Assembly (NCBI GenBank): GCA_028281825.1
Contig: JANQJC010000009.1
Location: forward strand, 8,138 to 72,137
Origin: Flavobacteriales bacterium
GTDB taxonomy: Bacteria; Bacteroidota; Bacteroidia; JANQJC01
Length of the DNA stretch: 64,000 nt
Direction: 5' to 3'
Part shown: positions 1 to 64,000 of the stretch, piece after piece
Layout: the number at the start of each line of letters is the position of its first letter
How positions within the stretch are numbered: the stretch's first letter is position 1
Position numbers and translations under genes: made by a program
The notes under the pieces: generated by a model
Database searches by the model: none
What the model was told of the DNA's origin: nothing
Seen by the model: only the letters and a program-made list of their open reading frames with translations

Positions 1-2
1 TA

Positions 3-1217
3 CAGAAGGTGGTGATAACGGGTGCAATATCTCATTTGGGTAATGGAACAGTAATAGAGAATAGTACCATAGCCTTTGAAGGTGGCAAAATCACTTATGC
101 TGGGCCTTCTAGTGGCTATACGGTGGGTGGTGATGAGAAAACCATAGATGCCAGCGGTAAGCATGTTTATCCCGGCTTTATAGCTCCCAATACCATTTTG
201 GGATTGGTAGAAATCAACGCGGTGCGTGCTACCAGGGATTTTGATGATGTGGGTAATATCAACCCAAGTGTTCGCTCACTAATTTCTTACAATGCCGAAT
301 CGAAAATTATACCCACCATAAGAACCAATGGTATATTAATAGCCCAAGTAACGCCACGTGGTGGTTTGATATCGGGTACATCATCTATCTTTAGTTTGGA
401 TGGCTGGAACTGGGAGGATGCCGTCTACAAAATAGATGACAGTGTGTGGTTAAACTGGCCTAACATGTTCAATAAACGTGGATGGTGGGCAGAACCTGGC
501 CCGACAGAAAAAAATGACAAGTATGAAGAAGGTATGCAGGTATTGGATGCCTATCTTGCCGAAGCACAAGCTTATTCTACTGGGAAATTTGAGGAAACCG
601 ATCTCAAAATGGAAGCCATGCGCGGTTTGTTTGATGGTAGCCAACGCTTATTTATCAATGCCAGTTTTGCTAAAGAAATAACAGATGCTATTCTACTTAC
701 CAAGAAGTATGGCGTCAAAAACGTCGTAATTGTTGGTGGAGAAGACAGTTGGCGAGTAACAGATATCTTGAAAGACAATAACGTTCCAGTTATAGTGCAA
801 AGGCTGCATGAGTTGCCTGGTAGAAAAGATGATGATATCGACATTACTTTTAAACTGCCTAAGCTACTTCATAATGCGGGTATTCTATATTGCCTGAACT
901 ACGCTGGTGATATGGAAGCTATGGGCGTAAGGAATTTACCATTTACTGCTGGTACCGCGGTAGCTTATGGCTTGACTAAAGAGGAAGCGCTTCAAAGTAT
1001 CACCTTGAATGCTGCGAAAATATTGGGAGTGGATAAAACATTGGGCACTTTAGAACAGGGCAAAGATGCCACATTATTCATATCAACTGGTGATGCATTG
1101 GACATGCGAACCAATAATGTAGAAGCGGCTTTCATACAAGGCAGGCAATTGGATTTAACCAATCATCAGAAGGAGCTTTTCGAAAAGTATAGCGCCAAAT
1201 ACGGCTTCACCAAATAA
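3..1217 (+). CDS. Amidohydrolase-family protein (metal-dependent hydrolase), 5' end truncated by window edge
   Basis: The ORF runs in frame to the window start. The N-terminal region reads like a typical amidohydrolase barrel entry (NGTVIENSTIAFEGGKITYAG...VYPGFIAPNTILG). The C-terminal region also fits (LNAAKILGVDKTLGTLEQGKDA). Confidence 0.6.
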   Translation, partial: QKVVITGAISHLGNGTVIENSTIAFEGGKITYAGPSSGYTVGGDEKTIDASGKHVYPGFIAPNTILGLVEINAVRATRDFDDVGNINPSVRSLISYNAESKIIPTIRTNGILIAQVTPRGGLISGTSSIFSLDGWNWEDAVYKIDDSVWLNWPNMFNKRGWWAEPGPTEKNDKYEEGMQVLDAYLAEAQAYSTGKFEETDLKMEAMRGLFDGSQRLFINASFAKEITDAILLTKKYGVKNVVIVGGEDSWRVTDILKDNNVPVIVQRLHELPGRKDDDIDITFKLPKLLHNAGILYCLNYAGDMEAMGVRNLPFTAGTAVAYGLTKEEALQSITLNAAKILGVDKTLGTLEQGKDATLFISTGDALDMRTNNVEAAFIQGRQLDLTNHQKELFEKYSAKYGFTK

Positions 1218-1223
1218 CAGGCT

Positions 1224-2291
1224 TTGAACAGGGTTTTACAAATCCTTCAAAAAATTGAATCCCTGCAATCAAATAGGGATAAGTACTTCGCTTCTGGATT
1301 GTTCCCAACCTATCGCTTTCATTTGTATTTACCAGGAGTTCAGGCAGATAACAGCATTTTCTCTACGGCTTCTACTGTTTTTGTTCTTCAAAACCTAGTG
1401 CCCTATTTCACTGAGGGGGAAAAGAGCATAGCCTTATCCATATGTAAAAAAGCCATAGCCCGATACGAGGACTACCGCAATAAAGATGGACTGAAAACCT
1501 ACAACTTTTGGAAAACCGATGGCTCTCCTCACTTCCCAAACGGTTGGCTGTTATCAAGGCTCAAAAGCGTTCGTATCCCTGATGATGTAGATGATACGGC
1601 ATTGATTTATATGACTAAACCTTCCCCAAAAGAGGATGTTTTGTGGTTGCAAAAAAAACTAAAGATGCATGCCAACCTCGCATCAAGGCAAATACAAAAC
1701 ACTTTCCCTGAATATATGCAGCTGAAAGCCTATTCTACTTTTTTCGGTAAAAACATGTACATCGAGTTTGACGCTTGTGTACTATGTAATTTGTTGCTCT
1801 TGTTTTACAGAAATGGCATTAAGCTGGATGAATATGGCCAGGCAAGTGTTGAGTACTTATCTGATATAATACGCACCAATAAGCACCTTGATGTTCCTTT
1901 TTATACCGCAGCTTCTTATCCTCAAACTTCGGTTATTCTGTATCATTATGCCCGATTATTGGGTGAGTTTGCAGTAGAAGGCTTATCACAACTAAAGGAA
2001 AAAATTATCTCAGATTTAAAAGCAGAAAGCAAAAGAGCAAAGCCTATGCTTCAACTGTTGGCCCAAACTGCCTTAATGAAGCTCAAGGAGCCAATAAACA
2101 ATCCTATTGAATTACCTCTGGATTATGATTTTGGTAATTTTTACTACTACCATGCGGGCATGCTTACAGCCATTGAGACTCCACTGGCACGTCAATTAGC
2201 CAGACACCAGTTTGTTCATCTAAAATACCGCTGTGAAGCCCATCATTGGGCATTGGTTTTAGAACACGAAGTATTGAGGCAAAATCAATAA
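1224..2291 (+). CDS. Hypothetical protein
   Basis: An uninterrupted 355-aa ORF lies immediately downstream of the amidohydrolase. I recognised no motif in it. Confidence 0.4.
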   Translation: MNRVLQILQKIESLQSNRDKYFASGLFPTYRFHLYLPGVQADNSIFSTASTVFVLQNLVPYFTEGEKSIALSICKKAIARYEDYRNKDGLKTYNFWKTDGSPHFPNGWLLSRLKSVRIPDDVDDTALIYMTKPSPKEDVLWLQKKLKMHANLASRQIQNTFPEYMQLKAYSTFFGKNMYIEFDACVLCNLLLLFYRNGIKLDEYGQASVEYLSDIIRTNKHLDVPFYTAASYPQTSVILYHYARLLGEFAVEGLSQLKEKIISDLKAESKRAKPMLQLLAQTALMKLKEPINNPIELPLDYDFGNFYYYHAGMLTAIETPLARQLARHQFVHLKYRCEAHHWALVLEHEVLRQNQ

Positions 2292-2334
2292 CTTGTACTC
2301 TTAAACCTTTTGCTTTATCAAGCGTCAAACGTTT

Positions 2335-4221
2335 ATGAAAAAATTATACACCTTCCTCATTTTGGGTTTAGCTCCCATTGCCCTTTTTGCTCAATTACTA
2401 ACCCCACAGGTAGACTCTATCCCGATGAGGGATAACAAGAAGCTTGCTGCTGATATTCATATACCCAGCGGTTGTAACCAATGCCCAACAGTATTGATAC
2501 AAACACCCTATAACCGCATGTTTTACAGGGTAGGTTTACCTTTGGGTATTGGTCAAAATGTAGATAGCAGTGCCTACAATTTTGTGATTGTGGATTGGCG
2601 TGGGTTTTATGGTTCTTCAGGTGCACTCAATGGTGTTCCTAATCGCGGTGAAGATGGTTACGATGTGGTAGAGTGGATTGCTTCCCAACCTTGGTCTGAT
2701 GGGCAAATAGCAACTTGGGGGCCTTCAGCGCTAGGCAAGATACAATTTCAAACAGCTAGGGAAAATCCACCCCATTTGGCGTGTATATGCCCTTTAGTGG
2801 CTGGTCCCCAATTTAATTATAGTGAATATTATCCAGGAGGTGTTTTAAGAACAGAATATGTGGAGCAGTTAGATGCTCTGGGTTTTGGTCTATCCACTAC
2901 TTTATTGGCTAATCAGGTTCATAATGTGACCTGGCAGTTTATAGAAAATCAGAATTATTACCCAAGTGAGATACAGGTGCCGACTTTTATGATAGGAGGT
3001 TGGTACGACCATAATGTAGAGGTAATGCTGGAAATGTTTAGCGGCTTGCAAAGCCAGTCGCCACAAAATGTGAGAGATAAACACAAATTAATGATGGGTC
3101 CTTGGGCACACGGTGGATTTGGGCAGGCACAAGTTGGTGCTTGTATGCAAGGTGAATTAACGTACACAGAAGCCTGTGGTTGGAGCGATTCCCTGGCACG
3201 TGATTTCCTGGATTTTTACTTGCAGGGCAGTCAAAATGGATGGGATATTAATCAGTCAGTAATGTATTTCCAGATGGGAGAGAACAATTGGTATCAGGAT
3301 AATGCTTGGCCAGTGCAAACAGCTTCTCCAGTTAAGTTTTATTTGGATGGAAATAATGGCCTCACTACCACCATTCCATCAACTTCAGGTAGTTCATCAA
3401 CGCTGGTATATGATCCTCGAGACCCTTCACCAACTATTGGTGGGGCAACTTTGCAGCAAGGCTTGTTTCAAGGGCCTGCCGACCAGGCATTCATGGTTGA
3501 GAGCAGGAATGATGTCTTGATTTTTACCAGCGCTCCACTTTTTTCTGATGCCATTATGAAAGGCCCAGCTAGGATAAAACTCTTTGTCTCTTCGGACAGA
3601 ACAGACACTGATTTTGTAGTTCGCATGACAGATGTATACCCTGACGGTAGGTCTATGCTGTTGGCCGAGAATATCCAAAGAATGCGTTTCAGGAATGGGT
3701 TCACTGCTAATGATACATCCTTGATTGTTCCCAACTCTGTTTATGAAATCAACTTTGAATTGCCTGATTTAGCCAATACTTTTATAGCGGGACATAAAGT
3801 AAGGATAGATATTACTTCAAGCAACTACCCCCGCTTTGATTCTAATCTGAACAACGGTATGGCAATGTATGCGGCTGGTGATACCTTGGTAGCAACCAAT
3901 ACAGTGTATCATGAAGCCATCTATCCGTCACATATTGAGTTGCCTCTGGAGAACTATACTTCAATTAGTGAGGTTCAGGATATGGGTTCTTTTGCATTGT
4001 ATCCAAACCCAGCGAATGACATAGTTAAGGTGGCTCTAAGTTCAACTAATACTGTAGAACTGGAAATATTAGACGTTACGGGCAGAAGGGTACATAGCCA
4101 TACTATAACCAATACTCAATCGGTGGATATCAGTACTTCTGAGCTCTTGGCAGGTACTTATTTCGTTAGGCTTAGACAGCAGGATAAAGTGAGTACACAG
4201 AAACTAGTAGTATTGAAATAA
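2335..4221 (+). CDS. CocE/NonD-family (S15 X-Pro dipeptidyl-peptidase-like) secreted hydrolase with T9SS type-A C-terminal sorting domain
   Basis: There is an N-terminal signal peptide (MKKLYTFLILGLAPIALFAQ). An alpha/beta hydrolase core carrying WGPSALG is followed by a beta-sandwich region. The C-terminus is a Por-secretion tail of about 80 aa (LYPNPANDIVKVAL...GTYFVRLRQQDK). Confidence 0.65.
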   Translation: MKKLYTFLILGLAPIALFAQLLTPQVDSIPMRDNKKLAADIHIPSGCNQCPTVLIQTPYNRMFYRVGLPLGIGQNVDSSAYNFVIVDWRGFYGSSGALNGVPNRGEDGYDVVEWIASQPWSDGQIATWGPSALGKIQFQTARENPPHLACICPLVAGPQFNYSEYYPGGVLRTEYVEQLDALGFGLSTTLLANQVHNVTWQFIENQNYYPSEIQVPTFMIGGWYDHNVEVMLEMFSGLQSQSPQNVRDKHKLMMGPWAHGGFGQAQVGACMQGELTYTEACGWSDSLARDFLDFYLQGSQNGWDINQSVMYFQMGENNWYQDNAWPVQTASPVKFYLDGNNGLTTTIPSTSGSSSTLVYDPRDPSPTIGGATLQQGLFQGPADQAFMVESRNDVLIFTSAPLFSDAIMKGPARIKLFVSSDRTDTDFVVRMTDVYPDGRSMLLAENIQRMRFRNGFTANDTSLIVPNSVYEINFELPDLANTFIAGHKVRIDITSSNYPRFDSNLNNGMAMYAAGDTLVATNTVYHEAIYPSHIELPLENYTSISEVQDMGSFALYPNPANDIVKVALSSTNTVELEILDVTGRRVHSHTITNTQSVDISTSELLAGTYFVRLRQQDKVSTQKLVVLK

Positions 4222-4283
4222 CGCTCTTTCTTTCCATTCTCGTAAAATAATTTTAATTTCCCTATCCTCAAAACCTCTTTGAT

Positions 4284-5549
4284 ATGGTAGGAAAAATACT
4301 TCTTTCAGTTTTTTCAGGCCTTTTGTTGTTTTTGGCTTCTTTGGCTCAAAGTCCACCAGGTCAGCCTGGTTCAGGCCCTGGTGGTAGTAACTATTCACAT
4401 GCAGATGTAGTCATGCATACATACCCAGGACAGCACAATGGCTTTTTCATTTTTGAGCCTGCTTCACCTACGCCTGACTCAGCCAATGTAGTGGTTTTAA
4501 TTCATGGGCTGGGTTTGGTCAATCCCAATCTATATGGCGGTTGGATTACACACTTGGTAAGAAAGGGAAACATCGTTATCTACCCCAAATATCAAGATGC
4601 ATCAATGACAACTGCTGAAGCCGATTATAATGATAATGTTATCTATGCAATCACCACGGGTCTCGATACATTGGGATTTCCCGGTCATGTGAAACCGCGC
4701 ACCCAAAACCTGGCTGTAGCTGGGCACTCTTATGGTGGTTTAATGACGTCCAACATGGGGATATTAGCTGCAACTTCAGGATTTCCAACCCCAAAGTGTT
4801 TATTCGTTTGCCAGCCTTATAATGATGCGGGCACCAACGTTCGCTTGCCTGATTACTCCGTGATGCCTTCTGATATGAATTTACTGATAATGGTAGGCGA
4901 GAATGATGCTATTGTGGGTTCTACTTTTGGCCGTTTTCTGATGGATTCAACAACTAGTGTAAGTACCACTCATAAAAACTACATTACCCATCACCCCGAT
5001 AATCATGGTAATCCCAGTATAGGCGCAACCCATTTTGAGCCTTGCAGTAAAGACAATGATTATGACACAGGGGAGAGCAACTTTTTCACCATAGCTTGTG
5101 ATGTAGGTACCAAAACTGATGCAGTAGATTATTATGGATACTGGAAGTTATTGGATGCCTTAATGGATTGCTCATTTAACGGGCAAAACTGCGAGTATGC
5201 TTTTGGCGATACACCTGAGCAACGCGGTTTAGGGAAATGGAGTGATGAGCAGCCTGTGGTAGAAATGACAGTAGAGCCCTCCATGGTAGATGGAGTAGAT
5301 GAGCCTATTGGTAGCTTGATTTTTGAGGTATATCCTAATCCTGCTGAAAGTTTTTTGAATATTTCATGGATGGGCTTAAACAAAACTACGGTTGAAATAG
5401 TTGACTTGCTTGGTAAAGTAATCTATACGACTCAGTTTTCAGGAGTGAATAAGGCAAGTATAGAAGTGGAGCAATTGAATAGTGGTACCTATCTCATTCG
5501 GGTGAGTAATAATAGGGAAGAGGGTATCAAAAAGGTTATTGTACAGTAG
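4284..5549 (+). CDS. Secreted alpha/beta-hydrolase (GxSxG serine hydrolase) with T9SS type-A C-terminal sorting domain
   Basis: There is a signal peptide. The nucleophile elbow is GHSYGG. The C-terminal tail (VYPNPAESFLNISW...GTYLIRVSNN) fits the T9SS C-terminal domain pattern. Confidence 0.55.
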   Translation: MVGKILLSVFSGLLLFLASLAQSPPGQPGSGPGGSNYSHADVVMHTYPGQHNGFFIFEPASPTPDSANVVVLIHGLGLVNPNLYGGWITHLVRKGNIVIYPKYQDASMTTAEADYNDNVIYAITTGLDTLGFPGHVKPRTQNLAVAGHSYGGLMTSNMGILAATSGFPTPKCLFVCQPYNDAGTNVRLPDYSVMPSDMNLLIMVGENDAIVGSTFGRFLMDSTTSVSTTHKNYITHHPDNHGNPSIGATHFEPCSKDNDYDTGESNFFTIACDVGTKTDAVDYYGYWKLLDALMDCSFNGQNCEYAFGDTPEQRGLGKWSDEQPVVEMTVEPSMVDGVDEPIGSLIFEVYPNPAESFLNISWMGLNKTTVEIVDLLGKVIYTTQFSGVNKASIEVEQLNSGTYLIRVSNNREEGIKKVIVQ

Positions 5550-5572
5550 AAAGTAAAGAAAAGAGAAGCAGA

Positions 5573-6286
5573 ATGAGGTTTTTATACATTTTCCCACACC
5601 CTGATGATGAGTCATTTGGACCTGTAGGGGCTATTAACAGGCAGTTAAAAGATGGACACGAGGTGTTTTTGTATACCCTCACAAAAGGAGAAGCCACTAA
5701 AGTTAGGTTGCAACTGGGTGTGACCAAGGAAGAGATGGGAGCAATCCGTTTTAAGGAGATGCAGGCAGTTGAAGAGACTCTAGGGTTAACGGGAATGAAA
5801 GTGGATGACCTGCCCGATAGTGGGCTCAAAGAGATGGACCCAAGGATAATCGAGCAAGCAGTCAAAGCGCATATCGAAGCAATTAAGCCTGATATTATCG
5901 TTTCCTATCCTGCGCATGGTATTAGTGGCTTTCATGACCACTTGGTGATGCATGCGGTAATTAAGCGGGTATATCTTGAAATGAAAGACGAAGGCCACGA
6001 CTGCCTCAAACGTCTGGCTTTTATTACCTTGCCTGATGAAGGTGGCGAAACCTGGCAGGACGGGGGTATCCGTTTCAAGCGCTCAGAGCCTGAATTGATA
6101 GATTGCATAATTCCGCTTGATGAAGCAGACAAACAGATGTTAAGGGATTGTCTCTCTTGCTATGAGACTTACAAGGAGACTATTGCAAAGTCAGGAGTGA
6201 TAGAAAAAATAGGTGATAAGGTGTATTTCGAGATATTCGGTGAAGGTTTTAATCCACCCATTAGTGACCTGATTGAAAGACTATAA
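5573..6286 (+). CDS. PIG-L/LmbE-family N-acetylglucosaminyl deacetylase
   Basis: The N-terminus carries the hallmark PIG-L motif, YIFPHPDDESFG. Confidence 0.75.
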   Translation: MRFLYIFPHPDDESFGPVGAINRQLKDGHEVFLYTLTKGEATKVRLQLGVTKEEMGAIRFKEMQAVEETLGLTGMKVDDLPDSGLKEMDPRIIEQAVKAHIEAIKPDIIVSYPAHGISGFHDHLVMHAVIKRVYLEMKDEGHDCLKRLAFITLPDEGGETWQDGGIRFKRSEPELIDCIIPLDEADKQMLRDCLSCYETYKETIAKSGVIEKIGDKVYFEIFGEGFNPPISDLIERL

Positions 6287-6324
6287 GTGTTTATTTCTAA
6301 ATTAGCATCCAGATTAAAAAAGCT

Positions 6325-6828
6325 ATGCCTGAGACAAAAACATTAGTACTGGATAAGAAAAAGGTAGCCCAAAAAATTGATAGGATAGCCTATGAGATTT
6401 ATGAGAACAATTATGATGAAAAAGAAATCATCATGGCTGGCATTTCTGGCAATGGTTATGTACTTGCTGAAAAGCTAAGTAAGCGTTTAGAAGAGCTGTC
6501 TCCTCTCAAAGTAAAGTTGGTGAAAATAACTATTGACAAAGTGGCCACACTGCCAGGCAATGCCGAATGTGCACTCACGGATAAGGATATAAAAAACAAG
6601 GTGATTGTGTTGGTGGATGATGTACTAAATAGTGGAAAAACACTTATCTATGCTGCCAAGTACTTCCTTCAAGCACCATTGAAAAGGTTGCGTACCGTTG
6701 TTTTGATTGATAGAGACCACAAGCGTTTTCCAGTAAAAGCAGACTACATCGGCTTATCACTAAGTACTACACTTAAAGAGCATATTTCAGTGGAGTTCGG
6801 TAAAGAAGCTGGTGTTTACCTCCAATAA
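6325..6828 (+). CDS. Phosphoribosyltransferase-family protein (PyrR-like)
   Basis: The PRPP-binding motif is VIVLVDDVLNSGKTL. The size (167 aa) is typical of PyrR or UPRTase-like proteins. Confidence 0.5.
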   Translation: MPETKTLVLDKKKVAQKIDRIAYEIYENNYDEKEIIMAGISGNGYVLAEKLSKRLEELSPLKVKLVKITIDKVATLPGNAECALTDKDIKNKVIVLVDDVLNSGKTLIYAAKYFLQAPLKRLRTVVLIDRDHKRFPVKADYIGLSLSTTLKEHISVEFGKEAGVYLQ

Positions 6829-7334
6829 ACCAATTCCTCAATCGTTTTTGCAATTTTATCAGGCTGGGCATTAGCAGCGTTAATTGTAAAATGTGCTTGT
6901 TTATACTGGATTGCTCTTTCACTGAGTTTTCTTTCAATCAGGCTAAGTAGCTCGTCATCGTTAGTAGCACTTTTCAATAACGGCCTCTCCACTTTTGCAT
7001 TTTTAAGTCTATCTTTCAATAAACTGGGTGTAGCCTCAAGGTAAATAGTGAGCCCATTACTATTCATCTTTTCCATATTATCAAAAAAACATGGAGTCCC
7101 ACCACCGGTTGATACAACTACATTGTCAAGGTTAGAAAGCTCTGCAAGGCATTGCTGTTCCAATTTTCTGAATGTGTCTTCGCCTTTGTTTTCAAATAGT
7201 TCGGTTATCTTCGATTGGTATTTTCTTTCAAGGTACTTATCCAGGTCGATAAAGATAAAGTCCAATTGATTGGCTAGCTTTTTGCCAACGGTGGTTTTCC
7301 CACTTCCCATAAAACCAATTAAATAAACAGGCAT
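6816..7334 (-). CDS. aroK: Shikimate kinase
   Basis: The P-loop is GFMGSGKTTVGK. Size and motif order match shikimate kinase (LDKYLE...STGGG). Confidence 0.85.
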   Translation of the reverse strand: MPVYLIGFMGSGKTTVGKKLANQLDFIFIDLDKYLERKYQSKITELFENKGEDTFRKLEQQCLAELSNLDNVVVSTGGGTPCFFDNMEKMNSNGLTIYLEATPSLLKDRLKNAKVERPLLKSATNDDELLSLIERKLSERAIQYKQAHFTINAANAQPDKIAKTIEELVYWR

Positions 7335-7340
7335 TTATTA

Positions 7341-8147
7341 CTATTTGAAGGGTGAGCCTGGTTCCTTTACCACGGTTTTGTATACCAACTTGTCAGACAA
7401 CTTGGGAAAAAGCTTATTTATCCAAACTGCCAGTTTACCTTGGGAAGTAAGTATTATCTCTCTTTTTCTACCCCTCACTGCATGGTACATATGTTTGGCA
7501 ACTTCTTCGGCAGTCATAAGCTTTTCTTCATCCAGAGGGGTATCTCCTTGTTTGCTACCGTCGGCTATCAATGCGGCTTTTCTAATGTTAGAGGCTGTAT
7601 ATCCCGGGCAAGCAACCATTACGTGCAGGCCCGTATTTCTATTCTCATTTCTCAATGCATCCAAAAAGCCCTTCATGGCGTACTTGGAGGCTGAATAGCC
7701 TGTCCTTCCAGGCAAACCAACATACCCAGCAATAGATGCCACACCAACTACTGAGCCCTTGCTTTTTATAAGCTCTGGCATAGCATGTTTGGTGCAATAT
7801 ACCGTCCCCCAGAAATTAACGTTCATCAGGCTTCTTATCACTGACAGGTCAAGGTCGGCAAAAGCAGCCCTCATTGAGATGCCAGCGTTATTCAACAGCA
7901 CATCAATCTTTCCGTACTTCTTAATGGTTTCCTGAACCAATCTTTTGCAATCGTCTTCTTGGCTCACATCAACTTGAACGCTAAGGCAATCAATGTCTTC
8001 CTTTTTCAATTCAGCCACTGTTTCTTTAAGTGACTGTTCATTTCTTGCTGCGATGACCACTTTAGAGCCCTTTCGCCCGAATTCAAAGGCGCAAGCCTTA
8101 CCAATGCCTAAAGAACCTCCTGTGATTATGACAACTTTGTCCTTCAT
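7341..8147 (-). CDS. SDR-family short-chain dehydrogenase/reductase
   Basis: The Rossmann motif is VVIITGGSLGIGKA and the catalytic YxxxK is YSASKYAMK. The start was moved to MKDKVV, because the 15 upstream codons (MSAISIYFLYIWDET) sit before the Rossmann motif and look like ORF-caller read-through. Confidence 0.8.
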   Translation of the reverse strand: MKDKVVIITGGSLGIGKACAFEFGRKGSKVVIAARNEQSLKETVAELKKEDIDCLSVQVDVSQEDDCKRLVQETIKKYGKIDVLLNNAGISMRAAFADLDLSVIRSLMNVNFWGTVYCTKHAMPELIKSKGSVVGVASIAGYVGLPGRTGYSASKYAMKGFLDALRNENRNTGLHVMVACPGYTASNIRKAALIADGSKQGDTPLDEEKLMTAEEVAKHMYHAVRGRKREIILTSQGKLAVWINKLFPKLSDKLVYKTVVKEPGSPFK

Positions 8148-8245
8148 AGTTTCGTCCCAAATGTATAGAAAATAGATACTTATTGCGGACAACGAGTCAT
8201 ACTATTACAAAATGCTTAGTAAATATATTAAGTTTAAGCGCCTGA

Positions 8246-9310
8246 ATGTCAACGCTCATGGGTTCCAGATTAACCACTTTTTTTAAAAACACCTTTTATG
8301 GTTTGTTGGTGTGTGTGATGTTTTTCGCGCTGCTAGAGTTGGTGCTTTTTGTCTTTGGTGTTGACCACAGGCAGCGCAATCTCAAGTTCCAAAATAAATA
8401 TCACGCACTTGAAAACGCACCTGAATTACCTTTAAGTTACCGAACTAAGCTACCCAAAACAGTATGGCATAACCTTATCCATAATGAATTGTGTTACCCT
8501 GATGTGGAATACATATTCAGGGTTAGGGGTAATCCAGATGGCAAGCCTGTGATGGGTTATGAAGGTATTAACGCTAGTGGCTTTAGAGGGGCATTTGACT
8601 TAAGTAATGACAAGCTAAGAATAGCAGTTCTGGGCAACTCCTGTGTGTTTGGTTGGGAGCTACATCAATTGGAAAACACCTTTGCCTATAAGTTGGAACA
8701 AAAGCTAAATAGCGTAGGACAGGAGTGTAGTGTGTTCAATCTTGGACAGCCAGGCTTTAGCACTACTCAATGCCTCAAACTATATAATGAGTGGAAAGAC
8801 AAGATAAAGCCTGATATAGTAATACTCTATACAGGTTGGAATGATGTATGGCCAAGCCCATGGCTCACTGATAAGCAGACCATGCAAGCCCTGAAAGTAA
8901 ACAATACTTGGATAGTTTGCCAACTCAGAAAAATGAGAACTTATGCATTTATGCAAAGGCTCGTACCCGACTTTAATCAAGAAAGCACCGTATCAGACAC
9001 TGCTGGAATGAAAAGGTTAAGGGTACCACTAGAAGAGACACGGGAAAACCTAAGTGAGATAATTGGGCAGACCCAGGCAATCATTATTTTGCCGCCATAC
9101 TGTATCAAGGAGAGGGAAAACATTGAACCTTATAGAGCTATGGTTAAAGAGAGCTTTAGTGAATTAGCTATTGTCAGATTAGATAGTATGGAGATTGCGG
9201 CTCCTAATACTGCGAGCTATTTTACCCAAGATGGTTTTCACCCTAATGAAAAAGGTAGCGAATACATCGCACTTCGACTAGCTGACGAGATAATGCGTTT
9301 AACTGAATAA
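8246..9310 (+). CDS. SGNH/GDSL-family hydrolase, membrane-anchored
   Basis: There is an N-terminal transmembrane segment. Block I is VLGNSCVFGWE, block III is GWNDVW, and block V is DGFHPNEKG. Confidence 0.55.
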   Translation: MSTLMGSRLTTFFKNTFYGLLVCVMFFALLELVLFVFGVDHRQRNLKFQNKYHALENAPELPLSYRTKLPKTVWHNLIHNELCYPDVEYIFRVRGNPDGKPVMGYEGINASGFRGAFDLSNDKLRIAVLGNSCVFGWELHQLENTFAYKLEQKLNSVGQECSVFNLGQPGFSTTQCLKLYNEWKDKIKPDIVILYTGWNDVWPSPWLTDKQTMQALKVNNTWIVCQLRKMRTYAFMQRLVPDFNQESTVSDTAGMKRLRVPLEETRENLSEIIGQTQAIIILPPYCIKERENIEPYRAMVKESFSELAIVRLDSMEIAAPNTASYFTQDGFHPNEKGSEYIALRLADEIMRLTE

Positions 9311-9341
9311 ACTTTATATTTCCACCTGCAAAGTAAGAGCA

Positions 9342-10511
9342 ATGGAGATAATTGAAGTAAATGATAAGGCCACAGAAAAGGAATTCAACCAAATGCAGGT
9401 GGAAATTTATAAAGACCATCCGAATTGGATTCGCCCCATAGACCAAGAGATAAATGACATTTTTGACCTTTCAAAAAACAAGCTCTATAGTGAAGGTGGT
9501 GAGGCTATTCGCTGGCTACTGCGTAGTGGTGGCAAGACAATAGGAAGAATTGCGGCTTTCATCAATCCTAGGACAGTAGACACGGATGAATACAAGGTGG
9601 GTGGTATCGCTTTTTTTGAGTGTATAGATAATCAGGATGCCGCCAATCTATTATTTGATACAGCTAAGGAATGGCTGGTGAAAAGAAAGATAAAAGCTAT
9701 GGATGGCCCCATCAATTATGGCGAAAGAGACAAGTTCTGGGGGCTGTTAATTGATGGGTTTACCGAACCTAACTATGGAATGTTTTACCATCCGCCATAC
9801 TACAAAAAGCTATTTGAGAATTATGGTTTTCAGCTTTATTTTGAGCAATATACTTATGGGAGGCCGATAGACAAGAGTATTGATTTTGAGCCTCGCTTTT
9901 ACGAAAAAGCACAGGAAACACTTAATGACCCTGACTTCACTTATCGATACTTAGAGAAGAGTGAGTATAAAGATGCATCCAAATACTTCCTAGAAGTGTA
10001 TATCAAAGCATGGGGTGGGCATAAGGGTGTAAAACCTCTTACTATTGAACAAGCTGAAAAAATATTCAAAAAGCTGGCTCCCATTGCGGATAACCAGTTA
10101 CTGTATTTCGGTTTTTATAAAGGTGAACCCATTTCTTTTTTCATCTCTATCCCGGAAATCAATCAACTCTTTAAATATGTGAATGGCAAAATGGATTTGA
10201 TAGGTAAATTGAAATTCGTGTATCATAAATGGAGAGGGCATTGTCGCAAGTGTTTAGGCTTGGTGTTTGGGGTAGCTCCCGAGTTTCAAGGTAGGGGGGT
10301 AGAGAGTGCAATGGTGGTTAGCTTCTCTAAAATAGCCTGGGGAGTAGGTATGCCATATGATACCATTGAAATGAACTGGATAGGTGACTTTAATCCTAAA
10401 ATGATGAAAGTGGCTGAACAATTGGGCGCTACCATCTGGAAAACTCACGCTACTTACCGTAAGATGTTTGACCCCGATATTCCTTTTAAGAGATATCCTA
10501 TTATTGAGTGA
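9342..10511 (+). CDS. Hypothetical protein, possibly tandem GNAT-fold acyltransferase-like
   Basis: The 389-aa ORF shows only weak acyl-CoA N-acyltransferase-like features. I found no decisive motif. Confidence 0.3.
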   Translation: MEIIEVNDKATEKEFNQMQVEIYKDHPNWIRPIDQEINDIFDLSKNKLYSEGGEAIRWLLRSGGKTIGRIAAFINPRTVDTDEYKVGGIAFFECIDNQDAANLLFDTAKEWLVKRKIKAMDGPINYGERDKFWGLLIDGFTEPNYGMFYHPPYYKKLFENYGFQLYFEQYTYGRPIDKSIDFEPRFYEKAQETLNDPDFTYRYLEKSEYKDASKYFLEVYIKAWGGHKGVKPLTIEQAEKIFKKLAPIADNQLLYFGFYKGEPISFFISIPEINQLFKYVNGKMDLIGKLKFVYHKWRGHCRKCLGLVFGVAPEFQGRGVESAMVVSFSKIAWGVGMPYDTIEMNWIGDFNPKMMKVAEQLGATIWKTHATYRKMFDPDIPFKRYPIIE

Positions 10512-10515
10512 CGGG

Positions 10516-13500
10516 TTATTTAATCACCATCACGGTTCCTGTGATGCGCACATCACCATTCTCATAAACTTTACCGGGCCACACGGTGCCATCATCAAAG
10601 GTGGCTAGTATTTGCCACACATAGGCACCCTGAGGTACAACTTCACCTTTATAGGTACCATCCCATCCTTCTACAGGGCTGGTATTCTCTAGTTTACTGC
10701 TTTCAAATATCAGGTTACCCCACTTGTCGTAAATCTCCAAAGTGTACTCTTTAAGTCCTGTTCCTGCGGGTAAGAAAATATTGATACCTGGATTGCCCGA
10801 GTTCGGGATAACGGCATTTGGCACATACAGCCCTCCATAAAAATCAACGGTGATAAATTCAGCAAGAGTATCGGTACATCCTAGTGAGTCTATTACAATC
10901 AATACAACAAACTTCTCACCATGAAACATATATTGGTGGGTGGGGAACTGTTCTGTTGAAGTTGTTCCGTCGCCAAAATCCCACTCCCAGCTTATTACGG
11001 GGGTAGACTGGTCAATAAAATTCACGGTGCCATCTATCTCTGGGTTAGCCACTGTAACGTAGTCATAATCAGCAGTAGGGTTAGGCCATACCTCAATGAT
11101 ATTTTGATAATTGATTGTATCAGTACAACCACCGGCACCAGTTATTATAAGTGTTACCCCATAATTTCCTGCTTCTTCAAAAATATGAGATGGACTGCTT
11201 GCTGTGCTGCTTGTACCATCGCTAAACTGCCAGTCATATATCTGCGCATTTTGCGATAGGTCATTAAAATTGACTGCCAAGGGCTCACAACCTTCTTCCA
11301 CGTCAAAATTGAAATCTGCACTTGGTATTGGATAAACTGAGTAAACAAAACTGGTATCGTCAGTACAACCGTATTGGTTTTCGGTATGTAAACTCACCGT
11401 ATAGTTACCTACGGTATCATAGGTGGTTGTAACAACTGGTTGTATAGAGTTAGAAGTGTCTCCTTGCCCAAACTCCCAGTGATAGTATAAGCCACCAGTT
11501 GAAACATTGGTAAATGAAACATTGACAGGGTAAGTACACGACATTTGACTGTTTACTTCAATCGAGCTGATTGGAAGGGGATAAACGGTAGCTTGTTGCG
11601 TAAGGGTAGTCTCACAACCTTGGTCTGAAGTGGCCGTGAGGCTTACACTATAATTTCCTGAGCCATTATAGTTATGCGAGGGATTTTGACTGGTAGAACT
11701 AATAGAATCTCCAAACTGCCATAACCATTCATCAATTGTTCCACTGTTGATGGTACTTGAATCGCTAAAGTTTATTGGCAACCCAAAGCATACATTGGTG
11801 AACCCAAAATCTATGTTTGGAACTGGATGAATTACATGTGTTCTGGTGATTGAATCTGAACAGGCTGTGCTGCTACCCACTATTAGTGTAACGCTATATG
11901 AAGTGTCTGAATTATAAATGTGGGTAGGGCTTTGCTGATTGGATATAGTTCCATCACCAAAAAGCCAGGTCCAGGAGTCGATAGTTCCTGAAGGCACCGA
12001 AGACTGATCCATAAACTCACTGATATCACCTAAACAAATATCATCTACTGAGAAATCTGCCGTTGGTGCTGCATACACATCTACAGCGCGTGTAATAGAG
12101 TCAGTACACCCATTACTGCTGGTGACTTCGAGAAAGGCATCATAGGTGCCAGCAGCAACATAGATATGGTTTGGAGAAGTATCATTTGATGTATTTAAAT
12201 CACCGAAACTCCATGCCCATGAAATGATCGTATCTCCTTGTACGGTAGATAGGTCTGTAAACTCTGTTTCAAAGCCGAGGCAGACTTCCGTAAAGTTAAA
12301 ATCAGCCACAGGTGTGGGAACAATTGCCACAGTAATAGAATCTACATTTTGACATTGCCCTTCTTGCACGGTAACATAATAGATAGTAGTAGCAGATGGG
12401 GTTGCAACCGGGTTGCTGCTATTGGGGTCACTTAAGCCCTGTGTTGGCGACCACGAATAAACACTACCACCTGAAGCATTTAGCTGAACGGGAACTTCTC
12501 GGCATACTGTGGTGTCTAATCCAGCGTCCACTGCCAGAGGTCTCACAACAACTGAGTCTTGAGACTGAACTATAAAGCTACATCCATTAATATCTTCTAA
12601 TATTAACAAGGGGAAATATTCACCTGTATCGGTGTAAGTGTGTGTGGCAATTTGCCCACTACCCAAACTACCGTCACCAAAATCCCAGGTGAATGAGGTC
12701 GCATTGGGCGAAACAGCTTCATAAGTTACATCAAAGGGTGGGCAGCCTGTAGTGTCGGGCATGAAGGTAAAACTACCAACTGGGCCTGATAAGTTCACGA
12801 GGTCTTCCATCAATATCGTGTCTGAGCAACCAATAGAACTGAATACAATTAGCTCAACATCATATACACCTGGTTGGGTATAGATATGTTGAGGGTTTTG
12901 CTGGGTTGATGATGAACCATCACCAAAGTTCCAAACCCATTGATTAGCATTGGCGGTAGAGGCATCAGTAAAGCTCACTAACAGCGGTGGACATACAGCT
13001 GCAGTTGGTGCGGCTGTATAATCTGCTTCCGGGCTACCTACCGTAATCAAATCGGGATATACAATTGAGCTATCACAGCCATTGTCATTGCTTGCTGTCA
13101 ATCTGATGGTATAAGTTCCATCTATTGAATAAGTGTAAGTGGGATTAACTTCATCGGTGGTTGTGCCATCTCCAAAATCCCATACATATGACGTCGCACC
13201 AGTTGTGAAATTGGTGAACGTGATTGGGATACCCCTGCACACATTGGTAGACGAGGGATTGAAATTTGGGTCGGGGTAAGGGTCATAAAATATAAAGTCG
13301 GGTTTAGTCTCAGTATAAGTACATCCCTCATTATCGTCTATGGTAAGTGATACCGTGTACAACCCACCTGTTTGATAGTAGTGAGTTGGGTTCTGCTGGT
13401 CGGATGTGTTACCATCCCCAAAATCCCAATACCATTGCAATACAGTTCCTGGGGGGCTAGATAAATCCCCAAAAACTGCTTCTAATGAATCACAGCCAGA

Positions 13501-15849
13501 GGAAGAAATCAATTCAAAATCTGGAGTAGAACCGCTAACATTTACAGCACCGCTAACTATCAATGTATCCCTGCAACCATATATGTCAGTAACGATAAGC
13601 CGCACGTTATACGAACCAGCACTGGTATAGGTGCGGATTGGATTTTGAAGCGCCGAAGTGCCTCCATCCCCAAAGTTCCATAACCATGATACTGCATCAG
13701 TCGATTGGTCAGTAAAACTCACGGTTAATGGCCCACATCCGCTATTGTTTACAGCCGAGAAATTCGCTTGAGGGTCAGTAATTTCAATATCAGCCTCAAA
13801 AGTATTAGAACAATTGTTGGTATCACTGGTTACTGTCAGCATTACGGTATACAATCCCGTAGCTGGGAAAGTATGAATAGGTGCACTTAGTGTACTGCTG
13901 GTACCATCCCCAAAATCCCAATTGTAAGAAAAAGCTCCAATTGACAGGTCAATGAAGTCAACGGTGTAGGGGGTAGTACAGCTTTGTAAATATTCAAATT
14001 CAGCTACTGGTGGCAATACGTATACATAATCCTCTATCTCAAAGGTATCTGGGCAGCCATTATTAAAGGCTGTTAGCGTAATATCAAAATATCCGGTGTC
14101 ATTCCATTCATGCTCTGGATTTTGCTCTGTAGAGAAAGTCATATTTCCGAACTCCCAATACCATTCGTTTGCATCGGTGGATAAATCCGTGAATTGAACA
14201 ATAGAACCCGCACATATTTGAAAAGGGCCTCCTGTAAAGTTGGCAGTGGGTGGGGTGCTCACAAAGATGTAGTTTGGCCTTATTACTGTATCTCTACATC
14301 CCAGGTCATCTTCAATTATTAAGGTCACAGTATACATACCTGTAGTGGTATAGGTATGCGTTGGGTTTTGCTGATTAGAGGTAGCTCCATCCCCGAAGTC
14401 CCAAAACCAGCTAGTGATAGTCTGCGCTGAGGTACTGCTATCAGCAAAATTCACTTCTAATGGAACGCAAAATCCAAATTTATCTGGCAGGAAATCGGCT
14501 TCGGTTTGGGTCACAATAATAAAATCAGTTTCCGTCTGTGTAACGCTACATCCTGATGAGTTAATAGCTGTGAGTCTAACCGTATAGATGCCAGGAGCAT
14601 TGTAATCATGAGAAGGGCCTATATCGTTTGAGGTTTGTCCATCTCCAAAATCCCAGATGTAAGTATCGCCCCCAGTAGTGGTATTGGTAAAGTTGGCAGT
14701 AAATGGTATGTGGCAACCTGAGTTGTTATCCACAGTAAAACTGGGCGACGGTACATCAGAAACGGTAATATAATCTGTTTTTGTCTCTGAACCTGTGCAA
14801 CTACCCACATAATCAGCTGTTAAGGTAACTGTGTATGTTCCTGGTACATTATAAATATGCCCAGGGTTTTGAGTATTGGCGGTTTCTCCATCCCCAAAAT
14901 CCCATTGCCATGAAACTGGGGTAGCCGTTGAATTATCAAAGAAGCTGACGTTTTGCCCTAAGCATGCATTCACTGTGCTTGATAAAAAGTTTACATCTAC
15001 AGAATCAACCACATTGATATAACTCGTTTGTACAAGCGAATCTACACAACCTATTTGGTCCGTTACTGTGAGCGTCACGTCGTAAAGTCCTGCACTTGTG
15101 TAGGTATGGCTGGGGTTAGTTTGGGTTGAGTTTTGCCCATTCCCGAAGTTCCATGAATAGGTCAATGTGCCATTACCAGAGGAATTGTTAACGAAGTTGA
15201 CCTGTGTAGGTGGGTTACAGCCAAAGAGTGGGTTACCAGAGAAATCAGCAGTGGGAAAATTACTTGAGACGGTAATGTAATCGTTAAAAGTTACATCATC
15301 CTGGCAATTATTTGAATCAATTAGCAAAAGAGTTACGTCATAAGTTCCTGGGTTAAGGTAAGTGTGAGTAGGGTTTTGTTGGGTACTAATTTGTCCATCC
15401 CCAAAATCCCAAAACCATGATTCTATGCCTGCTGAACCAGGGACTGATAGGTCTGAAAAACTGACATCTAATGGAAAACAGCCTTGAGTTACCGAGCCAG
15501 AAAAATCAGGACTTGGTTGTTCAAAAACAGTAATATACCCTGTTTTTACTTCAGTATCAGATTGACTGCCGTTGGATACGGTAAGTGTAACTGTGTAAGT
15601 ACCAGGATTTACATAAGTAGCAGATGGGTTGCTGGCAGTAGATGAGTTACCGTTACCAAAACTCCATTGATAGGTAAGGGTTCCTGGTCCGCTTGATTGA
15701 TTATTGAACTGTACTATCAGGGGGCCACATCCTTCAGTAGGACTTGCCAAAAAGTCTGCAACTACCTGGGCATTTGCAGCAAACGAGATACCAAGAAAAA
15801 TATATAGAAGGCCTAATACCTTTTTTATCATGTTGTATGTAAACTCCAC
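10516..15849 (-). CDS. Giant cell-surface protein with about 19 PKD repeats and a T9SS type-B (gliding-motility-associated) C-terminal domain
   Basis: There is a signal peptide. Repeats of roughly 85 aa recur with the motif W-x-[FW]-G-D-G followed by NPxHxY...G.Y.V.L. A non-PKD spacer sits mid-protein. The last ~90 aa (GGLYVPNAVIPNSGNPGINIFLP...WDGTYKG...YVWQILATFDDG) match the type-B sorting-domain pattern. The real start may be MIKKV (15831). Confidence 0.85.
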   Translation of the reverse strand: MEFTYNMIKKVLGLLYIFLGISFAANAQVVADFLASPTEGCGPLIVQFNNQSSGPGTLTYQWSFGNGNSSTASNPSATYVNPGTYTVTLTVSNGSQSDTEVKTGYITVFEQPSPDFSGSVTQGCFPLDVSFSDLSVPGSAGIESWFWDFGDGQISTQQNPTHTYLNPGTYDVTLLLIDSNNCQDDVTFNDYITVSSNFPTADFSGNPLFGCNPPTQVNFVNNSSGNGTLTYSWNFGNGQNSTQTNPSHTYTSAGLYDVTLTVTDQIGCVDSLVQTSYINVVDSVDVNFLSSTVNACLGQNVSFFDNSTATPVSWQWDFGDGETANTQNPGHIYNVPGTYTVTLTADYVGSCTGSETKTDYITVSDVPSPSFTVDNNSGCHIPFTANFTNTTTGGDTYIWDFGDGQTSNDIGPSHDYNAPGIYTVRLTAINSSGCSVTQTETDFIIVTQTEADFLPDKFGFCVPLEVNFADSSTSAQTITSWFWDFGDGATSNQQNPTHTYTTTGMYTVTLIIEDDLGCRDTVIRPNYIFVSTPPTANFTGGPFQICAGSIVQFTDLSTDANEWYWEFGNMTFSTEQNPEHEWNDTGYFDITLTAFNNGCPDTFEIEDYVYVLPPVAEFEYLQSCTTPYTVDFIDLSIGAFSYNWDFGDGTSSTLSAPIHTFPATGLYTVMLTVTSDTNNCSNTFEADIEITDPQANFSAVNNSGCGPLTVSFTDQSTDAVSWLWNFGDGGTSALQNPIRTYTSAGSYNVRLIVTDIYGCRDTLIVSGAVNVSGSTPDFELISSSGCDSLEAVFGDLSSPPGTVLQWYWDFGDGNTSDQQNPTHYYQTGGLYTVSLTIDDNEGCTYTETKPDFIFYDPYPDPNFNPSSTNVCRGIPITFTNFTTGATSYVWDFGDGTTTDEVNPTYTYSIDGTYTIRLTASNDNGCDSSIVYPDLITVGSPEADYTAAPTAAVCPPLLVSFTDASTANANQWVWNFGDGSSSTQQNPQHIYTQPGVYDVELIVFSSIGCSDTILMEDLVNLSGPVGSFTFMPDTTGCPPFDVTYEAVSPNATSFTWDFGDGSLGSGQIATHTYTDTGEYFPLLILEDINGCSFIVQSQDSVVVRPLAVDAGLDTTVCREVPVQLNASGGSVYSWSPTQGLSDPNSSNPVATPSATTIYYVTVQEGQCQNVDSITVAIVPTPVADFNFTEVCLGFETEFTDLSTVQGDTIISWAWSFGDLNTSNDTSPNHIYVAAGTYDAFLEVTSSNGCTDSITRAVDVYAAPTADFSVDDICLGDISEFMDQSSVPSGTIDSWTWLFGDGTISNQQSPTHIYNSDTSYSVTLIVGSSTACSDSITRTHVIHPVPNIDFGFTNVCFGLPINFSDSSTINSGTIDEWLWQFGDSISSTSQNPSHNYNGSGNYSVSLTATSDQGCETTLTQQATVYPLPISSIEVNSQMSCTYPVNVSFTNVSTGGLYYHWEFGQGDTSNSIQPVVTTTYDTVGNYTVSLHTENQYGCTDDTSFVYSVYPIPSADFNFDVEEGCEPLAVNFNDLSQNAQIYDWQFSDGTSSTASSPSHIFEEAGNYGVTLIITGAGGCTDTINYQNIIEVWPNPTADYDYVTVANPEIDGTVNFIDQSTPVISWEWDFGDGTTSTEQFPTHQYMFHGEKFVVLIVIDSLGCTDTLAEFITVDFYGGLYVPNAVIPNSGNPGINIFLPAGTGLKEYTLEIYDKWGNLIFESSKLENTSPVEGWDGTYKGEVVPQGAYVWQILATFDDGTVWPGKVYENGDVRITGTVMVIK
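10900..15700 (-). repeat. Intragenic array of about 19 PKD-domain coding repeats (13 N-terminal, a spacer, then 6)
   Basis: The WxFGDG/NGxxS motif recurs every 240-270 nt in the translated giant ORF. Confidence 0.7.
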
Positions 15850-15992
15850 AAATCTAGTTATCGTTAGCTATACGCTTCTTTATCAATAATGTTTTGTTTT
15901 AATTGAGAATATTCTCAACCGAAGGGCAGGATAAGAAATAACACGAACTAAAGAGCTTTTAACGTTGGGCTTGTTTGCAATAAATCGACGAA

Positions 15993-16898
15993 CTACTTGG
16001 GTCCCAATAGTTTGAATCTAAGCTCTTGTAATAAGTATTCTGCTTTATCTGTAAATCCTTTAGTCTCTAATTCAAGCGCAAGCTTGGTAAATATACTTGG
16101 ATTCAACCCCCTCTTAAAAGTCCTTTTTAAAAAACCATCATCAGAATAGGGCAGCGCACCAGCCTTTAAATGAGGTTTAAGGAGTTTTACCAACTTGTTA
16201 AACTCATTTCTATTATGCCAATAGTAGTCCTTATCAAATTGCCCCATTACCTTCATGCCAATATGCACGGTAAGGTGTAGGTTATCAAAAAGTTTGAAGC
16301 TGCTGGCAAAGGCATAAAGGTTATGGGCAAAAGCAGCTTCAATAAAAGGAACTCCAACACAAATATTGCCTAATTCAAATTTGGGATATAGATTTCTATG
16401 AAATACAAAACAATCAAAACCTGGGTGCGACTTACCTATTTCAGCCCAAATAAGGGGTAGCTCATCTGGCTTACTGTATATTTTTGGGATTCGCCTACGA
16501 TTTATCATAAACGCATCATGGCCTTTATCAATAATTGAAGCTACTGCCGCATAAAAATTGGGTAAAACAGTGATGTCAACGTTGGTGTATATTAAATATT
16601 CAGCATCACTATTCTCATAAACTGTGCTGAGAATATCCTTGAGTAATGGCAATTTTCTCTCTTTTGAAAAAGAAGCAATATCTAAAACTGAATGCTTAAG
16701 GTTGGTTGTTTTGGTAAAGTACTCAGGTATAATGTCAAGGTCTTCTTCGTACTGGGTAGTGAAAAGCTCAACACTTGTATTTTTTGCTAACTCTTTAGCA
16801 ATCCTCATACTTTCGAAGGTGATGGGTTGTGCGACAAACAAGTCTGAAGACTCCTTAACCTTTACCGGGTTAACAATATGTGCTATTGAAACTGCCAC
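15993..16898 (-). CDS. Hypothetical protein (possible GT-A-like transferase) in glycan locus
   Basis: A 301-aa cytoplasmic-looking ORF is co-oriented and tightly spaced with the downstream glycosyltransferase-like gene. I recognised no firm motif. Confidence 0.35.
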   Translation of the reverse strand: MAVSIAHIVNPVKVKESSDLFVAQPITFESMRIAKELAKNTSVELFTTQYEEDLDIIPEYFTKTTNLKHSVLDIASFSKERKLPLLKDILSTVYENSDAEYLIYTNVDITVLPNFYAAVASIIDKGHDAFMINRRRIPKIYSKPDELPLIWAEIGKSHPGFDCFVFHRNLYPKFELGNICVGVPFIEAAFAHNLYAFASSFKLFDNLHLTVHIGMKVMGQFDKDYYWHNRNEFNKLVKLLKPHLKAGALPYSDDGFLKRTFKRGLNPSIFTKLALELETKGFTDKAEYLLQELRFKLLGPK

Positions 16899-16907
16899 TT
16901 TACTAAT

Positions 16908-17843
16908 TTAGTCGAACCAATTGAGATAAGACCAAAGTATTTGCCATTTCGCATTTCGATACTTGACCCAAAAGCCCTCATTTTTAAGTATTTTCTTGGT
17001 GTCTATCTTGAAACCATATTTTTCTAAAACAGCTATATAGTCGTGCAACTGAGCTTTTAATATAGGGTCTTCATCACGCAAAATAGCCGCAATGGTGCAA
17101 TCCGCATAATGAACAAAAACCAATGGATATTTTCCCTCAATCAATATTTTTCCATCTACATTCTCCCGTTTGACCTCCTTTATGTTCCAATATGCTACGT
17201 TACAACCCATGTGTGAAACTACCTTGGTTTTGGGTTCAATTACAGGCATCATGTCCAAGTATTTTTGGTCATCAAACATACCCTGAATGTAGCTTTTGGT
17301 ACATTTATAGATACATGCGTTAGCCCACCAATCCAGGGCAGCTTCAGCACCTTTAGAGACTCCAATAAATCCCGCATTATAGATTCCATCTCTAAAATTG
17401 GTCTCAAACCACAAAGGTTCCTTACTTGGGTTCGACGGTCTCCAGTGAGGAGTTAGTAAGATATGGTTGGTGCTTAGGTCATTCCACAAAAAATCAAAAG
17501 AGTCACTGAAGTAGATGTCGTTATCCACATATATGGCCTTTTCATACCCTCCTTCATTCAAAAGGTAGTTTAGAAAAATAGGTTTAAATGTCCATCTTAG
17601 TTTATCGGGATGTTTTCTATACTTGGCAGTTGCTTCCTTAGCAAATATTGAATTCAACTCGTCCAATGCGCGATACTTTACATTTAGAAAAGAAGTATCT
17701 AAATTTGATAACTCGGTAGCATCACTATCTACAACTAAGACTTCAAGTTCTGAGTCTTTATCAAACTTTAAAATTGAATCAAAAAGTGCATATACTTTCG
17801 GTAAATAACTCTTGGTAGATATGGTACAAATGGCGCGCTTCAT
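16908..17843 (-). CDS. Putative nucleotide-sugar glycosyltransferase (GT-A fold, DxD motif)
   Basis: The DxD motif (AIYVDNDIYF) sits in the context typical of GT-A transferases. There is no signal peptide. Confidence 0.45.
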   Translation of the reverse strand: MKRAICTISTKSYLPKVYALFDSILKFDKDSELEVLVVDSDATELSNLDTSFLNVKYRALDELNSIFAKEATAKYRKHPDKLRWTFKPIFLNYLLNEGGYEKAIYVDNDIYFSDSFDFLWNDLSTNHILLTPHWRPSNPSKEPLWFETNFRDGIYNAGFIGVSKGAEAALDWWANACIYKCTKSYIQGMFDDQKYLDMMPVIEPKTKVVSHMGCNVAYWNIKEVKRENVDGKILIEGKYPLVFVHYADCTIAAILRDEDPILKAQLHDYIAVLEKYGFKIDTKKILKNEGFWVKYRNAKWQILWSYLNWFD

Positions 17844-17890
17844 TGATATTAAAAGAAGGTGCTAAAATTAGGAAATTAAAAGTTGGTAAC

Positions 17891-18946
17891 TTATTGAGCC
17901 AATTCCTGCATTATCAATTCTCTACTAAAAAGATAATACTTATAATGGCCTAAATTGTTTAGATGTGCATCAGGATAATCATTAAACCAATTTTTTGTTG
18001 TTTGTGGTAATTCCAAATATGGCTTTAAGGTAGGTTCATCAAAAATTGCTGAATACTTGCTTCTATACTCTTCCACATCCATATCAGCCTCCTTTATCTC
18101 AGGTATTACAACGATTTTGAGTAGGGTATTATGGTTTTTACAAGTGGTCACAATTTGCTTTAAGTAGCCAATGGTTATTTCAGGTTTTTTAATTAATTGT
18201 TCATATTCGAGTTTTTCCTTTAACCTGAATTTTAAAGAATAAAGTCTGCTCAATAAGCTGCTTTTGGAAGTAATGGATTCAAGAATTCCAATAGGTTCTT
18301 TGAGGTAAAACTTTCTGGCTACTATATAATTATAAGCTTCTTGAGCAGTTTTAAAGTCATTGCCATCAATGTTGGTAAGAATGGCTCCTGCATTGGTGTA
18401 AAAATAAAATGGTTTATTTGGCTTAGGTTCCCTATCTCGTTTCATTAGGTCGTTTCCCATAAAGAAATAAACCAACACTTGTTTTGGTTGCAATTTGGGG
18501 ATATAAGTTTCTGCAAGCAATGAATATTGTGGTGGGTCGGCTGCAGGAATGCCTAGATTAATAACCTGGAATGTTGAATCATTCCCCAATCTGTCGGCAA
18601 AGCAACTATCAATAGGCTCTGCTGTCATCCCCCAAACAAAACTATCACCAATGAGCATCGTTCCACCCTTTACTGATGATGAATCAAGTTCAGAAGTTCT
18701 AAAACCGTCAGTATTAATGCGCTCTGGTTGATATCTATAATAATCCTGATTTGCTACTAAAATTCCCTTATCGTTCACGACAAAATCATTGTATATAATG
18801 AGACTATCAACAGGCTCAAAATTAATCCAGTTTGGACTTATATCTCCAGGTTGATATCCAATAAACCTAAGGGTTGCTTCAATGATACCCATTAAGACCA
18901 GTAGTATGGCCAATTGTATCAATAGTATTTTGAGAAGTTTCTTCAA
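17891..18946 (-). CDS. Membrane-anchored SGNH-hydrolase-like protein (AlgJ/AlgX-like, possible glycan O-acyl transferase/esterase)
   Basis: There is an N-terminal transmembrane anchor. The GDS block is LIGDSFVWG. The C-terminal D-x-H block is DYPDAHLNNLGH. Confidence 0.5.
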   Translation of the reverse strand: MKKLLKILLIQLAILLVLMGIIEATLRFIGYQPGDISPNWINFEPVDSLIIYNDFVVNDKGILVANQDYYRYQPERINTDGFRTSELDSSSVKGGTMLIGDSFVWGMTAEPIDSCFADRLGNDSTFQVINLGIPAADPPQYSLLAETYIPKLQPKQVLVYFFMGNDLMKRDREPKPNKPFYFYTNAGAILTNIDGNDFKTAQEAYNYIVARKFYLKEPIGILESITSKSSLLSRLYSLKFRLKEKLEYEQLIKKPEITIGYLKQIVTTCKNHNTLLKIVVIPEIKEADMDVEEYRSKYSAIFDEPTLKPYLELPQTTKNWFNDYPDAHLNNLGHYKYYLFSRELIMQELAQ

Positions 18947-20003
18947 CAGTGTCTAATTGAAGGAGCTCAGGATATTTATTATTAATTTCTTCAAAAATAC
19001 ATTTTGCCATGATATGATAACCTTTCCCATTAAAATGTCCATCAATTGGCCATGCATATGAGTCGATATTATCTGGATTTAGATATTTACTCATTGGCTC
19101 GTGAAGTACTAAATGAGGCGTGTTGTTTGGTTCAAGGTAAGGAACAACTTTTCTTATATCATCTTGAGTATTGAAGTCATAGCGATGCTCATCTGGAAAC
19201 GCATGTAGTGCAGCTACAAAATCAATATTTCGTGCTTTGGATAGGCTGTCAAAACGAACGATGCATTGAGCAATCTTTTCGATAGCAACCTCTGTTTCCT
19301 TGTTTTTTTGACCTGGAGAAAGCAAAGCATCATCATAGCCAAATGAATGCATAATAGCCCTGCAAACATGGCTGTACTTATAAGGGATAAGCAATAAAGG
19401 TGCTTTTTTAAAAGCTGTTGTTCCATCGTTGAGAAACCGTTCAAAGCCACCACACAACATTACGTCATTAATATCAGAAGAATTAATAATGAGCAACACT
19501 ATATCTATATCAAATTCCTTTAATATGTCTTTAAAAAGTTGGTAGCAGAAAAATACATCACTACCAGCTATACCGGCGTTCCAAACTTCGTATTGGGTTT
19601 TGGGGTTAACATTTAATAAGTTTGATAGCTGTGCGGATATAACGCTATCATTAGTTGTTCCGAAACCTTCTGTAAAAGAATCCCCTATTGTTAAAATCCT
19701 AAGGGAATTAGCCTTTTTTTTCTTGTGAAATTCGGTACCCCTAAATCCCATAGAATTTGCAATAAATTCATACTTAAACTCTTTAAAGTCTCTTGTTACA
19801 ACTTGGCCTGGATTCCATCTATGATAATGTGTAGGATGAGTTTTTCCATAGTATGAATAGAAATACCCGTAAGCGTTCTCGGAATAGGTTAGATAAGTTC
19901 CTTTAAATCTCAAGTATATCTCGTAGGCTAAAACTGGTAAGAATGGAATAAGTATTAAAGCTAATGAGAAGAAATAATACCTAAACTTTTCTTTCAAGAC
20001 CAT
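18879..20003 (-). CDS. Membrane-anchored SGNH-hydrolase-like protein, paralog of the downstream gene
   Basis: It has the same architecture as its neighbour: an N-terminal transmembrane segment, LTIGDSFTEGFG, and a C-terminal DGHFNGKGYH. Its end overlaps the neighbour's start by 68 nt. Confidence 0.5.
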   Translation of the reverse strand: MVLKEKFRYYFFSLALILIPFLPVLAYEIYLRFKGTYLTYSENAYGYFYSYYGKTHPTHYHRWNPGQVVTRDFKEFKYEFIANSMGFRGTEFHKKKKANSLRILTIGDSFTEGFGTTNDSVISAQLSNLLNVNPKTQYEVWNAGIAGSDVFFCYQLFKDILKEFDIDIVLLIINSSDINDVMLCGGFERFLNDGTTAFKKAPLLLIPYKYSHVCRAIMHSFGYDDALLSPGQKNKETEVAIEKIAQCIVRFDSLSKARNIDFVAALHAFPDEHRYDFNTQDDIRKVVPYLEPNNTPHLVLHEPMSKYLNPDNIDSYAWPIDGHFNGKGYHIMAKCIFEEINNKYPELLQLDTVEETSQNTIDTIGHTTGLNGYH

Positions 20004-20020
20004 CAGCGATTATAAAGTTT

Positions 20021-21457
20021 TTAATCTTTAATGCTGTAAAAGTTCTTTGCTTTTTCTTTAAGCTCAGACATGTCTTGGGTTTCTATCGAAATCAGGAACT
20101 CTTCAATGGCCATATCATTGCTTAAATCTACTCTTGAGTATATATCTCCAGATTTGAACTCCCCAGGCATTTCACTATCTAGCAATGTTAATTTCTCAAG
20201 CAGCAATTTAGTTCTTGCTAAATCGAACTTTTCCAAAAAGTATTCCTCCTTGAGCTTATTCTTAATCAAACCTTTAAAGTCATGAAAGGAGTTTATGCTA
20301 ACTAAACTCTCATTGATGGTTATCCAATTTTCAATTTGATTGATAATATCTTTAAAATGCCTTTTGTTTTTATTATGGACGTTGCTTTCTTCAGGAAGAC
20401 TAGGTAAGATAGGTCTTAAATAATCTAGAATTTCCTTTAGCTCACTTGGTTTTAAGGTTCTAATTGCTAAATTCAATGGGTAAAACACCGTATGAAAATA
20501 AACCTGTATATCCCTTTCATTACAAAATGATATCATGTCAGGTATTTCCTTCCAGTTATTTCTCATGGCACAAGCAGAAATACCAATAAAGGTGTTCTTC
20601 TCACGACAGTAATTGATATACCACTTAACGTTTTCCATCACCCTTTCAAATTTGGCATTCACCCTTATACTTTCATAGGTTTCTTTTTGGAGAGAGTCTA
20701 ATGAAATATTGATGTGGAAATTAGTCTTATTAAGAATGCTTTTTACGCGATTGTTAAGTATAGTAGCGTTCGTCTGAACTTGAATCCTGACGTTTGGATT
20801 AATCTCCATAATTAACTCCCAAATCTTATAGTAAGTTTCTATAAGAAAAGGTTCTCCACCATAAAATTTTACATCTTCCAAGTAAGGAATAAACTCTTTT
20901 AATTGTTCGATGAATGTATTGTCATAAGGACTTACTAGCGGTTCTCTTTTTTCACGATTTGCCCTTATTAATGAAGAAAAATCACCATTGCACATAGTAC
21001 ACTCAAGGTTGCATAAATTCTCCAATTCAAATTCCATAACCGATGGATATCCGTTAGGGTTTTGTCTATGCAAGTCATATTGTTTGGATTTTACAGCATC
21101 AAAGTTTTCAGCGACCAAGTGAGCGAGGCAACCTTTGCAACCGTATGAAAAGTCATAGTTCGCTAAGGCATCTCGTAATTTTTTTGTGTTTTCGCCAAAC
21201 CAGATTTCCTTAATTGATTCTTCTGGATATGTTCCTAAAATGAATTGTCTATTGTAGCAGCATACCGCCAATCTTCCATGATGACCAAAATAAATACTCC
21301 TATATGGAGCATAACATGCACTGGAATTATTAAATTGTTTTCTCCGACTGTTATACTCTATTGTGAGTTCCTCGGTAATCCCATCACTTGCTTTCGATAG
21401 ATTTGGGATTTTTTTTTCAGAGAAAAAGTTGCTTAGAGTTCTTAAAAATTTGTTCAT
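20021..21457 (-). CDS. Radical SAM enzyme with N-terminal SPASM-like Cys-rich domain (copy A)
   Basis: The CxxxCxxC motif is CNLECTMC, followed by the glycine-rich SAM motif FYGGEPF. About 90 aa upstream of the core is a C-x12-G-x4-CC motif (CYAPYRSIYFGHHGRLAVCC) and a CKGC pair. Confidence 0.75.
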   Translation of the reverse strand: MNKFLRTLSNFFSEKKIPNLSKASDGITEELTIEYNSRRKQFNNSSACYAPYRSIYFGHHGRLAVCCYNRQFILGTYPEESIKEIWFGENTKKLRDALANYDFSYGCKGCLAHLVAENFDAVKSKQYDLHRQNPNGYPSVMEFELENLCNLECTMCNGDFSSLIRANREKREPLVSPYDNTFIEQLKEFIPYLEDVKFYGGEPFLIETYYKIWELIMEINPNVRIQVQTNATILNNRVKSILNKTNFHINISLDSLQKETYESIRVNAKFERVMENVKWYINYCREKNTFIGISACAMRNNWKEIPDMISFCNERDIQVYFHTVFYPLNLAIRTLKPSELKEILDYLRPILPSLPEESNVHNKNKRHFKDIINQIENWITINESLVSINSFHDFKGLIKNKLKEEYFLEKFDLARTKLLLEKLTLLDSEMPGEFKSGDIYSRVDLSNDMAIEEFLISIETQDMSELKEKAKNFYSIKD

Positions 21458-21497
21458 TATTTAAAATGCAACATGATTTATCCCAATCATAATAGAA

Positions 21498-22895
21498 TTA
21501 TAGGTTTTCGAGATCTTTTTTCTCGAGAGAAATAATATAATCCTCAACTAAAAAATCGTTGCTAAGGTCAACCTTTGATATATGACCAGTATAACTATAA
21601 TTGTCTGGAAGTCGTTCATGAATAAAGCCCATTTTCTTAATAATGGAGTCAGCTCTCTCGGAAGAAAATTTCCGAAGAAAATAAGGTTCACTTAGCTTGT
21701 TTTCTATAAATGACTTAATAGCCTCAAATGAATTCAAATTAGCCTTGGTTTCCTTTATCCTCGCCCAATCATTAATTTGGTTTATGACATCGCCTAAATG
21801 TTTTTTGTTCTTTTTTTCTAAACTGCTTATCTCTGGAAGGTCTGAAATGATTTCATTGTAAGTTTTTCTGATGAGATTTAAGTTCTCAAGTTCTAAATCT
21901 CTTATTGATAGTTCAAGAGGGTAAAAGACAGTGTGGAAATAAACCTGAACACTTTTCTCATTGCAGAATTTGACCATTTCGGGTAATTCTTCCCAGTTAT
22001 TCCTCATTGCGCATGCTGAAATACCTATAAAAGTTTCTTTTTCATGACAATAATCTATGAACCATTTTATATTTTCTATAACCCTTTCAAATTTTCCATT
22101 AATTCGAATGCTTTCATATGTTTCTTTATTAAGGGAGTCCAGTGAAATATTGATATGGAAATTGGTTTTATTGAGAATGTTCTTAACTCGATTATTGAGG
22201 ATGGTAGCATTGGTTTGAACCGAAATTCTGACATTGGGATTAACTTCCATAATTAACTCCCAAATCTTGTAATAGATCTCGATTAAGAACGGTTCACCAC
22301 CGTAAAACTTTACTTCCTCAAGATGTGGGATAAACTCTTTTAATTGTTCAATAAATGCAGCGTCATAAGGAATGTCAAGTGGTTCTCTTTTTTCACGATT
22401 AGCCCTTATCAGTGAAGAAAAATCACCATTGCACATAATGCACTCCAAGTTGCATAAGTTCTCCAATTCAAATTCCATCACTGATGGATACTTGTTTCTA
22501 TTGAGCTTTTGTAAGTCATACTGCTGGGCTTTTGTAGCATCAAAATTGCTAGCGGCCAACTGCATTAAACATCCATCACAACCATTTGAGAAGTCATATT
22601 TTGTGAGAGCATCTCGTAATTTGTTAGCATTTTCTCCAAACCAAATATCTTTGATTGACTGTTCTGGATAAGTGCCTAAAGTATATTGCCGGGTATAGCA
22701 GCAAACGGATAACCTTCCATGATGTCCAAAGTAGATGCTCTTAAAAGGTGCATAGCAAGCCACTTTTTGCGGACCTTTTGGACGACTATTATTATACTCT
22801 TTAACTAACTCTGGGGTGATTCCGCCGCTGGCTTGAGACAGGTCGGGAACTATCTCTTTCCTAAATAGATTGCTTACCTTGTCCAAAAACTCCAT
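21498..22895 (-). CDS. Radical SAM enzyme with N-terminal SPASM-like Cys-rich domain (copy B, tandem paralog)
   Basis: It carries CNLECIMC, FYGGEPF and the same N-terminal C-x12-G-x4-CC plus CDGC. It is collinear with copy A, with clear nucleotide-level similarity across the core. Confidence 0.75.
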   Translation of the reverse strand: MEFLDKVSNLFRKEIVPDLSQASGGITPELVKEYNNSRPKGPQKVACYAPFKSIYFGHHGRLSVCCYTRQYTLGTYPEQSIKDIWFGENANKLRDALTKYDFSNGCDGCLMQLAASNFDATKAQQYDLQKLNRNKYPSVMEFELENLCNLECIMCNGDFSSLIRANREKREPLDIPYDAAFIEQLKEFIPHLEEVKFYGGEPFLIEIYYKIWELIMEVNPNVRISVQTNATILNNRVKNILNKTNFHINISLDSLNKETYESIRINGKFERVIENIKWFIDYCHEKETFIGISACAMRNNWEELPEMVKFCNEKSVQVYFHTVFYPLELSIRDLELENLNLIRKTYNEIISDLPEISSLEKKNKKHLGDVINQINDWARIKETKANLNSFEAIKSFIENKLSEPYFLRKFSSERADSIIKKMGFIHERLPDNYSYTGHISKVDLSNDFLVEDYIISLEKKDLENL

Positions 22896-22951
22896 CTCGC
22901 AACTTTACTAAGTTTTCTATAAAGATAGCATTTGTAAGTGAAACATAGATT

Positions 22952-24733
22952 TTAAACCCACCTTTGCCACCAATTTTCCATCACGGCTATTTTCCATAAA
23001 CGCCAGTGGGCCTTTTCATTAATAAGCTTGTTTATATACTCCTTGTTTAAAACTTGTTCTGACAGAAGTTTACCTGGTAGAATAATGTTCTTATACCACT
23101 CGATATCCATATAATAACTGTCAGGTCCTACAAATCCTTGCTTTTTTCTTTCTAATATCTTCTTGGGAAGCTTGTTTTTTATGTTCTCATGAAGAAGGAA
23201 CTTGGTCACATTAGGTTTGAAATAGACGCTTTCTTTAAAAGTAAAGACTTTTTCAAACAATTCATGATCAAGAAAGGGTACTCTGACTTCAAGTGAATGA
23301 GCCATACTAGCCCTGTCTATCTTGGTAAGAACCAACTCTCCCATAAAGCATTTGATGTCCATTTTTTGAATGGACTTTAATGGGCTAAGACTTCCATTGT
23401 AATGTTGTCTATAAAACCAGTCAGTATCAGAGTTAATTTCTGACCTTAAATCAGGATTTAAGGCACCAGATAACTCGTTTAGGTTAAACCTGCCCATAGC
23501 CATATACTCGGCATATTCATCAACCGCCGAATTTCGCCGGTTACAGAATAGATTTTTTAACTTGCCTGGCAAACTTGAAGGGTTCCATTGAGCATAGTAT
23601 GTTTTTTGCCACTCATAGCCTCCAAATAATTCATCCGCACCTTCACCACTCATCACTGCTTTCACCTCGCTTGCTGCTAATCCGCTTACAATGTAAGTTG
23701 GGATAATAGAGATATCCGCAATTGGTTCGTCATAAATGGTGCTTAACTTACCAAGTACATCCAAGCTTTCACTACCAACAATTTTCGAAAAATGCTCAGT
23801 TTTTAATTGCTCTGAAACTATTTCTGCAAACTGATGTTCACTATTATCCCAATTTTCAAAACCTATTGAAAAGGTTTTTAGGTTTTGCTTCTGTTGCGAC
23901 AAGTAATAAACAATTGCACTGCTATCATAGCCCCCACTCAAAAATGAACCAATTTCGACATCACTTCTGGAATGTATATTGATCGAATCAGCCAGCATCC
24001 CACCAATTTCCTCTGCTAGTTGATTTGAGTTAGTACTTAAATCAGTACTATTAAGTGTCCAATATTCAGATATATTGGTGCTTTTAGATTGCAAATCAAC
24101 TTTAAGGTAATGAGCGGGGGGAAGTTTATAGGTGTCTTTCCAAATGGTTTTGGGTGATGGGATATACCTGTAAACGAAATAGTCTGCAAATGAGCTAAAG
24201 TCAATTTCTTTGGCTGGAATCCCTGATTTGAGAATAGCTTTTAATTCACTTGCAAAAATGAAATGACTCCCTTTCTTAAAGTAGTAAAGAGGCTTAATGC
24301 CAAATCGGTCTCTGACTAAATATAACTTGTGATTAGCTTCATCCAGCATAGCAAAGGCGAACATCCCTTTTATCTTTTGTAACAAGTCATCAACCCCCCA
24401 TTGTTCAAATCCATGCAGTAGAACTTCCGTATCTGAAGTGGATTTGAAAGTGTGCCCTAATGCAACCAACTCAGTTCTTAACTCCGAATAGTTGTATATT
24501 TCCCCATTCAAGATTACCCATAATGTTCCATTCTCATTGCACATGGGTTGTCTACCAGATTCTGATAAGTCGAGAAATGAAAGCCTTCTATGACCCAGTA
24601 TTACATTGGTTTTTTCTGAATAATAATTGGCAGCATCATCAGGTCCGCGGTGGGCAATAGTATCACGCATCTTAGTAAAAAGATGTTCATCGATATTATC
24701 TTGATAACTAACCCAACCTGCTATGCCACACAT
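22952..24733 (-). CDS. Asparagine synthetase (glutamine-hydrolysing) family amidotransferase, AsnB-like
   Basis: The Ntn nucleophile is MCGIAGW. The start was moved to the Met preceding Cys, because the ORF-track start 29 codons upstream is a likely artefact. The glutaminase domain is followed by the PP-loop SGGYDSS, and a long C-terminal domain is present. Confidence 0.85.
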   Translation of the reverse strand: MCGIAGWVSYQDNIDEHLFTKMRDTIAHRGPDDAANYYSEKTNVILGHRRLSFLDLSESGRQPMCNENGTLWVILNGEIYNYSELRTELVALGHTFKSTSDTEVLLHGFEQWGVDDLLQKIKGMFAFAMLDEANHKLYLVRDRFGIKPLYYFKKGSHFIFASELKAILKSGIPAKEIDFSSFADYFVYRYIPSPKTIWKDTYKLPPAHYLKVDLQSKSTNISEYWTLNSTDLSTNSNQLAEEIGGMLADSINIHSRSDVEIGSFLSGGYDSSAIVYYLSQQKQNLKTFSIGFENWDNSEHQFAEIVSEQLKTEHFSKIVGSESLDVLGKLSTIYDEPIADISIIPTYIVSGLAASEVKAVMSGEGADELFGGYEWQKTYYAQWNPSSLPGKLKNLFCNRRNSAVDEYAEYMAMGRFNLNELSGALNPDLRSEINSDTDWFYRQHYNGSLSPLKSIQKMDIKCFMGELVLTKIDRASMAHSLEVRVPFLDHELFEKVFTFKESVYFKPNVTKFLLHENIKNKLPKKILERKKQGFVGPDSYYMDIEWYKNIILPGKLLSEQVLNKEYINKLINEKAHWRLWKIAVMENWWQRWV

Positions 24734-24789
24734 ATGATGCAATCTGGATGTTGAGAAAATGGGTGGAAGTTCAAAGTAGAGGTGCTTTT

Positions 24790-24797
24790 GGTATGGA
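24790..24797 (-). promoter_or_regulatory. Candidate Bacteroidota sigma-A -7 box (TATATTTG on minus strand) for the asnB / radical-SAM / SGNH / GT operon
   Basis: It matches TAnnTTTG and lies about 55 nt upstream of the MCGIAG start. Confidence 0.25.
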
Positions 24798-24882
24798 ACA
24801 AATATAAGCACACAATACATATTGACAATTAATGATATTAGATGCCCGTGTTATGGTATTGTTTCATTGTTCATGAAATTGG

Positions 24883-24890
24883 TACTTTTG
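24883..24890 (+). promoter_or_regulatory. Candidate Bacteroidota sigma-A -7 box (TACTTTTG) for the wzm-led 14-gene operon
   Basis: It matches TAnnTTTG and lies 31 nt upstream of the ATG at 24922, in the divergent intergenic region. Confidence 0.3.
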
Positions 24891-24921
24891 CTTTATTCCA
24901 CTTAGTGAGCAGACATTTTTA

Positions 24922-25734
24922 ATGAAGAGGATAATTACCAGTGAACCAGATAGCTTAATCCAATACTTGAAGAAGATTTGGGAGTATCGTTCTTTGGTAA
25001 TGGTATTTGCCAGGCGTGATTTAAAAGTTAAATACGCACAAACCTTGCTTGGATTGGGTTGGACCATCATTCAACCACTCACAGGCCTTTTCATTTTCAC
25101 TTTTTTCTTTGGGTATATTTTAAACTTGAATGCCCAGAGTTTGCCTTTTCCACTTTATGTGCTTTCAGGGTTATTGGGTTGGAACTACTTCAGTTATATT
25201 GTTTTTCAGGGTATAGGCGGCGTTCAGGAATCAGGGCATTTCATAAGAAAGGTATACTTCCCTAAGTCTTTATTGCCTTTGTCAAAAGTATTGGTAGGCT
25301 TGGTTGAGTTATCAGTCAGTTTTCTATTACTTATCCCTTTATTGATGTGGTACGGTGAAGGTCTTTCATGGAGGATAATTTTTATACCTGTATTGCTATT
25401 ATTTAACACATTGATTGCCTTATTTGTAGTATTTTTGGTTACTTCTTTTTCCTATCGATTAAGGGACTTATACCACTTGGTGCCGTTTGTCATGTACTTC
25501 GGTATATGGATAACTCCAGTTTTTTTTACTATAGATGTGCTACCAGAGCAACTTCACTTTCTTTGGTTTTTAAATCCCATGGCTTCAGTTGTTGAAGGGT
25601 GGCGATGGTGCCTCTTTAGTGATTGGGCTTTTAACATTAGATTTTTACCAGCATTACTATGTATTATACCAGCCTTCTTGTTCAGTGTGGTATTGTACAG
25701 TAAAGCTGAAAGTAAATTCAGTGATTTTGCATGA
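24922..25734 (+). CDS. ABC-2 type polysaccharide/glycoconjugate export permease (Wzm/TagG-like)
   Basis: It has six predicted transmembrane helices. The N-terminal cytoplasmic stretch (YRSLVMVFARRDLKVKYAQTLLG) is typical of ABC-2 permeases. It overlaps the downstream ATPase by 4 nt. Confidence 0.7.
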   Translation: MKRIITSEPDSLIQYLKKIWEYRSLVMVFARRDLKVKYAQTLLGLGWTIIQPLTGLFIFTFFFGYILNLNAQSLPFPLYVLSGLLGWNYFSYIVFQGIGGVQESGHFIRKVYFPKSLLPLSKVLVGLVELSVSFLLLIPLLMWYGEGLSWRIIFIPVLLLFNTLIALFVVFLVTSFSYRLRDLYHLVPFVMYFGIWITPVFFTIDVLPEQLHFLWFLNPMASVVEGWRWCLFSDWAFNIRFLPALLCIIPAFLFSVVLYSKAESKFSDFA

Positions 25735-26897
25735 GTAGTGGACCTGCCATAAAAGTTGAGAATATCTCAAAAAAGTTTACTCTTCAGCGTTCAATTGAAG
25801 ATGTTGAGGGCAATTATACCAACACGCTGTGGGCATTGAGAGATGTCTCTTTCGAAATAAAAAAAGGCGAAAGTGTAGCTCTCATAGGCCCTAATGGTAG
25901 TGGAAAAAGTACATTACTGCAGATATTGGCAGGAGTGACCAAGCCTACATCAGGAAGAGTGGAGATAGACGGAAAAGTAGCCAGCATTCTGGATATAGGG
26001 GCTGGCTTTCACCCCGAGTTAAGCGGCAGAGAGAATGTTTTCCTGAATGGACAGATATTAGGATTTACCAAAAAAGAGATACAGGCTAAGTACGATGAAA
26101 TAGTTGAATTTAGTGGGGTTAGGAACTTTATAGATGAGCCGGGGAAGAATTACAGCAAAGGGATGTATTTGCGTCTTGCCTTTAGTATTATGGCTCACCT
26201 TGATTTTGACGTTTACCTTCTGGATGAAGTACTTGGTGTGGGGGATGTAGGCTTTCGCTCAAAGTGTTTTGATAAGATTGAGCGGTTGATAGCAGAAGGA
26301 GGAAAGTCATTCTTGATAATTTCTCACGACTTAAATGAAATATCTGAGATATGTGATAAGGCATTTTTGTTGGAGGAGGGAAAAGTGTCAGACAGTATGA
26401 CTATAAACGAAGCATTATATACTTATACCAACACGGGGGAAAAACTGGTACAGGAATTGCCTGACTTTATTGATGATGTGACTGTTGAGTTCACAGGTGA
26501 AGATGGCAGGGTAAAGACGAACTTTATTAATACTGAGCCTGTGACTATATGCGTGAACAACTCATTTAATGAGAGCGGTAACAATGTTCGTGTTGGTATC
26601 AGGCTCACGGATAAACTAAATAATGTGGTGTTTAATGCTAGCCCAGTTTTGTCAAGAGAAGGAATTAAGGAAGTTGACTTTCAGGGAAAGAAACAAATAC
26701 TAGTCACTATACCTCCTAATTTGCTTAATGCAGGTTTCTTTTCCATAGATGTGGTTTACTTTGATGAAAACAAGGTACTATATGAGTTGAAAAAGGTAAG
26801 CACCTTTACGGTGAGTTTGGATATGACCTTTAAGGGACGGGGCATAGTAGGCGAAAGCGGCCCGCTAAAGCCTTATTTGGATTGGGAAGTAAAATAG
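25731..26897 (+). CDS. ABC transporter ATP-binding protein (Wzt/TagH-like) with ~140-aa C-terminal extension
   Basis: Walker A is GPNGSGKST, the signature is YSKGMYLRLAF, and Walker B is VYLLDEV. Beyond residue ~245 there is an extra beta-rich domain, as in O-antigen Wzt carbohydrate-binding domains. Confidence 0.75.
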   Translation: MSSGPAIKVENISKKFTLQRSIEDVEGNYTNTLWALRDVSFEIKKGESVALIGPNGSGKSTLLQILAGVTKPTSGRVEIDGKVASILDIGAGFHPELSGRENVFLNGQILGFTKKEIQAKYDEIVEFSGVRNFIDEPGKNYSKGMYLRLAFSIMAHLDFDVYLLDEVLGVGDVGFRSKCFDKIERLIAEGGKSFLIISHDLNEISEICDKAFLLEEGKVSDSMTINEALYTYTNTGEKLVQELPDFIDDVTVEFTGEDGRVKTNFINTEPVTICVNNSFNESGNNVRVGIRLTDKLNNVVFNASPVLSREGIKEVDFQGKKQILVTIPPNLLNAGFFSIDVVYFDENKVLYELKKVSTFTVSLDMTFKGRGIVGESGPLKPYLDWEVK

Positions 26898-26904
26898 TCA
26901 TGAA

Positions 26905-27273
26905 ATGAAAGGAGCATCTTGGATAAAAATATTTTTTGTCGGCCTTTTCTTGTGGAATGTATTCTTGATTACCACCAATACTCATATTTTTCCAGCGATT
27001 AGATTTCCCCAGTTTCCCAATAAGTACATGGGTAAACACATAACCTATTCTCAGGTCAAATTGTATAGCCACCAAAGTCAGCAGGAAGTAGACCTTATGT
27101 CGGTATTACACCCTTATGATAAACAATATTACCTATTTATTCTGAGGGCATTAGCTAACCAGAAAACAGCCGATGATATGCTTGCTTTGGTTAATAAGAC
27201 TTACCAGCGAAGGTATCAAACCAGTGATAGTCTATATTTTACTTCAGAAGTTAAAACAGTGGATATCCCATGA
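26905..27273 (+). CDS. Small signal-anchored hypothetical protein
   Basis: It has an N-terminal transmembrane segment and is operonic, overlapping both neighbours. Confidence 0.35.
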   Translation: MKGASWIKIFFVGLFLWNVFLITTNTHIFPAIRFPQFPNKYMGKHITYSQVKLYSHQSQQEVDLMSVLHPYDKQYYLFILRALANQKTADDMLALVNKTYQRRYQTSDSLYFTSEVKTVDIP

Positions 27274-28241
27274 GGTTCTTTATATACATATACTACCTCT
27301 TTTACCTGCTGTCAGGTGGTTTCAGGCATTATTACTTTGACTACATGTTCTTCAGCACACTGAAGGGAGAGCCAACTTTTGCTACTCCACTAATTATCCC
27401 TGTTGGAGAAATTACATTGATGGCTTTGGCCATTGGAGTGTTGCTTTTTCCATTGAAGAAATTTTTGCACCTGTTATTCTTCTTAGGACTATTCGTTTTT
27501 GATATGTATTTCCAAAACCAGGTGAACTTCATGAGTTGTTTTACGCTTCCTCATGTTTTTCCTTTGTTCTTTTTCCTTTTTCTGCATTATCAAAAGAATG
27601 AGAAAGCGACCGATTTAGTCACTTTTGCCGCCATGCTCGCAGTGGCTGTTGGTTATTTGGCGAGTTTTACCAGTAAAATAAATTCAGCTTGGTATAACTG
27701 GTCTGACCCAATTATCTACAGCTACATCCTAGAGTTTTATAATGGCTTTCAAGTCCCATCTTTGACATCGGCCTGGCTGGTAAACATCAAAAGCCTGTTC
27801 TTTTGGAAACTTTTAGATTACTCAGTTCTTATGATACAAGCCTCATTTATCCTCGTTTTCCTCAAGAAGAAGAGTTTTTATCCCATTACAGTTTTTGCAG
27901 TTATATTTCATATCGGGATTTTACTCACTTTGGGAATAGGTGTAGTGTTTTTCTTATATACCCTCTTTTATGCATTCACTATATTCATGTCAGTGAACAA
28001 ACCCGATGCTCTCTCCAGCATAGATAAGCCGTTCAGGTTGGGTATATATGCTTTATTGGCAGTTTTTTTTATTTTGTTTGTCACATCAAATGGGGATGTG
28101 AGGGCGTTCAATCGCTTATTGCCAGTTTCTACTTATATTTATATAGAGTATTTTTACGGGTTGATTTGTGTGGTTATTTATGCTTTTTCATTTGCCTTTT
28201 GGCAGAAAAATCAGCATCAAACTCAATTGGTAAGTATTTAA
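27270..28241 (+). CDS. Polytopic integral membrane protein, hypothetical
   Basis: About nine hydrophobic helices are predicted. There is no soluble domain. Confidence 0.45.
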   Translation: MRFFIYIYYLFYLLSGGFRHYYFDYMFFSTLKGEPTFATPLIIPVGEITLMALAIGVLLFPLKKFLHLLFFLGLFVFDMYFQNQVNFMSCFTLPHVFPLFFFLFLHYQKNEKATDLVTFAAMLAVAVGYLASFTSKINSAWYNWSDPIIYSYILEFYNGFQVPSLTSAWLVNIKSLFFWKLLDYSVLMIQASFILVFLKKKSFYPITVFAVIFHIGILLTLGIGVVFFLYTLFYAFTIFMSVNKPDALSSIDKPFRLGIYALLAVFFILFVTSNGDVRAFNRLLPVSTYIYIEYFYGLICVVIYAFSFAFWQKNQHQTQLVSI

Positions 28242-29174
28242 ATGGAGGCTCAGCAAACATATATGGAAGATACCGACTTGTACGTATTGCAACCGGACAG
28301 TATGGATATTTTCCAAAAAGGAGATCCTGATTGGTCAAGGCAATTGAAATACCTGGGCTATACTAAGATAGGTAAGTTGCCACAAGAGGTCTTAGAGGAG
28401 TTGAAAGAGAAATCAGAAACACTTGTTAAAGAGACTAAGAAAAGATACCCTAAAGGGGAGCTGTTTAATCTTATCAATTGTGATTATGACGTAAAAATGG
28501 CTTCTAATGAGATGGTGGATAATTACTTTAACCCGTTTCTCAAAGATATTATAGACACCAATAAGGCGGATGTTTATGCTGTTTCACATTTGGTGAAACC
28601 ATTTGGCCTTAAGAGCGACATTTGGCATCAGGATTCAGCGATTGTGGATGAGCGGGTTGCCTTTTCTTTAAATGCCTGGACACCGTTGGTTAACTCCACC
28701 AAACTAAATGGATGTTTATGGGTTTTTCCTGGAAGTCATATCAATACCAATCTTAATCGCCAGTTTGGGTATAATCCAGTTGAGAAGGATTTGTTGAAAT
28801 CACTTCAGAAGTATATGATACCCGTATATGTAGAAGCGGGTGAGGTATTGCTTTTTCATAGAAGTATTATTCATGGTTCATCAAGAAACTGGTTGCCATA
28901 TTCTCGTTTAGCGGTTGAAAGCGTGGTAGTTTCTAAAGATGTACAGTTTTATAATTTCCATAGGGAAGAAGCATGGTCTAAAGATAAAGTCTATGGTTTT
29001 CAAGTGGATATGGAACACTTTATGAAGCCAGATCCCAAAGAAGATTTCTACAAGGGGACTTATCCAAAGATAGAGTTTGATGACCCTGGTTTTGAAGGAA
29101 TAGCTGAGAACTTACTGAGCCATGTAGCCGAGTATCAAGCCTACGCCAAAAAGTACTACGATGGGGATGCTTGA
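28242..29174 (+). CDS. Phytanoyl-CoA dioxygenase (PhyH)-family Fe(II)/2-oxoglutarate oxygenase
   Basis: The HxD motif is WHQDSA, followed by a distal His (IIHGSSRN). The arrangement is PhyH-like. Confidence 0.6.
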   Translation: MEAQQTYMEDTDLYVLQPDSMDIFQKGDPDWSRQLKYLGYTKIGKLPQEVLEELKEKSETLVKETKKRYPKGELFNLINCDYDVKMASNEMVDNYFNPFLKDIIDTNKADVYAVSHLVKPFGLKSDIWHQDSAIVDERVAFSLNAWTPLVNSTKLNGCLWVFPGSHINTNLNRQFGYNPVEKDLLKSLQKYMIPVYVEAGEVLLFHRSIIHGSSRNWLPYSRLAVESVVVSKDVQFYNFHREEAWSKDKVYGFQVDMEHFMKPDPKEDFYKGTYPKIEFDDPGFEGIAENLLSHVAEYQAYAKKYYDGDA

Positions 29175-29826
29175 AAAAATGCTGGAAAAGAAAAACCAGC
29201 AGGTGAGAAGGCCTTATGGCTATGAAACTCCTCAATGCGTCAAAGAATTTCATGAGAACATAGATGCTATCATTGAAGAATGGAAGAATTATGTGGCTTC
29301 AAGTTCATCTAACGGGACACCAATTGATGAGCTATCATCTGCCCAAGGATACTTGAATGAAGACAAGAAGTGGAAGGCTTTTTTTGTACATATCTATGGG
29401 GAAACTCCTGTAAAAGCTACCAAGTATTTTCCTGTTACGGCCAGGTTAGCCGATAAATGGAAAGATGAAGTAAAATTGGTGTTTTTCTCCAATTTAGAGC
29501 CAGGCAAACATATCCAGCCGCACAAGGGAAACAATCATGGGGTTATCAGGTCACAGATAGGCATTGATATTGGTCAACCCGAAACAACAGGCGTGAGAGT
29601 GGAAGACAAAACCTTTCACATCAAAAACAAAGAATATTTTACGTTTGACGACACTTTTGAGCACGAGGCTTGGAATCGCGGAAGTGGGGACAGGACGGTG
29701 CTTATCATTGATAGCTGCAAGAATTTTTCTTATTTTTATAGCATTATCAACAAGTATTTGCTGAGCAAGATGAAAGACACAGAATACGTTCAGTCCACAC
29801 TTGAGAAATTGAAGAAGACAAATTAA
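29161..29826 (+). CDS. Aspartyl/asparaginyl beta-hydroxylase-family (LpxO-like) oxygenase
   Basis: The family motif LEPGKHIQPHKGNN...FDDTFEHEAWN is present. Confidence 0.65.
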   Translation: MGMLEKMLEKKNQQVRRPYGYETPQCVKEFHENIDAIIEEWKNYVASSSSNGTPIDELSSAQGYLNEDKKWKAFFVHIYGETPVKATKYFPVTARLADKWKDEVKLVFFSNLEPGKHIQPHKGNNHGVIRSQIGIDIGQPETTGVRVEDKTFHIKNKEYFTFDDTFEHEAWNRGSGDRTVLIIDSCKNFSYFYSIINKYLLSKMKDTEYVQSTLEKLKKTN

Positions 29827-29836
29827 GGTTAATACT

Positions 29837-30442
29837 ATGCTTATCATTGGTGCGGGCGGTTTGGCTACAGACGTAATTACCCATTGGGAGTTGGATGAAA
29901 CCAAAGCTTCAGAGGGCCTGTATTTCTTTGATAACTTCAATAAGGATAAAGATTTTTTGTATGATAAGTACAAAATATACCACACTTTTGAAGAAGTAAA
30001 GCACCATTTTGAAACAATGGACAAGACGTTTTGCGTTTGTATTGGCAATCCGCTAAAAAGAAAGAGGATTACTGAGCAAATTGAAGAACTTGGTGGTGAG
30101 CTAACCCCCATTGTATCCTGTAAAGTATTAACCTATAATCCAAATACGCCACTAGGTGGAGGGGTTGTTTTACAATCGGGCGTTGGTGTATCTTTTAACG
30201 CAGTGATAAAAAAAGGAGTTTTTATTAATGCAGGTACTATTTTAGGACATGATGTTATCTTGCATGAGTATGTTTCAGTTGGACCAGGTGTTATGATTTT
30301 AGGAGGTGCAGAGGTAGGAGAGTGCTCATACATTGGAACTAACGCTGTGATAATGCCAGGGGTTAAAATAGGTAAGATGGTACGCATTGGTGTTGGTAAA
30401 ATAATAGAAGAAGATGTTCCGGATAACTCTAAAATAATATAA
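29837..30442 (+). CDS. Hexapeptide-repeat sugar N-acetyltransferase (PglD/NeuD/VioB family)
   Basis: An N-terminal Rossmann-like segment (LIIGAGGLATDV) is followed by a left-handed beta-helix of hexapeptide repeats (GVFINAGTILGHDVILHEYVSVGPG...). Confidence 0.7.
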   Translation: MLIIGAGGLATDVITHWELDETKASEGLYFFDNFNKDKDFLYDKYKIYHTFEEVKHHFETMDKTFCVCIGNPLKRKRITEQIEELGGELTPIVSCKVLTYNPNTPLGGGVVLQSGVGVSFNAVIKKGVFINAGTILGHDVILHEYVSVGPGVMILGGAEVGECSYIGTNAVIMPGVKIGKMVRIGVGKIIEEDVPDNSKII

Positions 30443-30443
30443 G

Positions 30444-31220
30444 ATGGAATTCTTTTCAGTATGTGAAACCGGAACGGGTCAAGGCGATTTTAAGTTGCTA
30501 TTTGAGAACACTAAAGTGGTGCATGTAAAACACGACTTTCAGCAGGAGTCTATCCCTGATTTTTATAAAGGCCTGGCCAAAACAGTAGGTATTCCCCTTA
30601 TTTATGAGGAAGACCCCGTAACTGGGCAAGTTCATGTTAACAAGTGGACGGAGATTAAGTATGATGCTGATAAAGCCACTGATACCTACAAGCATAGTAA
30701 CAAATCTCAGCCCTTGCATACGGATTATGGTTATTTCTCCTTTGAGATATATTCTGCTTTTTTCTACTGCTCGGCACAAGCCCGATTTGGTGGAGCCACC
30801 ACTTTTATAGATGTAGATAAATTGGTGGAAATCCTAGATTGGGAAAACAAGGAATTACTCAATCAATTGCAGGAAAGGAAGATACAGTTCGGTAGACAAG
30901 GCAATCCCATTGCCCATAATGAGGATTATATTTTGCAGCAAGATAGTGTAGGTTGGAAGATGAACTGGAACTATTATCGCGCCAAAGGAGATACCCAGAA
31001 TCAGGATTTAGTAGAAAACTTTTTTGCTTTTATGAATGATATTGTGGAGAAGAGTGGTGAGTTGACAGAGTTGAAACTACAACCCAACGAAGCAGTATTT
31101 TTTCACGATAGGCGAGTATTACATGGAAGAAATTCGTTTATTGGGGAGCGTCAACTTAATAAGGGTGGAATAGCCAAAGAGTTGCCGCAATCAGTACTTC
31201 AATTATTAGAACTTGCTTAA
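30444..31220 (+). CDS. TauD/TfdA-family (clavaminate-synthase-like) Fe(II)/2OG dioxygenase
   Basis: The HxD motif is LHTDYGYF, a GGATTF block is present, and the distal HxR is VLHGRN. Confidence 0.5.
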   Translation: MEFFSVCETGTGQGDFKLLFENTKVVHVKHDFQQESIPDFYKGLAKTVGIPLIYEEDPVTGQVHVNKWTEIKYDADKATDTYKHSNKSQPLHTDYGYFSFEIYSAFFYCSAQARFGGATTFIDVDKLVEILDWENKELLNQLQERKIQFGRQGNPIAHNEDYILQQDSVGWKMNWNYYRAKGDTQNQDLVENFFAFMNDIVEKSGELTELKLQPNEAVFFHDRRVLHGRNSFIGERQLNKGGIAKELPQSVLQLLELA

Positions 31221-32140
31221 TGGAGCCTGTTAAGGTGAGTGTGGTTGTAGTAACTTACAATCACGAAAAATATATATCTGATGCTATCAAAAGCATATTG
31301 GCCCAAAAGGTCAATTTTAAGATAGAAGTCATTATTGCTGATGATGGCTCCACAGATAACACTCCCACTATAGTTGATCAGTTTGCCAAGAACTATCCTG
31401 ATACAATTGTCCCATTACGCTCTGCCGAAAATCGAGGAGTTTTTCAGAATGCATTCAGTGCCAGGTTTAAGGTGCGGGGGCAGTACATTGCCTTGCTAGA
31501 TGGTGACGATTACTGGGATTATGAGTTGAAGCTACAAAAGCAGGTTGACTTCCTTGATGGGAACAGTGAGTATAATGGTGTCTTCCATGATGCCAAGATT
31601 ACACACATAGATAGCTCTGATAAAGTTCTCTTTGCTCAAAAGCATCTCTATTCTCAAAATTATCTCTTTAAAGAAGAAATTTACCCTTCAGACTTTATCC
31701 AAAGGGAAATTATCTTACCCTCATCATCAGCAATGATTAGATCTTCTGCATTGGATGGAGTGGATATCAGTATCATTAAGAATAACTATTCCTTTTTTTG
31801 GAAAGTTTGTTGTTTTATCATCAGGCAATCTAAGTTTTATTTCATCAATGAGCCTTGGAGTGTATATAGAAACCATCAACAGGGTATATCTAAGCGTAAT
31901 AATTACGAATTCCATACTTCGCATATTAAGTTTTTGGAAACTCTCTTGGAAGAGGAATTTTACAAAAACTATAAGTATAATGTGTGTCAGGCTATTGCTA
32001 ATGAATACAAAGTGCTACTTGATTCAAGCCATGAAGAAGTAAGGAAGAACATAAGGACTATTTTTAAGCAGTATGTCCGTAACGAGGTGCGCAGAATATG
32101 GCATTACAGGAAAAAGGTAATAGGTAAAGGAGAACAGTGA
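31220..32140 (+). CDS. Family 2 glycosyltransferase
   Basis: The GT2 N-terminus is VSVVVVTYNHEKYI...IIADDGSTDNT, with LLDGDDYW downstream. Confidence 0.8.
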   Translation: MEPVKVSVVVVTYNHEKYISDAIKSILAQKVNFKIEVIIADDGSTDNTPTIVDQFAKNYPDTIVPLRSAENRGVFQNAFSARFKVRGQYIALLDGDDYWDYELKLQKQVDFLDGNSEYNGVFHDAKITHIDSSDKVLFAQKHLYSQNYLFKEEIYPSDFIQREIILPSSSAMIRSSALDGVDISIIKNNYSFFWKVCCFIIRQSKFYFINEPWSVYRNHQQGISKRNNYEFHTSHIKFLETLLEEEFYKNYKYNVCQAIANEYKVLLDSSHEEVRKNIRTIFKQYVRNEVRRIWHYRKKVIGKGEQ

Positions 32141-32917
32141 ATGAAGCCAGCCAAGAGTATCCCCCGCATATCACCTATACATAAGACTAAATTTTTCAAA
32201 GAATATGTTTCTCTGGCTAAGCCTGTAATTATTGAAGGTTTGGTAGATGAGTGGCCCGCTTTTGGCAAATGGAGTATGCAGTATTTTGCAGAAAGGTATG
32301 CTAAGGTGGCTCCTGTTACTGTTAAGGTCAAGGATGGGAAACACGATTTTGACTTGGAGCATGGCACTGGCATATTCAACAAGCCTATGGAAGAGACGCT
32401 CAAAAAAATAATGGCTGGAAATGTTAGCGAGGGATATGCCATAGGCACTACTGATGAAGTCTTTCCGCAGGAGCTAAGAGACGATTACCCCACCCCAGGG
32501 TATTGTGCTGATGGTAAGTATTTAAGAGCGCGTATTTTTATTGGGGCAAAAGGCACTATTACCGAAACCCATCAAGACTTGTTCGAGAACCTTTATACTG
32601 TAGTCAAAGGTTCAAAGCGTATTTACCTTTTTGAGCCAAAGGATAGTATATACCCTAACTCCCGTTTCTCAAAGCTGCCCAACTTTGCGCGGACTGACCC
32701 CGAGAATCCCGATTATGAAAACTATCCAAAAATGCGGAATGCCCAACCATATGTTGTAGATTTGAAGGCTGGTGAGACCCTCTTTTTACCAAGCCTGTGG
32801 TGGCATTACGTTAAGAACCAAGAGGAAAGTATAGCTGTGAGTTATTGGTGGGCATATGGATGGAAACTACCTTTGGTGTGGGCCGCAGTGCAGTATAAAA
32901 AGTTCAGGGGTATCTAG
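32141..32917 (+). CDS. JmjC/cupin-8 domain oxygenase
   Basis: The HxD motif is THQDLFEN within a double-stranded beta-helix context. The distal His lies in SLWWHYVKN, which is typical of cupin-8/JmjC hydroxylases. Confidence 0.55.
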   Translation: MKPAKSIPRISPIHKTKFFKEYVSLAKPVIIEGLVDEWPAFGKWSMQYFAERYAKVAPVTVKVKDGKHDFDLEHGTGIFNKPMEETLKKIMAGNVSEGYAIGTTDEVFPQELRDDYPTPGYCADGKYLRARIFIGAKGTITETHQDLFENLYTVVKGSKRIYLFEPKDSIYPNSRFSKLPNFARTDPENPDYENYPKMRNAQPYVVDLKAGETLFLPSLWWHYVKNQEESIAVSYWWAYGWKLPLVWAAVQYKKFRGI

Positions 32918-32952
32918 GTTGGTACATCCAACCGATTCAAGAAAGACTAATA

Positions 32953-34506
32953 ATGGGTAAGAAGCTATTATATAGAATCTTATTGACTGCAATTGTTGTA
33001 GTCACTTCCGTATTTCATAATGACTCATTGAGATATGGCCTTTCTACCGATGGACCTGATGTGTGGGAGTACCAGACGGTAGCCGTCAATTTTTCAGAAT
33101 ATGGGGAGTTTCCCACAATGGGCTTTATTGGAGACGAGCCTTGCTACCAAACTAATATACTTGAAGGCAATACCCTCTCCAACTACATGAAATGTAGGTT
33201 TTCAACCCCTGGACCACTAGTCTATTTGGCGAAACCCCCTGCTTATCCCTTTATACTTGGTTTGGTTTACAAGATATTTGGAGCCAACCTCAAGTATGCC
33301 TACAACCTTAATTTATTATTTTTCATTGGAATCGTCTTTGTGTTGATAGGGATGGGGCAAACCATCAATAATGACTATGGGGTGCTACTTGGAGTATTAG
33401 CAGGGCTTCTATTTGGTACGCAAGTCTATCATAGCTTGTCGGATGTCCTTCCGGCTATCATGATGACTTTCTTTTTTGCCTGCATTGCATGGGTGGGGGT
33501 GTTGGTTGTAAAAACTCCAACACATAAGAAATTCTCCTTGATGGGTATTATGATTGGACTAGGCTTATTGACCAAAGGAGATATCAGTTTTATAGCCATA
33601 CTAATCCCTATTTGCTTAGCTTTCTTCTTATTCCGTATCGATAAGTTGATGACTAAAATGGTGATAATGTTCTTATCCGTTGCCCTCGTGTTACTGCCTT
33701 GGGTTATCTATGCTAACTATTTGAGGGTAAATACACAAACAGAAAGAGTGGAGTGGAAGCAGAAACTGTTAGAATCAGAGCAAGTGTGTGAATTGGATAC
33801 TTCCAAAAGAGAGGAGTGGGAGAATCGAGGCAGTATTATTGAAAACAAAGAGTATCATTCACTAGCAACTCACTTTTATTCAAGATACGCGATTGGAGAT
33901 AAAATGGTGATAATTTCCAATCAAGTTAATAAGGACGAATGGCTTTCAGTGCACAATGAATTTAGTACTGATGGGCATTGGCACCCAGAGTGGAGAGTAA
34001 GGGAAAGTGCCATTTACAATAATAAATATCAAGACAAACCTGTTTTGATGAAGGTCGTCTCATTCTATGCGGATAATCCAAGTCTCTTTTTCAAGATAGC
34101 TATGGCCAAGTTGGTAAGGGCGACAAGTAGTACCAACACCTTTTTGCTGCTTGCTGCATTTTTGTTTGGATGTTTGATGTGGATGTTGGGAATAGGAGTA
34201 GATAAGACGTTTTTAAATGTTATTTTTTTGTTGATTTCAGGGTTAGGATATTTAATATTACACCATCTCAATTTTCAACTTTTAATCGTTTATACCATTA
34301 TATTCTTTTTATCAGGATTATTATTGTTTAGAAGAAACATGATAAAAGACATTCCATTTATATTTCCATTGTTCATTCTAAATACCTTTTTAATCACATT
34401 TATTTTTTATGGAGACGCCAGGTTTGTATACGTGATTGAGCCAATTGCTATCTTTTCAGCCCTTTATTTCCTATCTTCGTTAGTTAAAAGTTTTTTTGAA
34501 CGCTAG
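32953..34506 (+). CDS. Polytopic membrane glycosyltransferase-like protein (GT-C fold, ArnT/PMT-like)
   Basis: N-terminal transmembrane helices are followed by AKPPAYPF in the first periplasmic loop, as in GT39/GT83 enzymes. A soluble middle domain and a C-terminal transmembrane bundle follow. Confidence 0.4.
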   Translation: MGKKLLYRILLTAIVVVTSVFHNDSLRYGLSTDGPDVWEYQTVAVNFSEYGEFPTMGFIGDEPCYQTNILEGNTLSNYMKCRFSTPGPLVYLAKPPAYPFILGLVYKIFGANLKYAYNLNLLFFIGIVFVLIGMGQTINNDYGVLLGVLAGLLFGTQVYHSLSDVLPAIMMTFFFACIAWVGVLVVKTPTHKKFSLMGIMIGLGLLTKGDISFIAILIPICLAFFLFRIDKLMTKMVIMFLSVALVLLPWVIYANYLRVNTQTERVEWKQKLLESEQVCELDTSKREEWENRGSIIENKEYHSLATHFYSRYAIGDKMVIISNQVNKDEWLSVHNEFSTDGHWHPEWRVRESAIYNNKYQDKPVLMKVVSFYADNPSLFFKIAMAKLVRATSSTNTFLLLAAFLFGCLMWMLGIGVDKTFLNVIFLLISGLGYLILHHLNFQLLIVYTIIFFLSGLLLFRRNMIKDIPFIFPLFILNTFLITFIFYGDARFVYVIEPIAIFSALYFLSSLVKSFFER

Positions 34507-34533
34507 GCATACGTTGTAAAGGAGGAGAAAAGC

Positions 34534-35544
34534 ATGGATACTTACAGGTTATTGCAGATGGGTGCTGCTTATGCGCAGAGTTTATCTTCGTTTCACTTAA
34601 ATGGGAAGCCACGCCCGTTTTCTGCTTCTTTTGCGATTACCAATAAGTGTAATTTGAGGTGCACCTATTGTGATTTACCCAATATCAAAGCACCAGAACT
34701 CAATCTGGAGCAAATGGATGTCCTTTTCAGGAAATTGAAGAAAATGGGCGTCTTGAGGCTCGGTATCTTTGGTGGTGAACCCATGGTGAGGAAAGATTTG
34801 GGGGAGATTATCAAATTAGCTAAGAAACGAGGCTTTTTTGTCAGTCTTAACTCCAATATGCTGTTGTATGACAGGTATAAAGATGTGCTTGACCCAGTTG
34901 ATTACTTTTTTGTGAGTATAGATGGCACTGCTGAGAAACATGCAATAAATAGAGGTAAACAGAGCTACGAAAAGATTCTCGAAGCAACTCGGGATTTAGT
35001 AAAACGCAAGAAGAAAGTAACAGCAATATCTGTTGTAACTGACCCTGATAAGTCTATGGCAGATTATATGGTTGACCTAGCTGTGCGTGAGAAGATAGAT
35101 GTGCATTTTCAGCCTGAGTGCTATGATTCAATGTGTGCAGGGAGGACTGCGCCTGACGACCTAGAGCATGAAGCAACAAGGGATTTTTGGTTATACCTGC
35201 TGGAAAAGAAGAAACAGGGAGCTCCCATCACCAGTTCTACTGGTTATTTGAAATTTATCAGTCAATGGCACAATTACAAACAGACTTCGGTATACGATGC
35301 TGAACATCGTTGCATGGCGGGGAGCGGATTTATTTCAATAGATCCTTCTGGTATTGCTTATCCTTGTATTTTTACACAGGGTAATTTTGAAGGGGTTGAC
35401 TTGATGAAGTATAATTGGGAAGATAAATTTGATGGAAAGACCCCTTGCACTACCTGCATTGTAGGTCCTTTGTTGGAGTATAACTTATTGTTTAAGAAAC
35501 CAATAAGGTCTACTATTGAAGCGTTGGGTAAGGCAGTTTATTAA
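34534..35544 (+). CDS. Radical SAM / SPASM(twitch)-domain enzyme
   Basis: The radical SAM motif is ITNKCNLRCTYCD, followed by GIFGGEPM. The C-terminal SPASM-type motif is C-x12-G-x4-C (CMAGSGFISIDPSGIAYPC), with CTTC downstream. Confidence 0.75.
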   Translation: MDTYRLLQMGAAYAQSLSSFHLNGKPRPFSASFAITNKCNLRCTYCDLPNIKAPELNLEQMDVLFRKLKKMGVLRLGIFGGEPMVRKDLGEIIKLAKKRGFFVSLNSNMLLYDRYKDVLDPVDYFFVSIDGTAEKHAINRGKQSYEKILEATRDLVKRKKKVTAISVVTDPDKSMADYMVDLAVREKIDVHFQPECYDSMCAGRTAPDDLEHEATRDFWLYLLEKKKQGAPITSSTGYLKFISQWHNYKQTSVYDAEHRCMAGSGFISIDPSGIAYPCIFTQGNFEGVDLMKYNWEDKFDGKTPCTTCIVGPLLEYNLLFKKPIRSTIEALGKAVY

Positions 35545-35560
35545 AAAAGTATAAGAGCCA

Positions 35561-36409
35561 ATGGCTTCTATGGACATGAATAAAGAAGTGGTTACAAAAG
35601 AGGATTTATTAAAGTACTATGATGAGTGCTGGCTAGAGAGATTTGAGAAGGGCCATAATCCTAAATCACTCGCTATGCACCTTGGTTATTTTACTGAGGA
35701 AAGCATGGATAACGATGCCGCCAAGGTAAATACCAATAAGTTCTTGGCCGAGCATTTAGGTATTAAAAATGATACCAAAGCCAGTTTGGCTGACTTTGGT
35801 TGCGGAATTGGTGGCACTTGCATTTACCTGGCTAAAAACTATCCTAACCTAAGGATAAGTGGTATCAATATTTCTTCAACACAAGTTGATTTTGCCAACA
35901 GGATTAAAGAACAAAACAATATTAATGGCCAAATTGAGTATTTGATTTCAGATTACTCAAAAACGAATCTTGCCGACTCAAGTTTAGATTATGTAATTGC
36001 AGTAGAGAGCATATGCCATGCGGTAGATAAGCAAAAGGTATATTCAGAGGCTTATCGAGTGCTAAAACCAGGGGGGCGCTTCGTATTCATGGACTATTTT
36101 GAAGAGCGAGAAGCTAACACCCCTGAAGAACTAGAATGGTTAAGTGACTTTAGAAAAGGCTGGGCCATTATTGAATATATAAGAAATCACGGTGAATTAC
36201 TTAGCCAGGTAGATTTTAGCCATATCACCCAAACATCGCTTCTGGATAAAGTAGGACCAGGTATTTTAAATTCATATACCAAGGCAGTTGCCAAACTTGG
36301 GGACAATAGCTCTGAGACATTTAATAATCATTTAAAGGCTTGTGTTGCCCTTAAAGAACTTACAGACAGGGGCATTATAGATTATAAGATAATTACCGCT
36401 CAAAAGTAA
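35561..36409 (+). CDS. Class I SAM-dependent methyltransferase
   Basis: Motif I is LADFGCGIGG and the post-I acidic residue is ISGINIS. The scaffold resembles CFA synthase or sterol MTases. Confidence 0.8.
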   Translation: MASMDMNKEVVTKEDLLKYYDECWLERFEKGHNPKSLAMHLGYFTEESMDNDAAKVNTNKFLAEHLGIKNDTKASLADFGCGIGGTCIYLAKNYPNLRISGINISSTQVDFANRIKEQNNINGQIEYLISDYSKTNLADSSLDYVIAVESICHAVDKQKVYSEAYRVLKPGGRFVFMDYFEEREANTPEELEWLSDFRKGWAIIEYIRNHGELLSQVDFSHITQTSLLDKVGPGILNSYTKAVAKLGDNSSETFNNHLKACVALKELTDRGIIDYKIITAQK

Positions 36410-37254
36410 TTGGCATTCGCGGCCAGTTTTACCAGTATCATTGCTATTCCTGCAATTAGAAAAATGGCGCGAGAAATCTTTTGGAATTTCTTTATTTCCT
36501 TGTCTCTCATTATTAGAGACATAATAAGCAAGGTGGCCGTGGGCACAACAAAAGCATAAAACGCGATAGTCTCAATAATGTTGAAAAAGAAGAGTGTATT
36601 CCAGTAAAACAGCGTAAAAGCTATCAGCACGGTTCTTAAAAGCAACACCTTATCTTTTCCAATTCTGACTGCCGTAGTTTTGCTGCCAGTACTTTTGTCA
36701 TCATCGTAGTCCATTATTTCATGATGAAAGTGGCCCGCAGATAAAAGTAAAGCAAAGTTGATAGAAATAGTCAATGATTCTATACCATATTCTTGATAGC
36801 TGCAGTATCCAGTATGAAAATGTAATACACCTGCTAGCAGGTGTATTAAAGTACCTCCTAAAAAAGTTGATTTTAGGCGCAAGGGCTGCAGATAGTAGAA
36901 GCCCCATAAAAGTAATGAGGATAGGCTAAGTATCAGTACAGTGACATTGACAGCATAAGATAACACACCGAACAAAACACAAAAGAGAATGAATAACTGG
37001 ATGTAGGTCTGTTTGGAAATATCACCCACAATTTTCAGTCTTTTAGAGTGTTTGTCCTTTTCATAATCAGCAAAGGAATTCATGGCAAAAACGGCCAACA
37101 CATAGAAGAAAACAAAAAAGAAAACAGTGATATTTTTCAACCAGTTGGTCCAGCCTGAAACATCAGTGAATAAAATGCCTATGAAAGAAAAGCCTGTCAT
37201 CAATAAGATTTCTTTCAAACGCAATGACTTTACTAGTGAAAGTGTTTTGTCCAA
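36400..37254 (-). CDS. UbiA-family prenyltransferase / polyprenyl-phosphate phosphoribosyltransferase-like membrane protein
   Basis: It has eight or nine transmembrane helices. The first Asp-rich motif is NxxxDxxxD (NSFADYEKD) in a cytoplasmic loop. Confidence 0.5.
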   Translation of the reverse strand: MDKTLSLVKSLRLKEILLMTGFSFIGILFTDVSGWTNWLKNITVFFFVFFYVLAVFAMNSFADYEKDKHSKRLKIVGDISKQTYIQLFILFCVLFGVLSYAVNVTVLILSLSSLLLWGFYYLQPLRLKSTFLGGTLIHLLAGVLHFHTGYCSYQEYGIESLTISINFALLLSAGHFHHEIMDYDDDKSTGSKTTAVRIGKDKVLLLRTVLIAFTLFYWNTLFFFNIIETIAFYAFVVPTATLLIMSLIMRDKEIKKFQKISRAIFLIAGIAMILVKLAANANYF

Positions 37255-37294
37255 CGTGGTTCTGTTTCTAGTTTTGCGCAGCTACTATGACCTA

Positions 37295-38782
37295 TTACTT
37301 CATCATTAACTCTTTCAGCGTCTTTCGGTCCAAATTTTCAAGGTAGGCCATCACAACAATTATAATACCTGGGGATAATCTATTTTTAAAAAAGTTATCG
37401 AAGTTGTCACCAAGTTGCTCATGAATATAATCCAATTGAGCCTCAATTTTATCTATCCTTTGTTGCTTTTGTGATGGGGAAATATGTTTATCACATTGAA
37501 TTATTGATACTATTATTTCCCTGGTTAGGCTTTCCATGTCACCTGTATCAGGGTTTTTAAGCAATTTGTCCACTTTGGTTTTGCAGGATAGGTAGAGTTG
37601 ATTATTGTATTCCAGAATGCTGTCTATATCAACAACAGTCGTTGTAGGTAATTTACCTTTTGGAATCCATTCAACGGCTATATCTTTTATGTTCGTTCCT
37701 TTAATAACCAATTCGTCTATCGTGCTTGATAACCTTTCATTGACAAAATAGTGAAGCCTTACCCCTGAATGGTTGCCCACAAAAGTTACTTTTTCAATAT
37801 AGCTTTTAGTGTTTTTTATGTAGGTGCCTATCTCTTCAGAGCCAATGGTAAATATTGAATCGTTGATAGATACTTTCCCTTTTCCCTTTATGTTGTGTAA
37901 AACCAACGGAACTTTAATGGAGCACTCACTACTATCAGCAACCTTTATTTCAGCAAAAGTATATTCAGGGAAATCAGCTCCCTTATAGGGCCAGAAGTAT
38001 TCGGGAAATCTTATCGGAAAAGTCATTGACGATTTTTTTGGCAAGTAGAACCTTATATCGATAGGATTCATTCTGTTATTATATCCTTCATTAATAAAGT
38101 TATCCTCGGTGGTAGCATACATATTCTTTAACGCTTTAGAACTGGACAGGGCTTTTGGGTGAAAAGCAACATTTGATGCATATACCTTTCGGTTCATAAG
38201 GGTGGTATCCTTGGCTATTTCTTCAACACTTGCTACTTTATTATCCTTATTTAGGTAGTAAACTTGATATGAAGGGTCATACATATGCCATTTTCCTTTC
38301 ACGTATACTTCGGGTACCACGTGACCCTCTATGGTCCATATGCGTGATTCAAACATGAGGTCTTTCCATATGAAGGAAAGTAGTGTAGCCATATCATCAC
38401 ACAAACCATTACCGAGTGAGTTTACCATCAGTTCAGGGTAATGCATCCAACCTTCTTCAGAGAAAGGCCTGCAATAATTAATCTTATCAATCACATACAT
38501 CCATGCAAGTCTTTCCAGTGGCTCATTTGGGTGGTCAATTTGCATGTTGTAGATATCATTCAACATATATCCCTTGGCTTTGAAGAAGTGATCTGATTGA
38601 ACTTTGAATACGCTTAGGGTATCACCCTCGTTTTTAATGCTTATGATACAACCTGATGAGTCAGCGCATATATTTTGAAACACGCGCCTTGCTATAATAG
38701 TGTCTCTGATAATACTGGCATTGCTACTCACAAAGCAAGTCAATAGGCACCCCAATATTAGTATGTATCTCTTAATCATCAA
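37295..38782 (-). CDS. Secreted transglutaminase-like (Cys-His-Asp) domain protein
   Basis: There is a signal peptide. The core reads GNGLCDDMATL ... EGHVVPEVYV ... HMYDPS, in the order of a transglutaminase-like cysteine protease triad. Confidence 0.45.
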   Translation of the reverse strand: MMIKRYILILGCLLTCFVSSNASIIRDTIIARRVFQNICADSSGCIISIKNEGDTLSVFKVQSDHFFKAKGYMLNDIYNMQIDHPNEPLERLAWMYVIDKINYCRPFSEEGWMHYPELMVNSLGNGLCDDMATLLSFIWKDLMFESRIWTIEGHVVPEVYVKGKWHMYDPSYQVYYLNKDNKVASVEEIAKDTTLMNRKVYASNVAFHPKALSSSKALKNMYATTEDNFINEGYNNRMNPIDIRFYLPKKSSMTFPIRFPEYFWPYKGADFPEYTFAEIKVADSSECSIKVPLVLHNIKGKGKVSINDSIFTIGSEEIGTYIKNTKSYIEKVTFVGNHSGVRLHYFVNERLSSTIDELVIKGTNIKDIAVEWIPKGKLPTTTVVDIDSILEYNNQLYLSCKTKVDKLLKNPDTGDMESLTREIIVSIIQCDKHISPSQKQQRIDKIEAQLDYIHEQLGDNFDNFFKNRLSPGIIIVVMAYLENLDRKTLKELMMK

Positions 38783-38929
38783 CAGGTTTACTTAGCGTAA
38801 TTAGCAACAAAATTAAGGTATTGTGGTTATATAATGGGCTAGGGGTAACGGGAGCGCAATTTCTTTGCCTCAAATTATTTCCCCATCTTAGCCATGTAAA
38901 ACTATTAATTCATAAAAGTAAATCATTAA

Positions 38930-39412
38930 ATGAAGATTTCAAATGACAGTGTTGTAAGCATTCATTATACATTAACCAATGATTCTGGAGAGGTTTTGGA
39001 TAGTTCTCAAGGTCGTGAGCCTTTAGCTTATTTACAAGGCCACGGAAACATCATTCCAGGTTTAGAAAACGCATTACTTGATAAAGAAGCTGGGGACAAG
39101 CTGAAAGTTACTGTAAAACCTGATCAGGGCTATGGTCAGCGCAATGATTCCATGATTCAAGAGGTAGATATTACTAATTTTCAGGAGCCTGAGGAAGTGA
39201 AACCAGGAATTCGTATCAGGGTTGAGACCAACCAAGGTGTGAGCATTGCTGTAGTTACCAAAGTAGAAGGTGAGAAAGTAACATTAGATATGAACCATCC
39301 ACTTGCTGGTGAAACGTTACATTTTGATGTTGAAGTAACTGAGGTTCGCGCAGCCAGCCAGGATGAAATATCACATGGCCACGTTCATGGTCCAGGTGGG
39401 CATCAGCACTAA
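38930..39412 (+). CDS. slyD: FKBP-type peptidyl-prolyl cis-trans isomerase SlyD with His-rich C-terminal tail
   Basis: The N-terminus (VVSIHYTLTNDSGEVLDSS) is SlyD-like, an IF insertion domain is present, and the C-terminus is HGHVHGPGGHQH. Confidence 0.8.
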   Translation: MKISNDSVVSIHYTLTNDSGEVLDSSQGREPLAYLQGHGNIIPGLENALLDKEAGDKLKVTVKPDQGYGQRNDSMIQEVDITNFQEPEEVKPGIRIRVETNQGVSIAVVTKVEGEKVTLDMNHPLAGETLHFDVEVTEVRAASQDEISHGHVHGPGGHQH

Positions 39413-39416
39413 TCGC

Positions 39417-40061
39417 CTAGCGCACGTAAAGTAAAACCGAAAAGTAGTGGCAGGCAGTACCTACTAATACAAAGCAATGGAAGATAGCGTGCTTGTAAGG
39501 TAGTTTTTTAATGCTATAAAAAACTGCACCAATCAAATAAGACGCTCCTCCCCAAATAAGCCATTTTAAGCCATTGGTAGATAAATTTTCTACCAGTGGC
39601 TTTCCTGCAAAAACGACTACCCATCCCATAAGCACATAACTAAGAGTAGACAGGGTTTTGAACTTGCCTGTATGATACAGCTTGACTATGATACCTATTA
39701 TAGCTAAGCCCCATATAACTGACAATACTGCCCAGCTCCATGCGCCCTCTAGAGTTACCATAGCAAAGGGTGTGTAAGACCCTGCTATCAGCAAATAGAT
39801 GGCTGAATGGTCAAAAATCTTAAGCCTCATTCTTGACTTAGGCTTCTTTGCTGAGTGATACAAGGTAGATGCCAAATAGAGTGTAATCATGCTTACACCA
39901 AATATGGTGAAGCTGGTGATGTGCCTATAATCACCAAACATGATTGCATAAATAATTAAGAAAACAAGGCCCACGATGCTGGCTATAAAGCCCACCAGGT
40001 GAGTGATTATGTTTATCCTTTCTTCCTTTGGGTCGTAATCATTCAGTAAATCCTTCATCAC
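39417..40061 (-). CDS. Hemolysin-III/PAQR-family membrane protein (TrhA-like)
   Basis: It has seven transmembrane helices, with EERINIITHLVGF at the N-terminus and HAIFH near the C-terminus. Confidence 0.7.
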   Translation of the reverse strand: MMKDLLNDYDPKEERINIITHLVGFIASIVGLVFLIIYAIMFGDYRHITSFTIFGVSMITLYLASTLYHSAKKPKSRMRLKIFDHSAIYLLIAGSYTPFAMVTLEGAWSWAVLSVIWGLAIIGIIVKLYHTGKFKTLSTLSYVLMGWVVVFAGKPLVENLSTNGLKWLIWGGASYLIGAVFYSIKKLPYKHAIFHCFVLVGTACHYFSVLLYVR

Positions 40062-40098
40062 AAAAAAATCTTTCCTTAAAGATATAGAAAATAGAAGT

Positions 40099-40563
40099 TT
40101 AGTATACGTAGTCCACCTTATTTTCGTGAGTGTTGATATTGATGACTACCTTTTTTTGTCCCTGATATTTCAAAGCAGAGATGTTAAACTGGAGTTCTTT
40201 TTCTTGTTTTTCTGCACATGACTCAGAACCTCGAACTAGCTCTAGAAAAACATTAGCCTGGGGAGGAAGGCTTTTTAAGAACATACCCGAGCTATAAAGG
40301 TTGAAGTCATCATCCTTGCAGGCATTCTTGTAACTTACCATAAGTGTCAGAATATCATCTTCAATAGAATACTCCCTGATTTTGTAAGGGTTAGATAGGT
40401 TCTTATATTCAATATCAATAATGACATTCTCAGGGTCTTGGTTATCTTCCAACTGAGCAGTCCTACTATCGTTAACAATCTTAGATTTATTGGATTTGCT
40501 TTTACATTGCACCAGAAAGCAAGCCAATGAAATAGAGAATATGATTAAAAAGTAACGTTGCAT
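40099..40563 (-). CDS. Small lipoprotein, hypothetical
   Basis: The signal peptide contains a lipobox-like LVQC. Confidence 0.4.
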   Translation of the reverse strand: MQRYFLIIFSISLACFLVQCKSKSNKSKIVNDSRTAQLEDNQDPENVIIDIEYKNLSNPYKIREYSIEDDILTLMVSYKNACKDDDFNLYSSGMFLKSLPPQANVFLELVRGSESCAEKQEKELQFNISALKYQGQKKVVININTHENKVDYVY

Positions 40564-40576
40564 TAGAGTAGTGTGT

Positions 40577-43324
40577 CTATTTAGCTAATATTATCTTTTT
40601 GGTGATTTGCTTATTGTCAATGCGTAAAACGAGATAGTACACACCGTGGCTATAGTCACTAATGTCCAGATTTAGCAGTTTTTTGTTTACTCCGACTTGT
40701 TCTATTATTACTTCACCTATCAAGTTATAAATGCTGAATGATGTAGCTTCCACATTATCAGGAAGTAATACATTAAGTTCACCTACTGTGGGGTTCGGGT
40801 ATATCTGAATAGCTTTAGCTATCTCTATATCGCTCAGGCCAACATTAGTTCCAACGGTAACATTTCCAGTTACAGAGCAACCATTAGCATCGGTAACAGT
40901 AACCATATAATTACCAGTAGAAAGTCCTGTGATGGTTTGCGCAGAGCCATTACCACCAGACCATGCGTAAGTATAAGGTTGTGTTCCATTGCTGGGGCTT
41001 GCTGTTGCAGTGCCGTCACTTTGTCCATTGTACTCAATAGTGGAGGATAAGCTAAGTGTTGGCCTGGAGTACACAGTAACGTAGTCTGTTAGAGTGGTTG
41101 TATCAGAACCAAATGTATTGGTAGCAATTAGCGTCACATTATACGTGCCAGCAGAATTGTAGGTAACGGTTGGAGTTGAATTGCTACTTGTAAATGGGGT
41201 TCCACCTTCGAATTCCCAAGAGTAGGTAGTAGGATAATTATTGGTATCCAGATTACTGTATTGCACCTGTTGTGTTCTGCAAATGGCTGTATTATTGCCA
41301 GAGAAATTTGCATATGGCAATTGTGGTGGTATTGGTAAACAAAAGTTTGAAGTTTCCTGGTTAGTGAAATCACCACCAGTTGCTATTTCAAAACCATGTT
41401 CATCTTCTAAAGTATATGAACCCTGGCCTTCACTGCAGCAAATACCATCGCCATAATCATCAAAAATGGTGAATTCATAACAGTCATTGTCAGCCAGGCA
41501 AAAGTCTATTTCATATGTTGAGTTGTCTCCGTAAGTATTGATATCCTCATTGTAAAGTACTTGATTACCAGAGTTTCTTAGTTCCCAGCTTGTTTCTTCT
41601 CCCCAGTTATCAGTTACTAAAGTGAGTGTTATTGCAGAACCAATAATCGTATTAAAGTTGACGTTAGCACTATTGTTTTGAGAGTTTTGGTCAGTACCAC
41701 CGTTTGGAGAACTAACGGTAGCAATCATAGTATGAGCGCCTGAGCCAAGGTTTACAGTGTTGAATGTGATGTCTTCAGTTTCATTGGTTGCTAATGAGCC
41801 TGTCCAGTTTACTACGTAATTATTACCATCAATATTCACGGTTACTGTTAAAGAAGTAAGTGTGTCACCGCCAGAGTTTTTGATGGTAACTACTGGGGTA
41901 ATAGAGTTATCACAGATATCCGCTCCATCGGTTGGGCTATTGATAGATATTAATCCGGCATCAAGAGCAAACAGTGGGGCATATGGGTCTAATCCATTAA
42001 CAGAGGTTGCACCAGTATTGCCTGGGTCAAGCCAGTCACGTAGCCTATTGGATGATGAACTTCCATTCCAAGAAGTGGAAAACTTGCCATAAAAGTCGGG
42101 CTGGCTGTTTGGGTTAGAGCCATTACAAGCTGCACTACCACCATATAGTTGACCAATGATTTGATGGGTGGCTTCATCAAACAAAGGGCTACCTGATGAA
42201 CCACCTTCTGTAGTGCCTTCTTCCCATGCTCCTACCCTCCATGTAGATGCTCCACTAAAGTTGGCAGATGTAGTTGCGTTTTGGTCTCTGGATATCTTTT
42301 TAATATCACCTGAAGGATGATGAATACATACAGATGATGAAGATGAATTATTATCATTTCTCCAACCTGCTAGATAAGGATTGTAGTTAGCAGGAATTGG
42401 GTCGTCTAACTCAACCAAGGCGAAATCAGAACCTGCGTTACTTGCCCTAAAAATGGCACCAGTTAAACTTTGATTCGTTGGCCCGCTTGAGCCACCGCAA
42501 GTAGAACTCTGGTAGTTGAAACGGAATACCCAGGTAGCAGGGTTAGTGCCTTGATAACAATGATTGGCCGTTAGGTAATAAGGTGTTCCGTCGTTTGCTG
42601 TATTATTGACCAGAGAACCTGAACAAAGGCCACCGCCAAGCACTATGCGGGTTACAGCGTTTCTTTCATTGGTCCAGTTAGCACCCAGTGGGCAATTTAC
42701 ATTGATATTACAAGCACCTGAACCACCTGCTGATGAAGATTTGGTTAAGTCATCTAACACATTTCTGTAAGCATGAACTACAGTGGTTAATTTAAAATGC
42801 CCCACACCCCTTGCATGGGCAGGCTCGTAATATTCCAATGTAATTTGGTCTCCTTCGATAAGATTAGTGGCGAAATAGCCATGGGGTTTGTTGTTCTTTT
42901 CGGTAAAGGCTCCTAAAACTGCAGACTTGTCCAAGTTGTATATAAAAAGCTTGGAACCTTCAGCTAGATAGAAATTTTCAAATATTAAGTTGATAGAGTA
43001 GGCACCATTAGACTTGATAGATTGCCTCCATAGTCCGGCACCATTTTTAAGGTTTTCCCAATTGCCATTGTCAGCAAGGGTTATATTCACAGGAAGCTCA
43101 GCACCAAAACGATAACGCCCGATTTTATTTGCGTGGTTTATTTCATCTTCAGCTAGCAATGCAGCTGCATCAACACTTGGCAAAGTATAAACAGGAATAT
43201 TTTGCTCCAAGCCTTTCTTTGTAAAACTCACAGGGGTGCCACCTTGACTCAATTGAGCATAGGATGAAGAACCCATGAATAGGGATACAAGTAGAGAAAT
43301 AGAAAGTAACACAATCTTGTTCAT
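40577..43324 (-). CDS. Secreted trypsin-like (S1) serine endopeptidase with PKD domain, SprB-type repeat and T9SS type-A C-terminal sorting domain
   Basis: There is a signal peptide. The catalytic triad context is TANHC / DFALVEL / GGSSGSPLF. A PKD repeat (YSWEFEGG) is followed by YTYAWSGGNGS...VTVTDANGCS, which is SprB/HYR-like. The C-terminal tail is IYPNPTVGELNVLL...GVYYLVLRIDN. Confidence 0.65.
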   Translation of the reverse strand: MNKIVLLSISLLVSLFMGSSSYAQLSQGGTPVSFTKKGLEQNIPVYTLPSVDAAALLAEDEINHANKIGRYRFGAELPVNITLADNGNWENLKNGAGLWRQSIKSNGAYSINLIFENFYLAEGSKLFIYNLDKSAVLGAFTEKNNKPHGYFATNLIEGDQITLEYYEPAHARGVGHFKLTTVVHAYRNVLDDLTKSSSAGGSGACNINVNCPLGANWTNERNAVTRIVLGGGLCSGSLVNNTANDGTPYYLTANHCYQGTNPATWVFRFNYQSSTCGGSSGPTNQSLTGAIFRASNAGSDFALVELDDPIPANYNPYLAGWRNDNNSSSSSVCIHHPSGDIKKISRDQNATTSANFSGASTWRVGAWEEGTTEGGSSGSPLFDEATHQIIGQLYGGSAACNGSNPNSQPDFYGKFSTSWNGSSSSNRLRDWLDPGNTGATSVNGLDPYAPLFALDAGLISINSPTDGADICDNSITPVVTIKNSGGDTLTSLTVTVNIDGNNYVVNWTGSLATNETEDITFNTVNLGSGAHTMIATVSSPNGGTDQNSQNNSANVNFNTIIGSAITLTLVTDNWGEETSWELRNSGNQVLYNEDINTYGDNSTYEIDFCLADNDCYEFTIFDDYGDGICCSEGQGSYTLEDEHGFEIATGGDFTNQETSNFCLPIPPQLPYANFSGNNTAICRTQQVQYSNLDTNNYPTTYSWEFEGGTPFTSSNSTPTVTYNSAGTYNVTLIATNTFGSDTTTLTDYVTVYSRPTLSLSSTIEYNGQSDGTATASPSNGTQPYTYAWSGGNGSAQTITGLSTGNYMVTVTDANGCSVTGNVTVGTNVGLSDIEIAKAIQIYPNPTVGELNVLLPDNVEATSFSIYNLIGEVIIEQVGVNKKLLNLDISDYSHGVYYLVLRIDNKQITKKIILAK

Positions 43325-43500
43325 GATTGTCTCGGTTTTGTTAGTCTTATAAATTTACGAAATGCTGTTCTGATATGCATTCGGTAGCTGCAATTATAAG
43401 TATTCTCGATGGGAAAGCGAGGCAGTATTAGATAAGATGGGAATTTTTGGGGATAGGATATGAATTTTGACTAAAATTGAACAAACTTTAACAAAAGCTA

Positions 43501-44379
43501 ATGAGATTATCATTACTCATATTACCTATTATAACCCTATCTTCTTGTATTACAAATAATCAAGATAAGATAGTTGAAAACAGGATATATGATTGTTTGG
43601 TTGCGAGCTATAGTGAGCAAGGGGTTAACCTGGAGGAAGAGATAGATTCATTTCAGAACTACTTAATAACTGAGGAATACTTAAAAGACGCTAGTGGAAA
43701 GGCGATTCTTGGGTTGTATGAGAGGATGGCTGCAACCAATGAGTTTCCGGTAAGCAGGAGAGATAAATGGGAAGGACTAGAGAAAGTTAACTTTGTTCAA
43801 TTTGCGGATTGCTTTGGTAAAGAGCAAGATACGGTAATTGGTCATACAAAGCTGGATTTACTTGGCAAAAAGCTGAGAGAAACAAAAATTCCAATTGACA
43901 GTGGTATTGCCAAGACTGGTTCGATTATGATTTCAATTTTCGATGCTGAAGATTTCGAAAGGGAACCAATGAGGACCTATGCCCTATGGACTTTTTATTT
44001 TGCTGCACTACAAGATGCAGGACTTGATGCCGTATTGCAGGAGGTACCAGTAGATAATACAGTTTATAATTATTTGATTATAAGGGTTACTGAAGATGAT
44101 GAAATTAGAGTTGACGGAGAGAAAATTGATATAGGTGACATTAAATCATTGGCGCGCAAGCATTATGATGAGAATGTAGGGAATGCAGGCTTTTTAATTG
44201 AAATAGAGAAAGGAACTGCATTTGACACTTATGTGAATATCAGTGATAGATTGTATGAAGTAAAATCGGAGTATTGGGAAGAGCAAAGTGGGTTGATGTT
44301 TGGCAGGCCATTCTCCCAGTTGAATGAAGAAGAAAAGGCGGCTGTGAGAGAAAAGGTTAAGTTTAAAATAAGAGGATAA
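43501..44379 (+). CDS. Lipoprotein, hypothetical
   Basis: The signal peptide has the lipobox ITLSSC. Confidence 0.4.
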   Translation: MRLSLLILPIITLSSCITNNQDKIVENRIYDCLVASYSEQGVNLEEEIDSFQNYLITEEYLKDASGKAILGLYERMAATNEFPVSRRDKWEGLEKVNFVQFADCFGKEQDTVIGHTKLDLLGKKLRETKIPIDSGIAKTGSIMISIFDAEDFEREPMRTYALWTFYFAALQDAGLDAVLQEVPVDNTVYNYLIIRVTEDDEIRVDGEKIDIGDIKSLARKHYDENVGNAGFLIEIEKGTAFDTYVNISDRLYEVKSEYWEEQSGLMFGRPFSQLNEEEKAAVREKVKFKIRG

Positions 44380-44383
44380 GCAG

Positions 44384-46417
44384 CTAGTCTTTCTTCCCTT
44401 CAATCACTTTCTCCAAAGCATACATTTCATCACGTAGCTTGGCTGCCTCAAGGAAATCAAGTTCCTTTGCTGCTACTTCCATCGCTTTGCGGGTTTTTTC
44501 AAGGCTTTTCTTGAGTTGGTCTATGCTCATATATTGCACTACAGGGTCGGCAGCTACACTTGTAATCTCTTGCTCTACATAAGCCTTTGGCTCACCTGTT
44601 TTCTTGCCTACTATGGTTTGGTTCATAATCGCTTCACGAGATTTTTTAAGTGCAGTAGGGGTGATGCCCAATTTCTCGTTGTACTTCATTTGCTTATCAC
44701 GTCGGCGTTCAGTTTCATCAATGGTTTGTTGCATGCTTTCGGTTATGGTATCAGCATACATGATAACGCGACCATTCACATTACGAGCAGCGCGGCCAGC
44801 CGTCTGTGTAAGTGAGCGGGTCGAGCGCAAAAAACCTTCTTTGTCCGCATCCAAGATGGCTACTAATGAAACTTCAGGTAAGTCAAGCCCTTCTCTCAAA
44901 AGGTTGATGCCCACCAATACATCAAAATTGCCTAGGCGTAAATCTCTTAGAAGTTCCACACGTTCAAGCGTATCTACCTCGGAGTGGATGTAACGACAAT
45001 TGATGTTTAGGTTAACGAGGTATTTGCTCAACTCTTCAGCCATGCGTTTGGTGAGGGTAGTCACCAATACACGTTCTCCCTTGGTCCTTGTCTGTTCTAT
45101 CTCGTCTAATAAGTCGTCCACTTGGTTGATACTAGGGCGAACCTCAATTATAGGGTCTAACAAGCCAGTTGGGCGAACAATTTGTTCTACGACTACACCG
45201 TCCGATTGCTCTAACTCATAATCGGAAGGAGTGGCACTTACGTATATTACCTGGTTTTGCAATGATTCAAATTCTTCGAATTTCAATGGCCTATTGTCCA
45301 TTGCTGCTGGAAGGCGAAAGCCATACTCCACCAGGTTTTGCTTTCTAGACCTATCACCGCCATACATAGCACGATACTGAGGAACTGACACATGGCTTTC
45401 ATCAATTACCATCAGGTAATCTTCAGGGAAATAATCTATCAGGCAAAAGGGGCGGGTGCCAGGCAATCTGCGGTCAAAATAACGGCTGTAATTCTCAATA
45501 CCCGAGCAGTAACCTAATTCACGCATCATTTCCAGGTCATAGGTTACTCTTTCTTCCAATCGCTTAGCTTCTAAGTGTTTTCCTACCTCCTTAAAATATT
45601 CTACTTGCTTCATCAAGTCATCCTGTATCTCAAAGATGGAAGATTTAAGCGTATCAGGGGATGTAACGAAGATGTTGGCAGGATAAATTGTCAGTTGGTC
45701 AAAGCCTTCCAATCTTCCACCAGAAATAGGGTCGAAAGACTCAATTTCTTCTATTTCATTTCCAAAGAAGAATATACGATAAGCGATATCGGCGTAAGCA
45801 GGGAATATATCCACAGTATCGCCTTTTACGCGGAAATTACCCCTGTTAAAATCGGCTTCTGTTCTTGAATACAATGAGCCGACAAAATCCAGTAAAAGCC
45901 TGTTGCGACTGATGGTTTGCCCAGTTTGAATTTGTATAGTGTTGTTCTTGAAATCAGTCGGGTTACCAATGCCGTAAATACACGAGACCGAGGAAATCAC
46001 TATCACATCACGCCTGCCAGAAAGTAGGGAAGAAGTAGTGCTCAATCGCAGCTTCTCGATTTCCTCATTGATGGAGAGGTCTTTCTCGATATAAGTATTG
46101 GTTACAGGAATGTATGCTTCAGGCTGGTAGTAGTCGTAATAGGAAACAAAATACTCTACCGCATTGTCAGGGAAGAACTGCTTGAACTCACCATATAATT
46201 GCGCCGCTAGAGTCTTATTATGGCTCATGATGAGTGTTGGCCTTTGTACCTCTTGAATTACATTGGCAATAGTGAAGGTTTTACCAGAGCCTGTCACCCC
46301 CAGCAGGGTTTGGAATTTGTCGCCATCCAAAACGCCCTTTGAGAGCTGTGCAATTGCTTCAGGTTGGTCGCCAGTAGGCTTGAAATCAGATGTAATTTTG
46401 AAATCCACAGCCTGCAA
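44384..46417 (-). CDS. uvrB: Excinuclease ABC subunit B
   Basis: The N-terminus is PTGDQPEAI, Walker A is GVTGSGKT, and the helicase motifs, DEAH-like DESH and C-terminal UvrB/UvrC interaction coiled coil are present. The ORF-track start at 46552 overlaps the divergent GNAT gene. An in-frame TTG (46417) or GTG (46408) just upstream of DFKITSDFKPTGDQ is the likely real start. Confidence 0.9.
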   Translation of the reverse strand: MQAVDFKITSDFKPTGDQPEAIAQLSKGVLDGDKFQTLLGVTGSGKTFTIANVIQEVQRPTLIMSHNKTLAAQLYGEFKQFFPDNAVEYFVSYYDYYQPEAYIPVTNTYIEKDLSINEEIEKLRLSTTSSLLSGRRDVIVISSVSCIYGIGNPTDFKNNTIQIQTGQTISRNRLLLDFVGSLYSRTEADFNRGNFRVKGDTVDIFPAYADIAYRIFFFGNEIEEIESFDPISGGRLEGFDQLTIYPANIFVTSPDTLKSSIFEIQDDLMKQVEYFKEVGKHLEAKRLEERVTYDLEMMRELGYCSGIENYSRYFDRRLPGTRPFCLIDYFPEDYLMVIDESHVSVPQYRAMYGGDRSRKQNLVEYGFRLPAAMDNRPLKFEEFESLQNQVIYVSATPSDYELEQSDGVVVEQIVRPTGLLDPIIEVRPSINQVDDLLDEIEQTRTKGERVLVTTLTKRMAEELSKYLVNLNINCRYIHSEVDTLERVELLRDLRLGNFDVLVGINLLREGLDLPEVSLVAILDADKEGFLRSTRSLTQTAGRAARNVNGRVIMYADTITESMQQTIDETERRRDKQMKYNEKLGITPTALKKSREAIMNQTIVGKKTGEPKAYVEQEITSVAADPVVQYMSIDQLKKSLEKTRKAMEVAAKELDFLEAAKLRDEMYALEKVIEGKKD

Positions 46418-46529
46418 AGATAGGGCTTTTTGAGGAGCCAGAGACCAGAATATAGGAGTCGGAAGCTTAATTTTAACGTATCTTTCGTATGATATAGAAC
46501 TAAAGTAAATTAGTAGCAAAATTTCCCTT

Positions 46530-46958
46530 ATGCCAGCTGATACAATCACCATTTCAACAGACGATGAGAAACTGGATATTGCTTACGTCTACAACTTTTT
46601 AAAAGAAACTTATTGGGGCAAAGGCCGAACCTATGAAGGAATGAAAGTGATGATTAAAAATTCCTCTGTCAATTTCGGGATGTATGATGGAGACAAGCAA
46701 ATAGGTTTTGCAAGGGTGCTGACAGATACCCTACGTTTTGCATATATATTGGATGTATTTATTGACCAAGAATATCAAAGTAGGGGATTAGGACTGAGAT
46801 TGATGAAGTACGTTTTGGAGCATGAAAGCATGAAAAATGTGGATAAAGTAGCCTTAGGTACTCGAGATGCACATGGTGTGTATGAAAAGCTGGGTTTTAC
46901 AGCTCTTGAAAGCCCTGAAATATGGATGGAGAAGAAGAAGCCTAATTTGGTGTGTTAA
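46530..46958 (+). CDS. GNAT-family N-acetyltransferase
   Basis: The acetyl-CoA binding motif is QSRGLGLRLMKY, in GNAT motif A context. Confidence 0.7.
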   Translation: MPADTITISTDDEKLDIAYVYNFLKETYWGKGRTYEGMKVMIKNSSVNFGMYDGDKQIGFARVLTDTLRFAYILDVFIDQEYQSRGLGLRLMKYVLEHESMKNVDKVALGTRDAHGVYEKLGFTALESPEIWMEKKKPNLVC

Positions 46959-47701
46959 CCATTCCAAACCTCCCAAGCTTTTTCAGCTTGAATTTGCAGC
47001 ATCTCTTGCCCATTTTTGATAGTTGCGCCTTTTTCTTTTCCTTTTTGCAGGAATAAGGTTTTATAGGGGTTATACACCAAGTCGTATAGCAGGTGCTTGT
47101 CTGTTAAGTATTGATAAGGTATTTCTGGGCAATCGTCCACTTTTGGGTGCATACCGAGTGGTGTGGTGTTTATGATAACGGTATGACTTTCAATTAATTC
47201 TTGAGTTAACTCCTCATAGCGCAAGGTGTTTTCTGTTGACCTTGATACGTATTGAAACCCAATACCCATTTGTCTCAAGCTATAAGCCACTGCTTTTGAT
47301 GCACCACCCATGCCCAATATCAAAGCTTTTTTGTGGTGGTATTTTATCAAGGGTGTAAGCGATTCGGTGAACCCAACATGGTCTGTATTGTACCCCACCA
47401 GTCTTATTTCAATATCCCCTCTTTCTAACTTGATAGTATTTACTGCACCGATTTCTTTGGCAATAGGTGATACATCATCAAGATAGGGGATAATATCTTC
47501 TTTGTATGGGATAGTAACATTTAAACCATCCAATTCTGGATGGTCATACATCACTTTGCGAAACTTCGAAAGAGAGCGAATTGGAAAATTGAGATAATCA
47601 GTATTGCGAATATTTTCGGCCTCAAACTTTCGCCTGAAGTAATCTTGCGAAAAAGAGTGAGCGAGTGGGTACCCGATTAAGCCAAAAAGCCGCATGGACA
47701 A
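46955..47701 (-). CDS. aroE: Shikimate 5-dehydrogenase
   Basis: The N-terminus is LFGLIGYPLAHSFS and the NADP-binding motif is LILGMGGASKAVAYSL. Confidence 0.85.
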   Translation of the reverse strand: MSMRLFGLIGYPLAHSFSQDYFRRKFEAENIRNTDYLNFPIRSLSKFRKVMYDHPELDGLNVTIPYKEDIIPYLDDVSPIAKEIGAVNTIKLERGDIEIRLVGYNTDHVGFTESLTPLIKYHHKKALILGMGGASKAVAYSLRQMGIGFQYVSRSTENTLRYEELTQELIESHTVIINTTPLGMHPKVDDCPEIPYQYLTDKHLLYDLVYNPYKTLFLQKGKEKGATIKNGQEMLQIQAEKAWEVWNG

Positions 47702-47776
47702 ATCGTTTGCACAAAACTATTCAATTATATATTAAGTAGTGACACAAAATTTTGTATCCCTATCAAGACGGAAATC

Positions 47777-48862
47777 TCAGTTCTCAGAATAAAATGGATA
47801 ATCAGTATATCCCTTTGTGCCTGGGGTATAAAAAGTTGATTTATCCCATTCAGCTAAAGGCCAATCGTTTTTGTAACGCTCTGTCAAGTCAGGGTTGCTG
47901 ATGAATGGCTTGCCATATGCAATGGCATCTGCCCTGCCAGCAGCTAGCTCTGCTTCTCCACTTTCTTTGTCATAGTTAGAGTTAGCTATCAGGAATCCCT
48001 TGTAGAAGGGTCGATAATGTCCAATCACATCTTTAATAAACCATGGAACGTCTGAATCTACAAACGGCCTGCTCAAGTGAAGATATGCCAGGTCGTAATC
48101 ATTCATCCTGGTAATGATGTATTCAAAGGTTTTAGCGGTTGTCTCATCCGTTTCGATACCCATTAGGCCGTGCAACATTGGGTTGAGCCTAACGCCAACC
48201 CTGTTCAATGGCATTATTTCTTTGATAGCCTCCAAAACTTCAAAAAAGAAACGGCTTTTGTTTTCATCACTTCCGCCATACTCATCAGTGCGGGTATTGC
48301 TGCAATTGGTGAAGAATTGGTGGAAAAGGTATCCATTGGACGAGTGTATCTCAATGCCATCAAAGCCAGCCTTCATGGCATTAGCAGCTGCATTCTTAAA
48401 CTCCTGGACTGTAGCTTTAATCTCTTCAACTGTCATTTCTTTTGGAGTGACTGTTTCCTCAAGTCCTTTATTCGTAAAAACTTTTGTATTTGGGTTAATT
48501 GCTGATGGGGCAAGAGGCAACTCACCATCGTGAAAAGTGGGGTGAGATATTCTGCCTACATGCCATATCTGAATAAATATTTTACCACCTTCTGCATGGA
48601 CCCCTTCAGTTACTTTTTTCCAGGCTTCAACTTGTTTTTCGCTGTAAATACCTGGCACATTTATATAACCCACACCACCGGGAGAGACTACTGTGCCCTC
48701 GGTGATTATCAAGCCTGAACTGGCTCTTTGCTTATAATATTCAACGTGTATATTAGTTGGTGCTGCATCAGGGTTATCGCTTCTGCTGCGCGTCATCGGC
48801 GCAATAAACATCCTGTTCTTAACTTCTGTTGCGCCAACATTGGAAGGTTCAAATAATTTCAT
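47777..48862 (-). CDS. Old Yellow Enzyme-family NADH:flavin oxidoreductase (alkene reductase, NemA-like)
   Basis: MFIAPMTRSR, GGKIFIQIWHVGR and HSSNGYLFHQF are present. Confidence 0.85.
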   Translation of the reverse strand: MKLFEPSNVGATEVKNRMFIAPMTRSRSDNPDAAPTNIHVEYYKQRASSGLIITEGTVVSPGGVGYINVPGIYSEKQVEAWKKVTEGVHAEGGKIFIQIWHVGRISHPTFHDGELPLAPSAINPNTKVFTNKGLEETVTPKEMTVEEIKATVQEFKNAAANAMKAGFDGIEIHSSNGYLFHQFFTNCSNTRTDEYGGSDENKSRFFFEVLEAIKEIMPLNRVGVRLNPMLHGLMGIETDETTAKTFEYIITRMNDYDLAYLHLSRPFVDSDVPWFIKDVIGHYRPFYKGFLIANSNYDKESGEAELAAGRADAIAYGKPFISNPDLTERYKNDWPLAEWDKSTFYTPGTKGYTDYPFYSEN

Positions 48863-48928
48863 GTATCAAAAACTTATATGTTCAAATTAACTGAGAAGGC
48901 AAACAGATATAATAGGAAATGGTTCAAC

Positions 48929-58846: not shown

Positions 58847-60189
58847 TGGGAAAGATTGGATTAATTATAAAGAGGGAATATCTGACCCGTGTAAAGAAAA
58901 GGTCATTCATCATTATGACCCTTTTAGGGCCATTGCTAATGGGCAGTATCGCTATTGTGCCTGCCTGGCTGGCTATGCAAAATGAGGAAGTTCAGGAAGT
59001 GATAGTGGTTGACGAGAGCTATGTGTTTATTGGTGGACTGCAAGAAACTGAAAGCCTTAAGTTTTTCTATAAACCTGGTGTTTCAAGGCAAGAGGCGAAG
59101 GAAGCACTACTTGAGGATAAGTATAATGCCTTGCTTTATATCCCTGCTAATATTTTATCCTCAAACGCGGTGGTGCTGGAGTATAAGAAGAACCCCGGGG
59201 TGAGCACGGTTTACCAAATTGAGAAAGGTATTGAAGATAAACTAATTGAATATAAGTTCAAGAAATCGGGAATTGAAAAGGAGTGGTTGGACAATACCAA
59301 GAAGCAGTCGCAAATCACCATGGATACCCAAAAAATAAACCAAGCTGGCAAAGGTAAGACTGACAAAACATTGGTGAGTACTGGTGTTGGGATGTTTGCT
59401 GGTATTCTTATATACATATTCATCTTTTTGTATGGGGCACAGGTGATGCGCGGTGTGATTGAGGAGAAAACAAGCAGGATTGTAGAAGTAATCATTTCTT
59501 CAGTTAAGCCCTTTCAACTGATGATGGGTAAAATTACTGGTGTGGCTATGGTTGGCCTTACCCAGTTTTTACTGTGGGTTATGCTCACCTTTTTGGTGAT
59601 AACAGCGGTAATGTCGGCTTTTGGTGGCTCAGCTGTAACTCCAATGAAAAAAGGAACGCCGATGGAAGAGATTATGGGAGTGCAAAGTCAGGCCCAACCT
59701 AGTCCTATGGATGAAATTACTTCCACCGCTCCTGATAAACTGCTGGATAACCTGTTCGGGCATATTAGCATCCCGACTATCTTATTATCGTTTATATTCT
59801 ACTTTATAGGTGGATACCTGCTCTATGGAGCGTTTTTTGCGGCTATTGGCGCCGCCGTAGACAATGAGGCAGATACTCAGCAGTTTATGCTGCCCATCAC
59901 CATACCGCTCATTTTTTCCTTTGTAATGGCACAATTTGTTATCAATAACCCTGAGGGTCCAGTAGCTTTTTGGTTGTCTGTGATACCATTTACTTCTCCT
60001 GTAATTATGATGGTAAGGCTGCCGTTTGGTGTTCCACTACCTGAGTTGTTGCTATCCATGGGAGTACTAATAGCTGGTTTTGTATTTACCACCTGGTTGG
60101 CTGGCAAAGTGTACCGTGTGGGTATATTGATGTATGGTAAAAAGCCTACCTACAGGGAATTATGGAAATGGCTTTTCTATAGGGGATAA
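58846..60189 (+). CDS. ABC-2 transporter permease with large N-terminal extracytoplasmic domain
   Basis: An N-terminal transmembrane segment is followed by a ~150-aa loop and five or six C-terminal helices. The start codon overlaps the ATPase stop. Confidence 0.65.
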   Translation: MGKIGLIIKREYLTRVKKRSFIIMTLLGPLLMGSIAIVPAWLAMQNEEVQEVIVVDESYVFIGGLQETESLKFFYKPGVSRQEAKEALLEDKYNALLYIPANILSSNAVVLEYKKNPGVSTVYQIEKGIEDKLIEYKFKKSGIEKEWLDNTKKQSQITMDTQKINQAGKGKTDKTLVSTGVGMFAGILIYIFIFLYGAQVMRGVIEEKTSRIVEVIISSVKPFQLMMGKITGVAMVGLTQFLLWVMLTFLVITAVMSAFGGSAVTPMKKGTPMEEIMGVQSQAQPSPMDEITSTAPDKLLDNLFGHISIPTILLSFIFYFIGGYLLYGAFFAAIGAAVDNEADTQQFMLPITIPLIFSFVMAQFVINNPEGPVAFWLSVIPFTSPVIMMVRLPFGVPLPELLLSMGVLIAGFVFTTWLAGKVYRVGILMYGKKPTYRELWKWLFYRG

Positions 60190-60194
60190 ACCAG

Positions 60195-61133
60195 GTGATG
60201 AGCAGGATAGCTATAATTGATCTGGGGACCAATACCTTTAATCTACTTATAGTTGAAAGTGGAGAGGGTAGCAGTTATCAAATTTTGTATTCAGACAAGC
60301 TGGCAGTAAAGCTTGGGCAGGGTGGAATAGATAAGAAACAAATTGCACCTGAGCCTTTCCAAAGAGGTATTGATGCTATCAGGCAATACCTTAAAGTTGC
60401 CAGTAAACACGGGGTAGAAAGGGTTTTTGCTTTTGGTACTTCGGCTATTAGGAGTGCAGAAAACGGAAAAGATTTTACGGCTGCCGTGAAATCTGAGACG
60501 GGGGTAGATGTTAAGGTAATAGATGGGAATACTGAAGCACACTATATTTACTATGGAGTTAGGCAGGCTCTGAATTTGGGTAAGGAGACCTCATTGATAA
60601 TGGATATAGGAGGGGGTAGCACAGAGTTTATTCTGTGCAATGAGAATGAGGTATTTTGGAAAGCCAGTTTTGATTTAGGTGTCACCCGACTGATGGAGAA
60701 ATTTACGCCTGAAGACCCTCTTTCTTTAGATGATGTGCTTCAATTTGAGGCTTATTTTGAAGAGGTTTTGAAACCACTTTTTGAGGCAGTGGGGCAATAC
60801 CCAACCGATGTATTAGTTGGTTCGTCTGGTTCATTTGACTCGTTTGCAGAAATGATTGCCTGGCAAATGCATAATCCACGGGTGCTTGAAGGTAAAACGG
60901 GTTATGAATTCGATTTGCACGAATTTTATCGACTGCATCAATACCTACTTGTTTCTACTTTGGAAGAGCGCCTGCAAATGAAGGGCCTAATACAAATGCG
61001 AGCGGATACCATTGCTTTGGCGGGTGTATTTGTCAATTATATTCTTCAGAAACTTCATATCAACAGGATGAGGCTATCTACCTATGCCTTGAAAGAAGGG
61101 GTGGTGAGTTTACTGCTGAGTGGACAGCTATAA
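60195..61133 (+). CDS. Ppx/GppA-family phosphatase (exopolyphosphatase / pppGpp phosphohydrolase)
   Basis: The N-terminal actin-like fold motif is IAIIDLGTNTFNLLI, with DIGGGSTEF further on. Confidence 0.8.
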   Translation: MMSRIAIIDLGTNTFNLLIVESGEGSSYQILYSDKLAVKLGQGGIDKKQIAPEPFQRGIDAIRQYLKVASKHGVERVFAFGTSAIRSAENGKDFTAAVKSETGVDVKVIDGNTEAHYIYYGVRQALNLGKETSLIMDIGGGSTEFILCNENEVFWKASFDLGVTRLMEKFTPEDPLSLDDVLQFEAYFEEVLKPLFEAVGQYPTDVLVGSSGSFDSFAEMIAWQMHNPRVLEGKTGYEFDLHEFYRLHQYLLVSTLEERLQMKGLIQMRADTIALAGVFVNYILQKLHINRMRLSTYALKEGVVSLLLSGQL

Positions 61134-61203
61134 TTTGGAATGAGATTGCTTCGTCATTCTTCCTCGCAAGGACGGTATTTTGTAGGTACACTTTGTACTT
61201 CGA

Positions 61204-62511
61204 ATGGAACTTTCTACATTCGCTTTAATGAACAGCCGCCTACAAAATTTTTTTAGAACATTAGGCCCGGGCATACTGTTTGCCAGCACTGCTATTGGAG
61301 TATCCCATTTGGTGCAATCCACCAGAGCTGGTGCTGCATATGGCTTTGCCTTGCTATGGGCAGTAGTAGCTGCCAACGTTTTTAAGTATCCCTTTTTCGA
61401 ATATGGCTCAAGATATGCCAGTGCTACAGGAGAGAGCCTAATAGATGGTTATCAGCGATTGGGAAAGTGGATGCTTTGGTTATATTTTTTAATTACACTG
61501 TGCTCCATGTTCTTTGTGTCGGCGGCTGTGGGAGCAGTTACAGCAGGTTTCTTTGACAACCTTCTGGGTATCTCAACCTGGATGCCTGGCTTTAAACTAT
61601 TACCCATAACTATCGTGTTTGTAGTGTGTATTGGGATATTGGCTTTTGGAAAGTATGGAGGCTTGGACGCGATTATCAAGTTGATAGGAGGGGTATTGTT
61701 GCTATCTACTCTTGTAGCTTTTGCTTTGACTTTATTCCATGGCCCTGTTGAACGTGTGCAGGGGTTTGTGACTCCAGATATTTGGGATGGGATACCTTTT
61801 TTAATCGCCTTGATGGGCTGGATGCCAACAGCAGTTGACCTATCAACCTGGAATAGCTTGTGGACCATTGAGAGAATTAAGCAAACAGGATATAGACCTA
61901 CCTTAAAGCAAACTTTGTTCGAGTTCAATCTAGGGTATTGGATATCAGCAGGACTTTCAATATGTTTTGTAACGCTCGGTGCTTACCTGATATATGGCAC
62001 AGGCCAATCAATGCCCAATGGAGGTGCGGCTTTCGCTAGTTGGGTGATTGAGCTTTATACTGCTACCATAGGTGATTGGAGTAATATCATCATTGCCGCT
62101 GCTGCTTTCTCAATTATGTTCGGTACGGCAATAGGGGTGTTTGATGGTTTCTCGCGTGCTTTAGAACGCACGACTGAATTGCTTTTTCTCAATAAAAAGG
62201 AAGCCACTGAAGCCTTAGGCAATAGTAAGTTTTATATGGGTTCTTTATTTGTTATTGGATTAGGGGCATATTCTATCATTGCCTATTTCTCGAATGACCC
62301 AAAGGGTTTTAGTAAGCTGGTTGACCTAGCTACTACACTTTCTTTTTTAATTGCACCCGTAATTGCAGTTGTGAATCTGATAGTAGTTTGTGGGCCTAAT
62401 GTACCTCAAGAAGCACGTCCTTCGTTAGGGATGAAAATACTCAGTTGGGCAGGAATTATCTTCCTTACTGGATTTGCAGTGTTCTACCTTTACACCTTAA
62501 GTAAACCCTGA
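61204..62511 (+). CDS. mntH: NRAMP-family divalent metal (Mn2+/Fe2+) transporter
   Basis: GPGILFASTAIGVSHLVQSTRAGAAYGF matches the Nramp TM1 DPGN-type region, where the conserved Asp is replaced by Gly-Pro-Gly. There are 11-12 transmembrane helices. Confidence 0.75.
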   Translation: MELSTFALMNSRLQNFFRTLGPGILFASTAIGVSHLVQSTRAGAAYGFALLWAVVAANVFKYPFFEYGSRYASATGESLIDGYQRLGKWMLWLYFLITLCSMFFVSAAVGAVTAGFFDNLLGISTWMPGFKLLPITIVFVVCIGILAFGKYGGLDAIIKLIGGVLLLSTLVAFALTLFHGPVERVQGFVTPDIWDGIPFLIALMGWMPTAVDLSTWNSLWTIERIKQTGYRPTLKQTLFEFNLGYWISAGLSICFVTLGAYLIYGTGQSMPNGGAAFASWVIELYTATIGDWSNIIIAAAAFSIMFGTAIGVFDGFSRALERTTELLFLNKKEATEALGNSKFYMGSLFVIGLGAYSIIAYFSNDPKGFSKLVDLATTLSFLIAPVIAVVNLIVVCGPNVPQEARPSLGMKILSWAGIIFLTGFAVFYLYTLSKP

Positions 62512-62627
62512 CAGGCTTTTTGCCTGGAATAAATGCGATTAACTTTCTATCTCAAAATTATGGGTCGCTTGTTAGGGTTATTTATGAAAAATTCTAACAA
62601 GGGTGTCAAACCCTTTCAGAGTTCAAT

Positions 62628-63785
62628 TTAATGAAAGTAGTCCTTCATCTTCTCGAAAAAGCCTTTGTCGCTTTTATCTGGCGCTGGCTTGAAATTTTCG
62701 GAGTCTCTTAACTTTTCCAATATCTTTTTCTCTTCGCTGCTTAGCTTCTTAGGAGTCCAAACGTTTACATTCACCAATTGGTCGCCATTACCATAAGCAT
62801 GAACATCAGGCAAGCCCTTACCGCGAAGCCTTAAAACTTTACCCGGTTGTGTACCAGGTTCAATTTTGATGCGTGCTTTTCCGTCAATAGTTGGTACATC
62901 TATGCTTGTGCCCAAAGCTGCATCAGTAAAGCTGATGAATAAATCATAGTATACATTGCTGCCATCCCTTTTCAGGTGCTCATGTTCCATCTCTTCTATA
63001 AGCACTATCAAGTCGCCGGGGATACCACCACGTGGAGCCGCATTGCCTTTTCCGTTAACGGATAGCTGCATTTCTGAAGAAACACCAGCAGGTATGTTTA
63101 TTTCAATTACTTCTTCACCCTTCACTACACCGTCACCATAGCATTTCTTACACTTGTGTTGTATGGTTTTTCCTTCACCACCACAGGTAGGACAGGTAGA
63201 AGTGGTTTGCATTTGTCCCAATATGGTATTGGAAATACGTGTAACCCGGCCCTGACCATTACAGGTAGAACAAGTGGAAAAACCAGCTCCTTTCTCCGCT
63301 CCTGTACCGTTGCACTCTTCACAAGCCACGTATTTGTTTACCTTAATTTTCTTGGTAACGCCCTTGGCGATTTCTTCAAGGGTGAGTTTTACTTTAACGC
63401 GAAGGTTAGAACCTCGATTTACGCGCCTTCCACCGCGCTGGCCACCAAAGCCACCACCACCAAAATGTCCACCAAAGATGTCCCCAAATTGCTCGAAAAT
63501 ATCTTCCATTGACATGCCGCCACCAGAGAAACCACCACCAAAGCCACCGCCAGCTGCGCCGCCAACACCAGCATGGCCATATTGGTCATAACGCTGCCGC
63601 TTTTGGGCATCCCTCAACACTTCATAGGCTTCTGCAGCCTCCTTGAATTTTTCCTCGGCCTCTTTATCGTCAGGGTTTTTATCAGGGTGGTATTTCAAAG
63701 CCAACTTACGATACGCCTTTTTTATCTCGCTATCGTCGGCTTTTTTGTCTATACCCAGTACGTCGTAATAATCTCTTTTAGCCAT
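62628..63785 (-). CDS. dnaJ: Molecular chaperone DnaJ
   Basis: The J-domain carries [14 protein letters not shown], the G/F-rich linker is present, there are four CxxCxGxG zinc-finger repeats, and the C-terminal domains are present. Confidence 0.92.
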
Positions 63786-63787
63786 AA

Positions 63788-64000
63788 TTAGCTCCCTACA
63801 ATTACTTTAGCATAGCGCAAAACAATCCCATTCAGGTAATAGCCGCGCTCTATTTCATCTACTACTTTGCCTTTCAAGTCTTCACTTGGGGCTGGTATAT
63901 TGGTAATGGCTTCATGCAATTCGTCGTCAAAATCCTGCCCTTTTGCCGATTCCATTGGCTGCAATCCTTTGGCATGAAGACTATTTTTTAATTTGTGATA
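63788..64000 (-). CDS. grpE: Nucleotide exchange factor GrpE, C-terminal part (5' end beyond window)
   Basis: The reverse-strand frame ends ...[20 protein letters not shown]. Its stop lies 2 nt before the dnaJ ATG. This C-terminal pattern and the grpE-dnaJ arrangement are typical. Confidence 0.7.

Follow-up and report, generated by a model that had tools for sequence, protein, structure and literature searches.

A candidate envelope-glycoconjugate locus encoding four oxygenases and three radical-SAM enzymes in an uncultured Bacteroidota

What does a Wzm/Wzt-type exporter carry when the genes beside it encode four Fe(II)/2OG oxygenases, three radical-SAM (rSAM) enzymes and several glycosyltransferases? 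This question is raised by a genuine 23-kb cluster of closely spaced genes in the genome of an uncultured Bacteroidota that possesses a type IX secretion system. The cluster lies within a 64,000-nucleotide stretch of DNA (the window). A first-pass annotation of this DNA had placed open reading frames at positions where we also find them, and its enzyme family assignments hold for all proteins but one, with catalytic residues intact. As detailed below, we conclude that the locus is built from two modules, and we favor, at a probability of about 0.5, a role in making an envelope glycoconjugate.

Layout of the locus and its boundaries

The features of the locus are as follows.

15993–16898, minus strand: conserved 301-aa protein encoded after the GT8 gene (orthologs at 47–82% identity in L003, L033, L049 and L063)
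16908–17843, minus strand: GT8-family glycosyltransferase (Glyco_transf_8, 32.3 bits versus a cutoff of 24.3)
17891–18946, minus strand: N-terminally membrane-anchored SGNH/GDSL protein a (Lipase_GDSL_2, E 3.6e-5, below cutoff; TM-like residues 1–31)
18879–20003, minus strand: N-terminally membrane-anchored SGNH/GDSL protein b (Lipase_GDSL, 30.4 bits versus 23.6; TM-like residues 7–33)
20021–21457, minus strand: N-twitch rSAM paralog 2, whose N-terminal domain is twitch/SPASM-like (NF033640 N_Twi_rSAM, 160 bits versus 170)
21498–22895, minus strand: N-twitch rSAM paralog 1, also with its twitch domain at the N-terminus (NF033640, 167 bits versus 170)
22952–24733, minus strand: AsnB-type glutamine-hydrolysing amidotransferase (TIGR01536, 472 bits versus 267; GATase_7 and Asn_synthase)
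24734–24921, no strand: divergent candidate promoter region of 188 bp (TAnnTTTG at 24799–24806, minus, and 24883–24890, plus)
24922–25734, plus strand: Wzm ABC-2 permease (ABC2_membrane, 32.2 bits versus 26.9; 4-nt overlap with wzt)
25731–26897, plus strand: Wzt ATPase carrying a carbohydrate-binding-type domain at its C-terminus (ABC_tran; Wzt_C, 37.9 bits versus 30.4)
26905–27273, plus strand: bitopic membrane protein of 122 aa that probably partners the HTTM-like protein (N-terminal TM segment, then a conserved domain of ~80 aa)
27270–28241, plus strand: 323-aa polytopic protein, remotely HTTM-like or vitamin-K-dependent-carboxylase-like (exhaustive profile search and conserved residues)
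28242–29174, plus strand: PhyH-family oxygenase (PhyH, 63.5 bits; H129/D131/H211 invariant in 6 orthologs)
29161–29826, plus strand: soluble AspH/OlsC/LpxO-family hydroxylase (Asp_Arg_Hydrox, 104.5 bits; H121/H168 invariant)
29837–30442, plus strand: NeuD/PglD/VioB-family hexapeptide acyltransferase (TIGR03570, 134 bits versus 160.8; PglD_N and Hexapep)
30444–31220, plus strand: TauD-family oxygenase, TMLD/BBOX-like (TauD, 67.9 bits; H92/D94/H227/R236 invariant)
31220–32140, plus strand: soluble GT2 (Glycos_transf_2, 91.7 bits; no TM segment)
32141–32917, plus strand: Cupin_8/JmjC oxygenase, JMJD5-like over its full length (Cupin_8, 162 bits)
32953–34506, plus strand: GT-C fold transferase, PMT_2/ArnT-like (PMT_2, 30.6 bits versus 26.1; ~10 TM segments)
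34534–35544, plus strand: PTO1314-like rSAM enzyme, rSAM336 (Radical_SAM, 79.5 bits; TIGR03961, 106 bits versus 306)
35561–36409, plus strand: class I SAM methyltransferase (Methyltransf_11, 71.9 bits; secondary CMAS and UbiE matches)
36400–37254, minus strand: UbiA-family membrane prenyltransferase (UbiA, 89.1 bits; convergent with the methyltransferase gene, 10-nt overlap)
37295–38782, minus strand: secreted 495-aa transglutaminase-like protein with Cys-His-Asp (signal-like N-terminal segment)

The plus-strand operon had been described as 14 tightly overlapping genes. The tight packing is borne out, with six of the 12 junctions overlapping or abutting and all gaps at 35 bp or less, but the count is 13. 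Likewise, the divergent operons are separated by 188 bp rather than the 100 bp given previously, and 101 bp is obtained only when the longest AsnB reading frame is taken. We place the true AsnB start at MCGIAG (24733) because this supplies the nucleophile Cys2 and yields a protein of 593 aa, in agreement with its orthologs (590–594 aa). The candidate -7 boxes noted earlier on both strands of this region do exist, and TAnnTTTG occurs 58 times in the window, fewer than expected from shuffling. The presence of two correctly oriented copies within 188 bp is suggestive but no proof. Another copy (38808–38815, minus strand) lies by the transglutaminase-like gene, which belongs to the system and extends the locus from its previously assigned end at 37254 to 38782. 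GC content is 0.33–0.385 over 16–32 kb, compared with 0.40–0.44 in the left flank and 0.38–0.43 in the right.

A conserved cassette and a variable module

The locus combines a conserved cassette with a module of AsnB, N-twitch rSAM, SGNH and GT8 genes. The cassette comprises Wzm, Wzt with its carbohydrate-binding module (CBM), the bitopic partner, the HTTM-like protein, the PhyH, AspH-like and TauD-like oxygenases, the PglD-like enzyme, the GT-C, the PTO1314-like rSAM enzyme, the methyltransferase and UbiA. The full version, which also includes GT2 and Cupin_8, is present in four genomes (the window and those designated L145, L084 and L146), where the 13-gene operon and UbiA are syntenic. Genome L147, whose copy of the 323-aa marker is 42% identical, is without Cupin_8 and retains GT2 at a different position. 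In L149, a 7.4-kb contig with the marker at 40% identity, the block runs from Wzm to TauD, where the contig ends. The other carriers are likewise uncultured relatives. As had been proposed, the oxygenase/rSAM block travels with wzm/wzt, which lie directly upstream in every contig holding the 323-aa marker. Furthermore, the genes for UbiA, the PTO1314-like rSAM enzyme and Cupin_8 lie next to one another, with some overlaps, in three more genomes (L085, L086 and L150; L088 duplicates L086).

The second module behaves differently, in that its copy number and content vary strongly between genomes. Its N-twitch rSAM family counts 412 relatives across the species genomes of GTDB; GT8 is found in 18 of 77 N-twitch-rSAM loci, and the SGNH a family occurs in 17 loci and is associated with GT8 (Fisher p = 0.005). 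The 301-aa gene directly follows GT8 in L003 also. With UbiA and the transglutaminase-like gene forming a third transcription unit, the single functional unit described in the first-pass annotation resolves evolutionarily into two separable modules plus this third unit.

Companion genes in related loci likewise encode glycan enzymes: by Pfam, NAD epimerases, Gly_transf_sug proteins, a sulfotransferase and a GT-C with TPR repeats. Others encode GT4 (L084), a carbamoyltransferase (L085), and a GT9 heptosyltransferase and FdtA-like protein (L086). A PP-loop protein (SGGRDS) was also recognised among them, by eye only. Within the locus and its flanks we found no gene for NDP-sugar synthesis, an aminotransferase, an initiating phosphoglycosyltransferase, a ligase or outer-membrane export, and the conserved core contains one Leloir glycosyltransferase. 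This gene content offers little backing for the O-antigen-like polysaccharide implied earlier.

Tailoring enzymes and membrane components

The exporter is of the Wzm/Wzt type, as first annotated, with a Wzt_C CBM at the Wzt C-terminus; of the NCBIfam models, TagH and galactan Wzt match this Wzt best, neither reaching its cutoff. The logic that combines a CBM with a terminal modification has been described (PMC11127046).

Each of the four predicted oxygenases retains its iron ligands, the loss of which had been named as a finding that would make the locus ordinary. The active-site sets of PhyH, AspH-like and TauD enzymes are invariant across six cassettes, and that of Cupin_8 is conserved in its own family alignment (H144 and H222 invariant, D146 at ≥90%). 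The AspH-like enzyme aligns with human ASPH over P-H-x-G and FDDxFEHE, with H-x-G at the aligned position, and scores 102 bits on the OlsC model (cutoff 450). The nearest NCBIfam models for the TauD-family protein, trimethyllysine and gamma-butyrobetaine dioxygenases, match far below cutoff, and residues 2–238 of the Cupin_8 protein match JMJD5 (PDB 4gaz) at E 1.3e-32.

All three rSAM enzymes carry the expected CxxxCxxC. The two N-twitch enzymes are paralogs (65% identity); paralog 2 has its SPASM-like domain at residues 48–110, upstream of Radical_SAM, and carries CNLECTMC, and paralog 1 has invariant C148/C152/C155 and five invariant N-terminal Cys. A PDB sequence search with paralog 1 gave no match. 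The closest structures to its AF2 model (pLDDT 85) are viperin, SkfB, BlsE, MoaA and DesII, at a TM-score of ~0.35 over the core only. The PTO1314-like enzyme, whose C-terminal Cys residues could bind an auxiliary cluster, has GDGT-MAS (7tol) as its top PDB match (E 2e-8) and weakly matches peptide maturase models. AsnB passes the generic asparagine-synthase equivalog, the sole NCBIfam equivalog passed in the locus, and no equivalog-level match names the function of any tailoring enzyme.

The one family assignment that we could not support is that of the 301-aa protein as GT-A-like: Pfam, NCBIfam and PDB searches returned no match, and the sole hint is an invariant T-N-x-D-I motif. Two SGNH/GDSL proteins are present as reported, but they show no significant BLAST similarity that would make them paralogs. 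A PDB sequence search with the GT-C protein gave no match. UbiA most closely matches the archaeal-type PRK12884 model and AfUbiA (4tq3), scores weakly on MqnP and MenA models, and is not PPPRS-like.

The two most unusual conserved parts of the system were absent from the first-pass annotation. One is the 323-aa protein with its bitopic partner, whose gene precedes it in every cassette and overlaps it here by 4 nt. The 122-aa partner has no Pfam match, and its soluble domain is conserved along its whole length, like a folded subunit. Searching 5.8 billion proteins yielded only 9 close relatives of the 323-aa protein, whose AF2 model (pLDDT 85.5) gave no informative fold match. Judged from its sequence, it is a remote HTTM (vitamin-K-dependent-carboxylase-like) protein, because an exhaustive profile search gave two independent significant matches connecting it to proteins that pass Pfam HTTM, and these share its K136-x4-W141, D183 and H214. 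The Lys-x4-Trp...Asp signature corresponds to GGCX Lys218/Trp223/Asp263 (PMC12647623). The other part is the transglutaminase-like protein, in which C128/H154/D169 are invariant among 16 homologs, 12 of which match Transglut_core (best E 2.6e-6). Its top PDB profile match is PNGase (2f4m, E 0.022), and it co-occurs with Wzt (Fisher p = 0.002). The predicted periplasmic components of the system are the SGNH proteins, which bear a signal or anchor, the transglutaminase-like protein, the bitopic partner, the GT-C and the HTTM-like protein.

Candidate product and comparison with known systems

We favor a composite envelope-glycoconjugate locus, whose lipid-linked product would be modified in the cytoplasm, leave through Wzm/Wzt and be completed in the periplasm, because Wzm/Wzt with Wzt_C, the GT2, GT8, GT-C and NeuD/PglD enzymes and the glycan genes of related loci point to a glycan. 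The conserved cassette, the retained oxygenase residues, the periplasmic components, the co-occurrence of the transglutaminase-like protein with Wzt, the HTTM link and a described arrangement of UbiA-family synthase, GT-C and Wzm/Wzt argue in the same direction. Against this reading stand the missing pathway genes listed above, the single Leloir glycosyltransferase, a UbiA that is not PPPRS-like, and the fact that the closest characterised relatives of several tailoring enzymes (JMJD5, ASPH/OlsC, TMLD/BBOX and GGCX) have proteins, amino acids or lipids as substrates, not sugars.

The data show which genes are present, which catalytic residues they retain, how far they are conserved and which of them co-occur; the substrates, product, step order and topology that follow are inferred. 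A polyprenyl-phosphate-linked sugar or short glycan, probably bearing a carboxylate or amino-acid-like substituent, would be built on the cytoplasmic face by GT2, plus GT8 in this genome. Still in the cytoplasm, it may undergo N-acetylation (PglD-like), conversion of carboxylate to carboxamide (AsnB), C–H hydroxylation by the four oxygenases, radical chemistry by the rSAM enzymes, and methylation. The Wzt C-terminal domain would then check the finished head group before Wzm/Wzt flips the product. In the periplasm, the HTTM-like protein and its bitopic partner may act as a split vitamin-K-carboxylase-like enzyme using menaquinol and O2, the anchored SGNH esterases could also process the exported product, and the GT-C and secreted transglutaminase-like enzyme would deliver it to a final acceptor.

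Almost every tailoring family has a protein-modifying archetype, and the locus might instead serve post-translational modification of a protein or peptide that is secreted or displayed at the surface. The hydroxylases, amidotransferase, rSAM enzymes, carboxylase-like HTTM enzyme, PMT-type GT-C and transglutaminase-like enzyme would then share a polypeptide substrate, and the ABC-2 system would export that polypeptide or a lipid-linked glycan donor for it. The full-length JMJD5 match (E 1e-32), the good alignment with human ASPH, the representation of GGCX/HTTM, the protein O-mannosyltransferase family PMT_2, the transglutaminase/PNGase fold and the peptide maturase matches all fit this idea. 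Giant PKD/CHU_C adhesin genes adjoin the locus in the window and L084, but no such neighbours were seen in L146, L147 or L149. We nonetheless consider protein modification unlikely. A search of all cassettes for a conserved small ORF or candidate precursor found none, and the 122-aa protein is conserved as a subunit would be. AsnB is a full glutamine-hydrolysing enzyme that scores 220 bits on the lasso-cyclase model, against a cutoff of 525; the oxygenases carry no signal peptide, yet the folding of surface proteins takes place beyond the cytoplasm; and the neighbourhood consistently holds glycan genes.

Quite unlikely, in our view, is a conventional serotype locus for an O-antigen or capsule that follows the ABC-transporter-dependent pathway and has an unusual number of decorating enzymes. 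Wzm/Wzt with a CBM, glycosyltransferases, an acetyltransferase, a methyltransferase and AsnB (for uronamide formation) are standard O-antigen parts, GC is lower than in the left flank and in most of the right one, the N-twitch-rSAM module varies greatly between genomes, and the initiating WecA is commonly encoded elsewhere (PMC11127046). However, sugar-nucleotide genes are missing from the locus, the methyltransferase has neither the kinase nor the coiled-coil terminator of the WbdD type, none of the proteins passes an NCBIfam equivalog dedicated to making O-antigen, capsule or teichoic acid, and HTTM-like, UbiA and transglutaminase-like proteins are present. Moreover, serotype loci do not hold their gene content constant while their proteins diverge. 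Cassette content and order here do the opposite, remaining constant down to ~40% protein identity, and the locus does not look like an ordinary serotype O-antigen cluster. A third idea, a tailored isoprenoid lipid or prenylated quinone-type compound, seems to us very unlikely. UbiA would prenylate an acceptor, modification of the lipid or ring would fall to the rSAM, methyltransferase, PhyH and OlsC-like enzymes, ABC-2 would flip the product, and the HTTM-like enzyme would use quinol. This agrees with the archaeal-type affinity of UbiA and its weak MqnP and MenA scores, the tetraether synthase match of the PTO1314-like enzyme, the CMAS and UbiE/MenG matches of the methyltransferase, the nearness of the AspH-like enzyme to the lipid hydroxylases OlsC and LpxO, the UbiA/rSAM/Cupin_8 adjacency, and the binding of prenyl-naphthoquinol by GGCX (PMC12647623). 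Yet all of the supporting matches are far below family cutoffs in broad families, and a lipid-only pathway leaves Wzt_C, GT2, GT8, GT-C, the NeuD/PglD acetyltransferase and the glycan-gene neighbourhoods unexplained.

Our literature searches found no paper describing such a locus, and the earlier view that it has no described counterpart stands for the whole. It does not extend to the UbiA, GT-C and Wzm/Wzt logic, which has an analogue in three-component periplasmic glycosylation by a UbiA-family synthase, a GT-C and Wzm/Wzt (PMC11127046). Precedents for the carboxylase-like pair also exist elsewhere, in MloH, a small-molecule carboxylase, and in HTTM proteins of bacteria that come with a bitopic partner. 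The overall logic proposed here resembles Arn-type or three-component periplasmic modification more closely than O-antigen polymerisation.

Gene content and layout of the locus

The locus comprises seven genes on the minus strand and a divergent plus-strand operon that begins with the Wzm permease gene at 24922, followed by a convergent UbiA gene and a gene for a secreted transglutaminase-like (TG-like) protein. Genes lie where the first-pass annotation had mapped them, and the plus operon holds 13 genes rather than the 14 counted there.

Genes of the minus-strand operon and of the right-hand end of the locus (window coordinates, strand, product)
15993-16898, minus, 301-aa protein without a family
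16908-17843, minus, GT8 glycosyltransferase
17891-18946, minus, SGNH/GDSL protein with an N-terminal membrane anchor
18879-20003, minus, SGNH/GDSL protein with an N-terminal membrane anchor
20021-21457, minus, radical-SAM enzyme with an N-terminal SPASM/twitch-like domain
21498-22895, minus, radical-SAM enzyme with an N-terminal SPASM/twitch-like domain
22952-24733, minus, full glutamine-hydrolysing AsnB
36400-37254, minus, UbiA, converging on the methyltransferase gene
37295-38782, TG-like 495-aa protein with a signal-like N-terminus

In the plus operon, Wzm and Wzt (with a Wzt_C domain) are followed by a 122-aa bitopic protein, a 323-aa polytopic protein, PhyH, an AspH/OlsC-like protein, a NeuD/PglD-type acetyltransferase and a TauD-like protein, and then by GT2, Cupin_8, a PMT_2-type GT-C, a third radical-SAM (rSAM) enzyme and a SAM methyltransferase. 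Of the 12 plus-strand junctions, 6 overlap or abut (gaps of -14 to +35 bp); wzm and wzt share 4 nt. Two conserved parts, the TG-like protein and the 323-aa protein, were missing from the earlier parts list. The two SGNH proteins, previously called paralogs, exhibit no detectable mutual similarity, and no support was found for the 301-aa ORF as a GT-A-like enzyme.

We place the start of AsnB at MCGIAG (24733), because the nucleophilic cysteine must be exposed and orthologs are equally long, which makes the divergent intergenic region 188 bp long rather than 100 bp. The candidate boxes proposed for both strands are present in this region, as one TAnnTTTG per strand. Scans for sigma-70 promoters and terminators gave matches not above chance, and tRNA and Rfam scans gave none. 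The GC content is 0.33-0.385 across 16-32 kb of the locus, compared with 0.40-0.44 in the left flank and 0.38-0.43 in the right. A 186-aa antisense ORF (29551-30111, minus), which lies wholly inside the AspH-like and acetyltransferase genes, is probably spurious.

The flanking genes encode housekeeping proteins and cargo of the type IX secretion system. The minus operon is followed directly by a gene for a 1777-aa protein (10516-15849, minus) with approximately 19 PKD domains and a CHU_C sorting domain for type IX secretion, and just past it (8246-10511, plus) lie a third GDSL/SGNH protein, weakly similar to SGNH_a (E 1e-6), and an adjacent family-less 389-aa protein. Scattered cargo genes, each with a Por_Secre_tail (40577-43324, minus; 2335-5549, plus), include a trypsin-like protease with a PKD domain, an S15 peptidase and an esterase. 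At 48929-51110 (minus), a fusion of ComA-type phosphosulfolactate synthase and rhodanese adjoins a VCA0040-like protein (Pfam: undecaprenyl phosphate translocase-like), a pair that may be related to sulfonate or sulfonolipid metabolism.

A fixed cassette and a variable module

Comparison with related loci from other genomes, designated by L numbers, reveals that the locus is a composite of separable modules. The 323-aa protein, for which 5.8 billion proteins include only nine close relatives, is a marker for the first of these. In every contig that carries it the order Wzm, Wzt, bitopic protein, 323-aa protein, PhyH, AspH-like protein, LbH acetyltransferase and TauD-like protein is the same, and therefore the oxygenase block travels with wzm/wzt, a point that the first-pass annotation had raised. 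GT-C, rSAM, methyltransferase and convergent UbiA come next in L084, L145, L146 and L147; the L149 contig (7.4 kb) stops after TauD. Four cassette genomes have GT2 and Cupin_8 between TauD and GT-C, and in L147 Cupin_8 is missing and GT2 is relocated. AsnB and the TG-like gene both adjoin the cassette in the window, L084 and L145, and AsnB also does so in L146. Probably only the window and L145 have the full 21-kb arrangement in common; the L145 contig stops shortly after AsnB.

A sub-core of UbiA, rSAM and Cupin_8, together with GT-C, AspH, PhyH and B12-rSAMs, occurs in the further genomes L085, L086 and L150. The L085 and L086 genomes carry this triad without the full cassette, and a protein of the FGE-sulfatase family and a second Cupin_8 are convergent to it (L085 10781-13182; L086 10778-13463).

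The second module is defined by the rSAM enzymes with the N-terminal twitch-like domain (N-twitch rSAMs), a family with 412 relatives among GTDB species genomes. We kept 77 distinct loci, almost all labelled MAGs, which are mostly from Chitinophagales, Saprospiraceae and Crocinitomicaceae, with a few from other phyla. Within ±10 kb of the N-twitch rSAM genes, the partners are an unknown 404-aa family (43/77), a 378-aa UbiA (33/77), AsnB (29/77), SGNH proteins (26/77 and 17/77), Gly_transf_sug (22/77), a methyltransferase and an NAD epimerase (19/77 each), Wzt and GT8 (18/77 each), and a GT-C with TPR repeats and PhyH (16/77 each). Also recurrent are B12-rSAMs, a sulfotransferase, a WelO5-like oxygenase and a carbamoyltransferase.

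The whole minus operon is reproduced in L003 at 59-82% identity. Copy numbers in N-twitch modules vary widely, with four N-twitch rSAMs in L072 and eleven PhyH paralogs in L082. Three of the L072 paralogs are in tandem, and the group (4507-14148) adjoins AsnB, TG-like and Wzm/Wzt genes. In L082 (1-12169) the PhyH-family genes surround one Wzt and one N-twitch rSAM, an extreme oxygenase expansion that continues into the L150 block of UbiA, rSAM, Cupin_8, AspH and three B12-rSAMs. Because L082 and L150 abut, both module types reside in one stretch of more than 40 kb in GCA_964631835.1 (contig CAZWAD010000002.1, about 123-165 kb). All carriers found are MAGs or sequencing-run assemblies, and no cultured carrier was identified among them. 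The window sequence itself was met only on one NCBI contig of 72.6 kb and in the Logan run SRR20820735.

Protein families and conserved residues

According to the first-pass annotation, the locus would be ordinary if its four oxygenase-like proteins lacked their iron ligands. These ligands are kept, and the enzymes look active. Residues H129/D131/H211 of PhyH, H92/D94/H227/R236 of the TauD-like protein and H121/H168 of the AspH-like protein are retained in six orthologous cassettes; in Cupin_8, H144 and H222 are invariant and D146 nearly so among 23 homologs. The alignment of the AspH-like protein with human ASPH runs through the shared motifs P-H-x-G and FDDxFEHE, and its H-x-G is not a defect because the aligned human enzyme likewise has Gly at the carboxylate position. 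Cupin_8 is JMJD5-like along its full length (E 1.3e-32), and its likeness to the JmjC hydroxylases (JMJD5, JMJD7, FIH) consists in similarity across the whole JMJD5 catalytic domain, with an HxD...H triad. JMJD5, JMJD7, FIH and ASPH differ from the locus proteins, which are bacterial, small and stand-alone, belong to an operon of glycan type and lack a recognisable protein substrate, a TPR domain and a membrane anchor.

All three rSAM enzymes carry CxxxCxxC (CNLECTMC, CNLECIMC and CNLRCTYC). The two N-twitch enzymes are 65% identical to each other, C148/C152/C155 of the 21498-22895 enzyme is invariant among 16 homologs, and a SPASM-like match at residues 47-110 precedes the rSAM core, as in the architecture of NF033640, a model on which they score 160 and 167 bits, just under its curated cutoff of 170. 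The modelled N-twitch rSAM structure had only generic rSAM-core neighbors, with nucleotide- or sugar-acting enzymes slightly ahead, so that no substrate can be called from it. At the equivalog level of NCBIfam, AsnB is the sole locus protein to reach a cutoff, that of the generic asparagine-synthase model only.

The exporter is recognizable from both subunits. Wzm scores 32.2 bits on ABC2_membrane (cutoff 26.9) and Wzt 73 bits on ABC_tran, with the TagH and galactan Wzt models as its best NCBIfam matches, under their equivalog cutoffs. Wzt_C is matched at residues 251-364 (37.9 bits, cutoff 30.4) and recurs in L084 and L145, with a weak match in L146. Leloir-type glycosyltransferases are limited to a single GT2 in the core and the GT8 in the accessory module, and the GT-C, with approximately 10 TM segments, scores 30.6 bits on PMT_2 (cutoff 26.1). 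Between 15993 and 38782 there is no dehydratase, epimerase, aminotransferase or nucleotidyltransferase. We rejected the methyltransferase as a WbdD terminator, since it is a 282-aa protein with a lone class I domain and neither a kinase nor a coiled-coil ruler.

On sequence comparison with PDB and NCBIfam, we also rejected UbiA as a polyprenyl-phosphoribose synthase. A phmmer search of all PDB chains (E ≤ 0.1) matched AfUbiA (4tq3) alone and no such synthase, although a published DPPRS structure (8j8j) exists. None of the 15 NCBIfam families matched at E ≤ 0.01 is a phosphoribosyltransferase, and the best is the archaeal-type PRK12884. Locus proteins contain no domain of a HAD-type phosphoribose phosphatase or of a MATE, SMR or GtrA flippase.

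The 323-aa protein matches no Pfam family, HTTM included, at E ≤ 0.01, a closer relative (P0184) likewise has no HTTM match, and its AF2 model (pLDDT 85.5) recovered no informative structural neighbor and no GGCX. An exhaustive profile search with the family returned 419 relatives, and the distant ones include a DCC1-like domain fusion and proteins that pass the Pfam HTTM threshold. Two of these, P0234 and P0262, match the family profile (E 2.5e-10 and 4.2e-9; 1.8 billion proteins searched) and score 29.7 and 30.6 against the HTTM gathering score of 27.7, with overlapping matched regions. K136-x4-W141, D183 and H214 are invariant in the 323-aa family, within the region shared with these relatives, and the first two elements align with the same residues of P0234 and P0262. 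Human GGCX has Lys218 as its general base, stacked on the conserved Trp223 and beside Asp263 (PMC12647623); the K-x4-W spacing is identical, and Lys and Asp are 47 residues apart here versus 45 in GGCX. The 323-aa protein is thus a candidate HTTM, or vitamin-K-dependent-carboxylase-like, protein by an assignment that is transitive, without a direct Pfam or structural match.

Its putative partner, the 122-aa protein, has an N-terminal TM helix and a conserved soluble domain and is translationally coupled to the downstream 323-aa gene. This mirrors the pairing of bacterial HTTM proteins with a bitopic DUF5819 protein encoded next to them (bioRxiv 10.64898/2026.08.19.745780), except that the 122-aa protein gives no Pfam match, DUF5819 included. 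MloH, the fused carboxylase of malonomycin biosynthesis (bioRxiv 10.64898/2026.08.19.745780), shares the biosynthetic-cluster setting. In contrast to known HTTM and GGCX proteins, the 323-aa protein has no propeptide-binding or DCC1 domain.

The TG-like protein has an invariant Cys128/His154/Asp169 triad. It scores 16 bits on Transglut_core (cutoff 23), a family matched by 12 of 16 homologs (best E 2.6e-6), and its family profile aligns best with peptide N-glycanase (PNGase), Cys with Cys and His with His (E 0.022). In related loci the gene often follows Wzt directly (co-occurrence p = 0.002), and a literature search for transglutaminase-like proteins with Wzm/Wzt found nothing relevant among the matches listed.

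Possible product and likeness to known systems

We read the locus as an ABC-transporter-dependent glycoconjugate assembly system with periplasmic finishing. The CBM-bearing exporter, the GT2, GT8 and GT-C enzymes, the NeuD/PglD-type acetyltransferase and the glycan-type neighborhoods suggest that the product is most likely a lipid-linked glycoconjugate. Sugar-nucleotide genes and an initiating transferase are absent, there is one core Leloir glycosyltransferase, and gene content is fixed despite divergence, which argues against an ordinary O-antigen; an ordinary serotype locus is a description that fits the variable N-twitch module better than the fixed cassette. As predicted from gene content, conserved residues and co-occurrence, the molecule would be assembled in the cytoplasm with heavy oxidative, radical, amidating and methylating tailoring, exported through Wzm/Wzt under gating by the CBM, processed in the periplasm by the HTTM pair and the SGNH esterases, and finally transferred to an acceptor by the GT-C and/or the TG-like enzyme.

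A serious rival is a system that modifies proteins or peptides, since the archetypes here, JMJD5, ASPH, GGCX, PMT and transglutaminase, all modify proteins. Such a system is harder to reconcile with the lack of a conserved precursor gene: no short ORF that might encode a RiPP precursor is conserved across six cassettes, and the 122-aa ORF has the character of a folded subunit. We also rejected AsnB as a lasso cyclase, since it keeps Cys2, passes TIGR01536 and scores 220 bits on a lasso-cyclase model with a cutoff of 525. Nor is adjacency to a giant adhesin conserved. The orthologous cassette of L084 has a gene for a 3809-aa SprB/PKD/CHU_C protein next to it, but L146, L147 and L149 show no adjoining PKD/CHU_C gene, so we treat the adjacency as coincidence and rejected the adhesin as the modification target. 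An isoprenoid lipid or quinone product is also alive as an explanation, in view of the weak matches of UbiA, the third rSAM enzyme and the methyltransferase, but it leaves the glycan machinery unexplained.

Beyond glycoconjugate assembly in general, the locus could represent a new class of envelope pathway, in which a cytoplasmically oxidised lipid-linked head group is exported by Wzm/Wzt, undergoes a split vitamin-K-carboxylase-like periplasmic step and is attached by GT-C and/or transglutaminase-like chemistry. We consider this minority reading unlikely. The split step would use menaquinol- and O2-driven carbanion chemistry, for example carboxylation, and the transglutaminase-like ligase could use an AsnB-made carboxamide as an ATP-independent acyl donor. 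If true, GGCX-type chemistry would for the first time act on a glycoconjugate of the bacterial surface.

If the reading of the locus holds, then uncultured Chitinophagales, Saprospiraceae and other Bacteroidia make a surface or envelope molecule without chemical structural precedent, multiply hydroxylated, amidated, methylated and possibly carboxylated. The reading would also provide a biological setting for the orphan N-twitch rSAMs (412 GTDB species-genome relatives), bacterial HTTM/GGCX-like proteins and Wzt-associated transglutaminase-like protein. The compact conserved cassette of 12-16 genes can be synthesized and expressed, and is thus testable without a cultured host.

In agreement with the first-pass annotation, we found no described counterpart for the whole locus in the searched literature, and none was found there that links O-antigen with twitch rSAMs, JmjC proteins or 2OG dioxygenases, or Wzt with 2OG and rSAM enzymes. 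With the ABC-dependent O-polysaccharides of E. coli O9a and K. pneumoniae O2a, it has in common an ABC-2 permease, a Wzt with a Wzt_C-type domain, cytoplasmic glycosyltransferases and a methyltransferase within the operon, and an initiating enzyme outside the locus. It differs in lacking a WbdD-like kinase/coiled-coil terminator and sugar-nucleotide genes, in having one or two Leloir glycosyltransferases, in its constant gene content across distant genomes, and in adding four 2OG oxygenases, three rSAMs, the HTTM-like protein, UbiA and the TG-like protein.

The closest described logic is periplasmic post-export modification, in which a polyprenyl-P donor comes from a UbiA-family synthase or ArnC, leaves the cytoplasm by way of a flippase and is transferred by a GT-C (PMC11127046). 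Three-component extracytoplasmic glycosylation, with a UbiA-family polyprenyl-phosphoribose synthase, a flippase and a GT-C, is exemplified by C. youngae O1/O2 (GT136) and mycobacterial arabinan and is related to the Arn pathway (ArnC/ArnT) (PMC11127046). The locus does not qualify as a member: its UbiA is of another subtype, with no detectable similarity to DPPRS/PPPRS, and the locus contains neither a HAD phosphatase nor a MATE, SMR or GtrA flippase. As in these systems, a UbiA-family enzyme, a PMT_2/ArnT-like GT-C and a Wzm/Wzt-exported substrate come together in one locus. Cytoplasmic enzymes may remodel the polyprenyl-P donor before export (PMC11127046), and those of the locus could likewise act on a lipid-linked donor before it is flipped, as epimerases and ArnD do, with tailoring that would be oxidative and radical rather than epimerising.

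Follow-up and report, generated by a model that had tools for sequence, protein, structure and literature searches.

The window analysed here is a 64,000-nt stretch of the genome of a Flavobacteriales bacterium (GCA_028281825.1, contig JANQJC010000009.1, positions 8,138-72,137 of the forward strand). Two minus-strand open reading frames within it encode a tandem pair of paralogous radical-SAM proteins of ~470 aa, as a sequence-only reading of this DNA had recognised; they are referred to here as A and B (Table 1). The two proteins are 65% identical across 464 aa without a gap, and the divergence that the earlier reading had illustrated with one peptide from each (NLAIRTLKPSELKEIL in A and ELSIRDLELENLNLI in B) is genuine, both peptides being present. 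Both reading frames are intact, and every conserved cluster ligand and SAM motif is found in A and in B.

A and B form part of a minus-strand operon with the order AsnB-B-A-SGNH-SGNH-GT8-unknown, and the Wzm/Wzt exporter genes lie divergent to it. The gaps between the first four genes measure 56, 40 and 17 nt, and the two SGNH reading frames overlap. The AsnB protein scores 472 bits against TIGR01536 (cutoff 267); the second SGNH/GDSL protein begins, judging from its translation, with an N-terminal membrane anchor; and the 301-aa product of the last gene has no match in Pfam or NCBIfam. A weak match to TIGR04324 ("sporadic carbohydrate cluster 2OG-Fe(II) oxygenase") was obtained for the plus-strand PhyH protein. 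The 64-kb window holds no homolog of the UDP-GlcA epimerase. An adjoining operon contains genes for an Asp/Arg hydroxylase and a Cupin_8/JmjC protein.

Table 1. Genes and protein features of the radical-SAM (rSAM) locus, in window coordinates.
Feature	Position	Strand	Remarks
Protein of 301 aa, function unknown	15993..16898	-	Last operon gene; recurs in 4 loci at ~50% identity
GT8-family glycosyltransferase	16908..17843	-	Pfam Glyco_transf_8
SGNH/GDSL protein 2	17891..18946	-	Pfam Lipase_GDSL_2, E 3.6e-5, below gathering score
SGNH/GDSL protein 1	18879..20003	-	Pfam Lipase_GDSL
rSAM paralog A	20021..21457	-	ORF, 478 aa; same architecture as B
A, radical-SAM cluster motif CNLECTMC	20990..21013	-	C149, C153, C156; from cysteine inventory
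A, twitch domain (residues 45-116)	21110..21325	-	C48, C66, C67, C107, C110; Pfam match and cysteine inventory
rSAM paralog B	21498..22895	-	ORF, 465 aa; twitch, radical-SAM core, Cys-free helical C-terminal domain
B, C-terminal all-helical domain (residues 331-465)	21501..21905	-	Cys-free, most divergent; model helices at 336-459
B, radical-SAM cluster motif CNLECIMC	22431..22454	-	C148-x3-C152-x2-C155; 100% conserved
B, twitch domain (residues 44-115)	22551..22766	-	Predicted auxiliary [4Fe-4S] ligands C47, C65, C106, C109; C66 extra Cys
AsnB-type glutamine-hydrolysing amidotransferase	22952..24820	-	First operon gene; Pfam Asn_synthase, GATase_7
Wzm (ABC-2 permease) and Wzt (ATPase with Wzt_C glycan-binding domain)	24922..26897	+	Pfam ABC2_membrane; ABC_tran, Wzt_C
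PhyH-family Fe/2OG oxygenase	28242..29174	+	Pfam PhyH; recurrent module partner
PMT_2 (GT-C, GT39-like) membrane glycosyltransferase	32953..34506	+	Pfam PMT_2
Class I SAM methyltransferase (CMAS-like)	35561..36409	+	Pfam match; recurrent module partner
UbiA-family prenyltransferase	36400..37254	-	Pfam UbiA

The cysteines of A fall into three sets (positions 48, 66, 67, 107 and 110; 149, 153 and 156; 284, 296 and 312), and those of B occupy the same positions minus one. The middle set makes up the CxxxCxxC motif that had been noted near residue 150. The last cysteine is residue 312 of A and residue 311 of B, leaving cysteine-free tails of 166 and 154 residues, in agreement with the claim that the final 150 residues lack cysteine. 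At the N-terminus both proteins conform to CYAP[YF][RK]SIYFGHHGRL[AS]VCC, that is, C-x12-G-x4-CC, followed by C[KD]GC. These motifs are as first described; the spacing of ~90 residues ascribed to them is not: the first cysteine lies ~100 residues, and the CC pair ~83 residues, ahead of CxxxCxxC.

Both proteins carry the marks of the radical SAM superfamily: the CxxxCxxC motif, an above-threshold match to Pfam Radical_SAM, PF04055 (A, residues 148-293, 60.6 bits; B, residues 147-310, 61.0 bits; gathering score 29.5 bits), a partial TIM-barrel core and the GGE motif, here an invariant GGEP (G199-G200-E201-P202). The AF2 model of B is confident, with a pLDDT of 88.7 and a pTM of 0.80. In a fold search viperin, MoaA and anSME superpose on the core. 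The best matches are to viperin, MoaA, BlsE and DesII (E 4e-8 to 3e-5); SuiB and GDGT-MAS, like anSME, are among the other fold matches. With the best four only the core barrel aligns: sequence identity is 13-19%, the query-normalised TM-score is at most 0.36, and the aligned rmsd is as low as 3.8-4.3 Å (BlsE, MoaA, viperin) and as high as ~12 Å (one DesII chain). All four are without the N-terminal auxiliary-cluster domain and without the C-terminal helical domain of A and B.

Of particular interest is the region ahead of the core, for which the sequence-only reading had proposed a SPASM/twitch-type motif in an unaccustomed position. Pfam SPASM (PF13186) matches residues 48-110 of A (E 2.3e-7, 31.4 bits) and 47-109 of B (E 4.4e-8, 33.7 bits), both above the gathering score of 21.5 bits, and NCBIfam likewise assigns the region to SPASM/twitch. 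The hairpin motif Cx9-15Gx4C, common to A, B and SPASM enzymes such as anSME, PqqE and SuiB (PF13186/TIGR04085), is present as C47-x12-G-x4-C65, with C106-x2-C109 downstream. All of 152 paralogs, taken from 77 loci, retain these four cysteines and the CxxxCxxC triad, whereas C66 is kept in 72% of the paralogs. SPASM and twitch domains have been described as C-terminal extensions of the core (PMC9012708); here the domain spans residues ~44-115 and precedes it.

Further evidence comes from BtrN (2-deoxy-scyllo-inosamine dehydrogenase; PDB 4M7T/4M7S), the archetypal twitch enzyme and the closest solved relative by profile. A search of the PDB with the family profile gave BtrN as the best match (E 3.6e-7) with its segments in swapped order: query residues 37-108 align with the BtrN twitch (163-238) and query residues 133-232 with the BtrN core (5-99). 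In this alignment, at about 20% identity, the cysteines of CMVP…PC…CKNC in BtrN (C-x17-C … C-x2-C) are in register with C47, C65, C106 and C109. The twitch is thus C-terminal in BtrN and N-terminal in A and B; BtrN is also shorter (~250 residues; deposited chains of 269-270 aa) and is without a C-terminal helical domain. An AF2 model of the N-terminal domain alone (pLDDT 89.9) returned BtrN as its top two Foldseek matches in the PDB (probability 0.99 and 0.80); the E-values are weak (0.08 and 0.6), although the ranking singles out BtrN. anSME was also among the matches. A twitch-type topology, a hairpin plus helix, is seen in the AF2 models.

Together these matches bear out the proposed motif, and the zinc ribbon that the earlier reading had named as fatal to its idea did not turn up in the profile or fold searches: on its sequence, the N-terminal domain is a twitch, i.e., a truncated, one-cluster SPASM domain with four conserved, predicted ligand cysteines. 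A full SPASM domain of the TIGR04085 type was considered and rejected. Such domains carry two auxiliary clusters and 7-8 cysteines including CX2CX5CX3C; the family of A and B has four conserved cysteines (five in A and B themselves) at the N-terminus and none follows residue 312. It is because the CX2CX5CX3C signature is absent that we speak of a twitch rather than of a full SPASM domain.

The suggestion that this order of domains marks an unusual subfamily needs one qualification. The N-twitch architecture is real; it has, however, already been curated, and the family is large. For both proteins the best NCBIfam family is NF033640 (N_Twi_rSAM; A, E 7e-47, 160.3 bits; B, E 6e-49, 167.1 bits), in which the twitch likewise precedes the radical-SAM core. 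The matches run in one stretch over profile positions 2-363 and 2-372 of 398 and lead the next family (MoaA, ~68 bits) by about 90 bits, although the scores narrowly miss the curated cutoff of 170. NF033640 is also the best family for all 33 of 33 aligned relatives. In keeping with scores just under the cutoff, close relatives are mostly named plain "radical SAM protein"; the product name N_Twi_rSAM has nonetheless been given in RefSeq/GenBank to a 41%-identical Methylomagnum homolog and to a Chitinophagales homolog. Clustering at 50% identity leaves at least 858 clusters with this N-terminal domain. A and B are ordinary members of a catalogued family, and the architecture itself is not new. 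A literature search found no paper on any N-twitch radical-SAM family member.

Unlike the 398-position NF033640 model, A and B are ~75-90 residues longer and end in a variable helical C-terminal domain. That of B found no match in Pfam or in the PDB profile search. Identity between A and B drops from 85% in the core to 39-40% in this domain, which probably sets substrate specificity and is, on sequence grounds, the candidate determinant.

A census of the 77 loci places the family in a recurrent setting. AsnB is the commonest annotated neighbour (28 loci) and often lies directly upstream. The family of SGNH/GDSL protein 1 occurs in 28 loci (with up to 5 copies) and that of protein 2 in 16; glycosyltransferases of a DXD family occur in 22 and of the GT8 family in 16; the exporter is represented by Wzt at 18 loci and by Wzm at 13. 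A UDP-glucuronate-4-epimerase-like SDR is present at 16 loci, with MoeE5 and the UDP-GlcA 4-epimerase of B. cereus among its closest solved relatives, and sulfotransferases are also found as neighbours. The PhyH family is represented by 40 genes at 15 loci, the CMAS-like methyltransferase family at 19 loci and the UbiA-like family at 26. A similar module (rSAM, AsnB, UbiA, ABC exporter, methyltransferase, PhyH) is found in Bacteroidota MAGs and, in another phylum, on a Methylomagnum plasmid. There the order is polyprenyl synthetase-rSAM-asnB-UbiA-…-ABC permease-ABC ATPase-MTase-PhyH, and GT39, GT2 and GT4 genes are present.

We consider it probable, with moderate confidence, that A and B are N-twitch radical-SAM enzymes that carry out BtrN-like tailoring of a surface glycan or glycolipid precursor, with cluster binding, substrate and reaction all inferred. 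In the ~70-residue twitch, C47 and C65 stand on either side of a beta-hairpin, after which come helices bearing C106-x2-C109; as in BtrN, the four cysteines would most likely supply all the ligands of a single auxiliary [4Fe-4S] cluster. A linker of ~20 residues leads to the partial TIM-barrel with its GGEP motif, where the SAM-cleaving cluster would sit on C148, C152 and C155. In the mechanism we propose, reductive cleavage of SAM by this cluster would yield a 5'-deoxyadenosyl radical, which would then strip the substrate of a hydrogen atom. In BtrN the auxiliary cluster has four cysteine ligands and has been proposed to accept the electron when the substrate undergoes two-electron oxidation (PMC9012708). 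By analogy that of A and B may handle the second electron, with a sugar C-H/C-OH as the site of a two-electron oxidation; the reaction might instead be an epimerisation or a decarboxylation. The reaction type is assigned by analogy, no member of the family having been characterised.

The core resembles viperin, MoaA, BlsE and DesII, whose substrates are nucleotide- or nucleoside-linked or are sugars, and this fits a nucleotide- or sugar-linked substrate. The substrate of BtrN itself is carbohydrate-like, and the reaction of BtrN-type dehydrogenases is the two-electron oxidation of a secondary alcohol; what A and B share with these enzymes is the pattern of cluster ligands, along with a carbohydrate context of the genes. 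From its context, the step would be a cytoplasmic tailoring reaction in a Wzm/Wzt-dependent surface glycan or polyprenyl-linked glycolipid pathway, probably coupled to the AsnB-type amidotransferase, for which a uronic-acid sugar would be the substrate. The adjacency of AsnB shows co-regulation, not a shared substrate.

An alternative that we hold to be unlikely, yet worth serious consideration, is that the substrate is an isoprenoid lipid: UbiA and polyprenyl synthetase would supply a polyprenyl or prenyl-derived chain, on which the radical-SAM enzymes would act together with PhyH and the CMAS-like methyltransferase, with export by the ABC-2 transporter. UbiA, polyprenyl synthetase, PhyH and the CMAS-like methyltransferase of the conserved module fit a lipid equally well. 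PhyH and CMAS-type methyltransferases belong to classically lipid-acting families; UbiA is present in the window as well as, at family level, at 26 of the 77 loci, and the Methylomagnum gene order sets it close to a polyprenyl synthetase. The lipid-modifying GDGT-MAS is, moreover, among the fold matches. UbiA enzymes in glycan loci, however, are commonly makers of polyprenyl-phosphate sugar carriers, decaprenyl-phosphoribose synthase being an example. The commonest neighbours are glycosyltransferases, AsnB, the epimerase-like SDR and sulfotransferases; Wzt carries a glycan-binding Wzt_C domain; the best core fold matches act on nucleotide- or sugar-linked substrates; and even the PhyH protein leans, weakly, towards a "carbohydrate cluster" model.

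The presence of two enzymes in the proposed glycan or glycolipid pathway requires comment. The earlier reading gave the two paralogs different positions or substrates to act on. This is plausible, with indirect support from the concentration of their divergence in the C-terminal domain and from the orthologous groups of subtypes in other genomes, and in our model the tandem copies would modify different residues or positions. It is improbable, in our judgement, that A and B are instead redundant isozymes from a lineage-specific duplication, or that one of them is decaying. They are adjacent leaves in the family tree, and at 65% overall identity, with cores 85% identical, they are much closer than the ancient paralog subtypes found elsewhere (~34%). 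Against redundancy stand the intact reading frames with their ligands and SAM motif, and the divergence of the C-terminal domains. Tandem copies, furthermore, recur in 40 of 76 loci; paralog subtypes are kept as distinct orthologous groups in other genomes (in three-copy loci, positional orthologs are 57-66% identical and within-locus paralogs ~34%); and natural two-unit fusions of N-twitch rSAM exist.

A role as RiPP maturases is very unlikely. Here a ribosomal peptide would be modified, AsnB would be a cyclase of the lasso or lactam type, and peptide residues would be hydroxylated by the adjoining operon's oxygenases of the Asp/Arg-hydroxylase and JmjC types. Most characterised SPASM/twitch enzymes are indeed RiPP maturases, and the secondary NCBIfam matches of A and B include many peptide maturases (among them DynA, CbpB, WgkB and GggB); AsnB also weakly matches a lasso cyclase model, but at 219 bits it falls far below that cutoff (525) while passing the true asparagine-synthase model. 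Pfam detects no RRE/PqqD domain in A or B, no protease or leader-processing gene is present, and the operon leaves no room for a precursor gene: its gaps are 17-56 nt, the larger reading frames are all accounted for and there is no small one. The conserved neighbours (glycosyltransferases, Wzm/Wzt, sugar epimerase, sulfotransferases) likewise speak against this role. Finally, that the N-terminal cysteines form a structural zinc site or disulfides, the twitch resemblance being superficial, is likewise very unlikely: four-Cys CxxC motifs can bind zinc and the isolated-domain Foldseek E-values are not significant alone, but both proteins pass the gathering score of Pfam SPASM, the curated family takes its name from the twitch domain, all four ligand cysteines are in register with those of BtrN and invariant in 152 paralogs, and no zinc-ribbon family or fold appears among the Pfam and NCBIfam matches or in the domain-only fold search.

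For the window itself the practical message is modest. More generally, an N-terminal twitch in a family of this size shows that the electron-relay module can be attached ahead of the radical-SAM core as well as behind it. Since the family resides in polysaccharide-type loci with arrays of ancient paralogs, these loci are promising ground for finding new radical chemistry on carbohydrates or glycolipids, and also for studying surface diversification in environmental Bacteroidota.

Single loci hold up to 9 N-twitch rSAM paralogs, 10 PhyH reading frames and 5 SGNH proteins. A bolder conjecture, which we advance only tentatively, is that N-twitch rSAM genes mark an undescribed multi-phylum system (rSAM, AsnB, UbiA, Wzm/Wzt, methyltransferase and PhyH, with expanded arrays of ancient paralogs) that builds a surface glycan or polyprenyl glycolipid heavily tailored by radical enzymes and oxygenases. 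Such a system might achieve C-H functionalisation of sugar or lipid without characterised precedent, possibly through hetero-oligomers, at which the two-unit fusion proteins hint.

The radical-SAM paralogs A and B adjoin one another and are 65% identical across 464 residues, gap-free. Both carry the motifs C-x12-G-x4-CC, CxGC and CNLEC[TI]MC, and the two reading frames, together with the peptides quoted in the sequence-only reading, were all located. A scripted inventory puts the cysteines of A at residues 48, 66, 67, 107 and 110; 149, 153 and 156; and 284, 296 and 312; those of B lie at the same positions minus one. The last 166 residues of A and the last 154 of B are free of cysteine, in keeping with the claim that the C-terminal 150 residues contain none. 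A minor correction concerns the placing of the N-terminal motif: its first cysteine stands ~100, rather than ~90, residues ahead of CxxxCxxC.

Four independent lines of evidence identify the N-terminal motif as a twitch domain, which is a SPASM domain cut down to one cluster. In Pfam, both proteins have SPASM (residues 47/48–109/110), which passes its gathering score with E 4e-8 and 2e-7, and Radical_SAM after it. In NCBIfam, NF033640 ('N_Twi_rSAM, twitch domain-containing radical SAM protein') comes far ahead of every other family, with 160.3 bits for A and 167.1 for B; MoaA, the next, reaches ~68 bits. A 33-sequence family profile run against all PDB chains returned BtrN, the archetype of twitch enzymes, with a C-terminal twitch domain, as its top match (E 3.6e-7), with the segments in swapped order: query residues 37–108 align with the C-terminal twitch segment of BtrN (163–238) and residues 133–232 with its N-terminal core (5–99). 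In this alignment the cysteines of BtrN 'sCMVP', 'LPC' and 'CKNC' coincide with C47, C65, C106 and C109 (numbering of B); the auxiliary [4Fe-4S] cluster of BtrN has four cysteine ligands (PMC9012708). The fourth line comes from the N-terminal domain modelled by itself, which forms a hairpin and then helices (pLDDT 89.9): a fold search of the PDB with this domain ranks BtrN first and second (prob 0.99 and 0.80) and anSME weakly next, with E-values that are weak for so small a domain, making this a supporting rather than a deciding line.

Across 152 aligned paralogs, taken from 77 loci, C47, C65, C106, C109 and the triad C148/C152/C155 are 100% conserved. Conservation of C66 (72%), C295 (68%) and C311 (64%) is at the level of subfamilies only, and the last two figures discount C295 or C311, conserved non-ligand cysteines, as a universal H-atom donor in epimerisation. 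The full-SPASM signature CX2CX5CX3C is missing from A and B, which makes the domain twitch rather than SPASM; the reading as a full SPASM domain was rejected, there being too few cysteines. A zinc ribbon was likewise rejected, with no match in its favour: none appears among the PDB fold matches of the N-terminal domain alone. The sequence-only reading was thus correct in placing a permuted auxiliary-cluster domain ahead of the core; neither a zinc ribbon nor some unrelated domain, the result that would have counted against it, turned up.

A word-indexed search turned up 756 relatives in its set of scored candidates, mainly from Chitinophagales, Saprospiraceae and Flavobacteriales MAGs. Nearly all are 450–520 aa long with SPASM ahead of Radical_SAM; their usual name is 'radical SAM protein', and one is called 'twitch domain-containing radical SAM protein'. 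NF033640 is the best family for 33 of 33 aligned relatives, and the clade of A and B evidently straddles its curated cutoff (170 bits). A 111-position profile of the N-terminal domain, run against 1.84 billion representatives, gave 3751 matches at E ≤1e-3; a limit of ≤1e-10 leaves 858 and one of ≤1e-30 leaves 69. Among the 150 best matches, 148 have the domain beginning inside the first 63 residues. The architecture is therefore that of a large family, already curated. Review literature treats SPASM and twitch domains as C-terminal extensions (PMC9012708), and a literature search on the N-terminal SPASM/twitch radical-SAM family and its gene clusters found no paper describing them. What had been proposed as an unusual radical-SAM subfamily does have a permuted domain, but the enzymes are not of a new kind: A and B belong to, or edge onto, N_Twi_rSAM, a large family without biochemically characterised members.

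More interest attaches to the system as a whole, in which a conserved module for a glycan or glycolipid comes with growing arrays of paralogs: radical-SAM genes of this N-terminal-twitch (N-twitch) type, PhyH and SGNH. In the window, A and B are part of a minus-strand operon with short gaps, in which AsnB is followed by B, A, two SGNH/GDSL proteins, a GT8 glycosyltransferase and a 301-aa protein without assigned family. The second SGNH gene has a predicted TTG start that falls within the tail of the first gene, giving an overlap of 68 nt (18879–18946); either the true start lies further downstream or the genes are translationally coupled. The translation of the 1777-aa protein directly downstream of the operon reads as ~20 PKD-like repeats, in which the motif W.WDFGDG…P.H.Y recurs, together with a C-terminal region of gliding type.

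A divergent plus-strand operon encodes the exporter components Wzm and Wzt (Wzt having a glycan-binding Wzt_C domain), and also PhyH, Asp/Arg hydroxylase, a PglD-like acetyltransferase, TauD, GT2, Cupin_8 and a PMT_2 (GT-C) glycosyltransferase. It further includes the third radical-SAM gene and the methyltransferase, after which comes the convergent UbiA gene. Four distinct non-heme-iron/cupin oxygenase families stand in this one operon (28242–32917), the PglD-like acetyltransferase and GT2 genes being interspersed among them; this oxygenase load is unusually high for a glycan locus.

Features of the window, with coordinates and strand
Feature	Coordinates	Strand	Remarks
1777-aa protein	10516-15849	minus	
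Second SGNH gene	17891-18946	minus	
rSAM A	20021-21457	minus	478 aa ORF, adjoins B
rSAM B	21498-22895	minus	465 aa ORF
AsnB-type amidotransferase	22952-24820	minus	passes TIGR01536 cutoff; first in operon
PhyH	28242-29174	plus	oxygenase family
Asp/Arg beta-hydroxylase	29161-29826	plus	oxygenase family
TauD	30444-31220	plus	oxygenase family
Cupin_8/JmjC-like	32141-32917	plus	oxygenase family
Third radical-SAM gene	34534-35544	plus	336 aa, without N-terminal twitch; weak match to PTO1314-family model
CMAS-like methyltransferase	35561-36409	plus	follows third radical-SAM gene
UbiA prenyltransferase	36400-37254	convergent	after methyltransferase
VCA0040-like 'undecaprenyl phosphate translocase-like' protein	48929-49906	minus	
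ComA (phosphosulfolactate synthase)-rhodanese fusion	49938-51110	minus	adjoins VCA0040-like protein

GC content is 33–38% over the glycan cluster (window ~16000–31000) versus 40–43% in the flanks, as would suit a surface-polysaccharide locus that evolves fast or is exchanged horizontally. The remainder of the window is ordinary Bacteroidota chromosome, including T9SS-sorted proteins, UvrB and phosphoglucomutase; the ComA-rhodanese and VCA0040-like pair may be connected with sulfonate or sulfonolipid metabolism. A promoter and terminator scan, whose models do not extend to Bacteroidota promoter types, did no better than on shuffled sequence (promoter-like 39 versus 36, terminator-like 4 versus 6) and was set aside.

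Scanning species-representative genomes gave 402 relatives, and 76 loci were kept: almost all are in Bacteroidota MAGs, with a few in Acidobacteriota, Gemmatimonadota and Planctomycetota. Unbiased clustering of every ORF within ±10 kb at 77 loci recovered N-twitch radical-SAM genes at 72 loci (157 genes), together with a ~404-aa family, F01 (43 loci), SGNH type 1 (28), AsnB (28), UbiA-like proteins (26), a DXD glycosyltransferase (22), a CMAS-like methyltransferase (19), Wzt (18), GT8 (16), SGNH type 2 (16), an SDR whose closest solved relatives include MoeE5 and the B. cereus UDP-glucuronate 4-epimerase (16), PhyH (15 loci, 40 genes) and Wzm (13); B12-dependent radical-SAM genes and sulfotransferases are present too. 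F01, the commonest neighbour, often lies directly downstream of an N-twitch gene (e.g., locus L066, 7991–9205) and is missing from the window. Sequence searches of Pfam, NCBIfam and the PDB gave no match to it; on visual inspection, its DXD-like 'YLDTDV' and 'NGGVFLFN' motifs are reminiscent of GT-A glycosyltransferases.

A matching module is carried by plasmid pRS11DPr1 of the cultured gammaproteobacterium Methylomagnum ishizawai (NZ_AP019784.1, 17048–29810; RefSeq annotation), in the order polyprenyl synthetase, twitch radical-SAM enzyme (41% identity), asnB, UbiA, a 1095-aa hypothetical protein, ABC permease, ABC ATPase, methyltransferase and PhyH. Its surroundings include GT39, GT2 and GT4 genes, a sulfotransferase and, alongside, transposases. 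Given that the module recurs in both Methylomagnum and Bacteroidota, the link of N-twitch genes to AsnB, an ABC-2 exporter, glycosyltransferases, a methyltransferase, PhyH and a prenyltransferase is conserved across phyla; the conserved neighbourhood suggests that a glycan or glycolipid is made and exported. The plasmid locus is a possible genetic model of the family.

A and B are homologous to twitch-type radical-SAM enzymes with the domain order swapped, their four-cysteine set is strictly conserved and in register with that of BtrN, and their neighbourhood is of carbohydrate type. By analogy, the N-terminal domain would bind a fully ligated [4Fe-4S] cluster, and this auxiliary cluster would relay or accept electrons, the role proposed for its counterpart in BtrN. 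The substrate would be a sugar unit, nucleotide-linked or lipid-linked, and the outcome its oxidation or, alternatively, epimerisation or decarboxylation. Elsewhere (moenomycin, some O-antigens) an AsnB-type amidotransferase paired with a UDP-GlcA-epimerase-like enzyme is the logic for uronamide sugars, and on that pattern a sugar derived from a uronic acid is a reasonable candidate substrate; no homolog of the UDP-GlcA-epimerase-like SDR was found in the window. The main rival is an isoprenoid lipid as substrate instead of a sugar, and it leads the alternatives because UbiA, polyprenyl synthetase, PhyH and the CMAS-like methyltransferase all belong to the conserved module. A role in RiPP maturation is unlikely, since an RRE domain, a precursor gene and a protease are all missing.

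N-twitch genes usually come in tandem or clustered copies: at 40 of the 76 loci at least two lie within 21 kb. The arrays reach nine genes in 21 kb on a Bacteroidales MAG chromosome (L056; OY782882.1, 5716–19703) and seven in L075 (7162–18399). Other families are amplified too: PhyH reaches 10 ORFs in one locus (ORF census), with tandem runs of ~6 in L042 and L078 (tblastn), SGNH proteins number up to five per locus (L030) and B12-dependent radical-SAM genes up to five in one locus (ORF census); paralog arrays also occur in L045 and L052.

Ten loci have a three-copy layout in common, in which positional orthologs are 57–66% identical across genomes and copies within a locus ~34%. The paralog subtypes are therefore ancient and kept in parallel, which argues for distinct roles. 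A and B are adjacent leaves in the family tree and are a younger pair. One-to-one orthology with the tandem pair in Chitinophagales (L002/L006) was rejected: both A and B are nearer to one copy (54–57% versus 49%), so that tandem duplication must have occurred more than once. Two metagenomic proteins, P0130 (981 aa; L083, 1642–4587) and P0131 (969 aa), each contain two complete twitch plus CxxxCxxC-core units, and P0130 adjoins an additional single-unit copy; each is on few contigs and may be an artefact of assembly or gene calling. By Rosetta-stone logic such fusions hint, weakly, that neighbouring copies cooperate.

The AF2 model of B (pLDDT 88.7, pTM 0.80) has four parts: the N-terminal hairpin and helices, a ~20-residue linker of lower confidence, a beta/alpha core and an all-helical C-terminal domain (~336–459). 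Identity between A and B is 85% in the core, 74% in the twitch domain, 47% in the N-terminal leader and 39% in the C-terminal helical domain, a pattern matched in the family alignment. As the most divergent part, the C-terminal domain is likely the specificity element.

What the first reader, a model, noticed from the sequence alone, without database searches (positions are those of the whole stretch)
28242..32917. Four distinct Fe(II)/2-oxoglutarate-type oxygenases within 4.7 kb, interleaved with sugar-modifying enzymes
PhyH-like (HQDSA...HGSS), AspH/LpxO-like (HIQPH...FDDTFEHEAWN), TauD-like (HTD...HGR) and JmjC/cupin-8 (HQD...WWHYV) ORFs are interleaved with a PglD-like acetyltransferase and a GT2 gene. 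AspH and LpxO homologs hydroxylate Asp/Asn residues or lipid A acyl chains, and JmjC proteins hydroxylate protein side chains. Four such enzymes acting on one exported product would give a poly-hydroxylated molecule. The substrates (sugar, acyl chain or peptide) are unknown.
Basis: partly seen in the sequence, partly recalled or inferred. Interest (0 to 1): 0.7.

Follow-up and report, generated by a model that had tools for sequence, protein, structure and literature searches.

The report
Oxygenase-rich surface-glycan export gene cluster
Four unrelated iron/2-oxoglutarate oxygenases with intact active sites sit in one operon with a polysaccharide exporter in an uncultured Bacteroidota bacterium, and the operon belongs to an undescribed cluster family that probably makes a heavily oxidised cell-surface glycoconjugate of unknown structure.

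Summary
Window 28242-32917 encodes PhyH-like, AspH/OlsC-like, TauD-like and JmjC/Cupin_8 (JMJD5-like) oxygenases, interleaved with a PglD-type N-acyltransferase and a GT2. All four keep their iron and 2-oxoglutarate ligands, and their relatives keep them too.

They lie in a 13-gene + strand operon (24922-36409). It starts with the Wzm/Wzt exporter, whose Wzt carries a carbohydrate-binding Wzt_C domain. It ends with a GT-C (PMT_2), a twitch radical-SAM enzyme and a methyltransferase. A UbiA gene converges on its end, and an AsnB-like/N-twitch-rSAM/GDSL/GT8 operon diverges from its start.

The whole layout recurs at 50-82% identity in three other metagenome loci. A core of UbiA, rSAM, Cupin_8 and GT-C recurs in at least 10 further Chitinophagales/Bacteroidia MAG loci, with varying arrays of PhyH (up to 8 genes), AspH-like, WelO5-like and B12-rSAM genes. 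One locus fuses Wzt to a PhyH domain homologous to the window's PhyH.

Best reading, about 0.5 confidence: cytoplasmic oxidative tailoring of a lipid-linked glycan before ABC export. Substrates and products are unknown, and "poly-hydroxylated" is unproven. I found no published description. Verdict: new variant of a known kind, moderately high interest.

The parts
28242..29174 (+). PhyH-like Fe(II)/2OG oxygenase (310 aa), cytoplasmic
   Evidence: Pfam PhyH E 4e-17. PDB best hits are PHYHD1 and PhyH, with a weak hit to EvdO2. H129-x-D131...H211...R222 is conserved in cluster-family ORFs. No TM segment. Homologous to the PhyH domain fused to Wzt in L008.
29161..29826 (+). AspH/OlsC/LpxO-family oxygenase (221 aa) with an AspH-type two-His iron site
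   Evidence: Pfam Asp_Arg_Hydrox E 7e-30. NCBIfam OlsC 102 bits and LpxO 55 bits, both far below cut-off. Aligns to human AspH, including H..G, FEHE(A/V)W and the 2OG Arg. H121, H168 and R178 are invariant in 12 ORFs.
29837..30442 (+). PglD/PerB/VioB-type left-handed beta-helix N-acyltransferase (201 aa)
   Evidence: Pfam Hexapep and PglD_N. NCBIfam NeuD/PglB/VioB 134 bits. PDB best hits are Neisseria PglB acetyltransferase domain, PerB, VioB and PglD.
30444..31220 (+). Short TauD/TfdA-family Fe(II)/2OG oxygenase (258 aa)
   Evidence: Pfam TauD E 2e-18. Weak best NCBIfam hits are TMLH, BBOX and TmpA. Rare subfamily: 267 representatives at E<1e-3 among 1.84 billion. H92, D94, H227 and R236 are conserved. 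The PglD-TauD-GT2 adjacency recurs in L066 and L067.
31220..32140 (+). Soluble GT2 (GT-A) glycosyltransferase (306 aa)
   Evidence: Pfam Glycos_transf_2 E 6e-26. PDB best hits are chondroitin synthase and GalT1-type GT-A domains. No TM segment.
32141..32917 (+). JmjC/Cupin_8 oxygenase (258 aa), JMJD5-like
   Evidence: Pfam Cupin_8 E 2e-47. Human JMJD5 E 1e-32 over the full length. H144, D146, N150, K159 and H222 are conserved. Small family of about 48 clusters at 41% identity or more.
24922..25734 (+). Wzm, the ABC-2 permease; first gene of the operon
   Evidence: Pfam ABC2_membrane. Syntenic in L004, L007 and L065.
25731..26897 (+). Wzt, the ABC ATPase with a C-terminal carbohydrate-binding Wzt_C domain
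   Evidence: Pfam ABC_tran, plus Wzt_C at 37.9 bits against a cut-off of 30.4. 36% identical over its full length to the Wzt part of the L008 Wzt-PhyH fusion.
24881..24888 (+). TACTTTTG, a match to the Bacteroidota -7 promoter consensus TAnnTTTG, about 35 nt upstream of wzm in the 101-nt divergent intergenic region
   Evidence: Read directly from the sequence. The consensus comes from my own knowledge and was not tested. The sigma-70 scan was uninformative: 52 sites found against 51 expected.
26905..27273 (+). 122-aa membrane-anchored protein with no family
   Evidence: No Pfam or NCBIfam hit. One N-terminal TM segment. Conserved only in the four fully syntenic loci.
27270..28241 (+). 323-aa polytopic membrane protein, an orphan family
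   Evidence: No Pfam hit. Only 9 homologues among 5.8 billion proteins. Invariant polar residues include H20, H67, D78, Q82, N83, K136, K180, D183 and H214. The AF2 model has pLDDT 85.5 but no convincing PDB fold match.
32953..34506 (+). GT-C fold glycosyltransferase (PMT_2/ArnT-like), 517 aa, about 10 TM segments
   Evidence: Pfam PMT_2 30.6 bits against a cut-off of 26.1. TM profile. Co-occurs with the Cupin_8/rSAM core in at least 10 loci. No PDB sequence hit.
34534..35544 (+). Twitch-type radical SAM enzyme (336 aa); the most conserved gene of the cluster family
35561..36409 (+). Class I SAM-dependent methyltransferase; last gene of the operon
   Evidence: Pfam Methyltransf_11/25/31. Conserved in the syntenic loci, and weaker relatives occur in L008 and L009.
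36400..37254 (-). UbiA-superfamily membrane prenyl/phosphoribosyl transferase, convergent with the operon and overlapping its end by 10 nt
   Evidence: Pfam UbiA E 4e-25. PDB best is AfUbiA 4tq3. Both Asp-rich motifs are present. In 10 other loci a UbiA gene directly precedes the rSAM.
37295..38782 (-). 495-aa secreted or anchored protein with a faint transglutaminase-like core
   Evidence: No Pfam hit at E<1e-3. The L065 orthologue carries a faint Transglut_core hit. Relatives follow AsnB in L004 and L066.
22952..24820 (-). AsnB-type glutamine-dependent amidotransferase; first gene of the divergent operon
   Evidence: Pfam Asn_synthase and GATase_7. NCBIfam asn_synth_AEB 472 bits against a cut-off of 267. 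Present in L004, L007, L065 and L066.
20021..22895 (-). Two tandem N-terminal-twitch radical SAM paralogues (21498-22895 and 20021-21457)
   Evidence: NCBIfam N_Twi_rSAM 167 and 160 bits against a cut-off of 170. Pfam places the SPASM domain before the Radical_SAM domain. Homologues occur in L011, L065 and L066.
15993..20003 (-). Distal part of the divergent operon: two GDSL/SGNH hydrolases (18879-20003 and 17891-18946), a GT8 (16908-17843) and an unassigned 301-aa protein (15993-16898)
   Evidence: Pfam Lipase_GDSL and Glyco_transf_8. N-terminal TM or signal segments in both GDSL proteins. GDSL genes recur in L010, L018 and L064.

Best explanation
Window about 15993-38782 is a biosynthesis and export locus for a cell-surface glycoconjugate (O-polysaccharide- or capsule-like). 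The host is an uncultured Chitinophagales-type Bacteroidota bacterium.

Proposed mechanism:
1. A glycan is built on a polyprenyl carrier at the cytoplasmic face. Its residues probably include N-acylated amino sugars and amidated uronic acids.
2. Four soluble, catalytically competent Fe(II)/2OG oxygenases of four different families oxidise unactivated C-H positions. Their targets are the lipid-linked glycan or its activated precursors. Most likely these are non-sugar substituents (N-acyl or amide groups installed by the PglD-like and AsnB-like enzymes) and/or deoxy-sugar carbons.
3. Wzm/Wzt then exports the product. The Wzt_C domain reads a feature of it.
4. In the periplasm a GT-C transferase adds a further residue from a lipid-linked donor. 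That donor is made by the UbiA enzyme and edited by the BlsE-like twitch rSAM and the JmjC oxygenase.

Shown: family membership; intact active sites; cytoplasmic location; one tightly packed operon with the exporter; conserved synteny; two recurrent sub-modules; a Wzt-PhyH domain fusion in a related locus.

Inferred: the glycan nature of the substrate, the positions oxidised, the reaction outcome (hydroxylation or some other oxidation), and the role of the UbiA/rSAM/JmjC/GT-C module.
For: Operon structure. The 13 + strand genes from wzm to the methyltransferase are separated by -14 to +35 nt.

Exporter. Wzt carries a Wzt_C carbohydrate-binding domain above the Pfam cut-off.

Location. All four oxygenases lack TM segments and keep their ligands.

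Sugar-pathway genes in the window.
- A PglD/PerB/VioB-type acyltransferase.
- GT2, GT8 and a GT-C.
- An AsnB-type amidotransferase.

Sugar-pathway genes in related loci.
- WbuX N-acetyl-sugar amidotransferase, 210 bits against a cut-off of 203.
- A carbamoyltransferase.
- An NAD-epimerase and a GT4.

Fusion. In L008 one protein combines the ABC ATPase, Wzt_C and PhyH. It aligns with the window Wzt over its full length at 36% identity, and then with the window PhyH, including the HQD, H and R motifs.

Synteny and modules.
- The full layout recurs in L065, L004/L006 and L007.
- AspH-PglD-TauD-GT2 recurs on its own in L066, together with N-twitch rSAMs and AsnB.
- rSAM plus Cupin_8 co-occur in 12 of 16 loci. 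UbiA and PMT_2 accompany them in most.

Composition. GC drops to 0.33-0.39 across 16-40 kb against 0.40-0.44 in the flanks. This is typical of surface-polysaccharide loci.

Precedent. PhyH-like 2OG oxygenases that act on oligosaccharides are known: EvdO1/O2, AviO1 and HygX (PMC13374393).
Against: - No initiating phosphoglycosyltransferase, chain-polymerising multidomain GT, aminotransferase or 4,6-dehydratase lies in the window cluster.
- No Fe/2OG enzyme of the JmjC or AspH type is known to act on a carbohydrate. Their characterised substrates are proteins, tRNA or acyl chains.
- Several other cluster-family genes belong to families best known from protein or lipid chemistry. These are FGE-sulfatase, PMT_2-TPR, transglutaminase-like and LPG_synthase_TM.
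- The window UbiA shows no specific similarity to decaprenyl-phosphate phosphoribosyltransferase.
- No chemistry has been observed. All organisms that carry the locus are uncultured.
Confidence: 0.5

Rival explanations
1. The oxygenases act on the lipid part of an exported isoprenoid or acyl glycolipid. UbiA attaches a prenyl chain to a head group. The rSAM, B12-rSAMs and oxygenases then couple, methylate and hydroxylate the hydrocarbon chains, as PhyH, OlsC and LpxO do on acyl or isoprenoid chains. The ABC-2 transporter exports the lipid.
For: - The AspH-like protein's best curated hits are the lipid hydroxylases OlsC and LpxO.
- PhyH is named after an isoprenoid-acyl hydroxylase.
- The window UbiA resembles archaeal prenyltransferases most closely: PRK12884 and AfUbiA.
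- The rSAM's best PDB sequence hit is the tetraether synthase GDGT-MAS at 37 bits.
- LPG_synthase_TM flippase-like genes occur in 6 related loci, and GDSL acylhydrolases in several.
- B12-rSAMs in related loci resemble hopanoid and lipid methylases as much as anything else.
Against: - All these similarities are weak and far below the family cut-offs.
- The Wzt_C domain, the PglD-type sugar N-acyltransferase, WbuX, GT2, GT8, GT4 and GT-C genes point to carbohydrate.
- No isoprenoid-chain synthase or fatty-acid genes are in the cluster.
Confidence: 0.2
2. The substrate is a protein or peptide: a heavily post-translationally modified surface protein or a RiPP. JmjC (Arg/Lys), AspH (Asp/Asn), FGE-like, rSAM and B12-rSAM enzymes modify side chains, and the PMT_2 GT-C O-glycosylates the product. 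This follows the Iyer/Aravind prediction for multi-dioxygenase operons.
For: - The canonical substrates of JMJD5, AspH, FGE, PMT and transglutaminase are proteins.
- Iyer et al. 2010 (PMC2938197) found operons that combine beta-hydroxylase, PhyH and JmjC genes, and predicted peptide modification.
- PMT_2-TPR fusions occur in 5 related loci.
- The rSAM fold is also close to SkfB, SuiB and anSME.
- A giant T9SS PKD/CHU_C adhesin gene borders the cluster here (10516-15849). One also lies directly upstream of wzm in L004.
Against: - No small ORF is conserved across the cluster family. The only conserved one (122 aa, membrane-anchored) is limited to the four closest loci.
- The rSAM motif starts at residue 39, which leaves no room for an N-terminal RiPP-recognition domain.
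- No peptidase, leader-processing gene or NRPS is present.
- Wzt_C, the sugar acyltransferase and the amidotransferases go unexplained.
- The oxygenases are cytoplasmic, whereas T9SS cargo and PMT substrates are modified outside the cytoplasm.
Confidence: 0.15
3. The clustering has no functional meaning. The four genes are unrelated housekeeping oxygenases or inactive pseudo-enzymes that happen to be adjacent.
For: None was found. The only point in its favour is that no substrate is known for any of them.
Against: - Ligands are conserved in all four families.
- The ORFs are intact and of family-typical length.
- Start and stop codons overlap or abut.
- Synteny is conserved at 50-82% identity in three other loci.
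- The sub-modules recur in more distant loci.
- A Wzt-PhyH fusion exists.
Confidence: 0.03

Closest known systems
ABC-transporter-dependent O-polysaccharide/capsule pathway (Wzm/Wzt with Wzt_C, e.g. E. coli O9a, Aquifex aeolicus; PMC9445017, PMC3482155)
   Same: - A Wzm permease and a Wzt ATPase with a C-terminal carbohydrate-binding domain head the operon.
- Glycosyltransferases and a SAM methyltransferase (a possible capping enzyme) are co-encoded.
- Tailoring would take place in the cytoplasm before export.
   Different: - No WbdD-like kinase/methyltransferase terminator and no polymerising GTs are recognisable.
- Four Fe/2OG oxygenases, three rSAM enzymes, a UbiA and a GT-C are embedded, none of which belongs to the classical pathway.
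- In a related locus the Wzt itself is fused to a PhyH oxygenase domain. I found no published precedent for this.
Orthosomycin oxygenases EvdO1/EvdO2/AviO1/HygX (PhyH-like Fe/2OG enzymes acting on oligosaccharides; PMC13374393)
   Same: - Several PhyH-fold 2OG oxygenases in one cluster act on a sugar chain late in assembly.
- EvdO2 is a weak PDB hit of the window PhyH-like protein (E 0.002).
   Different: - Those are actinomycete antibiotic pathways with no Wzm/Wzt exporter.
- Sequence similarity here is marginal.
- The reaction outcome there is oxidative cyclisation to an orthoester, which cannot be assumed here.
Multi-dioxygenase operons predicted by Iyer, Abhiman, de Souza and Aravind 2010 (PMC2938197)
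   Same: The same theme: distantly related dioxygenase families (JmjC, beta-hydroxylase/AspH, PhyH, clavaminate-synthase/TauD-like) assembled into one operon, with methyltransferases, acetyltransferases and radical SAM enzymes alongside.
   Different: - Those neighbourhoods contain NRPS, ATP-grasp ligases, tryptophan halogenases or sulfotransferases, and were predicted to modify peptides.
- None is described with Wzm/Wzt, UbiA or GT-C genes, or in Chitinophagales MAGs.
Human JMJD5/KDM8 (arginyl C3-hydroxylase)
   Same: - Full-length alignment at E 1e-32.
- Identical HxD...H iron ligands.
- The 2OG-binding Asn and Lys are conserved.
   Different: - Bacterial, single-domain, and encoded between a GT2 and a GT-C in an exporter operon.
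- The substrate is unknown.
- A protein arginine substrate has not been shown and is not suggested by the context.
AspH / LpxO / OlsC family (Asp_Arg_Hydrox)
   Same: Two-His iron site (H-x-G ... FEHE-W) and a 2OG-binding Arg, as in human AspH. OlsC is the best curated hit.
   Different: - Scores are far below the equivalog cut-offs: 102 against 450 for OlsC and 55 against 500 for LpxO.
- No TM anchor like LpxO's, and no TPR domain like AspH's.
- It sits next to a sugar N-acyltransferase, not lipid A or ornithine-lipid genes.
Lipid-linked pentose donor pathways feeding GT-C enzymes (mycobacterial UbiA/DprE1/DprE2 to DPA to Emb/Aft; ArnA-T for Und-P-Ara4N), plus the radical SAM uronate decarboxylase BlsE
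   Same: - A UbiA-superfamily enzyme, a sugar-editing redox enzyme and a GT-C transferase are encoded together.
- UbiA genes of the distant loci weakly best-hit decaprenyl-phosphate phosphoribosyltransferase, 34.6 bits for L063.
- The rSAM's best fold match is BlsE.
- L066 carries a FAD_binding_4/ALO oxidase of the DprE1 type.
   Different: - The window UbiA shows no such hit.
- There are no DprE1/E2 or ArnA-D homologues in the window.
- The editing enzymes would be a twitch rSAM and a JmjC oxygenase, a combination not known for any lipid-linked sugar.

Membership tests
PhyH (PF05721) Fe(II)/2OG oxygenases | Profile match above the gathering score | tested here: met
   63.5 bits against a cut-off of 22.
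PhyH (PF05721) Fe(II)/2OG oxygenases | HxD...H facial triad plus a 2OG C5-carboxylate Arg | tested here: met
   H129, D131, H211 and R222 align with PHYHD1 and PhyH. H, H and R are conserved in 26 of 26 related ORFs and D in 23 of 26.
PhyH (PF05721) Fe(II)/2OG oxygenases | Phytanoyl-CoA (or any defined) substrate | not testable with these tools
   No equivalog-level hit. The best NCBIfam hit is 'sporadic carbohydrate cluster 2OG-Fe(II) oxygenase' at 34 bits against a cut-off of 150.
AspH / LpxO / OlsC (PF05118) | Profile match, and the AspH-type two-His site (H-x-G, second His in FEHE-W) with a 2OG Arg | tested here: met
   104.5 bits against a cut-off of 22.6. H121, G123, H168 and R178 align with AspH. 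H, H and R are conserved in 12 of 12 ORFs.
LpxO (lipid A hydroxylase) / OlsC (ornithine-lipid hydroxylase) equivalogs | Score at or above the NCBIfam equivalog cut-off | tested here: not met
   OlsC 102 bits against 450; LpxO 55 bits against 500. No TM anchor.
TauD/TfdA (PF02668) | Profile match, HxD...H triad and a 2OG Arg | tested here: met
   67.9 bits against a cut-off of 27. H92, D94, H227 and R236 are at least 90% conserved in 32 relatives.
Trimethyllysine / gamma-butyrobetaine dioxygenase equivalogs | Score at or above the NCBIfam cut-off | tested here: not met
   47.8 bits against 268 and 41.3 bits against 415. The protein lacks the N-terminal domain of these enzymes (258 aa against about 360-390).
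JmjC / Cupin_8, JMJD5-like | Profile match, HxD...H triad, and 2OG-binding Asn/Lys | tested here: met
   Cupin_8 162 bits against a cut-off of 27.4. JMJD5 E 1e-32 over the full length. H144, D146, N150, K159 and H222 are conserved.
JmjC / Cupin_8, JMJD5-like | Protein arginyl C3-hydroxylase activity | not testable with these tools
   Sequence similarity only. The gene context is glycan-type, not ribosomal or chromatin.
ABC-transporter-dependent glycan export (Wzm/Wzt) | ABC-2 permease plus an ATPase with a Wzt_C carbohydrate-binding domain | tested here: met
   ABC2_membrane, ABC_tran, and Wzt_C at 37.9 bits against a cut-off of 30.4.
ABC-transporter-dependent glycan export (Wzm/Wzt) | Co-encoded initiating transferase, polymerising GTs and a chain terminator | tested here: inconclusive
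   Only a GT2, a GT8, a GT-C and a stand-alone methyltransferase are present. No WecA/WbaP- or WbdD-like protein was found in the window.
RiPP / peptide-modifying cluster | A conserved precursor-peptide gene next to the modifying enzymes, and an RRE domain on the rSAM | tested here: not met
   No small ORF is shared across 18 loci, except a 122-aa membrane protein found in the four closest. The rSAM cluster motif starts at residue 39.
Decaprenyl-phosphate phosphoribosyltransferase-type UbiA (DPA-like pathway) | Specific similarity to the DPPR synthase models | tested here: inconclusive
   The window UbiA gives no hit at E<0.1. The L063 UbiA's best hit is NF008977 at 34.6 bits, and the L002 UbiA scores 21.5 bits; both are far below the cut-off of 234.

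The most novel reading that the evidence does not exclude
The locus family encodes a previously unseen route to a hyper-oxidised, and in some lineages C-methylated or halogenated, envelope polymer.
- 'Protein-type' hydroxylases (JMJD5-like JmjC and AspH-like) have been recruited to act on carbohydrate or lipid-linked sugar substrates.
- A UbiA / twitch-rSAM / JmjC trio makes a new kind of lipid-linked donor for a GT-C transferase.
- Oxidation by a PhyH enzyme that docks on, or is fused to, Wzt acts as the chain-end mark licensing ABC export.
Probability: 0.2. Interest if true: 0.85.

Novelty: new variant of a known kind. Interest (0 to 1): 0.6.

Why it matters
If the best reading holds, this would be the first glycan pathway to use JmjC- and AspH-type oxygenases. 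It would also be the first Wzm/Wzt system coupled, physically in one lineage, to an oxygenase.

That would extend the substrate range of two enzyme families studied almost only as protein hydroxylases. It would also add oxidative C-H functionalisation to the known repertoire of bacterial surface-polysaccharide tailoring.

The family is confined to uncultured Chitinophagales/Bacteroidia from freshwater and wastewater metagenomes, so it also flags unexplored envelope chemistry in an abundant environmental group.

Each enzyme is small and soluble and has a simple assay (2OG turnover, +16 Da), so the question can be tested directly by heterologous expression.

Tried and rejected
2. **Sigma-70 promoter and terminator scan.** It found no more sites than in shuffled sequence, 52 against 51. 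It is uninformative for Bacteroidota.
3. **Profile of the 556-590-aa membrane protein that partners AspH-like genes in distant loci.** It has no relative in the window, and is unrelated to the 323-aa protein or to PMT_2.
4. **PDB sequence searches.** PMT_2 gave no hit. The GT2 matched only generic GT-A domains.
5. **RiPP hypothesis.** An all-against-all comparison of small ORFs across 18 loci found no shared precursor candidate.
6. **Halogenase idea for the window PhyH-like protein.** Rejected, because it has HQD and not HxG/A.
7. **LpxO, OlsC, TMLH or BBOX identity.** Rejected on the curated cut-offs.
8. **Literature.** Eight full-text searches found no paper that links PhyH, JmjC or AspH-type oxygenases, or a UbiA-rSAM pair, to Wzm/Wzt loci or to Chitinophagales.
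9. **TauD-like relatives at about 35% identity or below.** They sit in unrelated housekeeping contexts (L068), so only relatives at 41% identity or above inform function.
10. **tRNA scan.** No tRNA in the window, so no tRNA marks an island boundary.

Full report
**1. The observation**

Pfam assigns them as follows, each above its gathering score:

| Coordinates | Family | E-value |
|---|---|---|
| 28242-29174 | PhyH | 4e-17 |
| 29161-29826 | Asp_Arg_Hydrox | 7e-30 |
| 29837-30442 | Hexapep + PglD_N | |
| 30444-31220 | TauD | 2e-18 |
| 31220-32140 | Glycos_transf_2 | 6e-26 |
| 32141-32917 | Cupin_8 | 2e-47 |

They do, in all four.
- **PhyH-like:** H129-x-D131, H211 and R222 align with PHYHD1 and PhyH. 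In 26 related ORFs, H129, H211 and R222 are present in all 26 and D131 in 23.
- **AspH-like:** the unusual two-His site of human AspH is present (H121-x-G123, H168 in FEHEAW), together with the 2OG Arg R178. H121, H168 and R178 are invariant in 12 ORFs.
- **TauD-like:** H92-x-D94, H227 and R236 are at least 90% conserved among 32 relatives.
- **Cupin_8:** the protein aligns over its full length with human JMJD5 (E 1e-32). H144, H222 and N150 are invariant; D146 and K159 are at least 90% conserved.

None has a TM segment. They are genuine 2OG oxygenases, not sugar-isomerase cupins or pseudo-enzymes.

**2. What surrounds them**

They are genes 5, 6, 8 and 10 of a 13-gene operon (24922-36409).
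- It starts with Wzm and a Wzt that carries a Wzt_C carbohydrate-binding domain.
- Two orphan membrane proteins follow.
- It ends with a PMT_2-type GT-C, a twitch radical SAM enzyme and a SAM methyltransferase.
- A UbiA gene converges on its end and overlaps it by 10 nt. A faintly transglutaminase-like protein follows.
- A divergent operon (15993-24820, - strand) encodes an AsnB-type amidotransferase, two N-terminal-twitch rSAM paralogues, two GDSL hydrolases, a GT8 and an unassigned protein.
- The 101-nt divergent intergenic region contains TACTTTTG about 35 nt before wzm. This matches the Bacteroidota -7 motif, which I cite from my own knowledge.
- GC falls to 0.33-0.39 across the cluster against 0.40-0.44 outside it.
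- The host is a Bacteroidota bacterium, judged from T9SS C-terminal domains in several flanking proteins. The rest of the window is housekeeping.

**3. Conservation**

*Rarity of the families.*
- The Cupin_8 protein belongs to a small family: about 48 clusters at 41% identity or more among 5.8 billion proteins, all unnamed.
- The rSAM family has about 66 clusters at 44% identity or more, then a gap to 32%.
- The TauD-like subfamily has 267 representatives among 1.84 billion.
- The 323-aa membrane protein has 9 homologues in all.

*Phyletic range.* A scan of one genome per GTDB species found Cupin_8 relatives above 35% identity only in uncultured Chitinophagales/Bacteroidia MAGs. Relatives at 25-31% identity in Emticicia and Saprospiraceae lack the neighbouring genes.

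*Full synteny.* The complete layout, from wzm to UbiA plus AsnB, recurs in L065 and in L004/L006 and L007. L065 is the closest: its 323-aa membrane protein is 76% identical to the window's and the rSAM from the same contig 81%. L004/L006 and L007 are 50-74% identical.

*Two sub-modules recur beyond that.*
- **Module A:** AspH-like, PglD-like (three copies), TauD-like and GT2, flanked by N-twitch rSAMs, AsnB and the transglutaminase-like protein. It occurs without module B in L066. L067 shows rSAM, TauD and GT2 together.
- **Module B:** UbiA directly followed by the rSAM (50-57% identical to the window's), with Cupin_8 and a PMT_2 GT-C. Twelve of the 16 loci whose Cupin_8 is at least 35% identical also hold the rSAM. 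L064 adds a further UbiA-rSAM-PMT_2 example.

*Variable genes around module B.*
- PhyH: 2 to 8 genes. L018 has eight, two of them tandem double-PhyH proteins.
- AspH-like: 1-2 genes, often paired with a polytopic protein of about 570 aa.
- A second Cupin_8 next to an FGE-sulfatase-domain protein.
- 1-4 B12-binding rSAMs.
- WelO5-like oxygenases, a fifth 2OG family.
- LPG_synthase_TM proteins, PMT_2-TPR proteins and Wzm/Wzt.

*The fusion.* In L008 (and probably L009, which was not checked domain by domain) one polypeptide combines the ABC ATPase, Wzt_C and a PhyH domain. It aligns with the window Wzt over its full length at 36% identity. Its C-terminal part then aligns with the window PhyH-like protein, including the HQD, H and R motifs. 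This Rosetta-stone fusion ties the first oxygenase of the finding to the exporter.

**4. What the substrate probably is**

*Evidence for carbohydrate.*
- The Wzt_C domain.
- The acyltransferase's closest solved relatives are nucleotide-4-amino-sugar N-acetyltransferases: Neisseria PglB, PerB, VioB and PglD.
- GT2, GT8 and GT-C genes in the window.
- An AsnB-type amidotransferase, as used to amidate uronic acids (established knowledge, for example WbpS-type enzymes).
- In related loci: a WbuX N-acetyl-sugar amidotransferase above its cut-off, a carbamoyltransferase, and an epimerase and a GT4.
- PhyH-fold oxygenases that act on oligosaccharides have precedent in orthosomycin biosynthesis (PMC13374393).

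I therefore favour cytoplasmic oxidative tailoring of a polyprenyl-linked glycan, or of its activated precursors, before Wzm/Wzt export. Module B would supply or edit a lipid-linked donor for periplasmic GT-C decoration. My confidence is about 0.5.

*What is inference.* The positions oxidised, whether the outcome is hydroxylation, and the role of module B. The analogy with the UbiA to DPA to GT-C pathway and with the Arn pathway rests only on weak hits and on gene content.

**5. Rivals**

- **Lipid substrate (0.2).** It is suggested by the weak OlsC/LpxO, archaeal-UbiA and GDGT-MAS similarities, and by LPG_synthase_TM and GDSL genes. The carbohydrate-specific genes and the fold ranking outweigh it.
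- **Protein or peptide substrate (0.15).** This was the prediction Iyer et al. made for multi-dioxygenase operons (PMC2938197). It fits the canonical substrates of JMJD5, AspH, FGE and PMT. Against it, no precursor-like ORF is conserved across 18 loci, the rSAM has no room for an RRE domain, and the oxygenases are cytoplasmic.
- **Chance adjacency or dead enzymes (0.03).** The conservation data exclude this.

**6. Comparison with the known, and novelty**

Each enzyme is an ordinary member of a known superfamily. None reaches an equivalog cut-off for a characterised function.

Operons that combine several dioxygenase families have been described in general terms (PMC2938197). Wzm/Wzt export is textbook. 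New here are:
- the combination of four to nine 2OG oxygenases of up to five families inside a Wzm/Wzt locus;
- the conserved UbiA / twitch-rSAM / JmjC / GT-C core;
- the Wzt-PhyH fusion;
- the restriction to uncultured Chitinophagales/Bacteroidia.

Eight literature searches found no description.

I rate it a new variant of a known kind, with interest 0.6. The most novel reading not excluded is that JmjC and AspH enzymes act on glycans and that oxidation serves as the export mark. I give that a probability of about 0.2.

Noticed in passing
L008:1886-3913 (- strand); also L063:19648-21002: A single 675-aa protein fuses the Wzt ABC ATPase, the Wzt_C carbohydrate-binding domain and a PhyH oxygenase domain. 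I found no published precedent for an oxygenase fused to an O-antigen-type exporter.
   Followed up: yes
L018 (whole locus); L017:1536-3458; L019:1468-3417: L018 carries eight PhyH-like genes within 20 kb. Proteins of about 573-650 aa in L017, L018 and L019 contain two tandem PhyH domains.
   Followed up: partly
L015:17224-18126 (-); L010:18437-19333 (+); L018:1249-2061 (-): WelO5-like proteins, a fifth Fe/2OG family, occur in three related loci. In a three-sequence alignment the L015 copy has H-C-G where the others have H-x-D. That is a halogenase-type site, so one lineage may halogenate its product.
   Followed up: partly
window 27270-28241: An orphan polytopic membrane protein with only 9 homologues among 5.8 billion proteins. 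It has many invariant polar residues (H20, H67, D78, Q82, N83, K136, K180, D183, H214) and a confident AF2 model, but no PDB fold match. It may be an unrecognised membrane enzyme.
   Followed up: yes
window 20021-22895 (- strand): Two tandem paralogues of the N-terminal-twitch radical SAM family (NF033640), with the SPASM/twitch domain placed before the rSAM core. They score 160 and 167 bits, just under the cut-off of 170. Homologues flank the AspH-PglD-TauD-GT2 module in L066.
   Followed up: partly
window 10516-15849 (- strand); L004:1-2739: A 1777-aa T9SS adhesin-like protein with about 19 PKD repeats and a CHU_C sorting domain borders the cluster. In L004 a 3809-aa SprB/PKD/CHU_C protein lies directly upstream of wzm. 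Whether this adjacency is functional (a modified cargo?) or merely syntenic is unknown.
   Followed up: no
window 49938-51110 and 48929-49906 (- strand): A phosphosulfolactate synthase (ComA) fused to a rhodanese domain lies next to a VCA0040-like undecaprenyl-phosphate translocase. The ComA-rhodanese fusion may relate to sulfonate or sulfonolipid metabolism in Bacteroidota.
   Followed up: no
window 16000-40000: GC content falls to 0.33-0.39 across the cluster against 0.40-0.44 in the flanks. This is consistent with a horizontally exchanged surface-structure locus.
   Followed up: no
L002:10781-13182; L010:10780-13453; L014:1388-4103: A second Cupin_8 gene is paired with an FGE-sulfatase-domain protein (GldK/PvdO/EgtB-like) immediately downstream of the core Cupin_8, on the opposite strand. 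In L002 the second Cupin_8 is split into two ORFs.
   Followed up: no
L018:5299-6525 and relatives in L015, L019, L020: Multihaem c-type cytochrome genes (MtrC/MtrF-like, paired CXXCH) recur in four of the oxygenase-rich loci. This is unexplained.
   Followed up: no
L066:1744-3138: A FAD_binding_4/ALO oxidase, with the domain pair of DprE1 and sugar-lactone oxidases, sits directly upstream of the AspH-PglD-TauD-GT2 module in L066.
   Followed up: no
window 36400-36409: The 3' ends of the methyltransferase gene (+) and the UbiA gene (-) overlap convergently by 10 nt. The same arrangement is kept in L004, L007 and L065.
   Followed up: partly
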